Below are positions 1 to 64,000 of a stretch of 64,000 bases of DNA, one piece after another. How positions within the stretch are numbered: the first letter of the stretch is position 1; each line of letters begins with the position of its first letter. The stretch spans positions 13,509-77,508 of IMG/VR virus record IMGVR_UViG_3300028914_000071; one strand, 5' to 3'. The notes under the pieces were generated by a model. The model worked only from the letters and a program-made list of their open reading frames with translations. It was not told where the DNA came from and ran no database searches. A program made the translations under genes and the position numbers. This stretch comes from a virus (lineage: Duplodnaviria; Caudoviricetes).

Positions 1-61
1 TCAGGAGCCATTTTGATTTTTCCTATCACATATACGGCGTTTATAGAGTTCTCTGTCCCAT

Positions 62-132
62 GCGGATGTAGTTCAACGGAAGAACGACTGGTTTCCACCC
101 AGTAAATGTGGTTTCAACTACCACTATTCGCT
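62..132 (+). tRNA. tRNA-Gly (anticodon TCC)
   Basis: Cloverleaf: acceptor GCGGATG/TATTCGC, D arm GTTC..GAAC, anticodon stem ACTGG/CCAGT with loop TTTCCAC, T arm GTGGT-TTCAACT-ACCAC; no encoded CCA. Confidence 0.9.
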
Positions 133-135
133 TTA

Positions 136-236
136 ACCGATGCATTAGAAGACGGTTACTTCAATTGGTTTGAAAATTTCTTTGTTCAGAAATAGTGCGG
201 TTCGAGTCCGTTTAACCCGTTTTCACCTTTCTCGGT
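136..236 (+). ncRNA. Y-RNA-like (YrlA-type) ncRNA with tRNA-like module
   Basis: Terminal stems ACCGA/TCGGT and GAAGACGG/CCGTTTTC enclose small arms including a T arm GCGG-TTCGAGT-CCGT; shares GATGCA..ACGGTTACTTC..CCGT..ACCTT with the next element; lies just upstream of a Ro60 gene. Confidence 0.65.
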
Positions 237-251
237 CATTATTTTTCATTA

Positions 252-329
252 AGTCGATGCAGTATATACGGTTACTTCGACAGCCTGTTAATCTGTTTTG
301 GATACTCTCCGTATATGACCTTCTCGACT
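252..329 (+). ncRNA. second Y-RNA-like ncRNA
   Basis: Stems AGTCGA/TCGACT and TATATACGG/CCGTATAT, with the same internal loop (TGCA opposite ACCTTC) and ACGGTTACTTC motif as 136-236; inner hairpin ACAG-cCTGTTAAt-CTGT resembles an anticodon arm. Confidence 0.6.
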
Positions 330-333
330 ATAT

Positions 334-406
334 GCTCTCATAGCACAATTGGTAGTGCGCGAAACTTGTAATTTCGAGGTTCTCGGTTCGAGTCCGAGTG
401 GGAGCT
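334..406 (+). tRNA. tRNA-Thr (anticodon TGT)
   Basis: Acceptor GCTCTCA/TGGGAGC, D arm GCAC..GTGC, anticodon stem CGAAA/TTTCG with loop CTTGTAA, T arm CTCGG-TTCGAGT-CCGAG. Confidence 0.92.
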
Positions 407-411
407 TTAAT

Positions 412-443
412 GACCGGATAGTACATCTATCCGGTCTTTTTTA
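412..443 (+). terminator. intrinsic terminator after RNA cluster
   Basis: GACCGGATAG-tacat-CTATCCGGTC followed by a T run. Confidence 0.85.
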
Positions 444-446
444 TTC

Positions 447-475
447 TTTACTTTTTAAAGAATTTATGTTATAAT
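447..475 (+). promoter_or_regulatory. sigmaA-like promoter
   Basis: TTTACT-17 nt-TATAAT with extended -10 TG; leader AGAAAGTTAAGA shared with other + strand promoters. Confidence 0.7.
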
Positions 476-507
476 TATTACAGAAAGTTAAGAAAGGAAA
501 GTAAATT

Positions 508-657
508 ATGACAGATTTTTTTGAAGCATTAGGAAATATAATTGGCATAGTAATAGTAGCTGGCGGAGCATTGGTGTTACTTTTACTCACTATTTGGCTT
601 GCGCTTTATCTAATTAAAGAAATTATAAATACAGTAGAAGATTTTAAAAAGAGGTAA
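508..657 (+). CDS. small membrane protein (49 aa)
   Basis: AAAGGA RBS; MTDFFEALGNIIGIVIVAGGALVLLLLTIWLALYL hydrophobic stretch; below the ORF-track size cutoff. Confidence 0.6.
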   Translation: MTDFFEALGNIIGIVIVAGGALVLLLLTIWLALYLIKEIINTVEDFKKR

Positions 658-661
658 GACT

Positions 662-952
662 ATGACGACACCTTGTTTTGAAATAATTTCAGAAGACAAA
701 CTTAATCTCATGGCTACTAAAAAACTGATAGACCTTATGAGATTTTATGATTATAATTGTCCCGACTATACACATGATTGCTATTGGGGCAATTGCAAAT
801 GCCAAAAGGCTTGTGCGGCACTTCGCCGCGAAATGGTAATGAGGATTTATACAATTCTCAAAACAAGACCACATATTCCAAATAAAGCAGAAGCTAAGAA
901 AATAAGACAAGAACGTGCGGCTAAGAAATTTAAGACAATATCCGCAAGATAA
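662..952 (+). CDS. hypothetical protein, Cys-rich with basic C-terminal tail
   Basis: ORF packed between 508-657 and the Ro60 gene. Confidence 0.7.
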   Translation: MTTPCFEIISEDKLNLMATKKLIDLMRFYDYNCPDYTHDCYWGNCKCQKACAALRREMVMRIYTILKTRPHIPNKAEAKKIRQERAAKKFKTISAR

Positions 953-969
953 TTAAGGAGGACGATATT

Positions 970-2658
970 ATGAGCAGAATAGCTAGAGAAATTAAGGCAG
1001 AAAACAAGATAAAGAACACAACAGTAAACTTTATGGGCGGCAAGTCTTATACAGTTAACCCACTTGATACTCTTAAGTTGGTTGCAGCATCATCAATCTT
1101 TGGTGAACCATCTTATTACCGTTCAAATGTAAAGGAACGTAGATATGAAATCGACCGTGCGCTTAGAGGTTTAGACATCATGTTCGGGGAGTATGTTGGT
1201 CAGACAACTACAGAAATCTTTGAACAGGTAATCGACGACGCACTTGCCTATGATTTCGGTGCAACACTTGAATTTGCCGCAGAACTTCGTGACACTTACA
1301 ACATGAGATTAAACCCACAGGTAATCATGGTTCGTGCCGCAATCCACAGAGACAGAGCAAAGTTCACTTCTGAAAACCCTGGTGTTTTCGCGGCAATCAA
1401 TGATAAGGTAATGGCTAGAGCTGATGAACCAGCAACTCAGTTAGCATACTACATCTATAAGAATGGCGGCAAGTCTAAGCTTCCATCAGTTCTTAAGAGA
1501 AGCATTGCTGATAAGCTTTCAAAGCTCGACACATACGCTGTTAACAAGTACAAGAACGCTGAAATCGGTATGATTAATGCAGTTCGTCTTACACACGCAA
1601 ATTCTCCAGTGTTAGATGCACTCCTTAATGATAGACTTGAAGTTTCAGATTCAGACGAAACTTGGGAACAGAAACGTTCAAGAGGTATGGGTTGGAAGGA
1701 AATCTTCAACACAACAAACATGGGTCACATGGCTCTTTTAAGAAACCTCAGAAACGTATTCTCAGAACAGATAGACGTTAACTTTGCTAAGAGATACCTT
1801 AAGAAGTTAAAGGATGGCGTACTTCGCGGCAAGCAGTTCCCGTTCAGATACTACACAGCAATGGGTGTTATCGAAAAGGCAGACGTTAGCTACAAGTCAT
1901 TAATCCTTGACACTCTTGAAGAATGTATGGATATTGCTCTTGACAATATGCCAAAGTTAAAGGGTAAGACAATGTGCTTATCTGATAACAGCGGTTCTGC
2001 TTGGGGCGGTATCACATCAGAGTATGGTACAGTTACTGTTGCCGAAATCGACAACCTTTCTGCTGTAATTGCTGCAAAGCTTTCAGATGATGGTGTTGTT
2101 GGTAAGTTCGGTGACAAGTTAAAGACTTACCCAATCTCAAAGAGAAACGGTTGCTTAATCCAGGCTCAGAAGGTTAATGAAACAAAGGGTTCTGATATTG
2201 GTAAGAGCACAGAAGGTGGTATTTGGGAATTCTTAATCAACGCAATCGACAACAAGGAGTTCTATGATAACATCTTTATCTTCTCTGATATGCAGGCTGG
2301 TCACGGTTGTCTTTACGGCACACCAGAGCAGAGAAGAAAGTACCGTGACAAGGGCTTCGAAGCTGAATACCGTACTGGTTACATTGATGTTTACAAGTTA
2401 GTTCAGGAATACCGTAGAACAGTAAACCCAAAAGTGAATGTTTTCATGGTACAGACTGCTGGCTACGATAACGTCATCTTACCAGAATACTCTTACAGAA
2501 CTGCTATCCTCTCCGGATGGACAGGTAAGGAAGTAAGCTTCGCCGCAGACTTCATTGCAAAGTGGGATGAAATTGAGAACAGACAGAACGCTCCAAAGCA
2601 GAAGTCAAAGACTCAGAAGCAGTCCCAGTCAAATCTTCCACCAGTAAGATATAGATAA
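970..2658 (+). CDS. rsr: Ro60/TROVE-domain RNA-binding protein with vWA domain
   Basis: 562 aa; VNFMGG N-terminus, MALLRNLRN and QFPFRY TROVE motifs, MIDAS-like CLSDNSGS, IFIFSDMQ; AAGGAGG RBS. Confidence 0.92.
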   Translation: MSRIAREIKAENKIKNTTVNFMGGKSYTVNPLDTLKLVAASSIFGEPSYYRSNVKERRYEIDRALRGLDIMFGEYVGQTTTEIFEQVIDDALAYDFGATLEFAAELRDTYNMRLNPQVIMVRAAIHRDRAKFTSENPGVFAAINDKVMARADEPATQLAYYIYKNGGKSKLPSVLKRSIADKLSKLDTYAVNKYKNAEIGMINAVRLTHANSPVLDALLNDRLEVSDSDETWEQKRSRGMGWKEIFNTTNMGHMALLRNLRNVFSEQIDVNFAKRYLKKLKDGVLRGKQFPFRYYTAMGVIEKADVSYKSLILDTLEECMDIALDNMPKLKGKTMCLSDNSGSAWGGITSEYGTVTVAEIDNLSAVIAAKLSDDGVVGKFGDKLKTYPISKRNGCLIQAQKVNETKGSDIGKSTEGGIWEFLINAIDNKEFYDNIFIFSDMQAGHGCLYGTPEQRRKYRDKGFEAEYRTGYIDVYKLVQEYRRTVNPKVNVFMVQTAGYDNVILPEYSYRTAILSGWTGKEVSFAADFIAKWDEIENRQNAPKQKSKTQKQSQSNLPPVRYR

Positions 2659-2665
2659 TATACAG

Positions 2666-2695
2666 GGAGTAGGAAAATTTTTCCTACTCCTTTTT
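2666..2695 (+). terminator. intrinsic terminator
   Basis: GGAGTAGGAAAA/TTTTCCTACTCC hairpin plus T run. Confidence 0.85.
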
Positions 2696-2887
2696 CATTT
2701 TTTTTAAAAAATTTTTTATTTTCGACTAAAATTCGCGGCGAAAAGAGGGTGATTTTTCTCCTCTACTATGTTTTTAATATAAAGTTATTAAAAAATATTA
2801 GAGGATTTAGGAAGGCATAATTTGCCTTCTGAGATTGGCTTATGAATGAATAAATTTCGCGGCACAAATGGAATTTTTTAGGAATTC

Positions 2888-2916
2888 TTGACTTTTAGGC
2901 TAAAGTATGTTATAAT
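2888..2916 (+). promoter_or_regulatory. sigmaA-like early promoter
   Basis: TTGACT-17 nt-TATAAT with TG extension, then ATATATAGAAAGTTAAGAGAG leader. Confidence 0.85.
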
Positions 2917-2961
2917 ATATATAGAAAGTTAAGAGAGAGATAAACAGAAAGGACTAAAATT

Positions 2962-3387
2962 ATGAACGCTATTGTATTTGAAAGAGTTAAGGAATACCAC
3001 GAAGGTATTGCAATGGAAAATGTACACGTTTTAAGCGAAAAGGATTTTGTTGATTGTGTTTATCCAAACCCAGACACACTTCGCTATGAGCCTTGTTATG
3101 AACGTCATTACTTTATAGACGGCATAGACTGTGGAATTAGTGAAGTTGCTCAGACTCGATTCGCTAATTGGCGCGATATGACTATTGTTCTTACTACGGA
3201 AAACATAGATGAATACATTATGAATTTTAAAGCCGAAGCAGAGCATCACAAGACAAAACTTGAAAAGGGTGTTTTTCCTTATGCAGATTTGGTCTTTTGG
3301 GGCAAGCCGGAATACATAAGAGAAGAGTTTGAATTTTTCTCAATGGTTGTTAATACTCTTAAAGAGATTAAGGAGAGAATGGTATGA
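2962..3387 (+). CDS. hypothetical protein
   Basis: AAAGGA RBS; first gene after the promoter. Confidence 0.75.
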   Translation: MNAIVFERVKEYHEGIAMENVHVLSEKDFVDCVYPNPDTLRYEPCYERHYFIDGIDCGISEVAQTRFANWRDMTIVLTTENIDEYIMNFKAEAEHHKTKLEKGVFPYADLVFWGKPEYIREEFEFFSMVVNTLKEIKERMV

Positions 3388-3782
3388 GCAAAGGTAGACT
3401 TTTTTTAGTGGTTATAAATGGCCTTCCAATTAAATTAAATCGTAAACAAACAACAATCACCTTTCCTTGCTATGAAGAATTCTTCCCTCATGTATCCATG
3501 AGAGAGATTGAAGAAAAAGACAAACTTCCTAGAAAGCATAGATTTGTTACTTTTTTAATTGATGATGGAGTTTTAAATATAGACCACTTTATGGGTTCTA
3601 AAAAAGAAGACTTTAGGGATGGAAAATTATATTGCTCATTTTATGTAAATGAAGTGGTAGGAAAGGCAACTAATTTAGACCATATCATCCCAGCAGAAAC
3701 ATTTCAGTTTCCGTTTGTAACGACTATGGAAAATATTATAGATGTTTTAAGTCAAATGTTACGTGCGAAAGAGGTAGAATAA
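3384..3782 (+). CDS. hypothetical protein
   Basis: ATGA overlap with the previous gene. Confidence 0.7.
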   Translation: MSKGRLFLVVINGLPIKLNRKQTTITFPCYEEFFPHVSMREIEEKDKLPRKHRFVTFLIDDGVLNIDHFMGSKKEDFRDGKLYCSFYVNEVVGKATNLDHIIPAETFQFPFVTTMENIIDVLSQMLRAKEVE

Positions 3783-4099
3783 TGGTAATATGTGCAAGTA
3801 TTGAAAATGTAAATTGGGATTTTACTCAGGGAGAATCCGGCATGATTGATGTCTTTCTTAATAGCATAGAAGACATAAATTTCGACCCAAACACTATTAT
3901 GGGAGAAATGCCTAAGAGCCGCGAAAACCGCTATGACTTTGAAATAGAGGGCGGCCCGAACGGTAGATTCTTTAGTGCTTGGGTCTATATAGATGTTAAT
4001 GATATAGATACAGATAATCTTGCCGGCACTTTTGAATGTTGTTTTAATGAAATCGCGGCGAAAGAAGACCCTGGTATTTGCGTGTATGTAAGGAGTTGA
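3782..4099 (+). CDS. hypothetical acidic protein
   Basis: TAATG coupling, GAGGT RBS. Confidence 0.7.
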   Translation: MVICASIENVNWDFTQGESGMIDVFLNSIEDINFDPNTIMGEMPKSRENRYDFEIEGGPNGRFFSAWVYIDVNDIDTDNLAGTFECCFNEIAAKEDPGICVYVRS

Positions 4100-4104
4100 T
4101 AATA

Positions 4105-4713
4105 ATGATTAATGCAAATTATGTAGTATATGAACGTGATTCTTATGGTGACTACGAAAAGGCCGGTGAATATGATAATTGGTATGCAGTAGTTGATGAT
4201 TATTTAACATATAATGTCTTTCTTGAAGATATGTATAGAGCGGTTCTTGACCATGACGGCAACGAACAGTATCCATGTAGTAAGATTTTTAACTACAACG
4301 ATGTTGAATATTACTTTGATTTATACTGTAAAATGGTTCTTGGAAAGTTAATAGAAACAGGCAAGTTTTGTATGCCAGACAATAGCTTTTATATAGAGGT
4401 GGCAGAAGATTGTTATAAAATCGTTGTAAGAGCTGATATGGCAGAAGCTATTAGCGCCAATAAATTAAAGATATATTTACCTTGCGAGGTGAATCTTGTT
4501 AAGACTCCTTTTGTAGAAGAACCTACGTACATTTTAGGACATGATAGTGTAAATGACCTTGTGAATTTTAGTTTCTATGGTGAAGTGTTCTTTACAGAAA
4601 GCCAATGGAAAGCATATGTTGATAAAGGTCTTTCAAATGCCGACATATTCGCGACAGTATTTGGTCAATTTCATGATAATTTTAAAGTTGAATTTAGTGA
4701 GGAGAGATTATAA
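4105..4713 (+). CDS. hypothetical acidic protein (tandem family 1 of 4)
   Basis: AAGGAG RBS before ATG 4105; C-terminal FSFYGEVFFTESQW motif resembles the next three genes. Confidence 0.75.
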   Translation: MINANYVVYERDSYGDYEKAGEYDNWYAVVDDYLTYNVFLEDMYRAVLDHDGNEQYPCSKIFNYNDVEYYFDLYCKMVLGKLIETGKFCMPDNSFYIEVAEDCYKIVVRADMAEAISANKLKIYLPCEVNLVKTPFVEEPTYILGHDSVNDLVNFSFYGEVFFTESQWKAYVDKGLSNADIFATVFGQFHDNFKVEFSEERL

Positions 4714-5330
4714 TGAAATATATAGGAAAAGATGGCTATGGCAACATATATGATACAAAGGAAAAAATAAAAGATTATATCAAATCAGCAACCTCTCTTA
4801 TGAAAGCAAGAGAATACTTTGATAATGGTGGAGATTACGCCTTATCAATGGAGGCAGAAAATGCTTATGGCGAATATAGGGTGGCAGACGAAGATATGTC
4901 TATTGCAACATGGATGGAATATTTTGAAAAATACGTAAACGAAATGTATGAAAGGGGAGAGTGGGGACTTACTAAGTGTCGGGTATTTAAGAAAATGACC
5001 ATATCAAATGCTAAAGCAACCATTATAAAAATAGGGCCTTCTTCTGTAATAAGACTTGATGATGTTGAAGACTCAATAGACCTGATAGTTGAAGATGTCT
5101 TTTTAACAGAAGAAGAAGTTGAATCTTGTGGCAAATGCCAAGGTACATTAGATATTCGCGGCAATTTTACTGGCTCTGCTTTAATAAATGAAGAAGTCTT
5201 TATAGAGAGTCTTAAAGAAACTGATTTAAAAAATATTTTCTCCCATGCGTATTTTGTAGAAGATAATTTACTTTATAGAGTTGCTTTTGCTTCATGGAAA
5301 AATAGAAAAACCAAGGAGGAAGAGGAATGA
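4713..5330 (+). CDS. hypothetical acidic protein (tandem family 2 of 4)
   Basis: Translationally coupled, 205 aa. Confidence 0.75.
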   Translation: MKYIGKDGYGNIYDTKEKIKDYIKSATSLMKAREYFDNGGDYALSMEAENAYGEYRVADEDMSIATWMEYFEKYVNEMYERGEWGLTKCRVFKKMTISNAKATIIKIGPSSVIRLDDVEDSIDLIVEDVFLTEEEVESCGKCQGTLDIRGNFTGSALINEEVFIESLKETDLKNIFSHAYFVEDNLLYRVAFASWKNRKTKEEEE

Positions 5331-5929
5331 GAAATTTATATTTTACATATGAAAACCAGATTTTCGAGTCAGAAGAAGCTGTAAGACAGCATATAAAAAC
5401 CCATGCCATATGGGAAGACGTAGCATCAAAACTGCATAAAGTCTACATTAGTGAAGATGACTATGGCAGAGAATATGAAGATGTAAGAACTGATTTATCT
5501 ATATTGGAAATGGAAAGTTGTTTTAAAGAATATGTAGACCGAATAATAGAACGAATAAAGTTGGGAGAGTCGGTTTATGGCATTGAGATGAAAGAAATAG
5601 GTCACAAGCTTACATTGTGGGATTCAGATGCATCAATCGAAAGTCCTGACTTTTTATCAATTACTGGCTGGGCGCAGATTCGCGAAGAAGAAATCATTAT
5701 AACTGGCAGCGAAGAAAAATATGATTATAAAATAATTCATGAGAAAGGAAAGCCTCTTTCCGACATTAACTTTACTGCATATGTTATATTTACCGAGGAA
5801 GAATGGAATTGTATTAAAGAACATTCATTTCCTTGTCTAAGTTCTACTGAAATAATTTTTCGTGATAAATTTAATGATAATATAAAAGAAAATGGTTTTG
5901 CCATAAATTTTGGTCAAAGGAAGGATTAA
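5327..5929 (+). CDS. hypothetical acidic protein (tandem family 3 of 4)
   Basis: ATGA overlap, 200 aa. Confidence 0.75.
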   Translation: MRNLYFTYENQIFESEEAVRQHIKTHAIWEDVASKLHKVYISEDDYGREYEDVRTDLSILEMESCFKEYVDRIIERIKLGESVYGIEMKEIGHKLTLWDSDASIESPDFLSITGWAQIREEEIIITGSEEKYDYKIIHEKGKPLSDINFTAYVIFTEEEWNCIKEHSFPCLSSTEIIFRDKFNDNIKENGFAINFGQRKD

Positions 5930-5931
5930 TA

Positions 5932-6549
5932 ATGATAAAATACAAAATAGTTAAAATAACCAACAAAAACGAAGAGCTCCTTATAGAAAGTAATATAGAC
6001 GAAAGTGAACTTTTCAACTATGTTCGTAAGTACCTTCAGTTTAGAGAATTTATGGATTGGTACGATAACGAGCGTGATATTCCTTTAGAATATGATACAC
6101 TTACAATAGAAGACCTTGAAGACAATATGAATGACTGTATTCAGAGTCTTGTAAATAATGCAGTTGTTTGGGATATTGAGATTTATCTTGGCAATCATTA
6201 TTTTGTAAAGAAATATGAGCAGAATGTTAGAGTGTTTGTTTCCTTAGAGGATTATGGTGATTTATCACCAGTTTGCGCTAAACCTGACGGTGAACACAAA
6301 TTAATAATTCTAGATAATGCAGTCGTTCATAGCGGTGTGACTGAAAAACCAGTAGGCACAGTAAACTATGGAGTAGAAGTAAATGATTTTAGCTTCGATA
6401 GTTTTAAATTTTGCGGCGAAGTTGTAATAAGTGAAGCTCAGTACCTTAATTGCCTTGCAAAAGACAAGTCATTAGCAGATATAATGCTAGAGCACTTCAA
6501 TGGTAAGGCACCGTTCGATATTGAGTTCGCAGAAAAGGAGGAAGAATAA
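5932..6549 (+). CDS. hypothetical acidic protein (tandem family 4 of 4)
   Basis: AAGGA RBS, 205 aa. Confidence 0.75.
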   Translation: MIKYKIVKITNKNEELLIESNIDESELFNYVRKYLQFREFMDWYDNERDIPLEYDTLTIEDLEDNMNDCIQSLVNNAVVWDIEIYLGNHYFVKKYEQNVRVFVSLEDYGDLSPVCAKPDGEHKLIILDNAVVHSGVTEKPVGTVNYGVEVNDFSFDSFKFCGEVVISEAQYLNCLAKDKSLADIMLEHFNGKAPFDIEFAEKEEE

Positions 6550-7037
6550 TGGAAATAGAAAATAAAGTATGGGTAGTAAGTGGAGAAGACTGGAATGATG
6601 AGAGAGGAACTCGTATTGTCATTGGTGTTTGTCCTACTGAAGAAGACGCTGAAAATATTAAACTTCGGTTTTTATACACATATGACGAGATATGGATACA
6701 AGAATTTCCTATAAGAACTTGCGACAAACCTTTTGTCGTTTATAAAGGTCGTTTCAGGGCAGAGCTTCATCTTGTTGGTGAGAAACATTATGTTTTAGGT
6801 AAGATAGACTACGTAAAACAGGAAGGAGAACCTTTGTCTGGTGATTGTAACGTTAAAGAAAAATTTGAATTTTCCGTGGGCCATGTAATCAAAACTGATG
6901 GTCCAGAGGTTTATATAATATCGGGAGGATTTACTTCTATGGAAAAAGCTCCTACCGAAGGGGGAGCGGCAAAAGAATGGATTGCTCAAAAGGCTAATGA
7001 AAAAGGCCTTATCACATTAGAAAGTTCCGGATTTTAA
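6549..7037 (+). CDS. hypothetical protein
   Basis: TAATG coupling, AAGGAGG RBS. Confidence 0.7.
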   Translation: MEIENKVWVVSGEDWNDERGTRIVIGVCPTEEDAENIKLRFLYTYDEIWIQEFPIRTCDKPFVVYKGRFRAELHLVGEKHYVLGKIDYVKQEGEPLSGDCNVKEKFEFSVGHVIKTDGPEVYIISGGFTSMEKAPTEGGAAKEWIAQKANEKGLITLESSGF

Positions 7038-7082
7038 AGATGAAGAAAGTTAAAAAGGTCTGCTGGAAATATCTGGTAGGCC

Positions 7083-7111
7083 TTTACTTTTTTTAAAAAC
7101 TGTGTTATAAT
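7083..7111 (+). promoter_or_regulatory. sigmaA-like early promoter
   Basis: TTTACT-17 nt-TATAAT; preceded by the 18-mer TGGAAATATCTGGTAGGC. Confidence 0.8.
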
Positions 7112-7146
7112 ATATATAGAAAGTTAAGAGAGAGAGGAAAATAAAA

Positions 7147-7410
7147 ATGGTAATTAACTTCTATAGACTTTATGGCACAATTTTTTATTACTTTGACATA
7201 AAAGCTGATAACACAGTTTACTTCAGCAACACGGATGAAGACTTCAACAGAAAGCTTGATTATGCGGCTTATATCCCAGCCGAAACTCGCTTAACTGATA
7301 AAGAAGCGAGAGCGTGGTTTAAAGAACACTATCCAGATTGTGAAGTCCACAAAGTTGATAAACATTATCATACAGAACAGCATTACAAGGAAGACAGAAT
7401 AGGCGACTAA
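7147..7410 (+). CDS. hypothetical protein
   Basis: GAGG RBS after the promoter. Confidence 0.7.
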   Translation: MVINFYRLYGTIFYYFDIKADNTVYFSNTDEDFNRKLDYAAYIPAETRLTDKEARAWFKEHYPDCEVHKVDKHYHTEQHYKEDRIGD

Positions 7411-7426
7411 GAAAGGACGATTAACT

Positions 7427-7684
7427 ATGAAAAACTACAGACCAAAGTCATGGAGCGCACAGGCAAGATTCATGTGTGACCAGCAGATTGAATACATCAA
7501 CTACGGACACTGTTTCATTGAAGACTCTATGAGAATGTTCAGAAACTCTTACCGCAACCCGCTTATCGTTGGTAGAGCAGCAAAGAGATTCGGTAGAATG
7601 TTAAGAGCCGGCAAAATCAAGGAAAACAAGGAAGCATACATCAAGAACTATCCACTCGATGCAAAGGAGAGAGGTTTAATATGA
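7427..7684 (+). CDS. hypothetical basic protein
   Basis: AAAGGA RBS. Confidence 0.7.
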   Translation: MKNYRPKSWSAQARFMCDQQIEYINYGHCFIEDSMRMFRNSYRNPLIVGRAAKRFGRMLRAGKIKENKEAYIKNYPLDAKERGLI

Positions 7685-8019
7685 CAAATATCGGAAATGA
7701 TAAATACCTACATCTTGTAACTCGCCGCGATTACCTTGATGTTATATCAGATAAGGTTTCTCCGGATTTCGCGGCAGAGATAGAGGAAATGCTTGATGTA
7801 GCAGAACTCACAAAATCTCAACTCATTGATGAAATTGATAGCGATGCCGCTTTCTATGAAGCAGAAAATGAGGAAATGCGAAACACAATTGACGACGCAA
7901 ACTCAATGATTCAGCAGTTCCTTTACCCGATAGAAAAAGGCAAGAACCTTAATCGTCAGAAGACAATTCAGTTTCTCAACGACTTACTCAAACTAATCGA
8001 CATAAACAATTGGAAATAA
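7681..8019 (+). CDS. hypothetical acidic coiled-coil protein
   Basis: ATGA overlap. Confidence 0.7.
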   Translation: MTNIGNDKYLHLVTRRDYLDVISDKVSPDFAAEIEEMLDVAELTKSQLIDEIDSDAAFYEAENEEMRNTIDDANSMIQQFLYPIEKGKNLNRQKTIQFLNDLLKLIDINNWK

Positions 8020-8031
8020 GGAGGGGTACAT

Positions 8032-8379
8032 ATGTATCTTGTACAGAAAATTTCAACATTCGAAGGTCTTGAAGTTATCAAGCCAAAGATTTTTAGTTCA
8101 TATGTAAAGGCTCGCCGCGATTTACTCAGCAGACTTGGTGAGGTATTCATGGAAGCCTTTATAGATTCCGAACAGGACGAATACGGTAGCAGAGATATAA
8201 GAACCGGCTTTGAACTCTACTCTCAGTTTTATATCGAAGCTGGCACTGGTGCTTCTCTTTCATATATCCCGGCTGAGGAAAAGGAATTTAAGGAATATGG
8301 CGAGGAATTAAGCATTTACATTGGTGAAAACGCTCATGAATTTATTTCAATTAAAAGAATTGCTCAGGAGGATGAATAA
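8032..8379 (+). CDS. hypothetical protein
   Basis: AAGGAGG RBS. Confidence 0.7.
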   Translation: MYLVQKISTFEGLEVIKPKIFSSYVKARRDLLSRLGEVFMEAFIDSEQDEYGSRDIRTGFELYSQFYIEAGTGASLSYIPAEEKEFKEYGEELSIYIGENAHEFISIKRIAQEDE

Positions 8380-8380
8380 T

Positions 8381-8710
8381 ATGTATAAAGTAATAAATAC
8401 AGTAGATGACACATTTTCTTTCTATAGTGACCTTAGAGATTTTGTGGATGAACATATGACTATAGACGATGTTATTGAAAGCCTTGATGACATCTATGAA
8501 CCAGTAGACTTACCGATTGTCGGCAAAATGCATATATCAACCATCGTAAAGAACTTAGCTTCAGACGATGACTTAGATATGCTCTTAAACGATGAAATTG
8601 ATTATCGTACTGATGACCTTATCTACGAAATTGAACACTATGGCTCATGTGAGTGGGGTGACTACACAATCTTAGAAGTTGAGGAGGAAGATAACTATGA
8701 AGAAGTATAA
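8381..8710 (+). CDS. hypothetical, very acidic protein
   Basis: GGAGG RBS favours ATG 8381 over the track start at 8321. Confidence 0.7.
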   Translation: MYKVINTVDDTFSFYSDLRDFVDEHMTIDDVIESLDDIYEPVDLPIVGKMHISTIVKNLASDDDLDMLLNDEIDYRTDDLIYEIEHYGSCEWGDYTILEVEEEDNYEEV

Positions 8711-9332
8711 GATATATAATGCAATTTGTGGACATAAGGCTACATGTCCACGTTCAGAAGCAAAAACCCTTGAAGAAGCTATGGAATATGTTGTTACCGT
8801 AAGTAAAAACAACATCATATTTGACAAGTTAGATGAAGTCTTATTTGATATTGAAGTTAATGACCAAATGGTTGCGGCGGCAAATTCTGAAAAGAACCAG
8901 TGGATTATTAACAAATGGCTTGAAGAAAAGAAGAATGGACTCATTGAAATGTATTTAAAGACCAATGGAGTTAATTTTCTTATAAACGACTTAATAGTTG
9001 AAGAGTGTGAGGAATATTACCTTTATCAAAATGGTAAGCTTGGAATGTCCGGTCCGTTTGAGGAAATATTTCATTATATTTACGATTATTGTCCTTATGA
9101 AGCTGCGGCAAGAGATTTTTTCAATTATCATGTTCGTGAAATACCTGTCTTTTTAGACGGAGAACTAGGCAATCTTCTTTTCCCTGATGACCACTACACA
9201 ACAGATTTCTCTGACAATATCTTCAATTATATCGAAGATAATCTTAAACATATAATTGATACCAATGGTTCAGCAATTTTTGCTGGCGTAGTTATTAGCG
9301 CTGAACCAATTGAAAATACCTTTAACCGCTAA
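8697..9332 (+). CDS. hypothetical protein
   Basis: GAGGAGG RBS favours ATG 8697. Confidence 0.7.
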   Translation: MKKYKIYNAICGHKATCPRSEAKTLEEAMEYVVTVSKNNIIFDKLDEVLFDIEVNDQMVAAANSEKNQWIINKWLEEKKNGLIEMYLKTNGVNFLINDLIVEECEEYYLYQNGKLGMSGPFEEIFHYIYDYCPYEAAARDFFNYHVREIPVFLDGELGNLLFPDDHYTTDFSDNIFNYIEDNLKHIIDTNGSAIFAGVVISAEPIENTFNR

Positions 9333-9351
9333 TGGAAATATCTGGTAGGCA

Positions 9352-9380
9352 TTGACTTTCACCTTAACTTGTGTTATAAT
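9352..9380 (+). promoter_or_regulatory. sigmaA-like early promoter
   Basis: TTGACT-17 nt-TATAAT; preceded by the same 18-mer as the promoter at 7083. Confidence 0.85.
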
Positions 9381-9413
9381 ATATATAGAAAATCAAGAAA
9401 GGAAGAAATAAAA

Positions 9414-9644
9414 ATGGTAGAAGAAAGAGTATTTATATTTGATGACTTAGATAACAAGAAATTTTACAAACTCTCGTACCGGGGCATGATTGCAATGATT
9501 TTTGCGGCTGAACAGCTTGGCATTTGGTACAGAGTATCAGAAATAGTTAACGACAAAAAGGTTGAACGTTTCATGAAAGTAAACGGCGAAACCATTGAAA
9601 TGTACGACTCAAACGAAAACTTACTCGCTTCATCCAATGTCTAA
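9414..9644 (+). CDS. hypothetical protein
   Basis: AAAGGA RBS favours ATG 9414. Confidence 0.65.
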   Translation: MVEERVFIFDDLDNKKFYKLSYRGMIAMIFAAEQLGIWYRVSEIVNDKKVERFMKVNGETIEMYDSNENLLASSNV

Positions 9645-9656
9645 GGAGGATTACAA

Positions 9657-9869
9657 ATGAAAGAATTTAAGATAACACTCACCACACCATCAAAGGCTGG
9701 CTTCTCTGATAACTATAAGCCGGACATCACAAAGACCTACTTCATGGGCGGCAACACTCTCCTTAATATCGAAGCTGCAAAACGTAACTTTGCAATGGAA
9801 TTCGGAGTAGATGCAAGTAAAATTAACGTAGTTGATGTGTGGGAAGTAAACGAAAGCGAAAATGATTAA
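9657..9869 (+). CDS. hypothetical protein
   Basis: AAGGAGG RBS. Confidence 0.7.
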   Translation: MKEFKITLTTPSKAGFSDNYKPDITKTYFMGGNTLLNIEAAKRNFAMEFGVDASKINVVDVWEVNESEND

Positions 9870-9881
9870 GGAGGAAAACTT

Positions 9882-10091
9882 ATGTACGTTGTAGAATTTT
9901 TAATTGATGAAACACCAGCAAAATTATTCAATACATTTGATGAAGCAAAGGATGCCGCAATTGGCTATCTTGACGAATATGGATTTGACGTTAACGCATT
10001 TGATATGCTCGATGAAACTGCTGATGACCCGACATTTGAGGGTTTTGCGGTTGAAGATGTTGTTCTTTGTTTCTATGCTGAACTTGCTTAA
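9882..10091 (+). CDS. hypothetical acidic protein
   Basis: AAGGAGG RBS. Confidence 0.7.
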   Translation: MYVVEFLIDETPAKLFNTFDEAKDAAIGYLDEYGFDVNAFDMLDETADDPTFEGFAVEDVVLCFYAELA

Positions 10092-10104
10092 GGGGGGCTA
10101 CTAC

Positions 10105-10326
10105 ATGACACTTGAAAGATTTTTCTATCACAAGATTTGCGGCAAAGGTTCACAGCCAGTTCTCTACGGAAAGAAAGTAGATGAGTTCCCATCAATTGTA
10201 GATGCAAGAAACTTTATCTACGAAACCTACAAAACAAACTATTACATTGATGAATCAGACCCAATGGCTATCTCAATTACATCGTGTGATGGAGTTGCCG
10301 GCATAAGATGTTTCTTCAATATCTGA
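10105..10326 (+). CDS. hypothetical protein
   Basis: AAGGGGG RBS favours ATG 10105. Confidence 0.6.
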   Translation: MTLERFFYHKICGKGSQPVLYGKKVDEFPSIVDARNFIYETYKTNYYIDESDPMAISITSCDGVAGIRCFFNI

Positions 10327-10336
10327 GGTGAGTTGA

Positions 10337-10660
10337 ATGGCACTATTTCCAAACTAGAAAACAATCCAAATTCGCCGCACTCTTCCTCACGAAAACTTCA
10401 TGGTAATAGATAGAACAAACTGGATTATCGCGGCGAAAAGGTTAACTTACTCCGCATTTAAACTATGGATGTTTTTGTGTTCCTATGGAACAAGAGATAT
10501 GGCGATAGGCCCAGCATACATCAAACAATGTATCGGCATTTCGGAGTCCAGTTACCGAGATGCCATGAAAGAACTCGAAAAGTACGAATACATTACCCAA
10601 GTTCAAAAGAGCACATATACCTTTAATGAATTTGGCAGACCAATGGAGGAAGATGAATGA
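10337..10660 (+). CDS. winged-helix DNA-binding protein (replication-initiator-like), TAG read as Gln at codon 7
   Basis: GAGGTG RBS before ATG 10337; in frame with track ORF 10400 through a single TAG (10355-10357); AFKLWMFL..IGISESSYRDAMKELEKYEYI wHTH-like pattern. Confidence 0.65.
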
Positions 10661-11973
10661 TAGAACTTACAGAAAAAGAAAGATTTGAAGAACAGGAAGA
10701 CTATAATGCCCTCAACGAAAAACAGAAGCAGTTTTTTGATATGGCAATGAGCGGCAAGAATATGTTTATTACTGGCCCGGCTGGAACAGGAAAGACATTT
10801 CTTGTAAATCGCATAATCAAAGCATTTGAACGTCGCGGCAAGAGAACAATTGTTTGTGCTACCACTGGTGTTGCGGCAAGAAGTATAGGGGGGTTTACTC
10901 TCCATCACCAGTTTCATCTTTCCGTGACTGATGGCACAGCAACCAAGGACAATGATTGGTTAAAGGATACTGATAGCCTTGTGGTTGACGAAGCGTCTAT
11001 GTTGGACTTCCTCTTATTCAATACAATAGGTAATGAAATTAAGGAGTTCAATCCAAATTGTCAGATTATCCTTATCGGTGACTTCTTCCAGTTGCCGCCT
11101 GTAGTAACTGATGAAACTATTAAGATTGCTGACCATCGCGGCTATTCACCAGAACTTGATAGAAGTCAGTTCCATTGCTTCCACTCACACATCTGGAGAG
11201 ATTTTAACTTCCAGACTTGCACTCTTACACAGGCAATGAGACAGGACGACCAGGCATTTAGTACCGCTCTCTACAATCTTAGCCGCAATACTCTTACATC
11301 AGATGACAAGGCTTATCTTGCACAGTCACAGAAAAATGCTCCTATGAAAGATGCAGTAATCCTTGCTTGTACAAACAAGGTTGTAAACGCTATCAATTCA
11401 CAGGAGCTTGATAAGATTGATTCACCGGAAAAGCTTTACAAGGCTCTTTATTGGGGCGAGTATGACAAGGAAATTCCTCGTATGCTTAAGTTAAAGGTTG
11501 GCGCAAGAGTTATGCTGACAATTAACAACCCAACAGATGGTTATTGTAATGGCGACATGGGACACATTACTCAGTTAAATATTACGGGGGTCAGAGTTAA
11601 GCTGGATAGCGGCGAAGAAGTTGATGTTCCTCAGTATGATTTTAAGACTCAGATTTTTGAAGACGGTGAAACTCAGACAATCGGGGGTATTAAGCAGTTA
11701 CCACTTAAGTTAGCTTGGGCAATCACAGTACACAAATCTCAGGGTCAGACATTCGATAAGGTAAACTTCCTGTACGATAAAGGATTCTTTGATGGCGCGA
11801 ACGAAAACCGTACACTTCTTTACGTTGGTCTTAGCCGAGCACGTAAGATTGAGAATCTTTATCTCAGAATTAAAGGGGGTCTCCCACGCTTTAACAACGA
11901 AGCGGTTGCTGACTTCTACAACGGCAAATTTAAGACATACGAAAGCCGTTTCGACAATTTAATAGGTTTCTAA
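10657..11973 (+). CDS. Pif1-family SF1B DNA helicase
   Basis: Walker A GPAGTGKT, VVDEASM, IGDFFQLPPV, MRQ, QLPLKLAWAITVHKSQGQTFD, YVGLSRAR. Confidence 0.92.
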   Translation: MIELTEKERFEEQEDYNALNEKQKQFFDMAMSGKNMFITGPAGTGKTFLVNRIIKAFERRGKRTIVCATTGVAARSIGGFTLHHQFHLSVTDGTATKDNDWLKDTDSLVVDEASMLDFLLFNTIGNEIKEFNPNCQIILIGDFFQLPPVVTDETIKIADHRGYSPELDRSQFHCFHSHIWRDFNFQTCTLTQAMRQDDQAFSTALYNLSRNTLTSDDKAYLAQSQKNAPMKDAVILACTNKVVNAINSQELDKIDSPEKLYKALYWGEYDKEIPRMLKLKVGARVMLTINNPTDGYCNGDMGHITQLNITGVRVKLDSGEEVDVPQYDFKTQIFEDGETQTIGGIKQLPLKLAWAITVHKSQGQTFDKVNFLYDKGFFDGANENRTLLYVGLSRARKIENLYLRIKGGLPRFNNEAVADFYNGKFKTYESRFDNLIGF

Positions 11974-11974
11974 A

Positions 11975-12005
11975 ATGGCGGCTGGGTAGTACACCTGGCC
12001 GCTAT
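11975..12005 (+). terminator. probable terminator after helicase
   Basis: ATGGCGGCTGGG/CCTGGCCGCTAT hairpin. Confidence 0.6.
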
Positions 12006-12095
12006 TTCTCTATAGGGGCGGTATTCGGGGATTTCGCGGCAAGAAATTTCACTGTGATTTCGCGGCGAAGTAACAGAGAAAGTAAAATAGCACAT

Positions 12096-12169
12096 CCTTT
12101 TATACTATGAGCGAAGCGAATAGTATAAAAGGGGAGGCAGCGTGCGAGTGCGAAGCACGAGTTAGCTGT
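12096..12169. other. two GAA-triloop DNA hairpins with tandem G.A mismatches
   Basis: CCTTTTATACTAT-GA-GC-GAA-GC-GA-ATAGTATAAAAGG (12096-12132) and GCAGC..GA-GTGC-GAA-GCAC-GA..GCTGT (12137-12169). Confidence 0.75.
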
Positions 12170-12835
12170 ATATATTATATATATTGTGCGGGTTAAGTTT
12201 AATTTTGGTAGGGGGTAAGTAGTAGTAGTAAGTAGGGGTAGTAGTAGTAATAGATATATATTATATTGTGCGAGTTAAGTTAGTAGTAATAGTAAAAGTA
12301 TTAGGGTAGTGGTAGTAGAGAGGATTAGAGTAGTAGTGGTAGTATAATTATTATATTATATATAGTGCGAGTTAGTTTAGCTAGTAGTAGTAGTAACGAG
12401 TAAGTAGTAGTAGTATAATTATATATATTATTATTATATATATTATATATTGTGCGAATTGCGTAGTAGTAGTAAGAAAGAAAGGGTAGTAGTAGTAGTA
12501 GTAATAATATAATTATATATAAATAGTGCGAATTGCGTAGCGAATTATGTAGTATTAGAAATCGCGGCGAAAGAAGGAGTAGTAGCAACCTAAACGGCGT
12601 AGCCGCAGAAATATTAGTAGTAGTAGTAGTAGTAAAAACCAACGTGGGTTTACTGTGCAAAACCGTAAAAACACGTTTTCTACCGTTACCCTCCGTATTC
12701 CCGAACGATTTTTGGCGAGTTTTGGAGAGTTAGTAAAAGTTGGATTATTTTTGCTAGCGAGCCCTAGCAGCAACAGGCATAGATAAGTATAATTAATATA
12801 TAATATATATATAGTGCAAATTAAGTTAGAATTGG
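12170..12835. repeat. degenerate repeat tract of (TAG)n runs, AT tracts and GTGCG boxes
   Basis: Multiple TAGTAGTAG runs; AT tract plus GTGCG(A) at 12186, 12268, 12365, 12452, 12526 and a variant at 12814. Confidence 0.85.
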
Positions 12836-13240
12836 TAACGTGGGTTGACTATATTCCAAACCGTATTTCGCCCACATTTTTGGGCAATTTCTTATTTCCT
12901 ACTGTATTCCCAAAATTAAAGAGAATAATTATTCCCATAACCAAACAATCCCTAGTAAATTCCAAATAATTTCCTGGAAATTCTCACAGTAACATTATCT
13001 TTTTCTCTCAAATGGAAAATTTTTCCAGAACTGTAAAATTTTACCGTGGACCTTTTTAGGGTTTTTTTCTAAATGTAGATTTTATGTGCCGCGATTCAAA
13101 TAAAAAATTTCGTGGCGCGAGATTAGCTGTGAAATTTCTATAAAAATAGTCAAAAATTTTACTAATTCAGTCGTTTTTTTTCTCATTTAAAAAGTAGAAT
13201 TCCTTTACCCCTACTCAAAAAATTTTTGTCCGTCTTAGAT

Positions 13241-13460
13241 GTAGCTCCTTTGTAGCTCATATAAGGCGGCTATTTTTATGCCCGGCCGACGCAGCTCCTT
13301 TGCAGCTCCTATAGGGACCCCATAAGCCCGGACCGGGGAGACCCCTACCCCGCCTGCCCGGATGGACGCCGATTTTATGGGGTTGGCGGACGACATAGAT
13401 GCGTGGCTTGGCGGCGCGAAAAAAATGTGGGCGGGATGCAGCTCCTTTGCAGCTCCTATA
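13241..13460. repeat. G(C/T)AGCTCC boxes at the left border of the cassette array
   Basis: GTAGCTCCTTTGTAGCTC at 13241; GCAGCTCCTTTGCAGCTCCTATA near 13291 and 13437. Confidence 0.75.
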
Positions 13461-13657
13461 GAGTACGTAAATACGTGGTGTGGCGGGTGTGTTGGTAGAA
13501 GCATGGAAAAGTGGCAAATTATGGTAGGGTGGATTATTATGGTTGGAATGGAAGATTTTGTTAGAAATGGAAGAATGTGGTAAATTGCCCGGGCAATTCG
13601 CCAAAATTTACCAGTCAGATGGCAAAATAAAACCACTCCCGAAGGAGTGGCAATATT

Positions 13658-13921
13658 TTACATGGTAAGGTCTATTATGTCTTCACCTTCCAAATCATCC
13701 ATGTCAGTAATTTCCTCAACGTCAAAACCGCAATCGTAAAGAAAGTTGTCAAAATCATCATCGGTGTAACCTTCTGAATATTCAACATCTATATACTCTG
13801 CGGCATAGTCATAAAGTCCTTCTGCCATATAAACGCAAACATCATCTTCACTATTTGCTTTAAAGTAGTATATATTGTCACAACCACAATAGCCGCAACT
13901 ATATGTTCCCTTAAAATACAT
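13658..13921 (-). CDS. very acidic protein with CxxC
   Basis: Coupled to the upstream gene; D/E/Y-rich. Confidence 0.75.
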   Translation of the reverse strand: MYFKGTYSCGYCGCDNIYYFKANSEDDVCVYMAEGLYDYAAEYIDVEYSEGYTDDDFDNFLYDCGFDVEEITDMDDLEGEDIIDLTM

Positions 13922-14448
13922 TAGTCCTCATTCCCTTCCTCTTCAATTTCAATACAGAAATCTGATTCCCAAAAACTGAAAGTAAAACAGCCACCTTCTA
14001 CCAAATCCTTACATTTTTCCAGTGCATCTTCAATTTCTTCCGCAACCGCATTGTCAATTTCTGATGCTAAATGACCGCTGTATTCTTCATGGTCATAATC
14101 ATCCTCAATCATATCATACCACGGAAGGTCAAATTCATCTCCATTATCTTTACGTGCGCTAATACCGACATTTTGAATAAACCATTCAACCTTCGTATCA
14201 CGGTCAACCTCTTTGGAAAGTGCCTGTGCTAACTGCCATAAGGTTGTAAAATAGTTGCCGTCATAGGTATAACCGACATAATGTTCAACATCAAAAAATC
14301 TGCCGCTATAAATGTCTTTACCGTTCATAAAAGCAAGTGTAACATCATTTACAAGTTTGTGAGAGAAAACCTTCCTTAATCCTTCATCTAACTTGTCAAG
14401 GTTTGAATAAGTTTCAGCGCTACGGTCATTATAAATTACTTTGTACAT
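13921..14448 (-). CDS. hypothetical acidic protein
   Basis: First gene after a cassette promoter, AAAGGA RBS. Confidence 0.75.
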   Translation of the reverse strand: MYKVIYNDRSAETYSNLDKLDEGLRKVFSHKLVNDVTLAFMNGKDIYSGRFFDVEHYVGYTYDGNYFTTLWQLAQALSKEVDRDTKVEWFIQNVGISARKDNGDEFDLPWYDMIEDDYDHEEYSGHLASEIDNAVAEEIEDALEKCKDLVEGGCFTFSFWESDFCIEIEEEGNED

Positions 14449-14651
14449 AATGGTAATTCCTTTCCGGTTTTTAGAACTTGAACCTGTTCATGTTTTGTTT
14501 TATCTTATGTATATATTATAACATAGAATATAGTGTTTGTCAATAGTTTTTCTAAAAAATTTTTTATGGTATTTAATGGCAAAGTGCCCGGGCGAAAAGG
14601 CAAAAATTACCATTTCTACCATAAAAGGGAACCGCCCCAAAGGGCGGGTAA

Positions 14652-15164
14652 TTAATGGCAAATAATTTTCAAATCGTTATATATTCCTATATCTCCCGAT
14701 GACATTAAGGAAAATTTATACATTACGGAATCAATGTACAAATTAACAAGATTGTCAGAATATTCATAGTTAAAGGTTGCGTGGTCATAATCTCGCTTTA
14801 CTATGGTTCTCCAATTTATTCCAAGTGGATTGTCGTTCATATCCTTGGCATAAGTGGTACTTTCAAACCATTCTATTGCCATTTTAAATGTTAAATCTTG
14901 GTCAGTATAAAAAATTGCGTCCGTTAGTTCATCAAGTTCAAAAAGCTGTTCTTCAATACCTTCTATTTCATATTCTTTTACACAGCGTATAGCAAAGTTA
15001 TCAAATGTTACTGCATGAGGGCGGTTGATGGTGTTTTCGACAATTTGTTTAGCGATTGCCATATCTTTGTTAGTAAGAAGTTCATTTATTCTTACTATTG
15101 CACCTCTTTTGGTATGTATCTTTTCATCCTCTTTTGTTACATAATTGTTAATTGTAAAATACAT
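14652..15164 (-). CDS. hypothetical protein
   Basis: GGAGG RBS favours ATG 15164. Confidence 0.7.
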   Translation of the reverse strand: MYFTINNYVTKEDEKIHTKRGAIVRINELLTNKDMAIAKQIVENTINRPHAVTFDNFAIRCVKEYEIEGIEEQLFELDELTDAIFYTDQDLTFKMAIEWFESTTYAKDMNDNPLGINWRTIVKRDYDHATFNYEYSDNLVNLYIDSVMYKFSLMSSGDIGIYNDLKIICH

Positions 15165-15166
15165 AA

Positions 15167-15538
15167 TTAGTCCTCCCATATTAAGTTGATGTGAAAATCA
15201 TTTATGCCTACTGATGTAATTATCATTTCTTCATGTCTGTTATATGCTCTGTGTAATTCATCTATTAAATAGTTATCAACAAATGCATAAGCTGTATTGT
15301 ATATTTCTTCCGAAAGTACGTGATTTTGATGCATAAGAAGTAAATCACCTAAGCGGAAACTACCAAGTATTTTATCTTCGTTGTTAATTTCTGCGACAAG
15401 ACAAGGCATAGTAGGGGTTAAATAATACCAAGTTGCTATAATTCCTTCAGCATCACACTGACTTAAAATATAACCCACCATTTCTGTCAATGAACCTGTT
15501 TCAAAGTCATCACACTTAAATTTACAATTCTTTACCAT
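15167..15538 (-). CDS. hypothetical protein
   Basis: Cassette leader and AAAGGA RBS. Confidence 0.7.
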   Translation of the reverse strand: MVKNCKFKCDDFETGSLTEMVGYILSQCDAEGIIATWYYLTPTMPCLVAEINNEDKILGSFRLGDLLLMHQNHVLSEEIYNTAYAFVDNYLIDELHRAYNRHEEMIITSVGINDFHINLIWED

Positions 15539-15732
15539 ATGGTTATCCTTTCCGGTTTTTAGGAGTTATCACCTCTCCATCTATGTTTATATTATACCAT
15601 AGTTTATGATGTTTGTCAAGTGTTTTTCTAAAAAATTTTCGCCGCCAAAATATGGTAAACTGCCCGGGCGTTTCGCCAAAATTTTCCAGTTTTGGTATAT
15701 AAAGAAACCGCCCTTTCGGGCGGCATAAATTA

Positions 15733-16125
15733 TCAATAATATCCTTCGAGTTCATCTTCTGACTTTTTGTCTGATATGCATTGACTTATATAATATAAAA
15801 GACAAGAAAAATTACAATTTTCACTATCAATTGTAAATTTAGTGTCCCTTTTCCATTTAATTCCATTTATAAGTGTTATATTATGGAGAATATCCTGTCC
15901 TTTGTCAAGGTCGAACATACCAATATCTCTCAAAATGGCATTTTCTTCCTCTAACTGTTCTATTCGCTTTTCTAATTGAATAGTCTTTTTAAAGAGTGCG
16001 GCAAGAACTTCCATTGTTTCCATTTTCTTACCGCTTTTATCATAAAAGCCTTCTTCCCAAAAACTTTTTCCGAGATATTCCATTTCTTCTGATTCTATCC
16101 AGTCTTCTTCTATTATGCCTTCCAT
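15733..16125 (-). CDS. hypothetical coiled-coil protein
   Basis: GAGGTG RBS favours MEGIIEE start. Confidence 0.65.
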   Translation of the reverse strand: MEGIIEEDWIESEEMEYLGKSFWEEGFYDKSGKKMETMEVLAALFKKTIQLEKRIEQLEEENAILRDIGMFDLDKGQDILHNITLINGIKWKRDTKFTIDSENCNFSCLLYYISQCISDKKSEDELEGYY

Positions 16126-16136
16126 ATTCTCCCACC

Positions 16137-16580
16137 TCACATTCTTAAAATCGCATTGAGTATGTCAAAGATTTCCTTTTCTGAGTATGCACCTTTGCCC
16201 CATTCTTTTCTAATCTCTTCGTTATCGTCAAAGAGTATGCCTTCGCCTAAAGAGTGTTTAGGCGTGCCGTATGGTACAATAAGGATTTCATCCCATTCTA
16301 CAGATGGCATATGTTTCCTGAGCCACTGGAGTTTGGCATCTTTTGTACGTCTGTCAAATTCCGGTGTACTTTCCTTTGAACACCATGAAACGATTTTAAG
16401 AGTGAAATCTAAATCCTTCTGTAACTTATTGAGAAGTTTGGCAAGTCTTGACAGATTGAGCCTTGCCTTCGCATCTTTATAAGGTCGTACAGAATAATTT
16501 CTTAAATCTTCCAGCCAGCCCTCAACTTCATAAAAATTGTTAAGAGTGCCGTCCATGTCAAATACTATTTCTTTTTCCAT
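16137..16580 (-). CDS. HAD-superfamily phosphatase / 5'(3')-nucleotidase-like
   Basis: Motif I IVFDMDGTL and motif IV ILFDDN. Confidence 0.8.
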   Translation of the reverse strand: MEKEIVFDMDGTLNNFYEVEGWLEDLRNYSVRPYKDAKARLNLSRLAKLLNKLQKDLDFTLKIVSWCSKESTPEFDRRTKDAKLQWLRKHMPSVEWDEILIVPYGTPKHSLGEGILFDDNEEIRKEWGKGAYSEKEIFDILNAILRM

Positions 16581-16594
16581 AATTTAGTCCTTTC

Positions 16595-16654
16595 TTAGTC
16601 GATTGCCAAAATTCCGGCAATCATAGTTAAACCTATTAGTATTAAGGCGGTCAT
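16595..16654 (-). CDS. 19-aa hydrophobic micropeptide
   Basis: GGAGGG RBS right after the promoter; MTALILIGLTMIAGILAID. Confidence 0.45.
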   Translation of the reverse strand: MTALILIGLTMIAGILAID

Positions 16655-16836
16655 TTAATCCCTCCCTTACTGTAATTATATTATACCATATTTGCGGGCA
16701 GTTGTCAATAGTTTTTTAAAAATTTTTTCGCCGCGAAAATATGGTAGATATGGAAATTACTGGAAAAGTGCCCGGGCGTTTCGCCAATTTTTACCAATTA
16801 TGGAATATAAGAAAACCGCCCTTTCGGGCGGCGCTT

Positions 16837-16992
16837 TTATTCTTCTTCAAAGTCAGTGTCACTTCGCAACTCATTTAGTTCATGCCGTAAAGATTCTATT
16901 TCTTTTGCCATAAAGTACAAAAGTGTAAACATAGTTTCGGGATTATGCTCTAAGTCATAATAATTTTCAAAAAATTCAAAACGACCATCCAT
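16837..16992 (-). CDS. small acidic protein (51 aa)
   Basis: MDGRFEFFENYYDLEHNPETMFTLLYFMAKEIESLRHELNELRSDTDFEEE; below the track cutoff. Confidence 0.55.
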   Translation of the reverse strand: MDGRFEFFENYYDLEHNPETMFTLLYFMAKEIESLRHELNELRSDTDFEEE

Positions 16993-17045
16993 TTTTCTTT
17001 TCATCCTCTAATTTATCAATTAATTTATTTCTTCTATTCTTCTTA

Positions 17046-17414
17046 TTAACGGTAAAGAACTATAAATTCTTTTGGTGCTAAACCTTTATCAAACAGTCTT
17101 ACTGCCGCAGAAAAAATTTCCTCTTTAATATCAACAACTTTTTCACCATATTCTAACCTTTCGTTACAATAACCCTTATCAATGTAACCTGAGCGGTCAA
17201 TATATGCAAAATCTTCACCATCATCGGAGTTAATAAGAACATTTTCAAGATAATGCCTATCCGTAAAGTGTTCAATACCTTTTTCCTCAAAAAAGTCATC
17301 CCAATCAAATATATTACGAGAATCTACATATTTACCATATCCCATTTCTTCCATTACCATAGATTCCCAATACCATATGCCTATAACGGGATATATTTCA
17401 AATCTTTTATCCAT
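17046..17414 (-). CDS. hypothetical protein
   Basis: GGAGGA RBS. Confidence 0.7.
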   Translation of the reverse strand: MDKRFEIYPVIGIWYWESMVMEEMGYGKYVDSRNIFDWDDFFEEKGIEHFTDRHYLENVLINSDDGEDFAYIDRSGYIDKGYCNERLEYGEKVVDIKEEIFSAAVRLFDKGLAPKEFIVLYR

Positions 17415-17417
17415 AAC

Positions 17418-17657
17418 TTAATCCTCCTTTTTACCACTCTTAAAGAAACTACCAACAACTGCCAAAACAATTGCCCATAATGCCGCCTGTTTCCACGTCC
17501 ATACGGCAATAATTCCCAACTTACAGAGTGACCACATAGCAAGTCCCACCATAAGAACTGTACAACCATAAGTAAGAGCAATGACAACTAAAATAATTAA
17601 GCAACCAATAGCCATTTCTGTTCCAGTCATTTCCTTTTTCTTAAAATCTAATTTCAT
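17418..17657 (-). CDS. small membrane protein
   Basis: Two or three hydrophobic segments; cassette leader. Confidence 0.7.
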   Translation of the reverse strand: MKLDFKKKEMTGTEMAIGCLIILVVIALTYGCTVLMVGLAMWSLCKLGIIAVWTWKQAALWAIVLAVVGSFFKSGKKED

Positions 17658-17771
17658 AGTAAAATCCTTTCCGGTTTTTAAGACTTATAACCTGTCTTTA
17701 TCTTATGTATATATTATAGCACATAATCGCGGCAATGTCAATAGTTATTTTTGTTTTAAATCTTTTATCCA

Positions 17772-17996
17772 TTAAAAATCTTTTCCTTTCTTCCAAAGAA
17801 TTGGCGAACCTAAGCCGGCACTTTGTATCATACAGTTATATTTTTCACTAACTGTATCATAGCAAGGACAATCGCCACAATCTTCCCAAGGACCAAACTT
17901 ACACATTAAATGCAAATTACGTTTTAAAATTTTAATCTGCTCCTGTAATTGTAAAATCGTTTCTGAATTAGCTTTCATAGGCACATCAGTTATCAT
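17772..17996 (-). CDS. small Cys-rich protein
   Basis: C..GPWEDCGDCPC pattern; cassette leader. Confidence 0.65.
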   Translation of the reverse strand: MITDVPMKANSETILQLQEQIKILKRNLHLMCKFGPWEDCGDCPCYDTVSEKYNCMIQSAGLGSPILWKKGKDF

Positions 17997-18204
17997 GGTT
18001 AATTCCTTTCCGGTTTTATAGAGTTATAACCTCTCTTTATCTTATGTATATATTATAACATAGTTTTGCGGTAATGTCAATACCTTTTTAAAAAATTTTT
18101 TCTGCCATTAAATGCCAAAATGCCCGGGCGTTTCGCCAAAATTTTCCAGTTCTACCATAAAAATGGGGGCGGTAGCCTTCTTCCGAAAACTACCGCCTTT
18201 ACCA

Positions 18205-18930
18205 TTAAAATGGCAACCATCTTTGGTATCCAGTTTCTTCCACATATTGCTGGAATTTTTTCCAAGCACAAATGCACGACCATTCCTGTTTTTTACCAGA
18301 TTTGAGAACCCATAACAAAATTTCATATTCTATCATAACATCGGCAAGTCCTGTATGTTCTTCCTCAAAATTGGCATATGCTTCGCCCTTCAAATATCGG
18401 TACACTATTTCAGCACCGTACTTATAATTACCTTTTTCTGACAAATAACCATGACGGTCACAAAATTCCAAATAGGAAGGATTTAACAGTCGAGTCTTTA
18501 CTACTGCCGCCATGATGTCACGAATTTCCAGTCCTAACATTTCATACCTTGCACCAAATAACCTACTAAGTGCGGCATTATCGAAGGCAACGTTATAAGC
18601 ATACATCTTTTTAATGTTGTACTTCTGAATATCAGATGTAAATAATATCCAAAAACTCTCAATGCTTATACATCTGTACTTCCTGTTTTTAGCAGAATTC
18701 TCATAATCCTCTAAAATATCTTTTGTGTTCTTTAAGTGCATTTCTTTACACAGACCAGTTTCGAGGGAATTTAACAGATTCTGCCAAACTGCATAAGGTA
18801 ATGCAATTGACCTTTTTTCGTAAATATTGCCGGCATTATCTGCCACAATATAACCAATATTGTACGGCAGACAAGTGGAATTTCCTTCCACGTCTAATAC
18901 TATAAATTTTTCCTTTTTTCTTCCACGCAT
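18205..18930 (-). CDS. DEDDh 3'-5' exonuclease (DnaQ-like)
   Basis: ExoI IVLDVEG, ExoII YAYNVAFD, ExoIII EEHTGLADV. Confidence 0.85.
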   Translation of the reverse strand: MRGRKKEKFIVLDVEGNSTCLPYNIGYIVADNAGNIYEKRSIALPYAVWQNLLNSLETGLCKEMHLKNTKDILEDYENSAKNRKYRCISIESFWILFTSDIQKYNIKKMYAYNVAFDNAALSRLFGARYEMLGLEIRDIMAAVVKTRLLNPSYLEFCDRHGYLSEKGNYKYGAEIVYRYLKGEAYANFEEEHTGLADVMIEYEILLWVLKSGKKQEWSCICAWKKFQQYVEETGYQRWLPF

Positions 18931-19145
18931 TTTTTGGTATTCCTTTCCGGTTTTAACGACTTGTAACCTGTCGATTTATTATGTATATATTATATCACAT
19001 TTTGCGGCACTTGTCAAGAGATTTTTAAAAATATTATTTTTCCATAATTGGAAAATGCTGGAAAAGTGCCCGGGCATTTTGCCAAAATTTTCCAGTTTTG
19101 GATAAAAATAAAAGAGGGCTGAACCGAAGTTCAACCCTCGCTGGA

Positions 19146-19571
19146 TTAATTTGTCTTAGCTTCCTTTTTTGCCTTCGCCGCCGCTTTTTCCTTTTCTACC
19201 TTTTCTTTGTTCTTTTTGGCTTTTTCTTCCTTTTCCTTAGCTTCCTTCTCGTCTTCCTCTACCTTTTTCTGCCATACGCTACCCTCATATTCCCTGTCAT
19301 ATTCTGTAAAATACTTTTTGTTTGTCTGTCTGTCCTTATAGTCCTTGACAGTAGGGGAGAATGTTACGCACGCTTCAACGGTAAATCCTTCCTTTGTTTC
19401 AATTGTGAGAACAGCTACAGCTACCTCAGACTTGCCAACGATGGTAACATTTTCCTCACCGTACTTAGCCTTCATAGCTTCAACAACACTGTCAAAAGCT
19501 TCCACTCTGATAGCTTCCTTGATTTCACTGAGTTTGAAGTCCTTTTCCTTGATAGTTCTAAGTTCTGTCAT
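19146..19571 (-). CDS. hypothetical protein with K/E/A-rich tail
   Basis: Single-gene cassette. Confidence 0.75.
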   Translation of the reverse strand: MTELRTIKEKDFKLSEIKEAIRVEAFDSVVEAMKAKYGEENVTIVGKSEVAVAVLTIETKEGFTVEACVTFSPTVKDYKDRQTNKKYFTEYDREYEGSVWQKKVEEDEKEAKEKEEKAKKNKEKVEKEKAAAKAKKEAKTN

Positions 19572-19821
19572 TTTAATTACTTCCTTCCGGTTTTAACGTC
19601 TTTACCTGACAATAATGATAATATGGTTTTTAGGTGTTTTCTTCCCTTCACCTTATGTATATATTATAGCACAACTTTGTGCTATTGTCAATAGTTTTAG
19701 AAAAATTTTTTAAAAAAGTTTTTTATGGTAGAAATGGAAAAATCTGGAAAAGCGCCCGGGCGATTCGCCATAATTTTCCAGTAATGGTATAAAAGGAAAC
19801 CGCCCCAAAGGGCGGCATAGA

Positions 19822-20028
19822 TTAATTATCGTATAAATCAAGTGCTTCAAGACTTGCTACATCACAATTATCATCAAGATACTCATATAGTTCTTTTTCT
19901 GTGCTTCCTGTATATGATTCACCTGTCAAATCTGCAATTGTTGACAAAACGTCTTTAAGTGCGGAGGAATATTCAGTGTATGCACAAGTGGAACAACCCA
20001 TAACGTTTACTATGTATATTTCTTTCAT
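19822..20028 (-). CDS. hypothetical acidic protein
   Basis: AGGAG RBS favours MKEIYIV start. Confidence 0.6.
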   Translation of the reverse strand: MKEIYIVNVMGCSTCAYTEYSSALKDVLSTIADLTGESYTGSTEKELYEYLDDNCDVASLEALDLYDN

Positions 20029-20029
20029 T

Positions 20030-20425
20030 TTACGACTCCTTTTCTTCAAGAAACTCAATACACTTTTCCGCCCAAATAACCATACTTTTCTCATGTTCTA
20101 AGTAATCTGCTATATGTTCTACATTATCATTCTCAGAAGTAACATACCATTCATATTTATATGGAATATCTAAACATTTAGCAAGAATACCATAATCTGC
20201 ATCCGTTTCGGTGAAATAGTCGTGGAAATACTTAACTAAATAGTTTCTTTCCTTTTCTGAAAGTCCTATTATTTTAAAGGGATAGCCACACTCAGCAATT
20301 AAATTTATTACCTCCTCTACCTCGTTAACTTTGTTTCCGGCAAGTACATCAAAATCGGGAATTTTATATTCAAGTATTTTGAAGTTTAAATTTATTGCAT
20401 CGCCTTTACATATTTTAATATACAT
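20030..20425 (-). CDS. hypothetical protein
   Basis: GAGGT RBS. Confidence 0.65.
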   Translation of the reverse strand: MYIKICKGDAINLNFKILEYKIPDFDVLAGNKVNEVEEVINLIAECGYPFKIIGLSEKERNYLVKYFHDYFTETDADYGILAKCLDIPYKYEWYVTSENDNVEHIADYLEHEKSMVIWAEKCIEFLEEKES

Positions 20426-20429
20426 ACTA

Positions 20430-20645
20430 TTACCTCACATTCTGTACAAATACGGCAACATTAAGTGCCAAGAAAATTCCATTAATGATAGCTCCTGTAA
20501 GAACCTTATTTCTGGTAGAATCTACCAGCCCTATTGAACTTGACAGGATAAACATAGGTGCTGACCAATTACTACCAGCGTAGCACAGTCCAGCCGCCAA
20601 AGCACAGCTAAAAATCATGATGTAATCAATACTTCTTAGTTTCAT
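20430..20645 (-). CDS. small membrane protein
   Basis: Hydrophobic; cassette leader. Confidence 0.65.
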   Translation of the reverse strand: MKLRSIDYIMIFSCALAAGLCYAGSNWSAPMFILSSSIGLVDSTRNKVLTGAIINGIFLALNVAVFVQNVR

Positions 20646-20839
20646 GGTTAAAAGTCCTTCCGGTTTTATAGAGTTATAACCTCTCTTTATCTTATGTATA
20701 TATTATACCATATTTGCGGCGAGTTGTCAAGGGGTTGACGAAAAATTTTTTATGGTATTTTATGGCAAAATGCCCGGGCACTTTGGAAGATTTTGGTAAT
20801 AATGGGATAAAGAGAAACCACCCCGAAGGGTGGCATAAG

Positions 20840-21397
20840 TTACCATTTGATGTATAATGGATGGCAGAAATTTAACATACCGTCTAAGGTTTTTTCAGAA
20901 TTATCAATTTTTGCTTTAAAACCATGATTTTGTAAATAAAGTTCTACATCTTTTACACAGTAATCTATAGGGAGGTCAAAGGTAAATTCACGGTTACCGT
21001 GTTTAGCTTCGGCTATAATTGCTTGTTCTATATATTTAAGCGTTTTTGAAATCTCCTTACGTCTTTTAAGTTCTTCTTTATCTTTTTTTAATTGCTTTTT
21101 GTATTCTCCCTTATTAATTACTTTTTGTGCTTTTTCAAGTGTGGTTAGTTTACGTGGTTTAACCACCTCATAATCAAAAGGAAAATTTCCGAGTAACCAA
21201 ATAAAAACAAAATGAGTTGTTACAAAGCGAGCAAATATAATAAATACCGCCAAATCTAACATATTATCAGTAAGTTCCATATTTCCAACTATAACGGCAG
21301 TAATAGCGGTGAAAAATAAATTAAAAATCATTCCAAAACTAAAAAAAAGTTCAAGAGGTGAGTTGTTGTTAATTATTCCTTTTATCTTTTCATTCAT
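20840..21397 (-). CDS. membrane protein, two N-terminal TM segments
   Basis: Single-gene cassette. Confidence 0.7.
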   Translation of the reverse strand: MNEKIKGIINNNSPLELFFSFGMIFNLFFTAITAVIVGNMELTDNMLDLAVFIIFARFVTTHFVFIWLLGNFPFDYEVVKPRKLTTLEKAQKVINKGEYKKQLKKDKEELKRRKEISKTLKYIEQAIIAEAKHGNREFTFDLPIDYCVKDVELYLQNHGFKAKIDNSEKTLDGMLNFCHPLYIKW

Positions 21398-21589
21398 AAT
21401 GGTATTCCTTTCCGGTTTTTAGGACTTATCACCTGTCCTTATGTTTATATTATATCATATTTCGCCGCACTTGTCAACTCTTTTCTAAAATTTTTTTATT
21501 TCCATATTCTACCAAAACGCCCGGGCGAAACGCCAAATTTTACCAATTTTACCACAATAGGAAAGCCGCCCATTTCTGAGCGGCAGTTT

Positions 21590-21955
21590 TCATCCGATAA
21601 ATCTGTATTTATTTGGTGTGTCTTTTATTATCTCAATAAATCCCGCATCCTGACAATTTCTTGCAATGGCGGTAAACTTTGACGAGTTCATCTTGAAGTC
21701 ATATTCACTGGTAAGTTCTGACACTGTTGCCGAATACTGTACTAAGATTTCATCCATTGTGTACGCTTTTCCTACATCAAGCATACTGAAAAGTTTTCTG
21801 CCAATTTCTGTATTGGTGTTACGCTTTTCCTCGGAATTTTTTGCAGACCTTGCATTTTTACTGTTAACACTGGCAAGAAGTGCCTTCGCTTTATCCGTGA
21901 TTTCATCGCTAAGATTTGCGGCTATTACTGCGTTATAAAATTCTCTCTGTGTCAT
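21590..21955 (-). CDS. small protein, probable C-terminal winged helix (paralog of 23685-24005)
   Basis: MTQREFYNAV versus MTLREFYNEV; shared G..Y...I..SSK pattern. Confidence 0.75.
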   Translation of the reverse strand: MTQREFYNAVIAANLSDEITDKAKALLASVNSKNARSAKNSEEKRNTNTEIGRKLFSMLDVGKAYTMDEILVQYSATVSELTSEYDFKMNSSKFTAIARNCQDAGFIEIIKDTPNKYRFIG

Positions 21956-21968
21956 GGTAATTTCCTCC

Positions 21969-22508
21969 TTATTCTACTACCGTTACTGCGCCATCTGCAA
22001 AACGGTAAGTGTTTCCAGTATCAATGCTAAAAGCTACATAATTGTTTTTAAGACCTATACTCTTAATAGTGCCGATAAATTCATAGCGTGAACCACTACT
22101 AATTGTAAATACATCATGTGGTTTGAGTTCAGACAGCTTTTTCTTGCTTATAAACTTAGGGCGCTCAATATGATTGTACTTAGCCCAAACCACACCCAGT
22201 CCAATAAAGACCGCAAAATTATCCTTTTTGTTACAATAAGTTTCCACAAACTTACCATTGCGAGTATTGAGAAGACCTACTTTACGTGCCTTCTTGTTAA
22301 CAGTAATCACATAATTACCAAAAGTAAAGCTGTCGGCGCCTTCGTCAGTGTAGTCGTGATGTTCAAAAGTTCTGTAAACTTCGGTCATCACATCATTAAA
22401 ATCCACTGGAAAACTTGCCTGACCACTATTTACCATTGCATTTGCCATACCAATGATAAATGAATGTGCCTGTGAGAGAGTCCAGTTTTCAAATGTAAGA
22501 TTTTCCAT
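21969..22508 (-). CDS. hypothetical (NTxTGK..C..D.F...G family)
   Basis: LLNTRNGKFVETYCNKKDNFAVFIGLGVVWAKY. Confidence 0.75.
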   Translation of the reverse strand: MENLTFENWTLSQAHSFIIGMANAMVNSGQASFPVDFNDVMTEVYRTFEHHDYTDEGADSFTFGNYVITVNKKARKVGLLNTRNGKFVETYCNKKDNFAVFIGLGVVWAKYNHIERPKFISKKKLSELKPHDVFTISSGSRYEFIGTIKSIGLKNNYVAFSIDTGNTYRFADGAVTVVE

Positions 22509-22737
22509 AGTTAAAATTCCTTCCGGTTTTATAGACTTGTTACCTGTCTTTGTGTTTTGTTTTATCTTATGTATATATTATAGCATAGAATAAGGTACTT
22601 GTCAATAGTTTTTCTAAAATTTTTTAAAAATATTTTTATGGTAAAAACGGAAAAAGATGGAAAATCGCCCGGGCGTTTCGCCATAATTTACCATTTATGG
22701 AATATGAAAATGCCGCCCATTTCTGAGCGGCACATTT

Positions 22738-23271
22738 TTACTGATTCATGTACTTTTTGTAAAGGTCGATAAAGATAACGTATACATTGTCCATGGTAAT
22801 TTTTTCCGGGTCGAGATGTTTGCAAGAAACTGATTTACCAGTTTTTGTATTTATGAGCATCACCGTAACACCGTCAAAGAGTTTGTTATTAATTGTTATA
22901 ATATAATCATTACGACCATATTTTCCGCCAAGTTCCTGTAATATACCATATCTTGTCACCTTAAGTTCGGCATAAAGTCGAGAACAAATAGTATTAAATT
23001 TAAACTCAACCTTATCATGTTCAACACCGCCACCAACGAGTTCCAAAAACTTCTTCTTATACCAAAAAGTGGTTCTTACTGGCTTAGGACGTGGAATTTC
23101 CACCATTTGGTCGAAATCAAAAACTTTTAAATCACCGTTAGACTGGTTACAACCAACATAACCATTTACATCTTGGAATTTAGTTTTACCTACAAAAAGG
23201 TAGTCATAAACACCTACACTAAAGAAATCACCATTGTTTAATGTTGATACAAGAACTTTTATTGTTTTCAT
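22738..23271 (-). CDS. hypothetical (same family, domains in reverse order)
   Basis: LINTKTGKSVSC at the C-terminus; LNNGDFF at the N-terminus. Confidence 0.7.
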   Translation of the reverse strand: MKTIKVLVSTLNNGDFFSVGVYDYLFVGKTKFQDVNGYVGCNQSNGDLKVFDFDQMVEIPRPKPVRTTFWYKKKFLELVGGGVEHDKVEFKFNTICSRLYAELKVTRYGILQELGGKYGRNDYIITINNKLFDGVTVMLINTKTGKSVSCKHLDPEKITMDNVYVIFIDLYKKYMNQ

Positions 23272-23471
23272 TACTTTACCCTCCTTAATGTCATATCACC
23301 AACGGAAACAGAATCAATGAACCCATTGCTAAAACGCTTTAATGGGCAGTAGGTTAACCATCTCTGTTCTTTATTCATTAAAGAAGTAAACATTCTTACA
23401 GCTACATAGCTATGCGGTGAAGTGTAAGTATTTTCCGGCTTGCCGATAAATCTGATTTCATACTTTTCCAT
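23271..23471 (-). CDS. hypothetical protein
   Basis: Cassette leader; coupled to the next gene. Confidence 0.6.
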   Translation of the reverse strand: MEKYEIRFIGKPENTYTSPHSYVAVRMFTSLMNKEQRWLTYCPLKRFSNGFIDSVSVGDMTLRRVK

Positions 23472-23684
23472 ATTGGTATTCCTTTCCGGTTTTTAGGACT
23501 TATCACCTGTCCTTTACTGTAATTATATTATACCATACTTTGCGGCACTTGTCAACACTTTTCTGAAAAAATTTTTTGGTAGTTTATGGCAAATTGCCCG
23601 GGCGTTTTGGAAAAATTTTCCAGTTCTACCATAATAAGAAAACCGCCCTCTTTCGAGAGCGGCTTCCAGTTTTTGCCGTGTTTA

Positions 23685-24005
23685 TTACTTTACTTTTGTG
23701 TACTGCTTAGGTGTGCTGTCGTCTGAAATAACCTTATCCTTTAAGATTTCTCTAAGGATATAGCCAATCTTTGACGAGTTGTACTGACCGGCAAACATTG
23801 CCACAATATCTGCGTTAAGGTACTTCTTACCAGCTTCCATTTTGGCAAGAATTTCCTCACCGAGTGCAACATTAGCTTCACGCTTAGAATCCTTCGCCTT
23901 GTCCTCTTCCGCAAACTTAGCAAGATACTTGCCAGCAATTTCCTTAGCTTCTGCGCTGATAGATGCATTTGTAGCTACTTCGTTGTAAAATTCTCTAAGT
24001 GTCAT
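23685..24005 (-). CDS. small protein, probable winged helix (paralog of 21590-21955)
   Basis: See paralog; single-gene cassette. Confidence 0.75.
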   Translation of the reverse strand: MTLREFYNEVATNASISAEAKEIAGKYLAKFAEEDKAKDSKREANVALGEEILAKMEAGKKYLNADIVAMFAGQYNSSKIGYILREILKDKVISDDSTPKQYTKVK

Positions 24006-24272
24006 AATTTTTCTACCTTTCCGTTTTAACGTCTTGAACGTGACAATGAATATAAATAATGAATGATTTAAGGTTTTAGGTTTTTGTTTCCCTCAACCTT
24101 ATGTATATATTATAGCATAGATTTATTAGAATGTCAATAGTTTTTCTAAAAAAATTTAAAAATTATTTTATGGTATAATTGGAAAAATTTGGCAAAGTGC
24201 CCGGGCATTTTGGTAGAAATTGCCATCTCAATGGTAAATGGAAAAGCCGCCCATTTCTGAGCGACTTTAGTT

Positions 24273-24422
24273 TTACTTTGTGAATCCCATGTCAATTTTT
24301 GCCTGTTTTCTCGCTTTTGCCCTTTCATTGAGGGCGGTGAGGTAAGCAATTGCCTCCTCCTTTGTTAGTATGTAATGTTTTCCCTTTTTGGTAACATGAA
24401 GTCCTTTTTTAATTTCTGCCAT
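24273..24422 (-). CDS. small basic protein (49 aa)
   Basis: MAEIKKGLHVTKKGKHYILTKEEAIAYLTALNERAKARKQAKIDMGFTK; GGGAG RBS. Confidence 0.55.
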   Translation of the reverse strand: MAEIKKGLHVTKKGKHYILTKEEAIAYLTALNERAKARKQAKIDMGFTK

Positions 24423-24424
24423 AA

Positions 24425-24913
24425 TTATTTCTCCCTTGTAAATACTGTTATTGTGCTAACCATTGTAACTTTGAATGTACCAACTTCTACCAGTCTATCC
24501 ATGACTGTTCTGAACATATCTGCATTATAACCGAAATCTTCACGGTATCCGCCATGCTTTACCATTTCACCAAGTTCTGCCATGAGATGTGACATAACGT
24601 ATGCGCCGCCAACTTCTGTGTTTTTGAGAATAATATCCATATAATCCTCATACTGAGTTTTGCGGTGGTCATTTCTCTTAATGGTTGTCTTTTCACGCTT
24701 TACCATTTTTAAAGCTCTAAGAATATCATCAACACCTTCTTCAACCTCTTCAATGTCAGAAGTGTCCAGCTGTGCCATAGCTTCTGTAGCCGCATTAACA
24801 GCTGCAAGTGCTCTGCAAAGATTTTCCTTTACAGCTTCGTCATTAAATTCTACAGATGCTCTGTAGCCCATTGGTGAAAATCTTTCTGTTTCAACTAAAG
24901 TCTGTGTAAACAT
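24425..24913 (-). CDS. helical plus winged-helix-like protein (paralog of 25245-25742)
   Basis: TVMDRLVEVG versus VCMDRLIKEG; IKRND versus IKRNE. Confidence 0.75.
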   Translation of the reverse strand: MFTQTLVETERFSPMGYRASVEFNDEAVKENLCRALAAVNAATEAMAQLDTSDIEEVEEGVDDILRALKMVKREKTTIKRNDHRKTQYEDYMDIILKNTEVGGAYVMSHLMAELGEMVKHGGYREDFGYNADMFRTVMDRLVEVGTFKVTMVSTITVFTREK

Positions 24914-25244
24914 ATTGGTAATTCCTTTCCGGTTTTAACGACTTGAACCTGTCGATAGTAAATTAGTTTTCTTAGGGTTTAGGTCGTTTCCCTTACCCTG
25001 TAATTATATTATATCATATAGGGGCGCATTTGTCAATAGTTTTTTTAAAATTTTTTAAAAATTATTTTATGGTAAATATGGAAGGATTTGGCAAAGCGCC
25101 CGGGCATTTTGGTAGAAATTACCATTTATGGATAAAAAAGAATGGACGGTATAAACCGTCCAAACTTTTAAGAAACAACCTACGGAGGTATGAAAATATT
25201 GGGATGGGACTTTTTGGTGGGAAATCCCTCAGAAACCCATAAGA

Positions 25245-25742
25245 TTAGAAATCTTCCTTAGTTGGTAAAAGTGAGTAAATTGTGCCGTAACGATATACAC
25301 GGTGAGTAATTACTTTACCCTCTTTTATAAGGCGGTCCATACATACAGTAACTATATGGTCATGCCCGTAGCACTGGTTATCAAATTTGGTATCTTTTTT
25401 TGCGAAAGCCATGTTAGAGTTGGCAAAACTTGCTAAAAGATTCTTAGAATACCACTCACCCTCTTTCATATTTGCAAGGAACATTTTGGTGTATTCTTCC
25501 AGATATGTTTCGTTTCTCTTGATTCTCTTTGCCTTCTTTGTAGCTGTCATAGCATCATGGCAGAATTCGGCAATATTGTCATAATCATCTTCACTGATGT
25601 TCTTTAAGCTGTCAATAGCTTCTTTAAGAGCGCTGGTAACAGCTGGCAATGACTTCTTTGTTGACAGATAGTCTTCACTGTGAGAAAAAATTGCTTCAAT
25701 GTTAAGTGACTTAAGTGTGTTTGGTGTAGAGTTTCTTTTCAT
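25245..25742 (-). CDS. helical plus winged-helix-like protein (paralog of 24425-24913)
   Basis: See paralog. Confidence 0.75.
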   Translation of the reverse strand: MKRNSTPNTLKSLNIEAIFSHSEDYLSTKKSLPAVTSALKEAIDSLKNISEDDYDNIAEFCHDAMTATKKAKRIKRNETYLEEYTKMFLANMKEGEWYSKNLLASFANSNMAFAKKDTKFDNQCYGHDHIVTVCMDRLIKEGKVITHRVYRYGTIYSLLPTKEDF

Positions 25743-26011
25743 GGTAATTAGTCCTTCCGGTTTTATAGTCTTGTTACCTGACTTTAGAATTATTGTTTAC
25801 TTAGGGCTTAGGTCGTTTCCCTTACCCTGTAATTATATTATAGCACATCTTAGTCTGTTTGTCAACACTTTTTTAAAAGTTTTTAAAAAATTTTTTTTCG
25901 CGGCGAAATATGGAAGAATTACCATTTTCTGGAAAACCGCCCGGGCGATTTGGTAAAATTTACCAATTCTACTATACAAAAGTGCCGCCCATTTCTGAGC
26001 GGCAAAAAGTC

Positions 26012-26464
26012 TTAAATCATTACAAAAGCATCGGCTCTCATGATATTATATCCACCAGTTGTCTTATCGTCATCATAGATAATATCACCATTTTTATCCG
26101 GACCATTTGCAACATGGCGGTGAGCACCAAATCTGCCATAAGTTACAAATTCTTCTCCAATCTGAAGGTCTTCCGCTTTTATCCATTTTCCATTGAAACA
26201 TGGTGGAATTTGCTGGATTCCCATTGCTCTCAGCATTACCAGTGCTACACCAATTTCTTCATAAAATGTATCATTTGGATGCGTCTTAGCTTCCCAGCTT
26301 TTTACGCCACGACTGTTGACACGTACTAACGTAACAGTATTTGTCTTCCAGTTAGTGTAGCAGTCATAGTGAGTTGTCTTATAGTTCTTTGAAGCAAATT
26401 CTTCAAAAGCCGCACGAATTGCCTTGATAGCCGCATTAATGTCACGATAGTTAAAATTTTTCAT
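26012..26464 (-). CDS. hypothetical (A..HP.D.F...G..L family)
   Basis: EAKTHPNDTFYEEIGVALVMLRA. Confidence 0.75.
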   Translation of the reverse strand: MKNFNYRDINAAIKAIRAAFEEFASKNYKTTHYDCYTNWKTNTVTLVRVNSRGVKSWEAKTHPNDTFYEEIGVALVMLRAMGIQQIPPCFNGKWIKAEDLQIGEEFVTYGRFGAHRHVANGPDKNGDIIYDDDKTTGGYNIMRADAFVMI

Positions 26465-26807
26465 AGTAAAATCCTTTCCGGTTTTTAAGACTTATAACCT
26501 GTCTTTATCTTATGTATATATTATAGCATATCATAGCTCATTTGTCAAGCGTTTTTAAAAAATTTTTTCGCAGGATAGCTAATGGATGTAGCTCCCAGCT
26601 CTGCTCGTAGCTCCCATATATTCCATATATTCCCAGACTGCCATGATATGGGAGAGATGTAAGAATTTGGCGGCGAAATCAAGAATTGGAGAAATTGGTA
26701 AAATCTGGAAAATCGCCCGGGCATTTTTCCACAATTTTCCAGTAATACCATAAAAGGAAAACCGCCCATTTCTGAGCGGTCTTCCAAATGGAGGTATATA
26801 TGGTCAA

Positions 26808-27140
26808 TTAGTGGATGATTTCTTCCTTAATATCCCACATCAGTGCGTCACGCACTCTGCGAAGTTTAGTCCATATGCAACCGGCGGTAAGTTCCAGTAT
26901 ATGGTCATCACCATCAAACCTTTCCAAACAATCAATAATCGGTTCATATGTTTTTCTGAATAAGTCGGCATAGTATTCAACCGCAAATGCCTTGTCTTTA
27001 TATTCATCATAGTAGTCGGCAAGGTTGTCAATAGTTTCCCATGCGCTGTTGACATCATCAACTGTATGGTCATTGTTATCATTGATAACTGCTGACATAG
27101 CGGCAATAAGTCTATAAGCGTTTTTAAGATTAAGTGTCAT
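26808..27140 (-). CDS. hypothetical acidic helical protein
   Basis: AAAGGA RBS favours MTLNLKN start. Confidence 0.7.
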   Translation of the reverse strand: MTLNLKNAYRLIAAMSAVINDNNDHTVDDVNSAWETIDNLADYYDEYKDKAFAVEYYADLFRKTYEPIIDCLERFDGDDHILELTAGCIWTKLRRVRDALMWDIKEEIIH

Positions 27141-27330
27141 AAAATCAAGTCCTTTCAAGTGGTTGTTTCCTTTACCCTGTAATTATATTATATCACAACG
27201 GGGTGTAAAAGTCAATAGTTTTTTAAAAATTTTTTTATTGGATTTTTATGTAAATTTGCCCGGGCACTTTGCCAAAATTTTCCAGTAATGGTAATAAAAA
27301 GGTGCCGCCCATTTCTGAGCGGCAAAATGA

Positions 27331-27942
27331 TTAAAATGTAAGATTTGCTGGTGTAATGTCTAATTTAAATACACTGGAGTATGCGCCGTATGTTTTTGTT
27401 ACCGTGCGTCTTAAATCAACTGTCATATTGTCATAAACATGACCACAAGTATAAGAATTACATGGTTCTGTCGCATCTACATTAGTTACCATATCTGCGA
27501 TGACATTAAGTCCACAAACAATATAAGGTTTATCATTAAAGTCGATGAAAACGTCACCGCTTGCCAAGTTTTCCCAGTCTACGTACTTGCCAGTAAGTGG
27601 AATTTCACGGTGACTGTAACGTGCCCAAGCAAGTGCAAGCCCGTACTGTGCGTTAAACTTGTCTGATGGACTTAACTGCGCTTCCGCACGCTTGCCAGTT
27701 TTAATGTTGGTAATTACTGTCAGTCCTGTTGCTGTTGATGTTACCACGATGTTGCCGTAAATCTGACACACTCCGAGTTTATCGCTGGCATAGAGTTCCG
27801 GTTGACACCAGTTGTCAAAATTTACCTTGCCGCCATCCTTGTTGCTTACCCTGTCATATTCTGCCTGACAGAAACTGGTAAGACTTCTTACCATGTCTAC
27901 TACCCATGAGTTAACTGCTTTCTTAGTCTTTAAAATTTTCAT
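27331..27942 (-). CDS. hypothetical (same family as 21969-22508)
   Basis: ITNIKTGKRAEAQLSPSDKFNAQYGLALAWARY. Confidence 0.75.
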   Translation of the reverse strand: MKILKTKKAVNSWVVDMVRSLTSFCQAEYDRVSNKDGGKVNFDNWCQPELYASDKLGVCQIYGNIVVTSTATGLTVITNIKTGKRAEAQLSPSDKFNAQYGLALAWARYSHREIPLTGKYVDWENLASGDVFIDFNDKPYIVCGLNVIADMVTNVDATEPCNSYTCGHVYDNMTVDLRRTVTKTYGAYSSVFKLDITPANLTF

Positions 27943-28201
27943 AATCTTTAGTCCTTTCTGAATTGAGGTTGTTTCGTAAGGTGTTTCCCTTACCCTGTAA
28001 TTATATTATAGCACACTTTGCGGCGGTTGTCAACACTTTTTTAAAAGTTTTTAAAAAATTATTTTATGGTATATTTACCATTTTCTGGAAAAACGCCCGG
28101 GCACTTTGCCAAAATTTTCCAGTAATGGTACAAAAGGAAAGTGCGGCAATTTCTCACCGCACTTCCAGTTTTATGGAAACAACCTTAGGAGTTAGATAAT
28201 A

Positions 28202-28615
28202 TCAACCGTTATCCCTTATATTGTCAATTGTTCTTTCAATATCTTCCTTTTCTCTCATAAACCAATTAAGTTTTGCCTTGTAAGTTTTTTCCCATCCCTG
28301 TAAGCTTTTGAGAACTCCATTACGGAACTGATACCAGTATTCAGTTGTTTTAACCTCTGTATCACCCCAAACCATAATGTCATTTTTACATTCTTTGTGA
28401 AGTTCTAAGTCTTTTGTAAGAAATTCCCTGATATCTTCTGCGCTTCCAATTAACTGGAATGGAAATTCATTATCTGCGATTTCTGTTACTTTCTGCCAAA
28501 GTGGTGCATTTTCTCCGAGTTCACGCTGTCCGGCAAGGTTAAATCTGAATTCAAATTCTCTTTTAACGTCCATATCAATATACACAAGATTCATAAACAT
28601 AATACATTCCTCCAT
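28202..28615 (-). CDS. hypothetical protein
   Basis: Single-gene cassette. Confidence 0.7.
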   Translation of the reverse strand: MEECIMFMNLVYIDMDVKREFEFRFNLAGQRELGENAPLWQKVTEIADNEFPFQLIGSAEDIREFLTKDLELHKECKNDIMVWGDTEVKTTEYWYQFRNGVLKSLQGWEKTYKAKLNWFMREKEDIERTIDNIRDNG

Positions 28616-28815
28616 AGTTTACAATTAGTTGTTGTTCTTTTCGTTTAGGGTTTTCTCTTACCCTGTAATTATATTATAGCACACTTTGCGGCGGTTGTCA
28701 ACACTTTTTAAAAATTTTTTTATTGGATTTTTATGGAAAATCGCCCGGGCACTTTTCCAAAATTTACCATTTTTGGAATAAACGAAAAGAGCGGCAATAA
28801 ATGCCGCCCAGTTTT

Positions 28816-29037
28816 TTACTGTGGATTCTTAACTATAAAATCTACGTCAACTATTTCTACCTCATCATTCGTTTCTAAGGTGTTAAGATGGTTTCCTTTT
28901 AATTCAAAAGCATTATTATCTTCATCAGAATAGTCAATTTTTACATATAACTTACCATAAAGTTTAAAATAAGTACCTATTTCAAGAACTCCAAAATTTT
29001 CCTTTTTTAAGATTGTTCTATCAATAATCTCTGCCAT
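28816..29037 (-). CDS. small beta-rich protein (paralog of 29631-29876)
   Basis: IIDRT..F..LEIGTYFK..NNA..L versus IIDKT..FVDIEAGECFK..NNAVCL. Confidence 0.7.
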   Translation of the reverse strand: MAEIIDRTILKKENFGVLEIGTYFKLYGKLYVKIDYSDEDNNAFELKGNHLNTLETNDEVEIVDVDFIVKNPQ

Positions 29038-29464
29038 TTTCTACCACCGTTATCCTTTCTTCAATTGGGTTTACCACTAATGTTATTATTTCTGCCGTAC
29101 CATCATTCATTCTGACAAGTAAATCGACATTTGACATTTCTGAGAACTTATTGTCATATCCCATAAGTTCCCACTCCATAACATTGTCGAGATTGTAATT
29201 TTCTTCCACGATGCTATAGATTGTATTCTCGTCAATTGTCAACTCATTACCATATGTTTCATTTTCTGCATAACGCTTGTAAATGCTAAAAGCATCTACT
29301 GCATTTAATACACCATCACCATTGAAATCCAAGTGCTGGTAGTATTCTCCATTAACTGTGGCATCTGCCACTACACTGGCAATTTCTGGTGAGAACCATG
29401 AATTGTAATTATCTGCCGGCATAGTTAGTTGTAATGTTAATAACAAAAATATGTTTGATACCAT
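29021..29464 (-). CDS. probable exported protein with a dockerin/EF-hand-like repeat
   Basis: AGGAGG RBS favours MVSNIFLLLTL; LDFNGDGVLNAVDAFSIYK matches the DxNxDGxxNxxDA pattern. Confidence 0.65.
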   Translation of the reverse strand: MVSNIFLLLTLQLTMPADNYNSWFSPEIASVVADATVNGEYYQHLDFNGDGVLNAVDAFSIYKRYAENETYGNELTIDENTIYSIVEENYNLDNVMEWELMGYDNKFSEMSNVDLLVRMNDGTAEIITLVVNPIEERITVVENGRDY

Positions 29465-29630
29465 ATTAGTAACCTCCTTTACTATATTTATTATACCATA
29501 GTTTTGCGGCAATGTCAACACCTTTTTAAAAATTTTTATTTGGTAGTTTATGGAAAATCGCCCGGGCGAATTGGTAAAAAATGGTAATTATGGTATAAAA
29601 TAATGAGCGGCTCGAAAGCCGCCCAAAATT

Positions 29631-29876
29631 TTACTTTTTGTGTGTTACCGTAAGTTCAACGTCTACAAGAATACATTCTGTATCACTCGGAAAACATTCA
29701 ATTATACCGTCATTTAAACAGACGGCGTTATTATCATCATAAACATTAACATTCGTCCTTATAAAAATGGCGTCCTCATTGTCAAAGCGGCTGTCAACCA
29801 CCTTAAAACACTCACCCGCTTCAATGTCAACGAATTCAACAACATCCGGTCTTCTTGTTTTATCAATTATTTTCAT
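29631..29876 (-). CDS. small beta-rich protein (paralog of 28816-29037)
   Basis: See paralog. Confidence 0.7.
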   Translation of the reverse strand: MKIIDKTRRPDVVEFVDIEAGECFKVVDSRFDNEDAIFIRTNVNVYDDNNAVCLNDGIIECFPSDTECILVDVELTVTHKK

Positions 29877-29891
29877 GTTAAATACCTCTCT

Positions 29892-30080
29892 TTACTTATT
29901 TAATACTTCTTCTGCGTATTCCATTTCCTGACAGAAAATGCCGTATTCTGTTTCAAAATTATAATCCCACTTTACGTTAGCATCGAGTAAATCATCCTTG
30001 TGACAACCGAATAATCTAACACATTCTTCCTCACTCAGGTTTTCACCGAGTAAAACCATAAATTCCTCTCTTGTTGGCAT
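29892..30080 (-). CDS. small acidic protein
   Basis: AAAGGA RBS after the promoter. Confidence 0.6.
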   Translation of the reverse strand: MPTREEFMVLLGENLSEEECVRLFGCHKDDLLDANVKWDYNFETEYGIFCQEMEYAEEVLNK

Positions 30081-30436
30081 AATAAACCATTCCTTTCTAC
30101 TATCGGGTTGTTTCTTTCCCCTTACCCTGTAATTATATTATACCATACTGACGGGTATTTGTCAACACTTTTTTAAAAATTTTTTATGGTAGGGTTGGAA
30201 ATAGTTGGAAAATCGCCCGGGCAATTTGGTAAAACTTTCCAATTTTGCGGCAAAGAAAAAGGCTGGACTTTCGCCCAACCTTTTCCATTATAGAAACAAC
30301 CTTGGAGGTGTGAAAATATCAATTAACCAAACAGAATGTTAACTACTAAGATAATTAATCCTGTAAGTCCGGCACTCTGAGCAAATGCCTTTACGTCAAC
30401 AAAACTTCTATAATTCTTCATTTCTAAAACTCCTTA

Positions 30437-30682
30437 TTACTTTAATTTAAACTGTGTAGTAAAAACTTCTCCGCACTCGTTACATCTATATAACATAGTG
30501 CTGTCACCTCTAACCTCTATACATTTCCAATTGCCGCCACAACCTGTACAAATACCGTGGTTATATTTGGCAGTATCTTCCTTGTACTGACTATAATCAC
30601 CTACGAGAATTGCGGCAAGTACGCCAACAATTGCCAGTGATACTATTACCTCAATTACTGTTACACCCTTAAAATTTTTCAT
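30437..30682 (-). CDS. prepilin-type N-terminal motif protein with C-terminal zinc ribbon
   Basis: MKNFKG/VTVIEVIVSLAIVGVLAAILV (type III signal with E5); CTGC..CNEC. Confidence 0.75.
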   Translation of the reverse strand: MKNFKGVTVIEVIVSLAIVGVLAAILVGDYSQYKEDTAKYNHGICTGCGGNWKCIEVRGDSTMLYRCNECGEVFTTQFKLK

Positions 30683-30890
30683 AAAATCAAGTCCTTTCTA
30701 ATTGGTTGTTTCCCTTACCCTGTAATTATATTATACCATATAGGCGGTCATTTGTCAAGCACTTTTTAAAAAAATTTTTTATGGATTTTATTGGAAAAAT
30801 GCCCGGGCGATTTTCCATAATTTACCATTTATACCACAAAAAAAGTGGCGGTACGAATACCGCCAAAGTTCTACCATATTTTTCTATTTA

Positions 30891-31178
30891 TCAGTCCATT
30901 ATCCCTGCAACATTTGGTGTGTTTATTGCCTGATTTATCAGTGTAGCAGTACAAAGTAAAAGTTTTAACGAAAAATGTATTGCTTCACGAGTATCTGTCG
31001 TAACTGCTGACTTTTCGCCGTCAGTAATTTTAATCGTTACTTCATTTGTCTTATCGTTCCAATCCACGATGTCAATAGTACCGTGGTTAATTCCTGTTAA
31101 ATTATTATACTTTTTAACTGTTTCACAAATTTGCCTTGTGATTGGTCTTGTAAAGTCTACTTTTGTTACATCAAACAT
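30891..31178 (-). CDS. hypothetical protein
   Basis: GGAGG RBS. Confidence 0.6.
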   Translation of the reverse strand: MFDVTKVDFTRPITRQICETVKKYNNLTGINHGTIDIVDWNDKTNEVTIKITDGEKSAVTTDTREAIHFSLKLLLCTATLINQAINTPNVAGIMD

Positions 31179-31320
31179 TGTCAATTACCTCCATAAATAC
31201 CTTAAATGCATTAAAACTTAAATACTCTTGATTTGTTAAGTTGTGTGTAATTACGTCAAAGAAACTAACTATAATCCACACTATGAATAATGCCGCAATG
31301 AAACCGAGTAACTTTTTCAT
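31171..31320 (-). CDS. small membrane protein (49 aa)
   Basis: MKKLLGFIAALFIVWIIVSFFDV; GGAGGTG RBS. Confidence 0.55.
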   Translation of the reverse strand: MKKLLGFIAALFIVWIIVSFFDVITHNLTNQEYLSFNAFKVFMEVIDNV

Positions 31321-31594
31321 TGCTATCACCTCCGTTTCTATATATATTATAGCATACTATAGCTCATTTGTCAAGCGTTTTTGAAAAAATTTTTGCGGCA
31401 AACGTAGCTCCCTAGTCGTTCCATATTTACCATATTTTTCCGCCTGGACAATTTTGTAATATCTGGAAAACTGCCATACTATTTGGAAGAAACTGGAAAA
31501 TTGCCCGGGCACTTTTCCAAAAAATGGAAATTATGGGACAAACGGAAAACCGCCCACAATTGTGGACGGTCTTCCAAAATGAGGTATATATGGA

Positions 31595-31891
31595 TTATTT
31601 GATAATTTCATAAATTTTATTGTCAACCTGATAAAGTGTACCATCAATGGTACGATATACCACTGGATTATCCTCGTCATCAGTGTTATAGAATGAGCAA
31701 TCAGACTTGATGCCGCAAGCACTGAGGAGCATGAAAAACGTATGATATGAACATTTATAACCACTATCAAGGCAAAGCCACAGATAGAATGGAACGCCAG
31801 CCTTGATAAATCCCATAATTGTTTCCCAGTTTTTGCGAGTAAGAATAAGGTTGATAAGTTCACCGTTGAGTGTGTTGATAAAAGTAATCAT
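31595..31891 (-). CDS. hypothetical protein
   Basis: AGGAGG RBS; single-gene cassette. Confidence 0.65.
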   Translation of the reverse strand: MITFINTLNGELINLILTRKNWETIMGFIKAGVPFYLWLCLDSGYKCSYHTFFMLLSACGIKSDCSFYNTDDEDNPVVYRTIDGTLYQVDNKIYEIIK

Positions 31892-32271
31892 AATAAAATT
31901 CCTCCTAATAAATGGTTGTTGTTTCTTCTTAGTGGTCTTATCTCTTCCACTGTTATTATTATACCATAGTTCAATTCATTTGTCAACGCTTTTAGCTCAC
32001 AAAAAATATGTGTTGAATTTGTGCAGGATGCACAGCTCCTTAGTCGTTCCATATTTACCAGCTTATCCCAGCTCCTTTATTGTTATATATTGGAAAAATG
32101 CCGTGCAAGCTGGTAAAAACTGGAAAATTGCCCGGGCCTCTTACTACAATATACCAATGGCATAAACTGGAAAAATGCCCGGGCATTTTTCCAAAATCTT
32201 CCATTTTTGGGGCGTGCGGAAGGGCTTCCACCTTTTGGCAGAAGCCCCTCTTTTATGGGAGAGATGGGAGA

Positions 32272-32703
32272 TTATTCCCACTCTCCTAATTCGTTACACT
32301 TTTTCCATGATTCGTAATCGGAGTAAAAATGTTCCATTTTCTTGTATCGTTCTACAATTCTGTCACATTCTGTCTTAACTTCCTCGAAATTACCAATCAC
32401 ATTAAAAATTGGATTAACTTCAACTAAATTGTACTTATACCAACATTCACTCCATATTCCAGTAATTGGGTGATAACCCATTTCTTCGGAAACCCTTGAC
32501 AATTTTGTCTCAATTCTGCTATTAACTGCCATGTCTACCGGAACTTCCTCAATTTCCAGATAGAAGCCGTCCATGGTGGCTGTGGTAATCATGTCACGGA
32601 TAACCTCATCCGGCGTATCCTGACTGATTTCCCATCTCTTACCAACCTGAGTTTCCATTTTCTTCGCACCAATAACTGCTAATAAAACTACCATTTTCTG
32701 CAT
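32272..32703 (-). CDS. hypothetical (paralog of 33689-34123)
   Basis: ETQ..WEI..TP..I.DMI..A..G..L..EE.P.D..G..P.TG.WSECWY shared. Confidence 0.8.
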   Translation of the reverse strand: MQKMVVLLAVIGAKKMETQVGKRWEISQDTPDEVIRDMITTATMDGFYLEIEEVPVDMAVNSRIETKLSRVSEEMGYHPITGIWSECWYKYNLVEVNPIFNVIGNFEEVKTECDRIVERYKKMEHFYSDYESWKKCNELGEWE

Positions 32704-32856
32704 AATAATTACCTCCATAGATATACCATTTGTTTCCTGTGAGGGTTCTTATCTCCCTCAACCTTATGTATACATTATACTGCTGCAATGTGATAGAATT
32801 ATGATAGTTTGGTGAAAACTGTGTGAAAACATATTTTACCATTATCAAATCTTGCG

Positions 32857-32966
32857 GTTAAATATTGTTACATTTTGCGCCGTCATATTGACGTTAAATA
32901 TTGTTACATTTTGCGCCGTCATATTGACGTTAAATATTGTTACATAATATCATCGTCATTTTGACG
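32857..32966. repeat. 36-bp tandem repeat, two exact copies plus one degenerate
   Basis: GTTAAATATTGTTACATTTTGCGCCGTCATATTGAC at 32857 and 32893, degenerate at 32929. Confidence 0.9.
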
Positions 32967-33106
32967 AAACATTTACTACCATGATTACCAAAATATGGAA
33001 AACTGCCCGGGCATTTTGGTATAATATGGTAATAATGGGGTATAAAGTAAGGGCGACCGAAATCGCCCAAACTTAGGAAACAACCTATCAAATTAACTAC
33101 ACTTTA

Positions 33107-33316
33107 TCAAACATGGAGGAATTTGTAAAGTGTATCCAAAATGTCGTTTATTTCTCTTTTGTTGACAAACGGGGAAATAGTTTCCAGACCACCCTGTTCA
33201 CAAACACGGCAAAGTCTGACACTACCGTTGGCATATTCTAACTTATAATTTTTGCCAGTTTTTCTGGAAATGTTTGCCACCTTAACATCTAATATCATTT
33301 TTGTTACTCTTGCCAT
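33107..33316 (-). CDS. hypothetical protein
   Basis: AAAGAGG RBS; single-gene cassette. Confidence 0.65.
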   Translation of the reverse strand: MARVTKMILDVKVANISRKTGKNYKLEYANGSVRLCRVCEQGGLETISPFVNKREINDILDTLYKFLHV

Positions 33317-33688
33317 AATATACCTCTTTCCGAGCGTTACGCTCTTTGTTTCTATGATTATATTATACCACGGATTGCGGCGAAAGTCAAGTAAAAAAAT
33401 CAGTGTTGAATTTGTGCATATTGCACAGCTCCCTAATCATCCATTTTTACCATAATTTACCATCCAGTCGTAGCTCCTTTTCCTTCCATATTTACCATAT
33501 TTTACCACCAAAATATTTTTAACATATATTGGAAAACTGCCATACAAGTTGGTATAATATGGAAATTTGCCCGGGCATTTTTCCAGTATTTACCATTTCG
33601 ATGGCGCATGGGATTATATGGTAACTGAGTGAAATTTTAGTGGAACTCCCACCTTTTGGTAGGAGCCCCACATTTTGGGGAATTTGGA

Positions 33689-34123
33689 TTATTCTTCCTC
33701 TTCACCCTCTCTATGGATTTTCTTCCATGATTCGTAAGTATGGTATTCATTTTCCATTTCTTTGATTAAATCGGTAAGTCTGTCAATTTCTGACTGTACA
33801 TCCGACACATCACCAATCAGACCAAGTTTTTCATCAACTACCACAAGATTGTTTTCATACCAACATTCGCTCCACATACCAGTTACTGGGCGGAAACCCA
33901 TTTCTGTGGCAACTGCTGACATTAAATCTATAATGCGGTAACCAATGGTAAAGTCGCAAGGAATTTCCTCAACATCCAGAAAATAACCAGCCTGGGCAGC
34001 ACTGGAAATCATGTCCTTAATATCCTTAATTGGAGTTTCAAGGGTGATTTCCCAAGTATTGACAGCCTGAGTTTCCTGTCCCTTTGCGCAAAGAATAGCC
34101 AGTGTGATTACAAATTTTTCCAT
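33689..34123 (-). CDS. hypothetical (paralog of 32272-32703)
   Basis: See paralog. Confidence 0.8.
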   Translation of the reverse strand: MEKFVITLAILCAKGQETQAVNTWEITLETPIKDIKDMISSAAQAGYFLDVEEIPCDFTIGYRIIDLMSAVATEMGFRPVTGMWSECWYENNLVVVDEKLGLIGDVSDVQSEIDRLTDLIKEMENEYHTYESWKKIHREGEEEE

Positions 34124-34668
34124 AATAATGTCCTCCTAAAAATTGGGTTTGGGTTGTTTCTTCTTAGTGGTCTTATCTCTTCCACTGTTATTATTATACC
34201 ATATCCCGCCGCAGATGTCAAGTAAAAAAAACAGTGTTGAAACTGTGCAATATGCACAAAGTCAGGAAATCACAGTTCTCTCATATTTTTCCATGTTGTG
34301 GTTTTACAGTTTTCCCAGCTTCTCCCATTGTAAAATTTCCCCTATTTCTGACATAAAAACCCAGCTCCATCTTCTTCCTTTTTTAACAAATTTTACCATC
34401 GGAACGTAGCTCCCTGTTCGTTCCATATATACCAAAATTTTCCACCGAAAGACATTTGTTATATTATGACATATATTATACGATTTGTCAGACCTGTAAA
34501 AATCTGGAAAATCGCCCGGGCATTTTTCCATATATTTCCAAATTGCCCGTGCATTTTACCATATTTTTCCATGGAAAATTTTTCCTCGCTCGGCAATTTG
34601 TTATATTTTACCAATTCTATAATACCAGAAAATGGAAGCCTTGCTTTTGACAAGACTTCCAAATTTTA

Positions 34669-34875
34669 TCAATAATCGTAATCACTGGAATAAATGTCCC
34701 ATCTTGGTTCAATTTCCATTAATCTGGTAGTTACGGTATAATCTGACTCATCTTGTATTTTTCCTCTTTTTCTGTAAAGATTTAACAGTGGTTCCACATC
34801 TTCCTCATAATAGCAACGAATTGGAAACCATTCCCCTTTAATTCTAATTTCCCAAACTCTTGACATATATACCAT
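34669..34875 (-). CDS. hypothetical protein
   Basis: AAAGGA RBS. Confidence 0.55.
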   Translation of the reverse strand: MVYMSRVWEIRIKGEWFPIRCYYEEDVEPLLNLYRKRGKIQDESDYTVTTRLMEIEPRWDIYSSDYDY

Positions 34876-34933
34876 TCCTTTCTAATTTATGGGCGGAACT
34901 CCCATTTCTGAGAGTTCCCTTCCCAATTACCAC

Positions 34934-35314
34934 TTATTCCATGTAATCCAATTTCTCCCAAAGTTCCTCGGTTTCCCTTGCCATTCTCTTTAAGAAATGG
35001 CGAAGACCGTCAATTTCCCAAATCATTCCAAGGGAATCGTTGGTAACTATAACATCCCACATTTTCCATTCTTCAGGAGCATGAACGATAAAATCCATTT
35101 TCTGTGCAACCTTAACAAAGTTGGCAAGACCTTCCTCGTCCATTTCCACAATCTGGAAGCTGCGGTCATTTGCCGTTTTAATGGCATCTTCTACCACTTC
35201 CTGAGAAGTAGTGCCTGAAATGGCAAACTCTGCCACCTTGCCGTATTCGTCGTAGTCGTAGTTTCCATCTCTGTCAAAAACTTCCTTGTCTGCGTAAACC
35301 TTAAATCTGAACAT
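34934..35314 (-). CDS. hypothetical acidic protein
   Basis: AGGAGG RBS. Confidence 0.7.
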   Translation of the reverse strand: MFRFKVYADKEVFDRDGNYDYDEYGKVAEFAISGTTSQEVVEDAIKTANDRSFQIVEMDEEGLANFVKVAQKMDFIVHAPEEWKMWDVIVTNDSLGMIWEIDGLRHFLKRMARETEELWEKLDYME

Positions 35315-35496
35315 AATTATAGACCTCCTATTGGTAGTTGTTTCCTTGAGGAGTTTACCTCCTCCTTACATTATCTATTATACACCATTACAAGGGATTT
35401 GTCAACACTTTTACCTACCAAAGATTACGGGTATATTTTGTTTAAAATGCACAAAGAGTTTTCAACACAAGTTATTATCATTTTTACAAAAATTTT

Positions 35497-35646
35497 CCTT
35501 ACCATTTTTCTTACATTTATTGTATAAATTTCCCTTACCATTTTTCTTACATTTATTGTATAAATTTTCCACGGTACTGTTTTTACTTTTATGTAAAATT
35601 TTTCCACGGTACTTTATTTTACATTTTTGTCAAAAGTTTCCACGGT
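35497..35646. repeat. degenerate repeats with about 36-bp period
   Basis: CCTTACCATTTTTCTTACATTTATTGTATAAATTT twice, then TTCCACGGT at 35567, 35602, 35638. Confidence 0.75.
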
Positions 35647-35959
35647 GACTGCCATTGGCAACGGATTAACATTTTTACCAAAATCTGGAAAATCGCCCGG
35701 GCAACTTTCCATATATTACCAAAAGATTTATTTTACCATTTCGCGGCAAGATTGTAAAAATTTTACAAATAAACATTTTTCTCCATTATTATTTAATTAT
35801 AATAATTATAACATAATCTTTTATAATTGTAAATATCTTCATTTTAATACCATAAAATGTTTTCACATAACTTTCACAAAACTATCACATTTCTATCACA
35901 TAAGAATAGTATAATAAAGACAATGAAAACAACAACCCACTCGGGCAATTTGGAAAGGA

Positions 35960-36430
35960 ATGGTATTTATGAATATCTACAAAGAAATGGAAAAAAATGA
36001 GTATCTGGCAAGATATAGAAAACTTGTCTATACTAAGCATCAAATCTATGGTTTTCCTTTTGAGGGAAATATTTACACCTATTTTACTGAAGATGAATAT
36101 TTTGACTACTATCTTAACACAAACTCCGAAACTAAAACAAAAACTCTTGACTGGCGACCAACTAAGAAGTCAATCAACAGAATGTTAGAAAAAGCGACAA
36201 TTCTTTGTACTGAAGAAGAATTTAAAGCAAAATATTGCTATAGTAACAACGGAAGAACATTAGAACGCTTACTGTATGAAAAGTTACTTAATCAGACTTA
36301 TGTTCCTGATACAATACGATTTGACCAAGGCGCAGACATTACGATAGATAATGTACCATATAGTGTAAAATATCTTCGTGGTAGACTATCTGATGAAAAA
36401 ACTATAGAAACTGCAGAAAATGACAAATAA
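35960..36430 (+). CDS. putative PD-(D/E)XK-like nuclease-fold protein (paralog of 38280-38804)
   Basis: NNGRTLERLLYE..GADI..YSVKY; own promoter and terminator (near 36439-36464). Confidence 0.65.
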   Translation: MVFMNIYKEMEKNEYLARYRKLVYTKHQIYGFPFEGNIYTYFTEDEYFDYYLNTNSETKTKTLDWRPTKKSINRMLEKATILCTEEEFKAKYCYSNNGRTLERLLYEKLLNQTYVPDTIRFDQGADITIDNVPYSVKYLRGRLSDEKTIETAENDK

Positions 36431-36519
36431 TTTAACTTCTCGTCGCCAAGAGATTGGCGGCGACCTTTTTATGTTATAACTGTTATATTATGGTAATCGC
36501 GGCGAAATTACCAAAAACC

Positions 36520-37220
36520 TTAACTATTTACTTTTTTGGAAATGTATGGTATAATAATTACAGAAAGTAAAAAATACCAAAGTAATGCTGCTGTAGGAAA
36601 ATTTTCCAAAAATAGACAGCTTACATATTTTTCCATTTTTGGAAAATTTTTCCACCATTTGCAGCTCCCATCTTCTTCCATAATTACCAAATTTTACCAG
36701 TGGAATGTAGCTCCCATCTTCTTCTATAAATGGTAAAATTTGGCAAACGCAGCTCCCATCTTCTTCCATAAATGGAAAATTTTACCACCGGAACGTAGCT
36801 CCCATCTTCTTCCATAAATGGTAAAATTTGGAAGCGCAGCTCCCATATCCTTACATATATGGAAAATTATGGCAAACGCAGCTCCTAGAACCTTCCATTT
36901 ATGGAAAATTCTGGAGGAAACTGGAAAAATCTGGAAAATCGCCCGGGCAATTTTCCAAGATTTTCCATGGTAAATACTGGAAAATTGCCCGACCCGGAAA
37001 ATTTTTCCATGGAAGAAATTGGAAAATATGTCAGAATTTTCCATGGTAAATTTTACCAAAAAATGTGAAAAATTTACAGAGCTGGAAAAATTTTCCATAA
37101 CTGTCAAAAACTGGAAAAATAATGAATAATTTTCCATTGGAAAATTTTTACAGAAAATGTCAGAATTTTCCATGGAAAAATCCGGCAGAAAATGGTAAAT
37201 TTTTCCATGGAAAAGGCTGG
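36520..37220. repeat. low-complexity tract of TTTTCCA/TGGAAAA heptamers and G(C/T)AGCTCCCATC units
   Basis: G(C/T)AGCTCC at 36661, 36707, 36749, 36795, 36836, 36878; many TTTTCCATGGAAAA palindromes. Confidence 0.9.
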
Positions 37221-37222
37221 AA

Positions 37223-37420
37223 AATTGAACTCCATAAAATTCCAATTGAACTGGAAAAAACGGAAATTGAACTTCCGGAATTACCAATTGAACTGGAAAA
37301 AACGGAAATTGAACTGGAATTTTTCGGAATTGAACTTTTACCGGAATTACCATTTTGAACTGGAAAAAACGGAAAAAGTTCAATTCATAATTTTTCCAAA
37401 TTGAACTTAAAATTGAACTC
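37223..37420. repeat. iteron-like AATTGAACT repeats with exact 21-bp period
   Basis: Starts at 37223, 37244, 37265, 37286, 37307, 37328; further degenerate and inverted copies to about 37420. Confidence 0.9.
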
Positions 37421-37671
37421 AACACTTTTGGTTCAATTTGTTGATTATTAAACACTTGTATTTTAAAGTGTCGTTTATGCAACACTTAAATGATTAAGTG
37501 TCTATTATCTATGATACAAATAAAATACAAATTATTTACACAACATAAACCGAAAAAATGTTGATTTATAATAGAATGAATAATTATGCGTAAAATGCAT
37601 ATTTATTCAATTTATCCCGTGAAAAATAATCAACACAAATCAAATAAATGTTGATGTTTTTATATATGCTT

Positions 37672-37775
37672 TTAAAACGTTCTGTAATGCGTTTTAAGGC
37701 GTGTGTATTTTTACCCTATAGTTTATACTACTAACATATCAGACGGCGCTTAAAACGCATTACAGAACGTTTTAA
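37672..37775. repeat. perfect 27-bp inverted repeat with 50-nt spacer
   Basis: TTAAAACGTTCTGTAATGCGTTTTAAG (37672-37698) and its reverse complement (37749-37775). Confidence 0.95.
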
Positions 37776-37828
37776 GGGCATTTAAAAACGGATTTAAAAA
37801 TATATCAGTAATCAGAAAAAGATAAATA

Positions 37829-37878
37829 AAAAATCCGTTTTGATTTTTCGGTATTAAACCAAATCAAAACGGATTTTT
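37829..37878. terminator. 18-bp inverted repeat, probable terminator of the - strand genes
   Basis: AAAAATCCGTTTTGATTT/AAATCAAAACGGATTTTT just past the stop of 37898-38185. Confidence 0.7.
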
Positions 37879-37897
37879 AAAACCTGCTATTTAAATT

Positions 37898-38185
37898 TTA
37901 GACTTTTAAATTATAAATTGTGACTCTAACCTTGATGTTATTTTCTTTGTTTATTATAGTTTCGGTATAGTCTTCAAATGTAAAGCGCTTATAAATATAA
38001 CCTCTTAAAACACATCTTTTTCCGATGTTGTTAATATCAATTTCAAGTTTTCCAGTATACTTGTTAGGAATCATTCTGTTTTCACCGACGTGGATGTGTT
38101 TTGAAGGGTTCTTAGTGTTGATAAAATCAATAGTTTCGTGGATGTCATCACCGCAAAAAAAAGATGTTAAAATGGCTTTAATCAT
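37898..38185 (-). CDS. hypothetical protein
   Basis: AAAGAGG RBS. Confidence 0.6.
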   Translation of the reverse strand: MIKAILTSFFCGDDIHETIDFINTKNPSKHIHVGENRMIPNKYTGKLEIDINNIGKRCVLRGYIYKRFTFEDYTETIINKENNIKVRVTIYNLKV

Positions 38186-38279
38186 AATAAATACCTCTTT
38201 CTTTTAATTGGTTTTTCAAGTGCTATTCAGAACGAATAACACTTGAAAAACGCTTGTTTTCGTTGTTTATGAGTAATTA

Positions 38280-38804
38280 TTAAAACATGTATGTGTTATA
38301 AAGTTCTTTGATTTTTTCGGAATTTTCAAGTAAAATTGATGCATTATCAAAATACTTAATCTGATATTCCTTAAAATCACCGTTTTCGGAATGTTTGATA
38401 TTGTTATCATGCCACTCCAGTCCGTTATACTCAAATATCATTTTTTCACTTGCTTTTCCGTTATTGGCAAGTTCTTTTGAGTATGCTTTAAATGTTTCCA
38501 GTGTACCGATTTTTATATCGTTTTCTGTATTCCATTTTTTAATATCTTTCACGCCTAACCTTAAACGTAAACACGGTATACCGTCTGATGAAAAACCACT
38601 GTAAAGTGCTAAGTGTTCATCGTTAAAGTTCATCTCATGCATGAAAACATCGGTTTTTGTTGTGTAAACAATAAGCATTTTCTGTGAGTAAAGTTCAGAA
38701 AAATAAGCGTCTAAGTATTTTCCGATATACTCAGTATTTTCGTTTGTGCGTTCATTGTTTCTGAATTTAATTTTAAATTCAGACGTTTTAAAAATTATAT
38801 CCAT
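38280..38804 (-). CDS. putative PD-(D/E)XK-like nuclease-fold protein (paralog of 35960-36430)
   Basis: NNGKASEKMIFE..NGDF..YQIKY; GGAGG RBS; TTGCAA/TATTAT promoter near 38870-38910. Confidence 0.65.
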   Translation of the reverse strand: MDIIFKTSEFKIKFRNNERTNENTEYIGKYLDAYFSELYSQKMLIVYTTKTDVFMHEMNFNDEHLALYSGFSSDGIPCLRLRLGVKDIKKWNTENDIKIGTLETFKAYSKELANNGKASEKMIFEYNGLEWHDNNIKHSENGDFKEYQIKYFDNASILLENSEKIKELYNTYMF

Positions 38805-39146
38805 ATTAACCTCCGTCTGTGTTTTTACAACCTTATCACCCGTTTTCGTGTTGTGTATTAAATTTTCTAAATCTATAATACCACATTAAAAATATAATTG
38901 CAATACCTTTTTTAAAATCCGAACTGTTAAAGTTTTACCGATTTATCCCATATGTATGCATTAATATCGCGCCGGTTTTGTTTTGTCTACTTTTTTAACG
39001 TACTCGGGGGTATGTTTGACAAAATGCCCAGAAAAATCCAAAAGGGCTGCGCCCGGTAGCAAATCCCACACACAAAAAATTTTTAAACTCGAAGGAAAAA
39101 TCCTATCCCACATTTTTAACCCTAACCCTAAAAGGAGGTCATTTAT

Positions 39147-40214
39147 ATGTATAACCTAAACACTAATCTATCCGAACGTATCGAAGCCGTTCGTACAAAT
39201 CCCCCAACCACTATGGCCCAAGCTGAACAAGCAGCCAATTATCTTCTCTACGGCAAAGATTCAACTGGCCTTTCAGCCGTAGACCGCAAACTCGTTTCTC
39301 TAAAACCAAAACACGACTACTCAAAAAACACCCCTTTATCCCTAGACGAATTAACCGATTCCCCTACATTTATAGAAACACCATCGACATTCTCTCGTAC
39401 AAAATATCGTGTCCCAAAACCATCTTTTAGCCGCGATGACCCGTAGAACGCCAATCTCCCTAACATTAACGACCTATGGCACTCAATTGACGCTGTATAG
39501 GCCGTACTCGAAAAAACTGACCCAACCTCAAAAAAATACTATGAGTTTAAGCACCTATTAGTTGAACTCCGCAAGGACCAATACCTGCTTCGCGACCAAG
39601 TAAAATCTCCTATTACCAAAAAACCAGACCACGCTTCAGCATGGGAGCCGTCAGTTTCTTCTCTCGATACCTGGCCTTTAAGTAACTCTATCCCCGGGGT
39701 TTTAGAAAACCCATTTCATAATGGGGTAGTGGTAGATATACCTCTCGACCCGCCACGTAATACTATCGACATGACGAACTGGAAGCACATTGCGCAAATT
39801 GGTTTTGGGTATTGGGAATTAAGGGATGAAAACAAGCCCCTAATTGACCAATTTGATAAGTATGTGAAAATGGCCGGTTTTAGTGAGCAACAAACTATTA
39901 TTTGGGATGGGAAGTTGGCCGGCAAATCGAACCTTGAAATTTTAGATGATTTGGAGGCCCACGGCTATTCTCACGCCCCAAATTATATTAGTACCATTTG
40001 GACCACTTGTTGTAAAAAGGTAGCGGCTTAGGCAGACCTAGTTTATGATGAATGGTGTTGTAAGGATTGGGATAAGGCTTGGAAGAAATGTAGTTGTTGT
40101 GGGGAATGGAAGATGAGGGATAAGAGATTGTGGCACAAGAAGAAAAAGAATGTGGATGGATGGAATGGTATTTGTAAGGATTGTGTGGAGAAGAAAAAGG
40201 AAGAAAAGAAGTAA
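39147..40214 (+). CDS. conserved phage protein with C-terminal CxxC-CxxC zinc finger (code 15)
   Basis: AAAGGAGG RBS; track fragments 39147 and 39729 share a frame and are joined by TAGs; ends TAA 40212-40214. Confidence 0.8.
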
Positions 40215-40317
40215 GACCCCTGTTGGCTTCGCCAACAGGCCCCACCGGGGGTCAAAAATAATTTCGCCGCGAAAGTAGTACCTAAAATCGCGGCTATATA
40301 GTAAAGGAGTGATTTAA

Positions 40318-40581
40318 ATGGAAAAGGAATTAATGGAACTAATGGTAAACGGATTTAAGATGTCCGACATCATTGGTCTTGCGAAATACGTGGGTATTGA
40401 GGGTAATGAGTTACAGGATTTAGTTAGTAAGGTTTTTATGTAGGAAACAGATGCCATATAGAACCTTATTGTTGAGACTGTATTTAGATTTACCTTAATG
40501 AATAGGATGCAGAAAAGAAAGACCATGAAGATGTGCCGCGATATTGCAGCAGCAAACCAGGAAGTGGCAGACAATGGCTAA
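40318..40581 (+). CDS. hypothetical protein (code 15)
   Basis: AAAGGAG RBS; two internal TAG; TAA stop. Confidence 0.7.
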
Positions 40582-41497
40582 GAAATGTTGTATTTGTAAA
40601 GAGGAATTGTCGGTGGCAAAATTTATTGCCACTAACAATCCTTTACTTGGCGGCTCATTACCTATTTGCCGCGATTGTATTTAGTCATACTTAAGTAAGA
40701 ATAAGGATAATGAATGGAATGCCGCTAACAAACTCTGCCAGCTGGCAGACATCCCCTTTATACCTGAAGAATTTGCAAAGGTTTGGAAAGTAGACAGATG
40801 CGATGCCTTTGGTACATACGCTTCAATTTTCCGCCAAAAACAATATGAGGATTTAAGTTGGAAACAATATCAAGACTTATATATGGAACTGGAAGAAAGA
40901 GACAAATTGACTTAGGTTATCCCGGCTCTAGATGAGGATAAAAGAATTGAGCGTAAGGCTATATGGGGTCCTCAGTACGATGATGAATAGCTGGAATATT
41001 TGGATAATTTGTACTCTGGTATTCAGTCTTCTGTTAACATTGCTAATAAAATGCACGAAGACCAAATTAAGAAAGCTTGTAAGTTAGCTTTAATAATGGA
41101 AGAAAAGCTAAGGGCCGGGGTCGAAATTGATAAGGATTTAAAAGCCTATGATACCTTATGTAAAAGTGCCGGCATTACTACTACCGAAATTAAGGACGGT
41201 AACGATTTTAACAGTTGGGGCGAAATTTGCGCCTATCTGGAGAAATTAGGATTTAAGCCTAACTATGCTAGGGGTGCTAATAACGATGAAGTTGATAAGT
41301 CCTTACGTATCATGCAGTATCAGGCTAGATACTTATATGTAAATGAGACTGGTATTGCCGACGAAATCAAAGAACGTATCGAAGCTCTTAAGGCTGCAGA
41401 TAGACTTACAAATAGTGGCTTTGACTGGGATGAATACCAAGAAGCTGCCGCACAATTCGACGATATGGATGAAGAAGACTTTAAGGTTGAGGTGTAA
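40574..41497 (+). CDS. N-terminal zinc-finger protein, possible terminase small subunit (code 15)
   Basis: MAKKCCICK..PICRDC; three internal TAG join it to track ORF 41000; lies directly upstream of terL. Confidence 0.7.
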
Positions 41498-41500
41498 GGT

Positions 41501-43339
41501 ATGTTAACTGTAGACTCACTTAAGATACTAACAAGGGGTATAAATAAGGATACAACTACTAAATTTTATCGCGGCGATATTTAGCTAGAAAAAGGCGCAA
41601 AAGTCGATAAGAATAAGGTTGATAAGAATTTAGACCTCTATAAAAACTACATGGAATATTTCATTAACTATCCTGATAAGTTTGTTGACCTACTTATACC
41701 TGTTGAATCAAAGTTTAGACTTAAATTTTTCCAGCGTATGTTCTTAAGAGCATGTATTAGGTACGGACGAGTTCTTACAATAGCTCCCCGTGCCGCCGGT
41801 AAATCTTTTATTTGTATTTTGGCTTTATTGCTGATTTGTATTTTTAGACCAAAATGTACAGCGTTTATTTGTTCGCCTGGTAAAGCCCAGTCTGCAAAAA
41901 TCGCACAGTAGAAACTTGGTCAGTTATTCGATATGCTGCCAATGTTAAAAGCTGAAATTGCTGTTGAAAACTATGGTACTGACTATATTAAACTTTTATT
42001 CCGTAACAAGTCTTCTTTCGTAGTTGTTACACCTCTTAACAGTTCAAGAGGACAGCGTGCTAATATAGGTATCATAGATGAGTTCCGTGACCACGACCCT
42101 ACGGATATTGCCGAAATTATCTTGCCACTCTTAAACGTTGATAGGCCTATGATAAACGGTGATAAGAATGAAGAAGAGCCACAACAGGTACAGCTTTGGA
42201 TTTCATCTGCTTCGGAAAAGAATACATTCTGTTATGATAAGACTATTGAGTTATTTGAGCAGTAGATTATTAACCCAAGTTCTACTTTCTGTTTTAGTTT
42301 TGACTATAGAATACCAGTATTAACAGGACTTTTATCTAAAGCTTACTTAAACGAATTAAAGACATCATCTACTTTTGATAGCTTAGGTTTTGCAAAGGAA
42401 TATATGTCACGATTTGTTGGTACTTCAGAAGATGCATGGTTTGACTTTACTAAGCTAGAACAGGCTCGTAGAGTTGTTAACCCTGAAAATGTTGCTACAT
42501 ATTCGCGCGAAAGCGATAAAGACTGCTTTTATATACTCTCAACCGACTTGGCGCGAAAAGGCTGCCAATCTGTTTGTACTGTATTAAAGGTCTATCCAAG
42601 CAATGAAACTTTTAGAATGAAACTGGTAAATATCTACATTTTAGGTAGGACAGAAAGCGAGAAAGACTTTACACTTCAGGTAATCGAACAGAAACGTCTT
42701 ATCGCTCAATATAATCCAAGAGCTTGCGTAATAGATATTAACGGTGTCGGTGCTCCATTTGGTGACTTAATGATTAAGGAAACTTATGATAGTAGAACCG
42801 GCATGACTTATCCACCTTACGGCTTTATGAATAGGGAAGAATACTTACCTTTACAGCCGCGTGGATGTGAAAAGATACTTTATGGTATTAAGGCTAATGC
42901 TCAGATAAATAGCGATATGCACTCTATGCTATATTCAAAGATTTATTCGGGTCAGTTAAAGTTCTTAATCTCAGAACAGCAAGCTAAGAATAAACTTATT
43001 TCTACAATTAAAGGAGCTAGAATGTCTCCGGAAGAATAGAACAAACGTTTACAGCCGCACATTTTAACTACTATCCTTTTAAAAGAAATACTCAATTTAA
43101 AGATTCGCGCGACAGGTGTAAGTAACCAAATCGCAGTAGAACAAATCAATACTAGAGTATTAAAGGATAAATTCTCCGCCCTTGAAATGGGTGTGTATTA
43201 TGTTGTTTAGCTTGAACAGGAAAACTTAGCTAAACGTAGAAATCGCGGCTTAGGTAATGGTTCTGCCGGACGTAGTTTAGTATTCGCTTCTCGTGGTAGG
43301 GGCGGTTGTGGAGGCAATAAAAATAGAAGAAGGAGGTGA
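41501..43339 (+). CDS. terL: terminase large subunit (code 15)
   Basis: Walker A APRAAGKS, Walker B IGIIDE, RNase H-like STDLARKG, VIDINGVG, KDKFSAL; five in-frame TAG join the track fragments. Confidence 0.92.
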
Positions 43340-43344
43340 TAAGG

Positions 43345-44895
43345 TTGGATTTAAATAAAGGACCAGAGTTAAGTCTGGACGCTAAGTAGCTTGAAGAATT
43401 AAGAGGAAAAAGAACTGATATATTCAAAAGCGTTATCAGAGATATGATTGCTAAAAATGATGCCGCCTATGAAAAGCTTAAAGGCAGAGAATCAACTAAA
43501 AGACATTTATCTCATGAATATACCCCGGAAGAAATTGATAGAATCGTTAAAGAAGGTACAGCAATAGAGAAATGTAAATTATCAAGACACTTCTTTGATA
43601 TAAGCGGTTTATATAAAAGAATTATCATTCACTACTCAACTTTCTTAACTTATTCATGGCTTCTTATCCCTCATGCAAAAGGTTTTAAAGGCAAGCTTTC
43701 TGAAAAGACTAATCAAAAGTCTTATTACGAAGCCGCAGAGTTCTGCTCGAATTTTGACATAGAAGATAAATGTACAAAGTTCGCAACAAGAGTATTAGTT
43801 GATGGCGGCTATTATGGTATTATCCATGATAATCCGGAAGGTATTGCAATACAGACACTACCTTTTGAATATTGCCGCAGCAGATTTAAAAATCGGCAAG
43901 ACGTTGATGTTATTGAATTCGACCTAAGATTTTTCGATAAAGAAATTAGTGACGATAAACTTCGCCGCGAAATTTTGAAAGCATATCCTACTGAGGTACA
44001 GAAAGGATATAAGAAATATAAGAGGGAGGGTCAAAATGCTGACCCGTGGATGTTTATTTCTGAAAAGGTTGGTATTTACTTCTGCTATATAAAAGAAACA
44101 CCATTCTTCTTAGATTTAATTCCTCTGATTGATGACTTAGAAGATTACAGGGACATCAACAAACAAAGAAACTTACTTTCACTAAAGAGAATCGTAACAC
44201 AAGAAATTCCACACGATGGTCTTAACTTACTTTTTGAGCCAGATGAAGCACTTGAAATTCACGAGGGTGTAGTTGAAATGCTTTCTGAAAGCCCGGATAC
44301 TGATGTTATTACATCTTATGGTAAGGTTGGTTTATTAGACCTTAGCGGCGAGCAGGCAGATAGAACTGACGTTGAATAGGCTCAACAATTAGTCTATGAT
44401 GCCGCTGGTGTATCAAAGGAACTCTTTAGTGCGTCAACACCATCAGGCTTAGAAATGTCTCTTAATAATGACTTATCTATGATGATGATTTTAGGTAGAC
44501 AACTTGCTCATTTCTTTAGTGTTCTCATGAACAATAAATTTGGAAATAAGAAAATATCTTTTAATTTTGTAATACTTCCTGTAAGTTACTACAATATAGA
44601 AGAATACACATCAAAAGCCAAAGACTTAGCAGCGTTTGGTTATGTATTTCTTACTCCGGTTGCGGCTTCGGGTGTTAACCAAGTTAATCTTAGTGACCTT
44701 AAGAGTTTAGAAAATGATGTGCTTGATTTAGACGAAGTGCTTAAACCTCTCCAGTCTGCGTATACACAGTCCGGTAAAACAAACGCCGTTACTGCTTAGG
44801 CTACGAAGGATGCTAATAAATCTGCTACTGCAAGCTCTTCAAGTTCATCGGAAAGTAAGACAACGACTAGCGAGACAAGCAAACAATCAAATTAA
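43345..44895 (+). CDS. portal protein (code 15)
   Basis: GGAGGTG RBS before TTG; follows terL; fragments 43444 and 44455 are in frame through TAG. Confidence 0.8.
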
Positions 44896-44915
44896 AAAGG
44901 TGGTGAGAATAAAAC

Positions 44916-46235
44916 ATGAGCGTGAAAATTCCTAGAGAAATAGAAGTATCTCTTTATTCCAAACCGGAAAAAGTGACCGCTACACTGTCAAAATGCAGAG
45001 GACGCTTTTTTTATAGAGGAATGAATCGAAATCGTACATATATAACGGACGACTTTGCGAGACAACTTATTGAGTCTTTACCTTATGCTCCAATTAAAGG
45101 TATTTTTAATATGGATGAATTAGATTTTGAAGACCATGGTTACACAAATTCGGACGGTAAGATTTATGGTATTGTTCCTGAGAATCCAAACTTTGCGTGG
45201 GAAAAACACATAGACAAAGATGGAATAGAGAGAGAATACGCATGTTCTGACGTTATTCTTTTTACTGCCCTCTATCCAGAAGCCAGTTTAATTCCTAGCA
45301 AACCTCAATCAATGGAAATTTATTCTAAAGACCTTGAAGGAGAGTGGATGATTTCTGAGGAAGACGGAGAACCGTATTTCCTTTTTAAAAAGGGAAGACT
45401 ACTTGGCTTATAGGTACTTGGTGACGAAGTTGAGCCGTGTTTTGAAGGAGCGGCTTTCTTCGAACTGAGAAAAAGAGCCAGAGACTTATATCACTATTTT
45501 GAGGAGGAGAGTAAGAAGATGGAAAATGAAAACAAAGTTCCAGTTGAAAACACTGTAACTCCTGAAGCTCCAGCAGTTACAGAAACACCAACAACTGAAA
45601 ATACAGTAGCTACACCAGAAGCACCAGCAGCAACTGAAACACCAGTTGTAGAGCCGGAAGCTCCAGTAGAAAATACAGTAGTTACACCAGAAGCTCCTGC
45701 TGAAGAACCAGCGGTTGCAACACCAGAAGCTCCTGTTGAAGATTTCGCGGCTAAGTATGAAGCACTTGTTGCTGAATTTGAAACTGCTAAGACAGATTTC
45801 GCCGCAAAAATGGAAGAATTAAATTCTAAGCTTGCAGAAGCTGAAGAAAAGATTAATTCATTCTCTACAACAATCGAGGAAAAAGAAGCTGAAATTGTTA
45901 GACTCAATTCAGCACTTTCCGACATAAATAATGAAAAGTCAGATTTAGAGTCTTATAAGAAGACTGTAGAAACAGAAGAAAAGAACAAAATAATTGATGA
46001 ATTCTCAGCTAGTCTCTCAGCAGAGCAGATTGCAGAATTTACCGAAAAAATGGCTGATTATTCTGTAGAAGACTTTAGAAAAGAGTTATGCTTCGCAGCA
46101 TATAGCTCAGGTGCTACATTCGGCAAGACAGAAGAACCAACACTCATTTATAAGAATGAAGGTTCAAAGGGTGAAATTGATGCCGTATGTGCCCTTATTG
46201 AAAATCACATGAAAAAAGAAGGAGGTAATAAATAA
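44916..46235 (+). CDS. prohead protease fused to scaffold (code 15)
   Basis: One TAG in LLGL-Q-VLGDEVEPCFEGA joins the protease-like ORF to a TPEAPA-repeat/coiled-coil scaffold in the same frame. Confidence 0.8.
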
Positions 46236-46975
46236 TGGCACTTGTAAAATTTGACAGAGGCCTCTTCCGTAATGGTAAGAAAGCTTCAGGTAACAACTAC
46301 GGTCAGATTGAACCAAACCAGGTATGGTTCACTAGAGCCGGCATGGTAGAAGCACAGTGTGCTCTCGACCCTAATTTTTATTCAGACGAAAAGGTTGGTC
46401 CTTACGTAAACGCAGTAGATACAGCTGGTGCTGCTACAGGTAATAAGATTGTAGCACAGAATGGTGCTTGTGTTCTTGTTAACAAGCCAAACTCACTTGT
46501 TACTGTACCTACAAAGGCTCTTTCAGACCTCGGACTTCCACTCGGTATGATTTATACATCAGAACAGATGTACGATGAAAGAGAAAACAACAGAAGAAAG
46601 TTCTGCTCAACAACAAAGGATTTCCTTCCAAGAGTAGGCTATCTCCAGAGAGGTATGAGAATCACAACTAACACAGTTGCTTGGGACACAACAACTTCAA
46701 TCACAACAACTGACCTTGATAGCAATATCACACTTGACCTTTCAGCTTGCACATCTACAGATGATTCATACTACGTAGTAGCTAACCTTAAGAGATTCAT
46801 CGAATCAGGTACAGCAACTCCAGTATATGCAGCAGTTGTTGAAGGTTCAGATGGTGAACTTGTAATTGGTTATGACATCACAGGTAACGACGCACTCGGC
46901 GGCGTAGTAGCACAGCTTGTTGCTGTATACGACAACGCAGACAGAACATGCTCATTCATGTTCGAGATTCTTTAA
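46235..46975 (+). CDS. capsid-associated (decoration/minor head) protein
   Basis: Between scaffold and capsid gene; strong RBS; highly biased codons. Confidence 0.65.
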   Translation: MALVKFDRGLFRNGKKASGNNYGQIEPNQVWFTRAGMVEAQCALDPNFYSDEKVGPYVNAVDTAGAATGNKIVAQNGACVLVNKPNSLVTVPTKALSDLGLPLGMIYTSEQMYDERENNRRKFCSTTKDFLPRVGYLQRGMRITTNTVAWDTTTSITTTDLDSNITLDLSACTSTDDSYYVVANLKRFIESGTATPVYAAVVEGSDGELVIGYDITGNDALGGVVAQLVAVYDNADRTCSFMFEIL

Positions 46976-46994
46976 TAAGGAGAGGTGATAATTA

Positions 46995-48167
46995 ATGGAT
47001 AAGAACGCAATCAAAACACTTTATATCCATGCACTTAGAGGTACTTCTCCAGATGTAACAAAGTACAGTGCTACAGATGTAAAGGGCACAATCGTAGACG
47101 AATTTAATAAGCTCTGCGCAACAAGAAAAGATTATGAAGAAAACAAATACACAATCTTCCAGATTATGCAGGAATCATTCGATGAAGTTCTTCCTAAGTA
47201 CGTTGGAGATGCTTTCGGTGTATTTGCTGAATACAAGACAGTAGGACTTAACCAGAAGTACACATTCAAGGTTAAGAGAGGACGTATGCGTGCAAAGACA
47301 TTCATTACAGAAGTAGGTCTTTCAGGTGTATACGAAGCCTTCAGACTTGACCACGACTACTTCGAAGTTGGAGGCAAGGCTTTCGGTGGCGCTGCTTACA
47401 TTGACTTCGAAAGACTCCGTTCAGGTGATGAAGACATCACAGAACCTTTCAACCTTTTAATGGAAGGTCTTCAGGAAGCTATCAACAGAGAAATCGCTAA
47501 GGCTCTTATCGCTACAGTTCAGAACTCTGATATGCCAATTGCTAACAAGGTTGCTACAAACGGCTTTGACCCAGCTTCAATGATGAGACTTATCACAATT
47601 GCTAAGACATATGGCGGCGGTTCAGCAGTAATCCTTGCTACACCAGAATGGGTAGCTGAAATGGGTCCTGATGCAATCGGTATGCCAATCCTCGCTAACC
47701 CAGCTTCAAACGCTGGTTATGCTACACCAGTTTACTCACCAAAGGATATTAACGATATTGCTAATGGTGGTTTCGTAACAACATTCAGAGGTACACCAAT
47801 CGTTCAGCTTCCACAGTCATTCGTTGACGAAAACAACGATATGTACCAGATTCCATCACAGTACGCATTTGTAATGCCAGCTAACATGGGCGAAAAGATT
47901 GTTAAGGTTGTATTCGAAGGCGAAACACAGATTGATGACTTCAAGAACAGAGACCGTTCAATCGAACTTGAAGTTTACAAGAGATTCGGCGTTGCAATTC
48001 TTACAACAAACAACTGGTGTGTATACGAAAACCTCGACCTTGCATCTAACCCATGCATTATCGACGTTAACAACCTCGGCTTCGTTAACCACCCACACAA
48101 ACTTGGCAAGGTTAATGTTGGTCAGGGAACTGATTACGCAGACCCATCAAAGATTAATACACTTTAA
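46995..48167 (+). CDS. major capsid protein
   Basis: 390 aa after protease-scaffold; highly biased codon use; terminator follows. Confidence 0.82.
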   Translation: MDKNAIKTLYIHALRGTSPDVTKYSATDVKGTIVDEFNKLCATRKDYEENKYTIFQIMQESFDEVLPKYVGDAFGVFAEYKTVGLNQKYTFKVKRGRMRAKTFITEVGLSGVYEAFRLDHDYFEVGGKAFGGAAYIDFERLRSGDEDITEPFNLLMEGLQEAINREIAKALIATVQNSDMPIANKVATNGFDPASMMRLITIAKTYGGGSAVILATPEWVAEMGPDAIGMPILANPASNAGYATPVYSPKDINDIANGGFVTTFRGTPIVQLPQSFVDENNDMYQIPSQYAFVMPANMGEKIVKVVFEGETQIDDFKNRDRSIELEVYKRFGVAILTTNNWCVYENLDLASNPCIIDVNNLGFVNHPHKLGKVNVGQGTDYADPSKINTL

Positions 48168-48190
48168 TCTTAAAAATCGAATACATAGTA

Positions 48191-48229
48191 AAGAAAAGGT
48201 GAGTGAGAGATTTCTCACCACCTTTCTTT
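48191..48229 (+). terminator. terminator after capsid gene
   Basis: AAGGTG..GTGAGA/TCTCAC..CACCTT hairpin plus T-rich tail. Confidence 0.65.
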
Positions 48230-48263
48230 ATATATTTAAAAGGAGTTTAAAGGAGGAATTTAA

Positions 48264-48818
48264 ATGTTACAGAGTACAACAAGAATGGTAAGACTTAGAA
48301 ACACAACAGACAAGACAGTAGTGGTTGTAGACCCTATTAATAATCTTAGAAGGGAATTCCCAAGAAAGAACGTAGTTCAGGAAATTCCATTTGATATGGT
48401 TGCACAGCTTTTATTCCAGACAGGTTTTAGAAATATGATTGAATCTGGTATGCTTTTTATTGACAGTATGGAAGATAAGATAGACCTTGGTCTTGAAGAA
48501 CCAGACACAACAATTCCAACAAATATTGTTGTTTTCTCAGATGAAGAAAAGGTTCAGCTTTTAACTACTGCATCAATCCCAGATTTCGTTGAAAGACTTT
48601 CTCATGTTACTTATGAAGAAGCAGCAGAACTTGTAAAATTCGCGGCGAAAAATGATATTTATAATCCGGAAAAATCAGATATTCTTAAAGAAATTACAGG
48701 CCTTGACACTGTAGCTATGATTGCTAAGAAGAGAGCCTTTGAAGAAGCTGATAAGAGAGCCGCATCAGCAAGAGAGGACAGAGAACCGGAAGGTGTATTT
48801 AAACCAACAAGAAGATAA
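48264..48818 (+). CDS. hypothetical virion morphogenesis protein
   Basis: AAGGAGG RBS. Confidence 0.75.
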   Translation: MLQSTTRMVRLRNTTDKTVVVVDPINNLRREFPRKNVVQEIPFDMVAQLLFQTGFRNMIESGMLFIDSMEDKIDLGLEEPDTTIPTNIVVFSDEEKVQLLTTASIPDFVERLSHVTYEEAAELVKFAAKNDIYNPEKSDILKEITGLDTVAMIAKKRAFEEADKRAASAREDREPEGVFKPTRR

Positions 48819-48831
48819 TGAGGTGAGATAA

Positions 48832-49308
48832 TTGACAACTTTGATGGATGTTTATGGCGTTTTTCTATCAAAGGTCAACGAAGATGAATGGTCACATTGT
48901 TATTCAAAGGAAGAACTTGAATGGTTCATAAAAGACTGGAGAGCTTTCTTAGATTAGGCTCTCCCTTATTTTAAGTTCCCAAGATGCAAACTTGATATTG
49001 ATGAAGCTAATCAGTGCTTTGTTGATGATAGTATAGGAAATGCAGAAATTCAAGTTATCGCAACTTTTATGAAACAGCAATGGCTCAAAAGAACCGTTGA
49101 CAGTTGGGAAAACATTAAGACACAATATGATGAAGCAGACTTCTCACAGGCTAATCTTTTAAAGACATTTATTCAGTTAAAGGATTAGGTTTGTAAAGAA
49201 GCTTTAGACTTAGAGAGAACATACTATCGTTCAGTCAATAAGTCTCCTTTTAAATATAGACAATTAGCGGGAGGCGGCGGAAAGAATGGACGAAAAATAC
49301 GTAGATAA
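48832..49308 (+). CDS. probable head-tail adaptor (code 15)
   Basis: GAGGTG RBS before TTG; two internal TAG; DFSQANLL segment; position after capsid; absent from the standard-code track. Confidence 0.7.
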
Positions 49309-49552
49309 GTATAAGGAAACCCTTAAGAATCGTTTATACGGTTTACTCTGCGAAAGAGAAAAAGATGGGTCATGGGAAACTTTTCTCGATAATATCCTTA
49401 TAGATTTAAATAACTTTGAAAACAAGAAAAAGAGTTTTGATTACTATGTATTATATTCTAAATTAGCATCTTGCCGCTTTGTTTCGTATAAATATTATAG
49501 AAAAATAATTTTCGAGTGCATGAATATCATTGATAGGATTGATGTGCTATGA
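49286..49552 (+). CDS. hypothetical protein
   Basis: GGAGG RBS. Confidence 0.65.
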   Translation: MDEKYVDKYKETLKNRLYGLLCEREKDGSWETFLDNILIDLNNFENKKKSFDYYVLYSKLASCRFVSYKYYRKIIFECMNIIDRIDVL

Positions 49553-50289
49553 GTAATTATTTTGAAGATGTTTATTTAAAAAGAATGAATAAAGATGGCA
49601 CAAATATACAGGAAAGAGTGAGAACCATGAAAGAACGTGAGTTTGATAAGCTGTTTATTCAGAAAACAAAATATCGCGCCGTAATTTATGGTATAAACGA
49701 TGAAGAGGTAGAAATCCCTTGTTCTGTATAGCCGTCAAAGTGGACACAAGATAAAATAGTTTCTAACATCTTAGTTCCTTTAAAGTTTTCGCGCCAAAAG
49801 ACGGGAGATATATTTAAGGTTTACCAAAAAAACAAAGATGTAGAATATAATAAACTATGGTTGGTTGTTTATGTTAGTGATGATATTACACACGGCTACC
49901 AATCTTATGAAGCTATAGAACTTGATACAACTATTGTCATACCAAATCAGTATGGCGAAACTCTTTATACTATCCCGGCAAAAATAGTTAGTGAACAATC
50001 TGTTTTTGTTTAGGATAAGATAATGTCATACGGAGCAGTATCCTATAGAGAACCACTTGCTCATAGAAAGTTTATGACATAGAATTTTGACTTCCTTAAG
50101 AAAGATATGTATTTTACATATGAAGGAAGAGGATGGAAAATATCTGGTAATGACGATTTAAGTATTAAAAACGTAGCAATTCTTTCATTTGAAGAAACGC
50201 TCGTTTCGCCGCCAGAGCCAAATTCATCGAGAGATATTTTGGTAGGAGAAGAAGACAACTTCTTCTTGAATCACGAGAACAAGAGGTGA
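49549..50289 (+). CDS. probable head-closure/neck protein (code 15)
   Basis: Fragments 49549 and 50107 in frame through three TAG. Confidence 0.7.
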
Positions 50290-50294
50290 TTAAC

Positions 50295-50798
50295 ATGGAA
50301 GAATCAAAAGTTAATTATGGTCAAGAGTTTGGCAAGAACTTAATTAAAATAGCTAAAAGCCTACTTAAAAACCAAAATCTTTTAAAACTCTTAGTTAACA
50401 CCGATGTTGACCCACTAGGGGCTCAGCATAAAGACATAGAAAATCCTATGAAGGATATATTTGGTAAACAGATACGTGTAGTACCATTAGTCGAAGCTGT
50501 TGATGAAACAACCACAAGTAAACTTGTTATAGTTTATGCCGGCGGTACAGTGTATGATGATAATGCCAAAAATGAACGTTCTACTATTTTAGTATATGTC
50601 TATAGTCCATTTGAAGAATGGCTAATTGCTGGTGATAACTTAAGACCTCATGCAATTATGGCGGAAATACGCAAATCACTCCAAAACAAGACAATTAATG
50701 GTTTAGGAGAAATCAGATATGACGGTTTCGACCTCTCTTCTCTTACAAAGAATGTGGGAAGTTATGTAATGAGGTTTACTGTTGGCACTTTCAACTAA
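50295..50798 (+). CDS. probable tail completion/terminator protein
   Basis: GAGGTG RBS; position before the tail-tube genes. Confidence 0.6.
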   Translation: MEESKVNYGQEFGKNLIKIAKSLLKNQNLLKLLVNTDVDPLGAQHKDIENPMKDIFGKQIRVVPLVEAVDETTTSKLVIVYAGGTVYDDNAKNERSTILVYVYSPFEEWLIAGDNLRPHAIMAEIRKSLQNKTINGLGEIRYDGFDLSSLTKNVGSYVMRFTVGTFN

Positions 50799-51531
50799 TC
50801 AAATGAAAGTGGTAAAGGAACAAGCTTATGGCGGTTATCCTTCGTGGTTCTCTAATATCTGCCAAGTTAAACCTATTACCATGGGCGAATTTTTAAAAAT
50901 GGGTTCAACGACCTATTATACACGTTTAGGTTTACTACTTCTTACGACTCCGGAGATTGAGAATATCATTACCGAAAAAGGACTTAAACCTGAAGAATTT
51001 GGTGACCTTCGCCCACTAACATATTTGCTTAGAAATGCCGAGGCTAGTGATTCGTTTTTGTTAGAACTAGAATCGGCTTTTTCTACCTTTATAGACGAGG
51101 AGATATTATTACTCCCAAAATTAAACGCTGTTCTTGTCGGTTCGCCGGAAGATAAGCGACTTATTACTAATGATAATTTTGAAGACTTTCAAACAATTTT
51201 GCGACTTTAGAACAGAAAAGATGTTCCAGAGCCGCCGCCAGAGAACGAATCTGCAATAGCCAAAAAGATGCGTCTGGCAAGAGAAAAGCGCGAAGCAGTA
51301 AAGCGCAAATAGCAGTAGCAAAACGGCGAGGAACAGAGTCTTGAAGATTTACTGGAGATTGCCGAGGTTTTCGGAATTGATTATTAGAATAAATCTCTTT
51401 ATTGTTTCTATGGTTTACTTTCAAGATACCAGCGAAAAGAAAAATGGGATTAGGACTTACACACGCTATGGGCGGGTGGAGACCCTAAGAACATAAAGCC
51501 CGAATATTGGGGCTTATCTAAAAAAGATTAA
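50782..51531 (+). CDS. probable tail assembly protein (code 15)
   Basis: Open through TAGs, including AAA-TAG-CAG-TAG-CAA (a Gln run); TAA 51529-51531. Confidence 0.7.
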
Positions 51532-51549
51532 CTAAGGAGGTTGAAGTTA

Positions 51550-54500
51550 ATGGCAGACAATCTTTATGAAAAATTTGGTTCTCGTGAAATCGTTGACCTT
51601 ATGCTCGAAAGAATCGACACAGTAAAGGAAACATACGAATCACGTAGAAACTTTTAAGCATCTTCTATTCTTAAAGGCGCTCTCACAAGAACAATGGTTT
51701 ACCCACTTGATGAAACTGGCGCTGGCGCAGAAGAAGGTTTTGAAGCTTACGTATTTAAGAACGCTGACATACTTACTCATTACAACTACGATTGTGATGA
51801 TATAATCGACGTTAAGGGTATTTCAATCCTTACAGATGACGGTACACTCGTTTCTGGCACATATGCTGTTGGTGCAGAAGTTCCATCTTCAAGCGCAGAC
51901 TTCACAGCTATTTCAAACTATGTAAAGGGTGGTACTCCTGCTAAGATTTTCGGCGCATCAAACGTTGAGGTTGAATCTCTTGTTAACGATGAATCTGGTA
52001 GCGCAGTAGACGCTGCAGAACTTTTTGCAGAAGGCTACGAAAGTGACACAATCACAATTTCTAAGATTAGATGTCGCGGCGAAGCTAACACAGATACATA
52101 TACAGGAACAATCACAGTAACTTTCACACTTGCTGACACAACAACAGGTACAGCAGTATTTACATTTGCTGATGCTACACTTTCAAACAGTGTTGCCGCA
52201 ATCGTAGAATCTGCAAAGAGCAACTCACTTACAATCGCTCAGGTTCAGGGCTTAGTTGCTGAAGCTGGTTCAAACGATGATGTTTCAGTTGCTTACACAA
52301 GCATGACAGCTTCTGACATTGCTGATGCTACAGTAGCTTCTGTTGCTACAACAGGCTTCTCTGCTATGTCTTATGCAATCACATTCTCAACAGCACTTGT
52401 TTCTTCAATCGAAGCTGGACAGGGCGCTTACGACATCAACCCAGATTCTGCTGCTCACTATGTAATGGACAGCGATAAGACACCTGGTACACATGAATTC
52501 TCATATGCTGAACAGGTATGCATGTTATTCGCTAAGAATCAGAACCTTATCACAAAGTCTGGTACACGTTATAGATTCGCTAACCCTGACTCAATGTTTG
52601 CTGGTATCGAATTCAATGACAGCTTTGCGGCTGCTCCAGGTAGCGAAACAAAGGTTGTAGTTGTTGGCGTAGCTGGTTCTGTTTCAGAAGGTCTTTACGA
52701 CATCGTAGAAGTAAACAAGACAATCAATCAGCTTACAGAATCATACAGCGCAAAGGCTTATGACATCACATACAGCGATTATGCAGAACTTCTTGTTGAA
52801 AATGAAATGGGATTCTATGTTCCACAGCAGCTCGGTGGTGCTTACAATAAGAAGACAGGTACAATCACATTATTCGACCAGAATAATACATATTACGACT
52901 TCGCTACAGCTCGTAAGGGCGTTGATACAGGTATCTACAATGCAGTAAATACTTGGGGCGACGACACACACTACAGCATTAACGATGCAATTGATGCTCT
53001 TAAGCAGAAGGCTAAGACACTTGACGCTTCTGTAGATTCAAGTGAAACAGGCTTCACAAGAGTATTTGGTGGCTACAAGGTAACTGGTAAGGAAACTGTT
53101 GCTTCACCAATCATCGACGACATCGCAGCACAGAACAAGTACAATAGCTACACAATCAATGGTGTTGCAGTTACTGACCTTGTTACTGGTAATGCACTTT
53201 CATCACTTTACAATCTTGAAAGCGTACTTAATGCTCTTGCTTGTGCTGACACAGACGGTCAGGTTGGTCAGATTAGAATTCTTTCATCTGAAGCTAAACA
53301 GTCAAATAGAGCAATCTATGTTGACCCATCAAGCGGTGCTCTTTCAAACAGCGCACACATTTACTTACTTACAAACGTAAATGCTAAGAGCCTTGCAACA
53401 GATAACAACGGTATCTTCGAGTTCTTTGATAAGGCTGGTAACAAGCTCTTCTATCAGGACAAGGTATTCGCTGGTACTTGCAACCTTGCACTTATTACAA
53501 TCGGTTCATTCGGACTTGTATTTGTAGTTAATAAGTACGGCACAAAGGCAATTAACAAGATTGCTTGGATGATTAACGAAAACGGTTATGCTACTGATGC
53601 TCACCTCGTAAGAGTTGTTAAGAATGGTCTTATTCACACAGTAGATTGCAACGAATTCGGTACATCATTCGATGCTACTTGCACAGTTGCTGCTATCAAG
53701 ACAAGAAAGATTACAAAGAACGTTACTAAGTACACTCCAGTTCTTTATCTCGATACATTAAAGGTTACTAACCTTAACCAGACAGCTCAGAAGTCACAGG
53801 CTGAAGGTGGTCGCGGCAACGCTAAACTTATCACTTGGGACTACGGTAAGGAAATCACACTTCACTTTGAAGATGCTCTCTTTACACCGGCTTCAATGGC
53901 TGCTCTTTGGGCAGGCGGAAATAGCCCGGCTGAAGCTGTTCAGGACACAGATGTTGTAAACAGATACAACAAGTACACAGCAAAGAGAAACTTCATTGTA
54001 CCAGCTGGTAACTCTGAAGGTATTCCATCTGAAGGCGAAGCAACAGCTCAGGCAGTATATCTTGACCCAGAAACACTTCAGCCATATCAGGATGGTACTC
54101 CAATTGCTAAGGGCGAAGTTTACATCAAGTTCACACGTTCAGTTGGCTATAACGGAAACGCTATCGCTAAGGAAATCATTGTTTCTGCTGAATCATTCCC
54201 AGGTACATACCGTGTAGTTGGTGAAACAGTTGTAAGAAACAAGAAGACTGGTAAAGACGAAAGCTTCCAGATTATCATTGCAGAAGCTAAGATGACAAGC
54301 GAAAGCACAGCAATCGAACTTTCTGCTGATGGTGACCCAGTAGTATTCAGCTTTGACATGGACGTTCAGAGACCTGAAAACGGCGAAATGGTTAAATTCG
54401 TTCAGTTTGAAATTGTAGAAAATACAGAAGAAAACGATGGTTCAACAATGATTGTTGGTACTGAGAACCTTAACCTTCTTGATGAAGCTGAACTTTACAA

Positions 54501-54555
54501 GGTTGACGGAGAAGACGAGGGCGAAGCAATCGCTATTGGCGCTACAGAATATTGA
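51550..54555 (+). CDS. tail-tube-like protein 1 with large insertion; in-frame TAA at 51655-51657
   Basis: AAGGAGG RBS at 51550; N-terminus FGSREIVDL matches the paralogs; YLDTLKV, GGRGNAKLITWDYGK..EDAL, FPG.Y, GDPVVFS motifs. Confidence 0.75.
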
Positions 54556-54576
54556 TTAATTGAGAGGTGATACTCA

Positions 54577-56595
54577 GTGAACTTATTTGACCAGTATGGT
54601 ATAAAGGAAGCCGCTGATGTAACCATTTCAAGTATTCATAAGAAAAAGGATGGCTCGGGAGGACTCTATCGCCTCCCAGCCTTATTCCTTGATACTTTAA
54701 AGGTTGCAACTACAGAAAAATCTGCTGATGGCACTTGGGCACAAGGCGGCAGAGGTAACTCTAGACTTATTTCATGGGATTTCGGTAAAACAATTAATCT
54801 CACACTTGAAGATGCACTTTGTACACCAGCATCACTCGGCTTATGCTGGGGCGGTGTTCTTGGCGCAGATTGGAAAAATGGTCAGGTTGATATAACATCA
54901 GGACTTGTTAATAATTGCGGCGTTGATAGAGTTAGCCGTTTTGAAAAATGTTTCTATCCTAGAAATGATGGTGCAGAAGCTACAGTTGGTAATTTACTTC
55001 CAAGAGATGGCTCTGAAGACGTTGTTCAGGACTTCAATGGTGACCCGATTTATTTACAGCGTTCATCTGTTATTGATGGTGTAAATATTAAAGGTTTCGG
55101 TGCAGTTAAGGGTAAGCCTTACAGATGGGCCGCAGAAATTGAGTCTGAGGTAAGGTCATTAGCTATCGTTCCGGATAGATTTTTTAATATCTATGGTAAA
55201 TCTTATCCAATTAAGAGAAGACAGACAGTTGGTATTAATCAGCCATCTGAATCTTTTAAATATGAGATTACTTATAAGAGAGGTTATGATTTATATGAGG
55301 ATACTCCGGTAGCCGCAAAAATCATTTATCATAAACAGAACGAGAATGGTGAAACAACAAAGGCTTGTGCTAGCGTTGTAGAAGATAAGGCACTTAGATA
55401 CTTAGATGATGTTGATGCTTACCCATTCTTAAAAATCAGAGTTTGCCTTGATGGTTCTATCAGAGCTTATCTTGGTGCAACTACTGTAGACTGGGATTTA
55501 ACAAGAAAAATCGAAGATGTTGACCCAGAAATCGCTGGAGACGGCGTAGCACAGGAAGACCTTGCTTGGATTGACGTAACAGAAGTTGTTGATGTTACAC
55601 AGTTTGCCGGCATTGATATGTGGGTAAGATTTGATAGCATTAATGCTCTTGCTTATTACATCATTACTAAGTACAAGGAAGACATATACTCAATCGGTCC
55701 AAAAGATATTGTTGGTGGCCTTGATGATACAGTAAGACCATTCGCTAATTCAACATACGTTTCAACTCTTGATTATGCAAATAACCTTACTGTTAAACAG
55801 GGTATCACAACAGTTTTAGCCGATGAACATTCAACACTTGCTTACAACACTTGGTACACAGAAACAGATTTCCTTGATTTCTTTACTGATGTAACAGGTT
55901 TTGCGGTTGCTTTCCCAATCTTCCTTAGCACAGCCCCAGAGCTTGATGATAAGACAGCAGCTACAGCTTCAGTAGACAACTTCAAGATTGATAGAACAGG
56001 TGCTCTTTACATTAAGAGAACACTTGCAACACCATCAACTGTTGGTACTGTTGGCGAAGTAACAGGTGTGGATTACTCACTTACAGATTCAGAAGGTGTT
56101 TCAGAAGATACAGGCCTTTGCGTACCATGCTGCAAGAAGCCAAATCTTAGCCGCGAAATCTGGGCATATGTTAATCCAAACACAATGGCTCCTTACGATG
56201 ATGACTACTGGTTCCACCAGTCAGAACCATATCTTAAGGCTAGCTTAACACTTAGCACAAAGCAGAACCCAATTAACACTCAGAAGATTATCGTTGATAA
56301 GGGCACATTCCCTGGTGTATACCAGATTGAAATGGAAAGCTTTATCAGAAGCCGCGATACTCAGGAAGACCAGAGAATTAAGATTACACTCCCTGTATGT
56401 AAGATTAAATCTAACAACAGCTTCACAATGAGTCCTGATGGCGACCCAACAACATTCTCTATGGAAGTTGAAGTTGCATAGCCAAAGGAAGGCGGCCAGA
56501 TGATTATTGAGTTCTTTGAAGTTGAAAAAACTCAGAAACAGGGTTGTGGTGGTCTTGTACCAAAGGACGGTTCAACAAAAATTACAGCACAGTAA
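54577..56595 (+). CDS. tail-tube-like protein 2 (code 15)
   Basis: YGIKEAADV, FLDTLKV, GGRGNSRLISWDFGK..EDAL, FPGVY, GDPTTFS; one TAG at 56479. Confidence 0.8.
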
Positions 56596-56612
56596 TATAA
56601 AGGAGGGATAAG

Positions 56613-58499
56613 ATGGAAATGTTTGAGGAGTTCGGCACAAGAGAAGTCCTATAGGGCTGTCTGTATGCCATTGAACTTGACAAAGACGATAATGAAGTCG
56701 ATATCCCCGTTCTCTACATGGACACCTTAAAGGTGTCCACTGTAGATGAAAGTATTTCTTCTGCTTATTCTTCGGGCGGAAGTTGCAATCCAAAGCTTAT
56801 GGCTTGGGATTTTGGACGTGATATAGTTGTTAATTTAGAAGATGCTCTTTTTACTCCAGCTTCAAACAGTTTGTTCTGGACAGGTAAATTGGGTGCTGGC
56901 TATTTAAGATTATATCTGAGATACTTCTACGATAGAAACGTGGATGATTTCGCGCCAGACCAGTGTTTAAGAACAAGTACATTAGTTGCAGAAAAATTTT
57001 CTGATTTTATGATAATCCCGGATAGGTGGGGCGTAGATGATAAGCAATACGTTGGAGAATCGTCTATATATTGTTGGATGATAGACGGTTATGTTGAATC
57101 TACTGATGGTAATAATAGAATTGCAATTAATGATTTAATTCTGTTCTATAGAGAACAGACTTAGAAATGGTATTTCTTTAATGGTAAAGGCCCAACAGAA
57201 AATGAAGAGTCATGGTATAAGACTCCATACATTCATGATTAGGAAACTTATAATACCTATGATAATGAATACTTTGCTATACATTATCAGTATGGTAGAG
57301 AAGTTTTTGAATGGATAAGAGAACACATTACCAACGCTAAAAAGGAATATGAACCAGTGGCTATTGCTACATTAAAGGAATGGGGTAAAGATGTAACAGA
57401 TTCGGACGTTTTGTTCTTGACATAGAATTTATATATAGATGGTTATAGAAGTGGTTGCGAACGCAATAAACTTTATAGCCAACGAACAACTGATGAAAAT
57501 TATGCCATTAACAATGGCGATTACTTACCTTACCGTTATTTTGCTAATGTAAATGTAGTGTACAATACTAATATTACTTCGCCGCAAGAAACTATATACA
57601 AACTAGAAACAGGATACGACGATGCCTTCTATATAGAAGAATGTGAGGAATTCGTAGCTAAACAGGACTTCTGTATAGACACTGATGTAAATATGCTTCA
57701 CGGACAGTATAGATACCTTGACAAATATTCCCAGACACCTTTAAAGGTTTATTTGAACCCTAAGACAATGCAACCATACATACCAAATGCTTTTGAATTT
57801 TATCGCCGCAATGGTCAAAGGGTTACAGGTAACTTAGCTATAATCAAAGGTGGGGAACGTTATTATAAATGGGAACGTTTCAAGGCTAAAGAACACAAAT
57901 CATTAGGCAAAAGACTTATTATAGATTCTAAACATTATCCCGGCTACTTTAAGTTTGTTGGCCAGACTTTTATGCGCGATAGATATGGAGAAGATATTAA
58001 GTACCAAATTGAAATTCCATTATGCAAATTGTCTGTAACTAATAAATTAAACTTAAATGCAAGTGGCGACCCAACTGTATTCTCAATGAAATTAAATGCA
58101 TTAAGACCAAAGAATGGTCAAATGATTATATTAACTGCTTATGATGTAGTTAATAATGCTTGTCCTTGCGGCAAGAATATTGAAACTGTTGTTGAGGAAA
58201 CTAGTCCTCATCCAGTATTATATCCGGAAGAATATAGTGGTACTGTCGAACCAGATTTAACGCTTGCGGTTTACGCTTAGGATAGAGATATTGCTCCTAT
58301 CTTACTTGGTGAAGAGCAAGGTGAAGTAAAGACTACAGAAGACTACGAACTTGCGCCGGAAAATGTAAATGCAGTTATAGAAGGTACATTAAATGTATAT
58401 TCTATCGACGAAACAAAATTACCATCTTAGACTTTAGAGCCGCGTATTTTAACACCAGAAGAATACTCAGCTACTATCAAAGGAAGTGAGAGCGAATGA
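56613..58499 (+). CDS. tail-tube-like protein 3 (code 15)
   Basis: FGTREVL, YMDTLKV, GGSCNPKLMAWDFGR..EDAL, YPGYF, GDPTVFS; track fragments joined by TAG. Confidence 0.8.
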
Positions 58500-60610
58500 A
58501 TATTTTTGCTGAAAAAGGAATAAGAGATGTAGCTGACGTTACTTTATACTCAATAAACAGGATTGGGACTGAGGAGTTTTATCTCCCAGTCCTATATCTT
58601 GATTCTTTGAAGTTAACTAATTTTTCAAAGAATGTAGGTACATCTGAACACTATGGTGGTATAGGTAATAGAAAGACCATTTCGTGGTCTTATACAAAAG
58701 ATATTAAGTTAAAGGCAGAAGATGCTTTATTTACACAGGCTTCTCTAAGTATGCTTGCGGCAGGACAGTTAGCACAGAAAATGTCACCTTGGACATCTGC
58801 TATTGCTAAGTTAAGTGTGGCAAATAAATATGGCCGTAATTCATATTCTACAAAAGCTTACCCATCACCGGAATTAACTGATGAAGAGTGGGAGATAGTT
58901 TTTAGATGCGCGTAGAAAGCTGGTTTTAATCCAAGAACTGGGGATATGATACCACAAGAAATTTATAATGGCGGTGTAATTAAAAGAGGTGTTGATGAAT
59001 ACCATGACCATACCGCTAAATACCTATATGATTAGGATGACCAAGATAATGGTCTTGTAGCAGAAAACAGATGGTTATTAAAACAAGGTTATTTACACCG
59101 TACTCAAAAGACTCCATTCTCTTAGAATTTGGCACCTTATGTAGATATAAGTAAAGATGCTTAGGGTGTGGCTATTTATTTAAATACTGATAATACTTAT
59201 AAAATATACCAATTTATTACTGAATCACACTTAAATGATACTCTTGATTATAATTGTGGTTGCAGAATAAGGTATTATTCAGAAGAAGATAAGGAAACTA
59301 AAGAATTATATTGTAGTTTTTGTACTGTACTTCTTCATAGTTATAAGGGTATTGTTGCTAAGATGGCTGGAATTGTGATAGGCAGTGGTTCTGAGCCAGA
59401 GCCTGGTTTTAAGGGAGCTAGAGCATTATCATCTGAAAATACTAGTGCCGAAATATTCTATTAGATATTTCCAGGCAGCTTTATGGAAAGTCACTCTACT
59501 GAATTAGTAATAGGCAATAAAGAATTTTTAGATAATATTTTATGGTTCTTACTCTCTAAATCAGAATTAGATACAATATTTAGTTAGTACACCACATATG
59601 GACTTAATAAATAGGACTATTCTAATCCATATTGTTGGTTCTAGACTTAGAAAAAGCAATGTCTAGCAATGCCACAACAAATTATAAACCTTATCTCTGA
59701 TGAAATCAATGAAATAAAAGATTACGGTTATCAGTAGAACTCCTTAAAGGAAGTTAAACAAATTGACCGCTATACAAAATGTACAGTTACCGACCCTCAT
59801 GGTCTTAAAATAGATTTGGTAGAATAGTTCTCAAACATAAAGAAAATGTATAAAGATGAAAAGGATAATTACATAGTTTATTATGATGCCAAAACTATGA
59901 TGCCTTTTGCACAATCCACTTTCTTAACAGAAGATATAACTGAGCAAAAAGGTATAACCCTTATGAATAGATATGATACTATGCAAGATTTTCTTGCCGC
60001 GAAAAAGAATAAGTTCTTAGATGCTATTCAAGATTATTTATTACGCCTTTATGGACAAGAAGCTTCAGAATGGGTTTCTTCATTAACTCCAAATGATATT
60101 ATAATCACGAAGATAGATGAAGATGCCGCAATTGCTCTATTCCTTATTACTAAACGCGATTATATCACACTTAAATATGGTACGTGCTACTGGAAAAAGG
60201 AAAGAGTGGTAGATACTGATGATAACGACATCTCATTCTTAGGCATTAACATCCCAATTAACTACGATACTTTCAAAGGCGAATATCTTATTGTTGGTGA
60301 CACAATGGTTAAAGACCAGGCAACCGGTAAAGACCAGCCTTGTCAAATTGTAATAAATAGAGCAACAATTTCTTCATCAACTACATTAAACCTAAGCGGA
60401 AAGGGTGAGCCAGCAACATTCTCGTTTGATGTTGGTATTCTTGACCCGATAGATGAAAATAAAGATGCTGTTGAATTAATATTCTACAACACAGAAAAAG
60501 ATGAAAGAAATGGCGGCGAAAGAATTATTCCTCAGAGCAAACGATATGCTCGGACACCAATTCTTAAAACCAAAGAAGAGGTAGTTGCCGCAAATGAAGA
60601 AATGTATTAA
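58496..60610 (+). CDS. tail-tube-like protein 4 (code 15)
   Basis: KGIRDVADV, YLDSLKL, GGIGNRKTISWSY..EDAL, GEPATFS; eleven in-frame TAG. Confidence 0.8.
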
Positions 60611-60614
60611 TAAC

Positions 60615-60645
60615 GAAGTGGGCTTAATCGCCCACTTCTTTTTTT
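60615..60645 (+). terminator. intrinsic terminator
   Basis: GAAGTGGGC-ttaatc-GCCCACTTC plus T run. Confidence 0.85.
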
Positions 60646-60690
60646 ATTTGTGAACAGTTTCAGCTACAATATTAAAAAGGAGGTGATATT

Positions 60691-61590
60691 ATGGAAGATA
60701 ATCTTGTTGGAATTAAGGAACTGTATGATGTCAGTCTTAGATTAAACGAGGAAATTACTATTGGTAGTCAACACTATGACATCAATGAAGCTATTCTCAA
60801 TTTTGAAAGAGCTGATATAGCTCAGGTTTCTGAACAAAAAGACATCAGAGAAGCCCGCGGCGGTTATCATAATCATATGTTAATGGACTGGGTAACTGAT
60901 ACACAAGCAAACTTCGCAATATCAAACGGAATACTCTCAGCAACGTCTTGGAGTGTATTAAGCGATTCTAAAATAGGTAGACCTACTGTAAAGAGTGTGG
61001 GGTATAAGGAAGAAGTCCCTGTCGTTGAAGACGGAGACAATTATTTTTGTCTTTTAAAGTTTTTACCAAATGCCGTTGATGGACCAGTAGGCTTACAGGG
61101 TAATCCGGAAAATGAACCTATGCCAATGGGTCGTAAACCTTGGATACCACTTAAACCACTTGCACCGCAATCAGATAAATACATATTCTGCTATGATGGG
61201 GAGACTGGTAAACGCATTAAAAACTTTGAAATTTGCGGCAATACAATAATCTTTATGGCGGAACATAAAAAGGTGGTTGTTGACTATACCTTTGATTATA
61301 CAGATAAGATTATTGAGTTAGAAGTTGGTAATAGATTATTTAAGGACTTCTTACGATTAACTGGTAAGATGACTGTTAAGGATTATATTACTGGCTAGCC
61401 AACTACAGCTATACTTGAAATTCCTCGGATTAAAATACGTTCAAACTTAGCAATGAAGCTTGGAACATCATATAACACCTCTGTTGTAAGTGATTTTAAC
61501 TTTGTTGGTTTCCCGGCTGAAGATAGATTCGATGAAAGAATATTTAATGTTACTTTTTTAAATAATGAAATATCAGGTGATTATATATGA
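60691..61590 (+). CDS. divergent tail-tube-like protein 5 (code 15)
   Basis: VGIKELYDV, RGGYHNHMLMDW, TGQPTTAILEIPRIK; one TAG. Confidence 0.7.
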
Positions 61591-63587
61591 AATTAACTTA
61601 GGCAGATTTAGCTGTAGATTTAGAAAGCTGTTTTAAAGAGTTATCAGAGCAGTCTTTCCGCAAAGAATAGCAACTATATAGTAAAGCTGAATATCCAATA
61701 GATACACCTGAACATTTATATAGTTTGCTTTTAACAGAAGATGGTTTTAAAACTTATCAATTAGCTTTAAAAAGAGCTGTTTTTGGTACAAATTATGAGT
61801 GGTTACAATATTTATATTATTTCTAGGTTAGAAATTCTATTATAAAACGTTTTAATAATTCAGATGTTATTGGCTAGTTAACCGGTGAATAGGGTCTGAA
61901 GGATTTGAGAAAAACTGTTATAGCTTCCACTCCGGAGCTTCAAACTAATAAATGGCAAGGTGAATTTTTAGACCGTAATGGCAATGTAAATTTGCGTAGC
62001 TTAGAAATAGTAATGAAAAAGATGGGTGAAGAAATTTACAGGCGTTTTAGAAAAGGTATGGAGGGCTTAGATGACGGAAAAGGCGGTGCATTAAAAGAAA
62101 GTATGCTAGCCGATTTATCTGATGTAATAATGCGTGGTATGCTCAATGGTTCATATACCATATATAAAAAAGTAAAAGGCCCCGATGGAAAAGTACAAAG
62201 AGAGAAAAAAAATAATGTAAAAATTTTTAGCGTAGTGAGGGATGGGGGCTTAGAGAAAGTTAAACATAAGATAAAAATGGTAAAGGTTGGTAGTGAATAT
62301 GTAGCAGAAGCCTTTAAAGTTACACTAAATCTTCCGAATGAAGATTTAGATTTTGTACAGCTAAATTTAGACCAAGAAACTATGTTAAAAAATTTACATT
62401 TGGGGATTAGTAGCGTGCTATAGAATCCAAAATATAGTGCATTATAGTTAAAAGACGGTGAATAGTTAGGCTCTAAATTTAAAGGGTCTGAATTTGTTGT
62501 TTAGCTTCGTGCGGCAGGAATTACCGCCAACTCTAAAAAAATAGACTACAATAAGGTAGCAGAAATTTTTTTAAGGGTAGTAGCAGATGCAATTATAACA
62601 AATAAACCAAAAGATGATGGGGTAATAATTAATGAATCTATGATTATGCAACATTAGGGTAGGTTAAAATAGCTAATGGAAAATGACCCGCATTTACTCA
62701 AAGAGTTGTTTAAAACAACTACTTTATCCGCAACATCTGGTACTATGGGAGAAATATTAATGGCATTGTTTTTAAACTCCATGAATACGGAATATAATAT
62801 GGAATACATCGTCGAAGTGCTTGGACAAAAAAGTACAGGTAGCGGTCAAAACGCTATTGATATTGCAATGTATCAGGAAGAAAAAGGTAAATTAAATGGT
62901 TTAGGTTTTCAGATTAAGTCTGGTTCTACTTTTGGTTAGGGTATTCTAATGTATGATTTTTGTTTTAATATTTATAACCAAAAGACTGCTTCAAGATACT
63001 TTACTGATTCAATATATGATAGACTTGTCGAAACATTAAATAGATTATGGTTATATCGTCAATATAACTATGTGGACAAGACCTTTGCCTTCGGCGAGGG
63101 TTTAATGCCAAGTATTTAGTTGGAACTACAGCGTGCCAAACCTAATTTTTTACGTTATGGATAGGCAGACCAGTTAGACGAATACAAAGAACTTAGAAAC
63201 AATTTTTATGTTGTCAACTTTAATTTTATTCCTTCTTCTGCTATTTTTTAGTCTTTCTATCAATCACTAAAAAATAAAACAGATTTGGGAAGTATGAATG
63301 GAGAATTTGCTTTCGGATATACTCCATACAGGAGAAGATAGATGCATAGAAATACAGATGAAGATTATTTATTAGGCACTTGGGATGATGCATTCTTAGA
63401 TATGTTTGGTAATCCAAAAAGTGTAGAAGAAATAGCAGATAAATTAGCGCCTTATCTTAATGAACAAGGCAAAGTTGTTCCGGGCGAAGTGCCTGAAATA
63501 TGGAGAGATAGTCTCAAACTTTTCTTTAGTGGTTTACAAATAAATATTAAAGATAAGCTTGAAATATTAATTCAAAAAGCTTTATAA
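61587..63587 (+). CDS. large hypothetical protein (code 15)
   Basis: Track fragments 61905, 62676, 63342 share one frame with sixteen TAG and no TAA/TGA; AIDI..GFQIK motif. Confidence 0.75.
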
Positions 63588-63603
63588 AAAGGAGAGTGAT
63601 TAA

Positions 63604-64000
63604 ATGGGAAATAAAACAGTTTATAGTGTAGACCTCGATACTACCAGTCTTGTCTCTAGCTATAAAAAGGCATTAAAAGAGATGGAGGCTGCTGGTTATA
63701 GTTCCGATGCGTTATCTCCTATAAATAAAAGTTTAGAAAGATTAGAAAAACAGTATGCTAAATTAAAACAGCAAGGTACAAAAGGTTTTACCACTGGTAA
63801 AGACATTGATAAATATCAATAGGATGTTAATGCCCTTATATTAAATTTTAAAGACCTTGATAGACAGTTTAAAAACTTAAGAGTTGATGTTAAGGATTTA
63901 AGTGGAAAAACTAAGGTGGCGTTAGCTGGTTTAAATAGCGTTTTTAGTAGTGCTGGTTTTTAGAATATTGATAAAGTAATGAAAAACATTCTTGTAGCTT
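63604..64000 (+). CDS. probable tape measure protein, 5' part (code 15, runs off window)
   Basis: AAAGGAG RBS; helical K/L/E-rich; open to the window end through two TAG; position after tail genes. Confidence 0.55.

What the first reader, a model, noticed from the sequence alone, without database searches (positions are those of the whole stretch)
13583..36957. 23-kb accessory gene cassette array punctuated by 29 copies of a GCCCGGGC-centred dyad
Seen: almost every 0.5-1.4 kb unit has the same layout on the - strand: terminator hairpin, the dyad TGG(A/T/C)AAAnn-GCCCGGGC-nnTTT(T/G/A)CCA (a perfect 26-bp palindrome at 32168-32193), an A/T tract, a sigmaA promoter, a conserved leader, then 1-3 small ORFs. 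Extra TGGAAA/TGGTAAA half-sites flank the dyad at roughly one-helical-turn spacing. The GC-rich 8-mer is invariant while flanks drift, and I saw no copy outside this block. Known analogies: promoter-stem-loop cassettes that shuffle modules in T4-type phages, and integron cassette arrays; this site matches neither. Inference: a site-specific cassette exchange system (the symmetric core would allow excision and inversion), or a master operator coordinating about 28 early promoters. No integrase is visible in the window.
Basis: partly seen in the sequence, partly recalled or inferred. Interest (0 to 1): 0.92.

Follow-up and report, generated by a model that had tools for sequence, protein, structure and literature searches.

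The report
Repeated palindromic boundary sites in phage early genes
A 23-kb block of early genes in a large gut or rumen phage consists of about 28 small transcription units, each bounded by the same GCCCGGGC-centred symmetric DNA site; the site looks like a shared protein-binding control element, and it is also where related phages have swapped and reordered these gene units.

Summary
All 29 GCCCGGGC copies lie in 13587-36948 (0.1 expected), and none lies elsewhere in the 77.5-kb contig.

Each core sits in a fixed module on the - strand:
- an intrinsic terminator, then about 37 nt;
- the core, flanked by 4-7 TGGNA/TNCCA half-sites at 10-bp period;
- an A/T tract;
- a perfect TTGACA-17-TGnTATAAT promoter (21 of 29);
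- a conserved leader and 1-4 ORFan genes.

Three relatives carry the same array, two of them complete 180-kb genomes. One relative also uses a second palindromic core, GGCCGGCC.

Cassette order differs between relatives, and most mapped junctions lie within 10 bp of the core, so modular shuffling is supported. Dedicated site-specific recombination is not supported:
- a complete relative has no tyrosine or serine recombinase;
- crossover points are not fixed;
- the modules are finely mosaic throughout.

Mirror positions of the arms do not covary, which argues against a hairpin and for independent protein-contacted half-sites.

My best reading is an operator or insulator site for an unidentified symmetric oligomeric protein, doubling as a recombination hot spot like the promoter-early stem-loop (PeSL) cassettes of T4-type phages. 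The binder and its effect are unknown. I rate it a new variant of a known kind, of moderate to high interest.

Another first-stage read of this scan noted the same stretch of this genome.

The parts
13583..36957 (-). Early-gene cassette array: 28 core-to-core units with about 45 small genes, almost all ORFans, transcribed leftwards.
   Evidence: Core positions come, gene layout, and Pfam and PHROGs scans of 44 ORFs. GC skew changes sign at about 13.5 kb and again at about 40 kb.
32168..32193 (.). Best copy of the dyad, a perfect 26-bp palindrome TGGAAAAAT-GCCCGGGC-ATTTTTCCA. The other 28 cores start at 13587, 14586, 15662, 16770, 18122, 19068, 19754, 20772, 21519, 22667, 23596, 24199, 25098, 25939, 26715, 27258, 28095, 28743, 29560, 30215, 30801, 31503, 32130, 33005, 33569, 34514, 35695 and 36941.
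22600..22760 (-). Representative full module: terminator hairpin of the upstream cassette, half-sites, core 22667-22674, A/T tract and consensus promoter. It is also a mapped recombination junction against G002.
   Evidence: Identity to G002 is near-perfect through the promoter, the core and 4 nt beyond, then collapses. G002 site 13430 combines the left half of window site 22667 with the right half of window site 23596.
22675..24198 (-). Cassettes seg10 (22675-23595) and seg11 (23604-24198). Their order is reversed relative to G001, G002 and G004, where extra cassettes lie between them.
36661..37319 (.). Iteron-like tandem repeats rich in TGGAAA/TTTCCA half-sites at the head of the array, with 42-46-bp, 35-bp and 42-bp units. 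They may be a nucleation site for the half-site binder, or an origin.
35960..36430 (+). Opposite-strand gene inside the array head (P0001, 156 aa) with its own terminator. Its E..D..SxK motif resembles a PD-(D/E)xK nuclease. It is a low-odds candidate for a core-recognising nuclease or binder.
   Evidence: It is 75% identical in G001 and absent from G002. The Atlas lead to ThaI and SmaI restriction-enzyme clusters scores 0.90 and 0.88. The family alignment has invariant G98, E102, D126 and K137. No Pfam, PDB or fold match was found.

Best explanation
The block is the hyperplastic early region of a roughly 180-kb TAG-recoded tailed phage. Its host is probably a Clostridia-class bacterium of the gut or rumen.

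The region is a chain of about 28 self-contained transcription units. Each boundary carries one composite module:
- an intrinsic terminator;
- a symmetric site made of the 8-bp GC palindrome plus 4-7 TGGNA/TNCCA half-sites at 10-bp period;
- an A/T (UP-like) tract;
- a consensus extended -10 sigmaA promoter;
- a conserved leader.

The dyad most likely acts on duplex DNA as a binding site for a symmetric, cooperatively oligomerising protein that has not been identified and could be phage- or host-encoded. That protein would put all early units under one control. Because the promoters are already consensus, the likely effect is shut-off, or insulation of neighbouring very strong units.

The same module sits at every boundary, so recombination between units and between co-infecting relatives resolves there. 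This produces cassette gain, loss and reordering, as with the PeSL cassettes of T4-type phages.

Shown: the anatomy, conservation in relatives, selection on the site, absence of arm covariation, cassette reordering, and junctions clustered at the dyad.

Inferred: that a protein binds, which protein it is, and whether it represses or insulates.
For: Non-random and confined to the array
- 29 copies against 0.1 expected, all inside the array.
- The same holds in the complete relative G001 (31 copies, all in one 22-kb array).
- G004:C94 has 30 copies, against one in the remaining 1.5 Mb of that genome bin.

Selection on sequence
- The core and key half-site bases (T-19, A-15, T-9, T+11, T+12, A+16) are invariant in 29 of 29 copies, while the adjacent terminators vary freely.
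- The core persists in genomes only 70-85% identical in the array.

Half-sites behave independently
- Across 76 unique dyads, mirror positions are no more complementary than shuffles at 29 of 30 positions.
- Half-site orientation flips in about 9 of 29 copies.
- Both points argue against a hairpin or cruciform and for protein contacts.

Symmetry is preserved when the core changes
- GCCCGGGC becomes GGCCGGCC by a paired change at positions 2 and 7.

Geometry
- The terminator-to-core distance is fixed at 32-38 nt.
- In 84 dyad-promoter pairs from four genomes, the core-to-(-35) distance clusters at 39-42 (35 pairs), 48-51 (5), 60-62 (24) and 71-73 (6), i.e. roughly 10-bp steps.

A known binding grammar matches the arms
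- TGGNA pairs with 4-5-bp AT spacers in any orientation are the high-affinity pattern of B. subtilis AbrB (PMC3738160).
- Such pairs occur 137 times in the array against 9 in the rest of the window and about 2 in shuffles.

Shuffling
-.

Precedent
- PeSL cassettes in T4-type phages (PMC2839356, PMC4122927).
Against: - No binding protein was found. The 44 array ORFs have no DNA-binding Pfam or PHROG hits.
- There is no AbrB/MazE-family match in G000, G001 or G002, nor in the 1.7-Mb Eubacterium genome bin that holds the fourth relative. That bin is incomplete and the binning is uncertain.
- Eight dyads lack a nearby consensus promoter, and the dyad is spaced more tightly to the terminator than to the promoter. 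Its primary partner may therefore be the 3' end of the unit rather than the promoter.
- The 10-bp distance steps could simply reflect duplication of 10-bp half-site units.
- The phased A4T4 runs in the arms would also give intrinsic curvature without any protein.
Confidence: 0.5

Rival explanations
1. The dyad is a dedicated site-specific recombination site, built like lox or FRT: two inverted arms around an 8-bp symmetric spacer. An unrecognised recombinase would use it to excise, insert and invert cassettes.
For: - Cassette order differs between relatives in a way that is simplest to explain by excision and re-entry, or by unequal exchange at cores.
- Six or seven of nine junction ends lie within 10 bp of the core.
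- The longest exact identity between paralogous modules overlaps the core in only 29 of 190 pairs, so homology alone would favour the promoter and leader instead.
- A half-and-half core, GCCCGGCC, exists in G002 and G004.
Against: - The complete relative has no tyrosine or serine recombinase in six frames.
- Exchange points are scattered: -25, -7, -3, inside the core, and +6.
- The same cassette (seg10) is flanked by GCCCGGGC in the window and by GGCCGGTC in G002, with no hybrid cores.
- Other junctions fall at a terminator/ORF boundary and in a leader.
- Similarity matrices of adjacent module segments are uncorrelated at most boundaries, not only across the core.
- The junction sample is small and its members are not independent.
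Confidence: 0.12
2. The core is the target of a sequence-specific endonuclease, possibly the PD-(D/E)xK-like protein P0001 encoded at 35960-36430. Breaks at the core would be repaired from other copies, which would give short conversion patches, cassette shuffling and possibly recombination-primed replication.
For: - Short replaced patches are centred on the core while the flanks stay about 95% identical. Examples are window site 25098 against G001 site 18088, and seg10 with its core and 6-8 nt of flank replaced in G002.
- P0001 sits inside the array head and is conserved in G001.
- Its family has invariant E, D and K residues arranged like a nuclease motif.
- The language-model look-alikes include ThaI and SmaI restriction-enzyme clusters at 0.90 and 0.88. 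By general knowledge, SmaI cuts CCCGGG, which is the centre of the core.
Against: - Atlas scores below 0.9 are leads only.
- The SmaI profile finds nothing in six frames even at E = 10.
- There is no Pfam, PDB-sequence or fold match despite a model with pLDDT 95.
- A homologue lies in another recoded phage's early array that has no GC-core dyads at all, and family members sit beside a 5'-nucleotidase gene. That suggests a general nucleotide-salvage nuclease.
- G002 keeps 14 GCCCGGGC cores but lacks the gene in the 48 kb available.
- No cytosine methyltransferase that could protect 29 self-sites was seen.
Confidence: 0.08
3. The half-site arms are recognised by a host transition-state regulator of the AbrB/SpoVT type. 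The phage would use this to couple early transcription to host growth state, or to soak up the regulator, while the GC core serves a separate reader or only as a rigid spacer.
For: - The arm grammar equals the published AbrB high-affinity pattern: bipartite TGGNA, a 4-5-bp AT spacer, and all orientations allowed (PMC3738160).
- The enrichment is 25-fold over the rest of the window.
- Orientation flips are tolerated.
Against: - No PF04014 match in the phage genomes.
- No PF04014 match in the Eubacterium genome bin that carries the fourth relative (the bin is incomplete).
- AbrB needs no GC core, yet the core is the most constrained part of the site.
- The host is not established.
Confidence: 0.12
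4. No dedicated protein is involved. The phased A4T4 runs form intrinsically curved DNA that boosts RNA polymerase binding, the dyad serves as a back-up terminator hairpin, and gene conversion among copies keeps the core uniform.
For: - The arms contain GGAAAATTTTGG and CCAAAATTTTCC runs at 10-bp phase.
- The terminator scan flags two dyads as terminator-like.
- The modules are finely mosaic, so conversion is frequent.
Against: - Arms do not covary to keep pairing.
- The true terminators next door vary in sequence while keeping their structure, whereas the dyad keeps its sequence.
- Specific TGG/CCA bases and all eight core bases are fixed across genomes that differ by 15-30%. Curvature alone does not require this.
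- The core change to GGCCGGCC is symmetric.
Confidence: 0.1

Closest known systems
PeSL (promoter-early stem-loop) regulatory cassettes of T4-type phages (Arbiol et al. 2010, PMC2839356; Comeau et al. 2014, PMC4122927)
   Same: - Both are composite terminator-plus-strong-sigma70-type-promoter modules with an AT-rich upstream tract.
- Both are repeated dozens of times in a hyperplastic early region full of ORFans.
- In both, comparison of close relatives shows insertion, deletion, replacement and reordering of units, with junctions in the modules.
   Different: - This is a different phage lineage (a Firmicutes-type, TAG-recoded phage whose capsid matches those of large Enterococcus and Bacillus phages) and a different host group.
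- The stem-loop here is a separate canonical terminator.
- Between terminator and promoter lies an extra element that PeSLs lack: an invariant 8-bp GC palindrome with phased TGGNA half-sites.
- Mini-circles were not tested here.
Global operator regulons of plasmids, for example the KorB OB sites of IncP RK2 (general knowledge, not checked in a paper here)
   Same: One short palindromic site is repeated at many promoters of one replicon, at varying distances upstream, which allows coordinated control by one dimeric protein.
   Different: - There is no ParB/KorB homologue beyond one sub-threshold KorB-domain hit (E = 0.004) in an unrelated ORF at 5932-6549.
- The site architecture also differs: a GC core plus multiple 10-bp-phased half-sites, locked to a terminator.
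AbrB-type transition-state regulator binding sites in Bacillus subtilis (Chumsakul et al. 2013, PMC3738160)
   Same: [quoted passage not shown]
   Different: AbrB sites have no conserved GC palindrome, and no AbrB-family gene was found in the phages or in the candidate host bin.
Integron attC sites and lox/FRT-type recombination sites (general knowledge)
   Same: An imperfect palindrome at the 3' end of every cassette, built as inverted arms around an 8-bp centre.
   Different: - No integrase is present.
- The arms do not covary, whereas a folded attC would require covariation.
- Every cassette carries its own promoter.
- Junctions are not at a fixed bond.
Host-takeover module of Bacillus phage SPO1 (general knowledge)
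   Same: A cluster of many small early genes, each group driven by a very strong sigmaA promoter with its own terminator.
   Different: I know of no shared palindromic boundary element reported for SPO1. The phages are unrelated at sequence level (no megablast hit to any of 50,697 phage records).

Membership tests
PeSL-type mobile regulatory cassettes | Repeated intergenic motif with a consensus sigma70-type promoter and an AT-rich upstream tract. | tested here: met
   21 of 29 modules have TTGACA-17-TATAAT, mostly with a TG extension and an A/T tract.
PeSL-type mobile regulatory cassettes | An associated stable stem-loop acting as terminator or attenuator. | tested here: met
   A GC-rich hairpin followed by a T run ends 32-38 nt upstream of the core in 24 of 29 copies. 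Termination activity itself was not assayed.
PeSL-type mobile regulatory cassettes | Concentrated in hyperplastic regions upstream of ORFans. | tested here: met
   All copies lie in one 23-kb block. Of 44 ORFs, almost none has a known family.
PeSL-type mobile regulatory cassettes | Differences between close relatives map to recombination between the motifs. | tested here: met
   Comparisons of the window with G002, G001 and G004.
PeSL-type mobile regulatory cassettes | Formation of excised mini-circles. | not testable with these tools
   Needs reads or PCR from a lysate.
Site-specific recombination site (integron attC, lox/FRT-like) | A cognate tyrosine or serine recombinase encoded by the element. 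| tested here: not met
   PF00589 and PF00239 find nothing in six frames of G000, G001 (complete) or G002. The controls ring in 14 and 12 of 14 genomes.
Site-specific recombination site (integron attC, lox/FRT-like) | Exchange at a fixed position within the core. | tested here: not met
   Junction intervals fall at about -25, -7, -3, within the core plus 4 nt, and +6. Two junctions lie outside the dyad.
Site-specific recombination site (integron attC, lox/FRT-like) | For attC: a folded single strand kept by compensatory changes. | tested here: not met
   No excess complementarity at 29 of 30 mirror positions in 76 unique dyads.
AbrB-type binding site | [quoted passage not shown] | tested here: met
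   137 such pairs in the array, 9 elsewhere, about 2 in shuffles. The grammar is taken from PMC3738160.
AbrB-type binding site | An AbrB/SpoVT-family protein available in the phage or the host. | tested here: inconclusive
   No PF04014 match in the three phage records or in the incomplete 1.7-Mb Eubacterium bin. The host is not established.
Known RNA family | A match to an Rfam covariance model. | tested here: not met
   No family reaches its gathering score in 12000-40000.

The most novel reading that the evidence does not exclude
The GC palindrome, together with a phage-encoded restriction-like nuclease (P0001 or another ORFan), forms a self-targeting system. It would deliberately break the phage's own early region at every cassette boundary, driving rapid shuffling and exchange of host-takeover genes between co-infecting relatives. 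In effect this would be a phage-built diversity generator for accessory genes, with the alternative core GGCCGGCC marking a second specificity.
Probability: 0.07. Interest if true: 0.9.

Novelty: new variant of a known kind. Interest (0 to 1): 0.62.

Why it matters
Large phages carry long runs of small early genes of unknown function, and these runs turn over quickly. How they are regulated as a set, and how they are exchanged, is known in detail only for T4-type phages.

This lineage is an uncultured, stop-codon-recoded phage of gut or rumen Firmicutes. It shows the same modular logic with an added, very strongly constrained symmetric site at every unit boundary.

If a protein reads that site, one factor would control about 28 units, and it could be found directly by pull-down with a 26-bp probe. 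If the site also directs recombination, it would explain how accessory genes move between related phages.

The two alternative palindromic cores in one relative offer a natural specificity switch to test.

Tried and rejected
Searches that found nothing useful
- Megablast of the array against 50,697 phage records: no match.
- The distant capsid relative phAss-1 has no such dyad.
- Dyad patterns in IMG/VR hit only G001 and G002. A third contig, G003, is a chance match at 50% GC.
- Literature search for the 8-mer with 'phage': nothing relevant.
- Rfam: nothing.

Searches for a binder
- Pfam on the head-of-array ORFs and on the G002 head ORFs: nothing above noise.
- Pfam surveys of 155 G001 ORFs outside the array found HTH_36, winged-helix, small HTH and two GIY-YIG proteins, but nothing that links to the dyad.

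P0001
- The SmaI profile, Pfam on 55 family members, a PDB sequence profile, Foldseek against PDB and BFVD, and VIA-align against 48,161 chains gave no significant match.

Hairpin and RNA readings
- These were rejected because the arms do not covary.

Test for a recombination break only at the core
- The correlation of segment similarity matrices showed breaks at most module boundaries, so it gave no support for a core-only hot spot.

Full report
**Observation.** GCCCGGGC occurs 29 times in the 64-kb window, all between 13587 and 36948. Dinucleotide-preserving shuffles give a mean of 0.10 and never more than 1. The window is bases 13509-77508 of a 77.5-kb IMG/VR viral contig with an estimated completeness of 43%. 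The remaining 13.5 kb holds no copy.

Aligned on the core and read on the - strand, the consensus is TGGnAAATTtTGGcAAAat-GCCCGGGC-aaTTTTCCAnattnTtCCA. There are four strong half-sites (TGGnAAA and its mirror) spaced 10 bp apart. Several positions are invariant in all 29 copies. The perfect 26-bp palindrome reported at 32168-32193 is there.

**Module anatomy.**
- A GC-rich terminator hairpin with a T run ends 32-38 nt upstream of the core in 24 of 29 copies.
- A perfect or near-perfect TTGACA-17-TATAAT promoter, usually with a TG extension and an A/T tract upstream, follows in 21 of 29.
- The core-to-(-35) distance is not fixed. In the window it takes the values 40-42, 49-50, 61-62 and 73.
- Over 84 dyad-promoter pairs in four related genomes it clusters at 39-42 (35 pairs), 48-51 (5), 60-62 (24) and 71-73 (6).
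- The extra length is made of additional half-sites.
- The dyad is therefore locked to the terminator and separated from the promoter by whole helical turns.
- Eight copies have no consensus promoter within 160 nt: the last copy at 13587, the copy at 26715, and six in the array head (32177-36941). The three most upstream copies (34514, 35695, 36941) also have no terminator hairpin.
- The 28 core-to-core units hold about 45 small - strand genes. Nearly all have no Pfam or PHROG function. One is a 5'-deoxynucleotidase.

**The phage.** The flanking genes include a Dda-like helicase, a portal protein, a capsid-like protein and other virion proteins. The capsid-like protein has distant relatives in phAss-1 (a TAG-recoded human-gut phage; PMC10607447), in the roughly 140-kb Enterococcus phages EF1 and EF5, and in Bacillus phages Kirov and PBC2. 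The array itself has no nucleotide match in 50,697 phage records.

**Relatives.** Pattern scans found three genomes with the same array.
- G001 is IMGVR_UViG_3300031992_000014, 180,579 bp, rated complete. It has 31 cores in one 22-kb array.
- G002 is IMGVR_UViG_3300028832_000206, a 47.9-kb fragment.
- G004:C94 is JAGCPW010000095.1, a 180,054-bp contig binned into a Eubacterium sp. genome from yak reticulum. It has 29 GCCCGGGC and one GCCCGGCC, against a single copy in the other 1.5 Mb of that bin.

G001 and G004 are 70-85% identical to the window across the array. G002 is 97% identical over window 10001-22731 and 99.5% identical over the structural genes. Its array head is unrelated to the window's.

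No other contig among 2.9 million IMG/VR records carries the architecture, even when any GC-only 8-mer core is allowed.

**A second core.** In G002, 14 dyads have GCCCGGGC, eight have GGCCGGCC and four have GGCCGGTC. There are also single GCCCGGCC, GACCGGCC and GCCCGGAC sites, all within the same half-site arms. The change from GCCCGGGC to GGCCGGCC is a paired, symmetry-preserving change at positions 2 and 7. G001 has three single-base variants among 34 sites. The core is thus under strong but not absolute constraint, and its symmetry matters.

**Hairpin or protein site.** If the dyad worked as a folded RNA or single-stranded DNA, variable mirror positions should covary. In 76 unique dyads from three genomes they do not. 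Observed complementarity equals the shuffle expectation at 29 of 30 positions.

Inner half-sites are flipped in about 9 of 29 copies, which would break pairing. The canonical terminators next door show the opposite pattern, with structure kept and sequence free. No Rfam family matches.

This favours recognition of duplex DNA by a protein that reads half-sites independently.

The arm grammar is TGGNA, a 5-bp AT spacer, then TGGNA, in any orientation. This is the published high-affinity pattern of B. subtilis AbrB (PMC3738160). Such pairs occur 137 times in the array, 9 times in the other 40 kb and about 2 times in shuffles.

No AbrB/MazE-family protein was found in the phages or in the incomplete Eubacterium bin. 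The resemblance therefore describes how the site may be read, not who reads it.

**Recombination.** Core-to-core segments of the window align end to end with G002, at identities that differ from one segment to the next. Order also differs. The window has seg9-seg10-seg11-seg12, while G001, G002 and G004 have seg9-seg11-(a seg11 paralogue)-seg10-X-seg12.

At base resolution:
- G002 site 13430 is the left half of window site 22667 joined to the right half of window site 23596. The crossover lies inside the shared GCCCGGGCGTTT.
- Other one-sided junctions end at -3, -7 and about -25, or begin at the core or at +6.
- Two junctions lie elsewhere, one at a terminator/ORF boundary and one in a leader.

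The longest exact identity between paralogous modules overlaps the core in only 29 of 190 pairs. The clustering of junctions at the dyad is therefore more than simple homology length predicts, although the sample is small.

Some orthologous modules are about 95% identical on both sides yet have their arms replaced over roughly 50 bp around an unchanged core. Seg10 keeps 96% identity but has GCCCGGGC flanks in the window and GGCCGGTC flanks in G002. These look like short conversion patches centred on the dyad.

Several results argue against a dedicated system:
- The complete relative has no tyrosine or serine recombinase.
- Exchange points are not fixed.
- Divergent patches also occur inside cassettes.
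- Similarity matrices of adjacent module segments are uncorrelated at most boundaries.

The picture is a finely mosaic repeat family in which the dyad is a favoured, but not exclusive, exchange point.

**A lead that did not hold up well.** A + strand gene sits inside the array head (35960-36430, P0001). It is 75% identical in G001 and absent from the G002 fragment. The ESM Atlas places it near ThaI and SmaI restriction-enzyme clusters at 0.90 and 0.88. This is striking because, by general knowledge, SmaI cuts CCCGGG, the centre of the core.

Its family (64 representative clusters) has invariant G, E, D and K residues arranged like a PD-(D/E)xK motif, and it folds with pLDDT 95.

Against the lead:
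- The SmaI profile, Pfam, a PDB sequence profile and three fold searches found nothing.
- A homologue lies in another recoded phage's early array that has perfect sigmaA promoters but no GC dyads.
- Family members tend to sit beside a 5'-nucleotidase gene.

I keep it as a low-probability candidate.

**Comparison with known systems.** The closest described system is the PeSL cassette of T4-type phages. PeSLs are composite terminator and strong early promoter motifs in hyperplastic ORFan regions, and they mediate modular shuffling (PMC2839356, PMC4122927). Four of its five defining features are met here. The fifth, mini-circles, cannot be tested with these tools.

What is added here is the invariant GC palindrome with phased half-sites between terminator and promoter. 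I found no description of such an element.

The array works like a PeSL region with a shared operator. It is not a member of any integron or lox-type family, because the defining features I could test were not met.

**Verdict.** The finding is real, strongly non-random, conserved and under selection.

I put about 0.5 on a protein-read operator or insulator that also serves as the preferred recombination joint. I put about 0.1 on each of these alternatives: a dedicated recombination site, a nuclease-targeted hot spot, host AbrB-type binding as the main function, and a protein-free structural role.

I class it as a new variant of a known kind and score interest at about 0.6.

**Earlier findings of this scan.** The earlier-findings index lists the same stretch, read in another window of this genome, as a cassette-like array (e1-5889973). 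It also has separate notes on the conserved leader (e1-5889974) and on TAG recoding (e1-5889978).

Noticed in passing
window 39000-64000; also L017 (phAss-1): Structural and packaging genes appear split under table 11 and read through under table 15 (TAG=Q). The capsid-like protein's distant relative phAss-1 is filed under 'Caudoviricetes code 15 clade'. A P0001 homologue translates only with TAG=Q.
   Followed up: partly
window 35960-36430 (+): P0001 belongs to an uncharacterised family of roughly 150-aa phage proteins (64 representative clusters) with invariant G98, E102, D126 and K137. The model is confident (pLDDT 95) but has no fold match in PDB or BFVD. Family members often lie next to a 5'-nucleotidase gene, so it may be a small nuclease.
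   Followed up: yes
window 35850-35915: Upstream of P0001 there are four TCACA-containing repeats about 10-11 bp apart and a TATAAT with no good -35. This looks like a different promoter class from the early array.
   Followed up: no
window 36661-37319: Iteron-like tandem repeats (42-46 bp x5, 35 bp x2.5, 42 bp x2.2), packed with TGGAAA/TTTCCA and TTTTCCATGGAAAA motifs, lie in the divergent region at the array head. They may be an origin or a nucleation site.
   Followed up: partly
window 14458-30700, first gene of most cassettes: A conserved 5' leader: a short covarying hairpin followed by AAAACCGGAA(A)GGA as the ribosome-binding site. It contains a second conserved CCGG.
   Followed up: no
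window 4078-7037 (+): Five consecutive ORFs of 162-211 aa. One of them (5932-6549) has a sub-threshold KorB DNA-binding domain hit (E = 0.004).
   Followed up: no
window 10337-10660 (+) and G001:161184, 142429, 170646: Small HTH_36 proteins. One lies directly upstream of the Dda-like helicase. G001 has a 222-aa copy next to the tail end of its array.
   Followed up: partly
L016:10596-11051 (-) in G002: A 151-aa ORF in the G002-specific array head has a weak hit (E = 0.09) to the C-terminal domain of Staphylococcus phage G1 gp67. By general knowledge, gp67 binds sigmaA.
   Followed up: no
G004:C94 (JAGCPW010000095.1): A whole 180-kb relative of this phage is binned inside a Eubacterium sp. genome assembled from yak reticulum. 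This is a lead to the environment and host, or a binning artefact.
   Followed up: partly
G001 (L166-L171): The complete relative encodes gyrase-like topoisomerase subunits, NrdD, ThyX, dUTPase, ClpP, a Dam-class methyltransferase, DNA ligase, RecJ, RNA ligases, Thg1 and two GIY-YIG endonucleases.
   Followed up: partly
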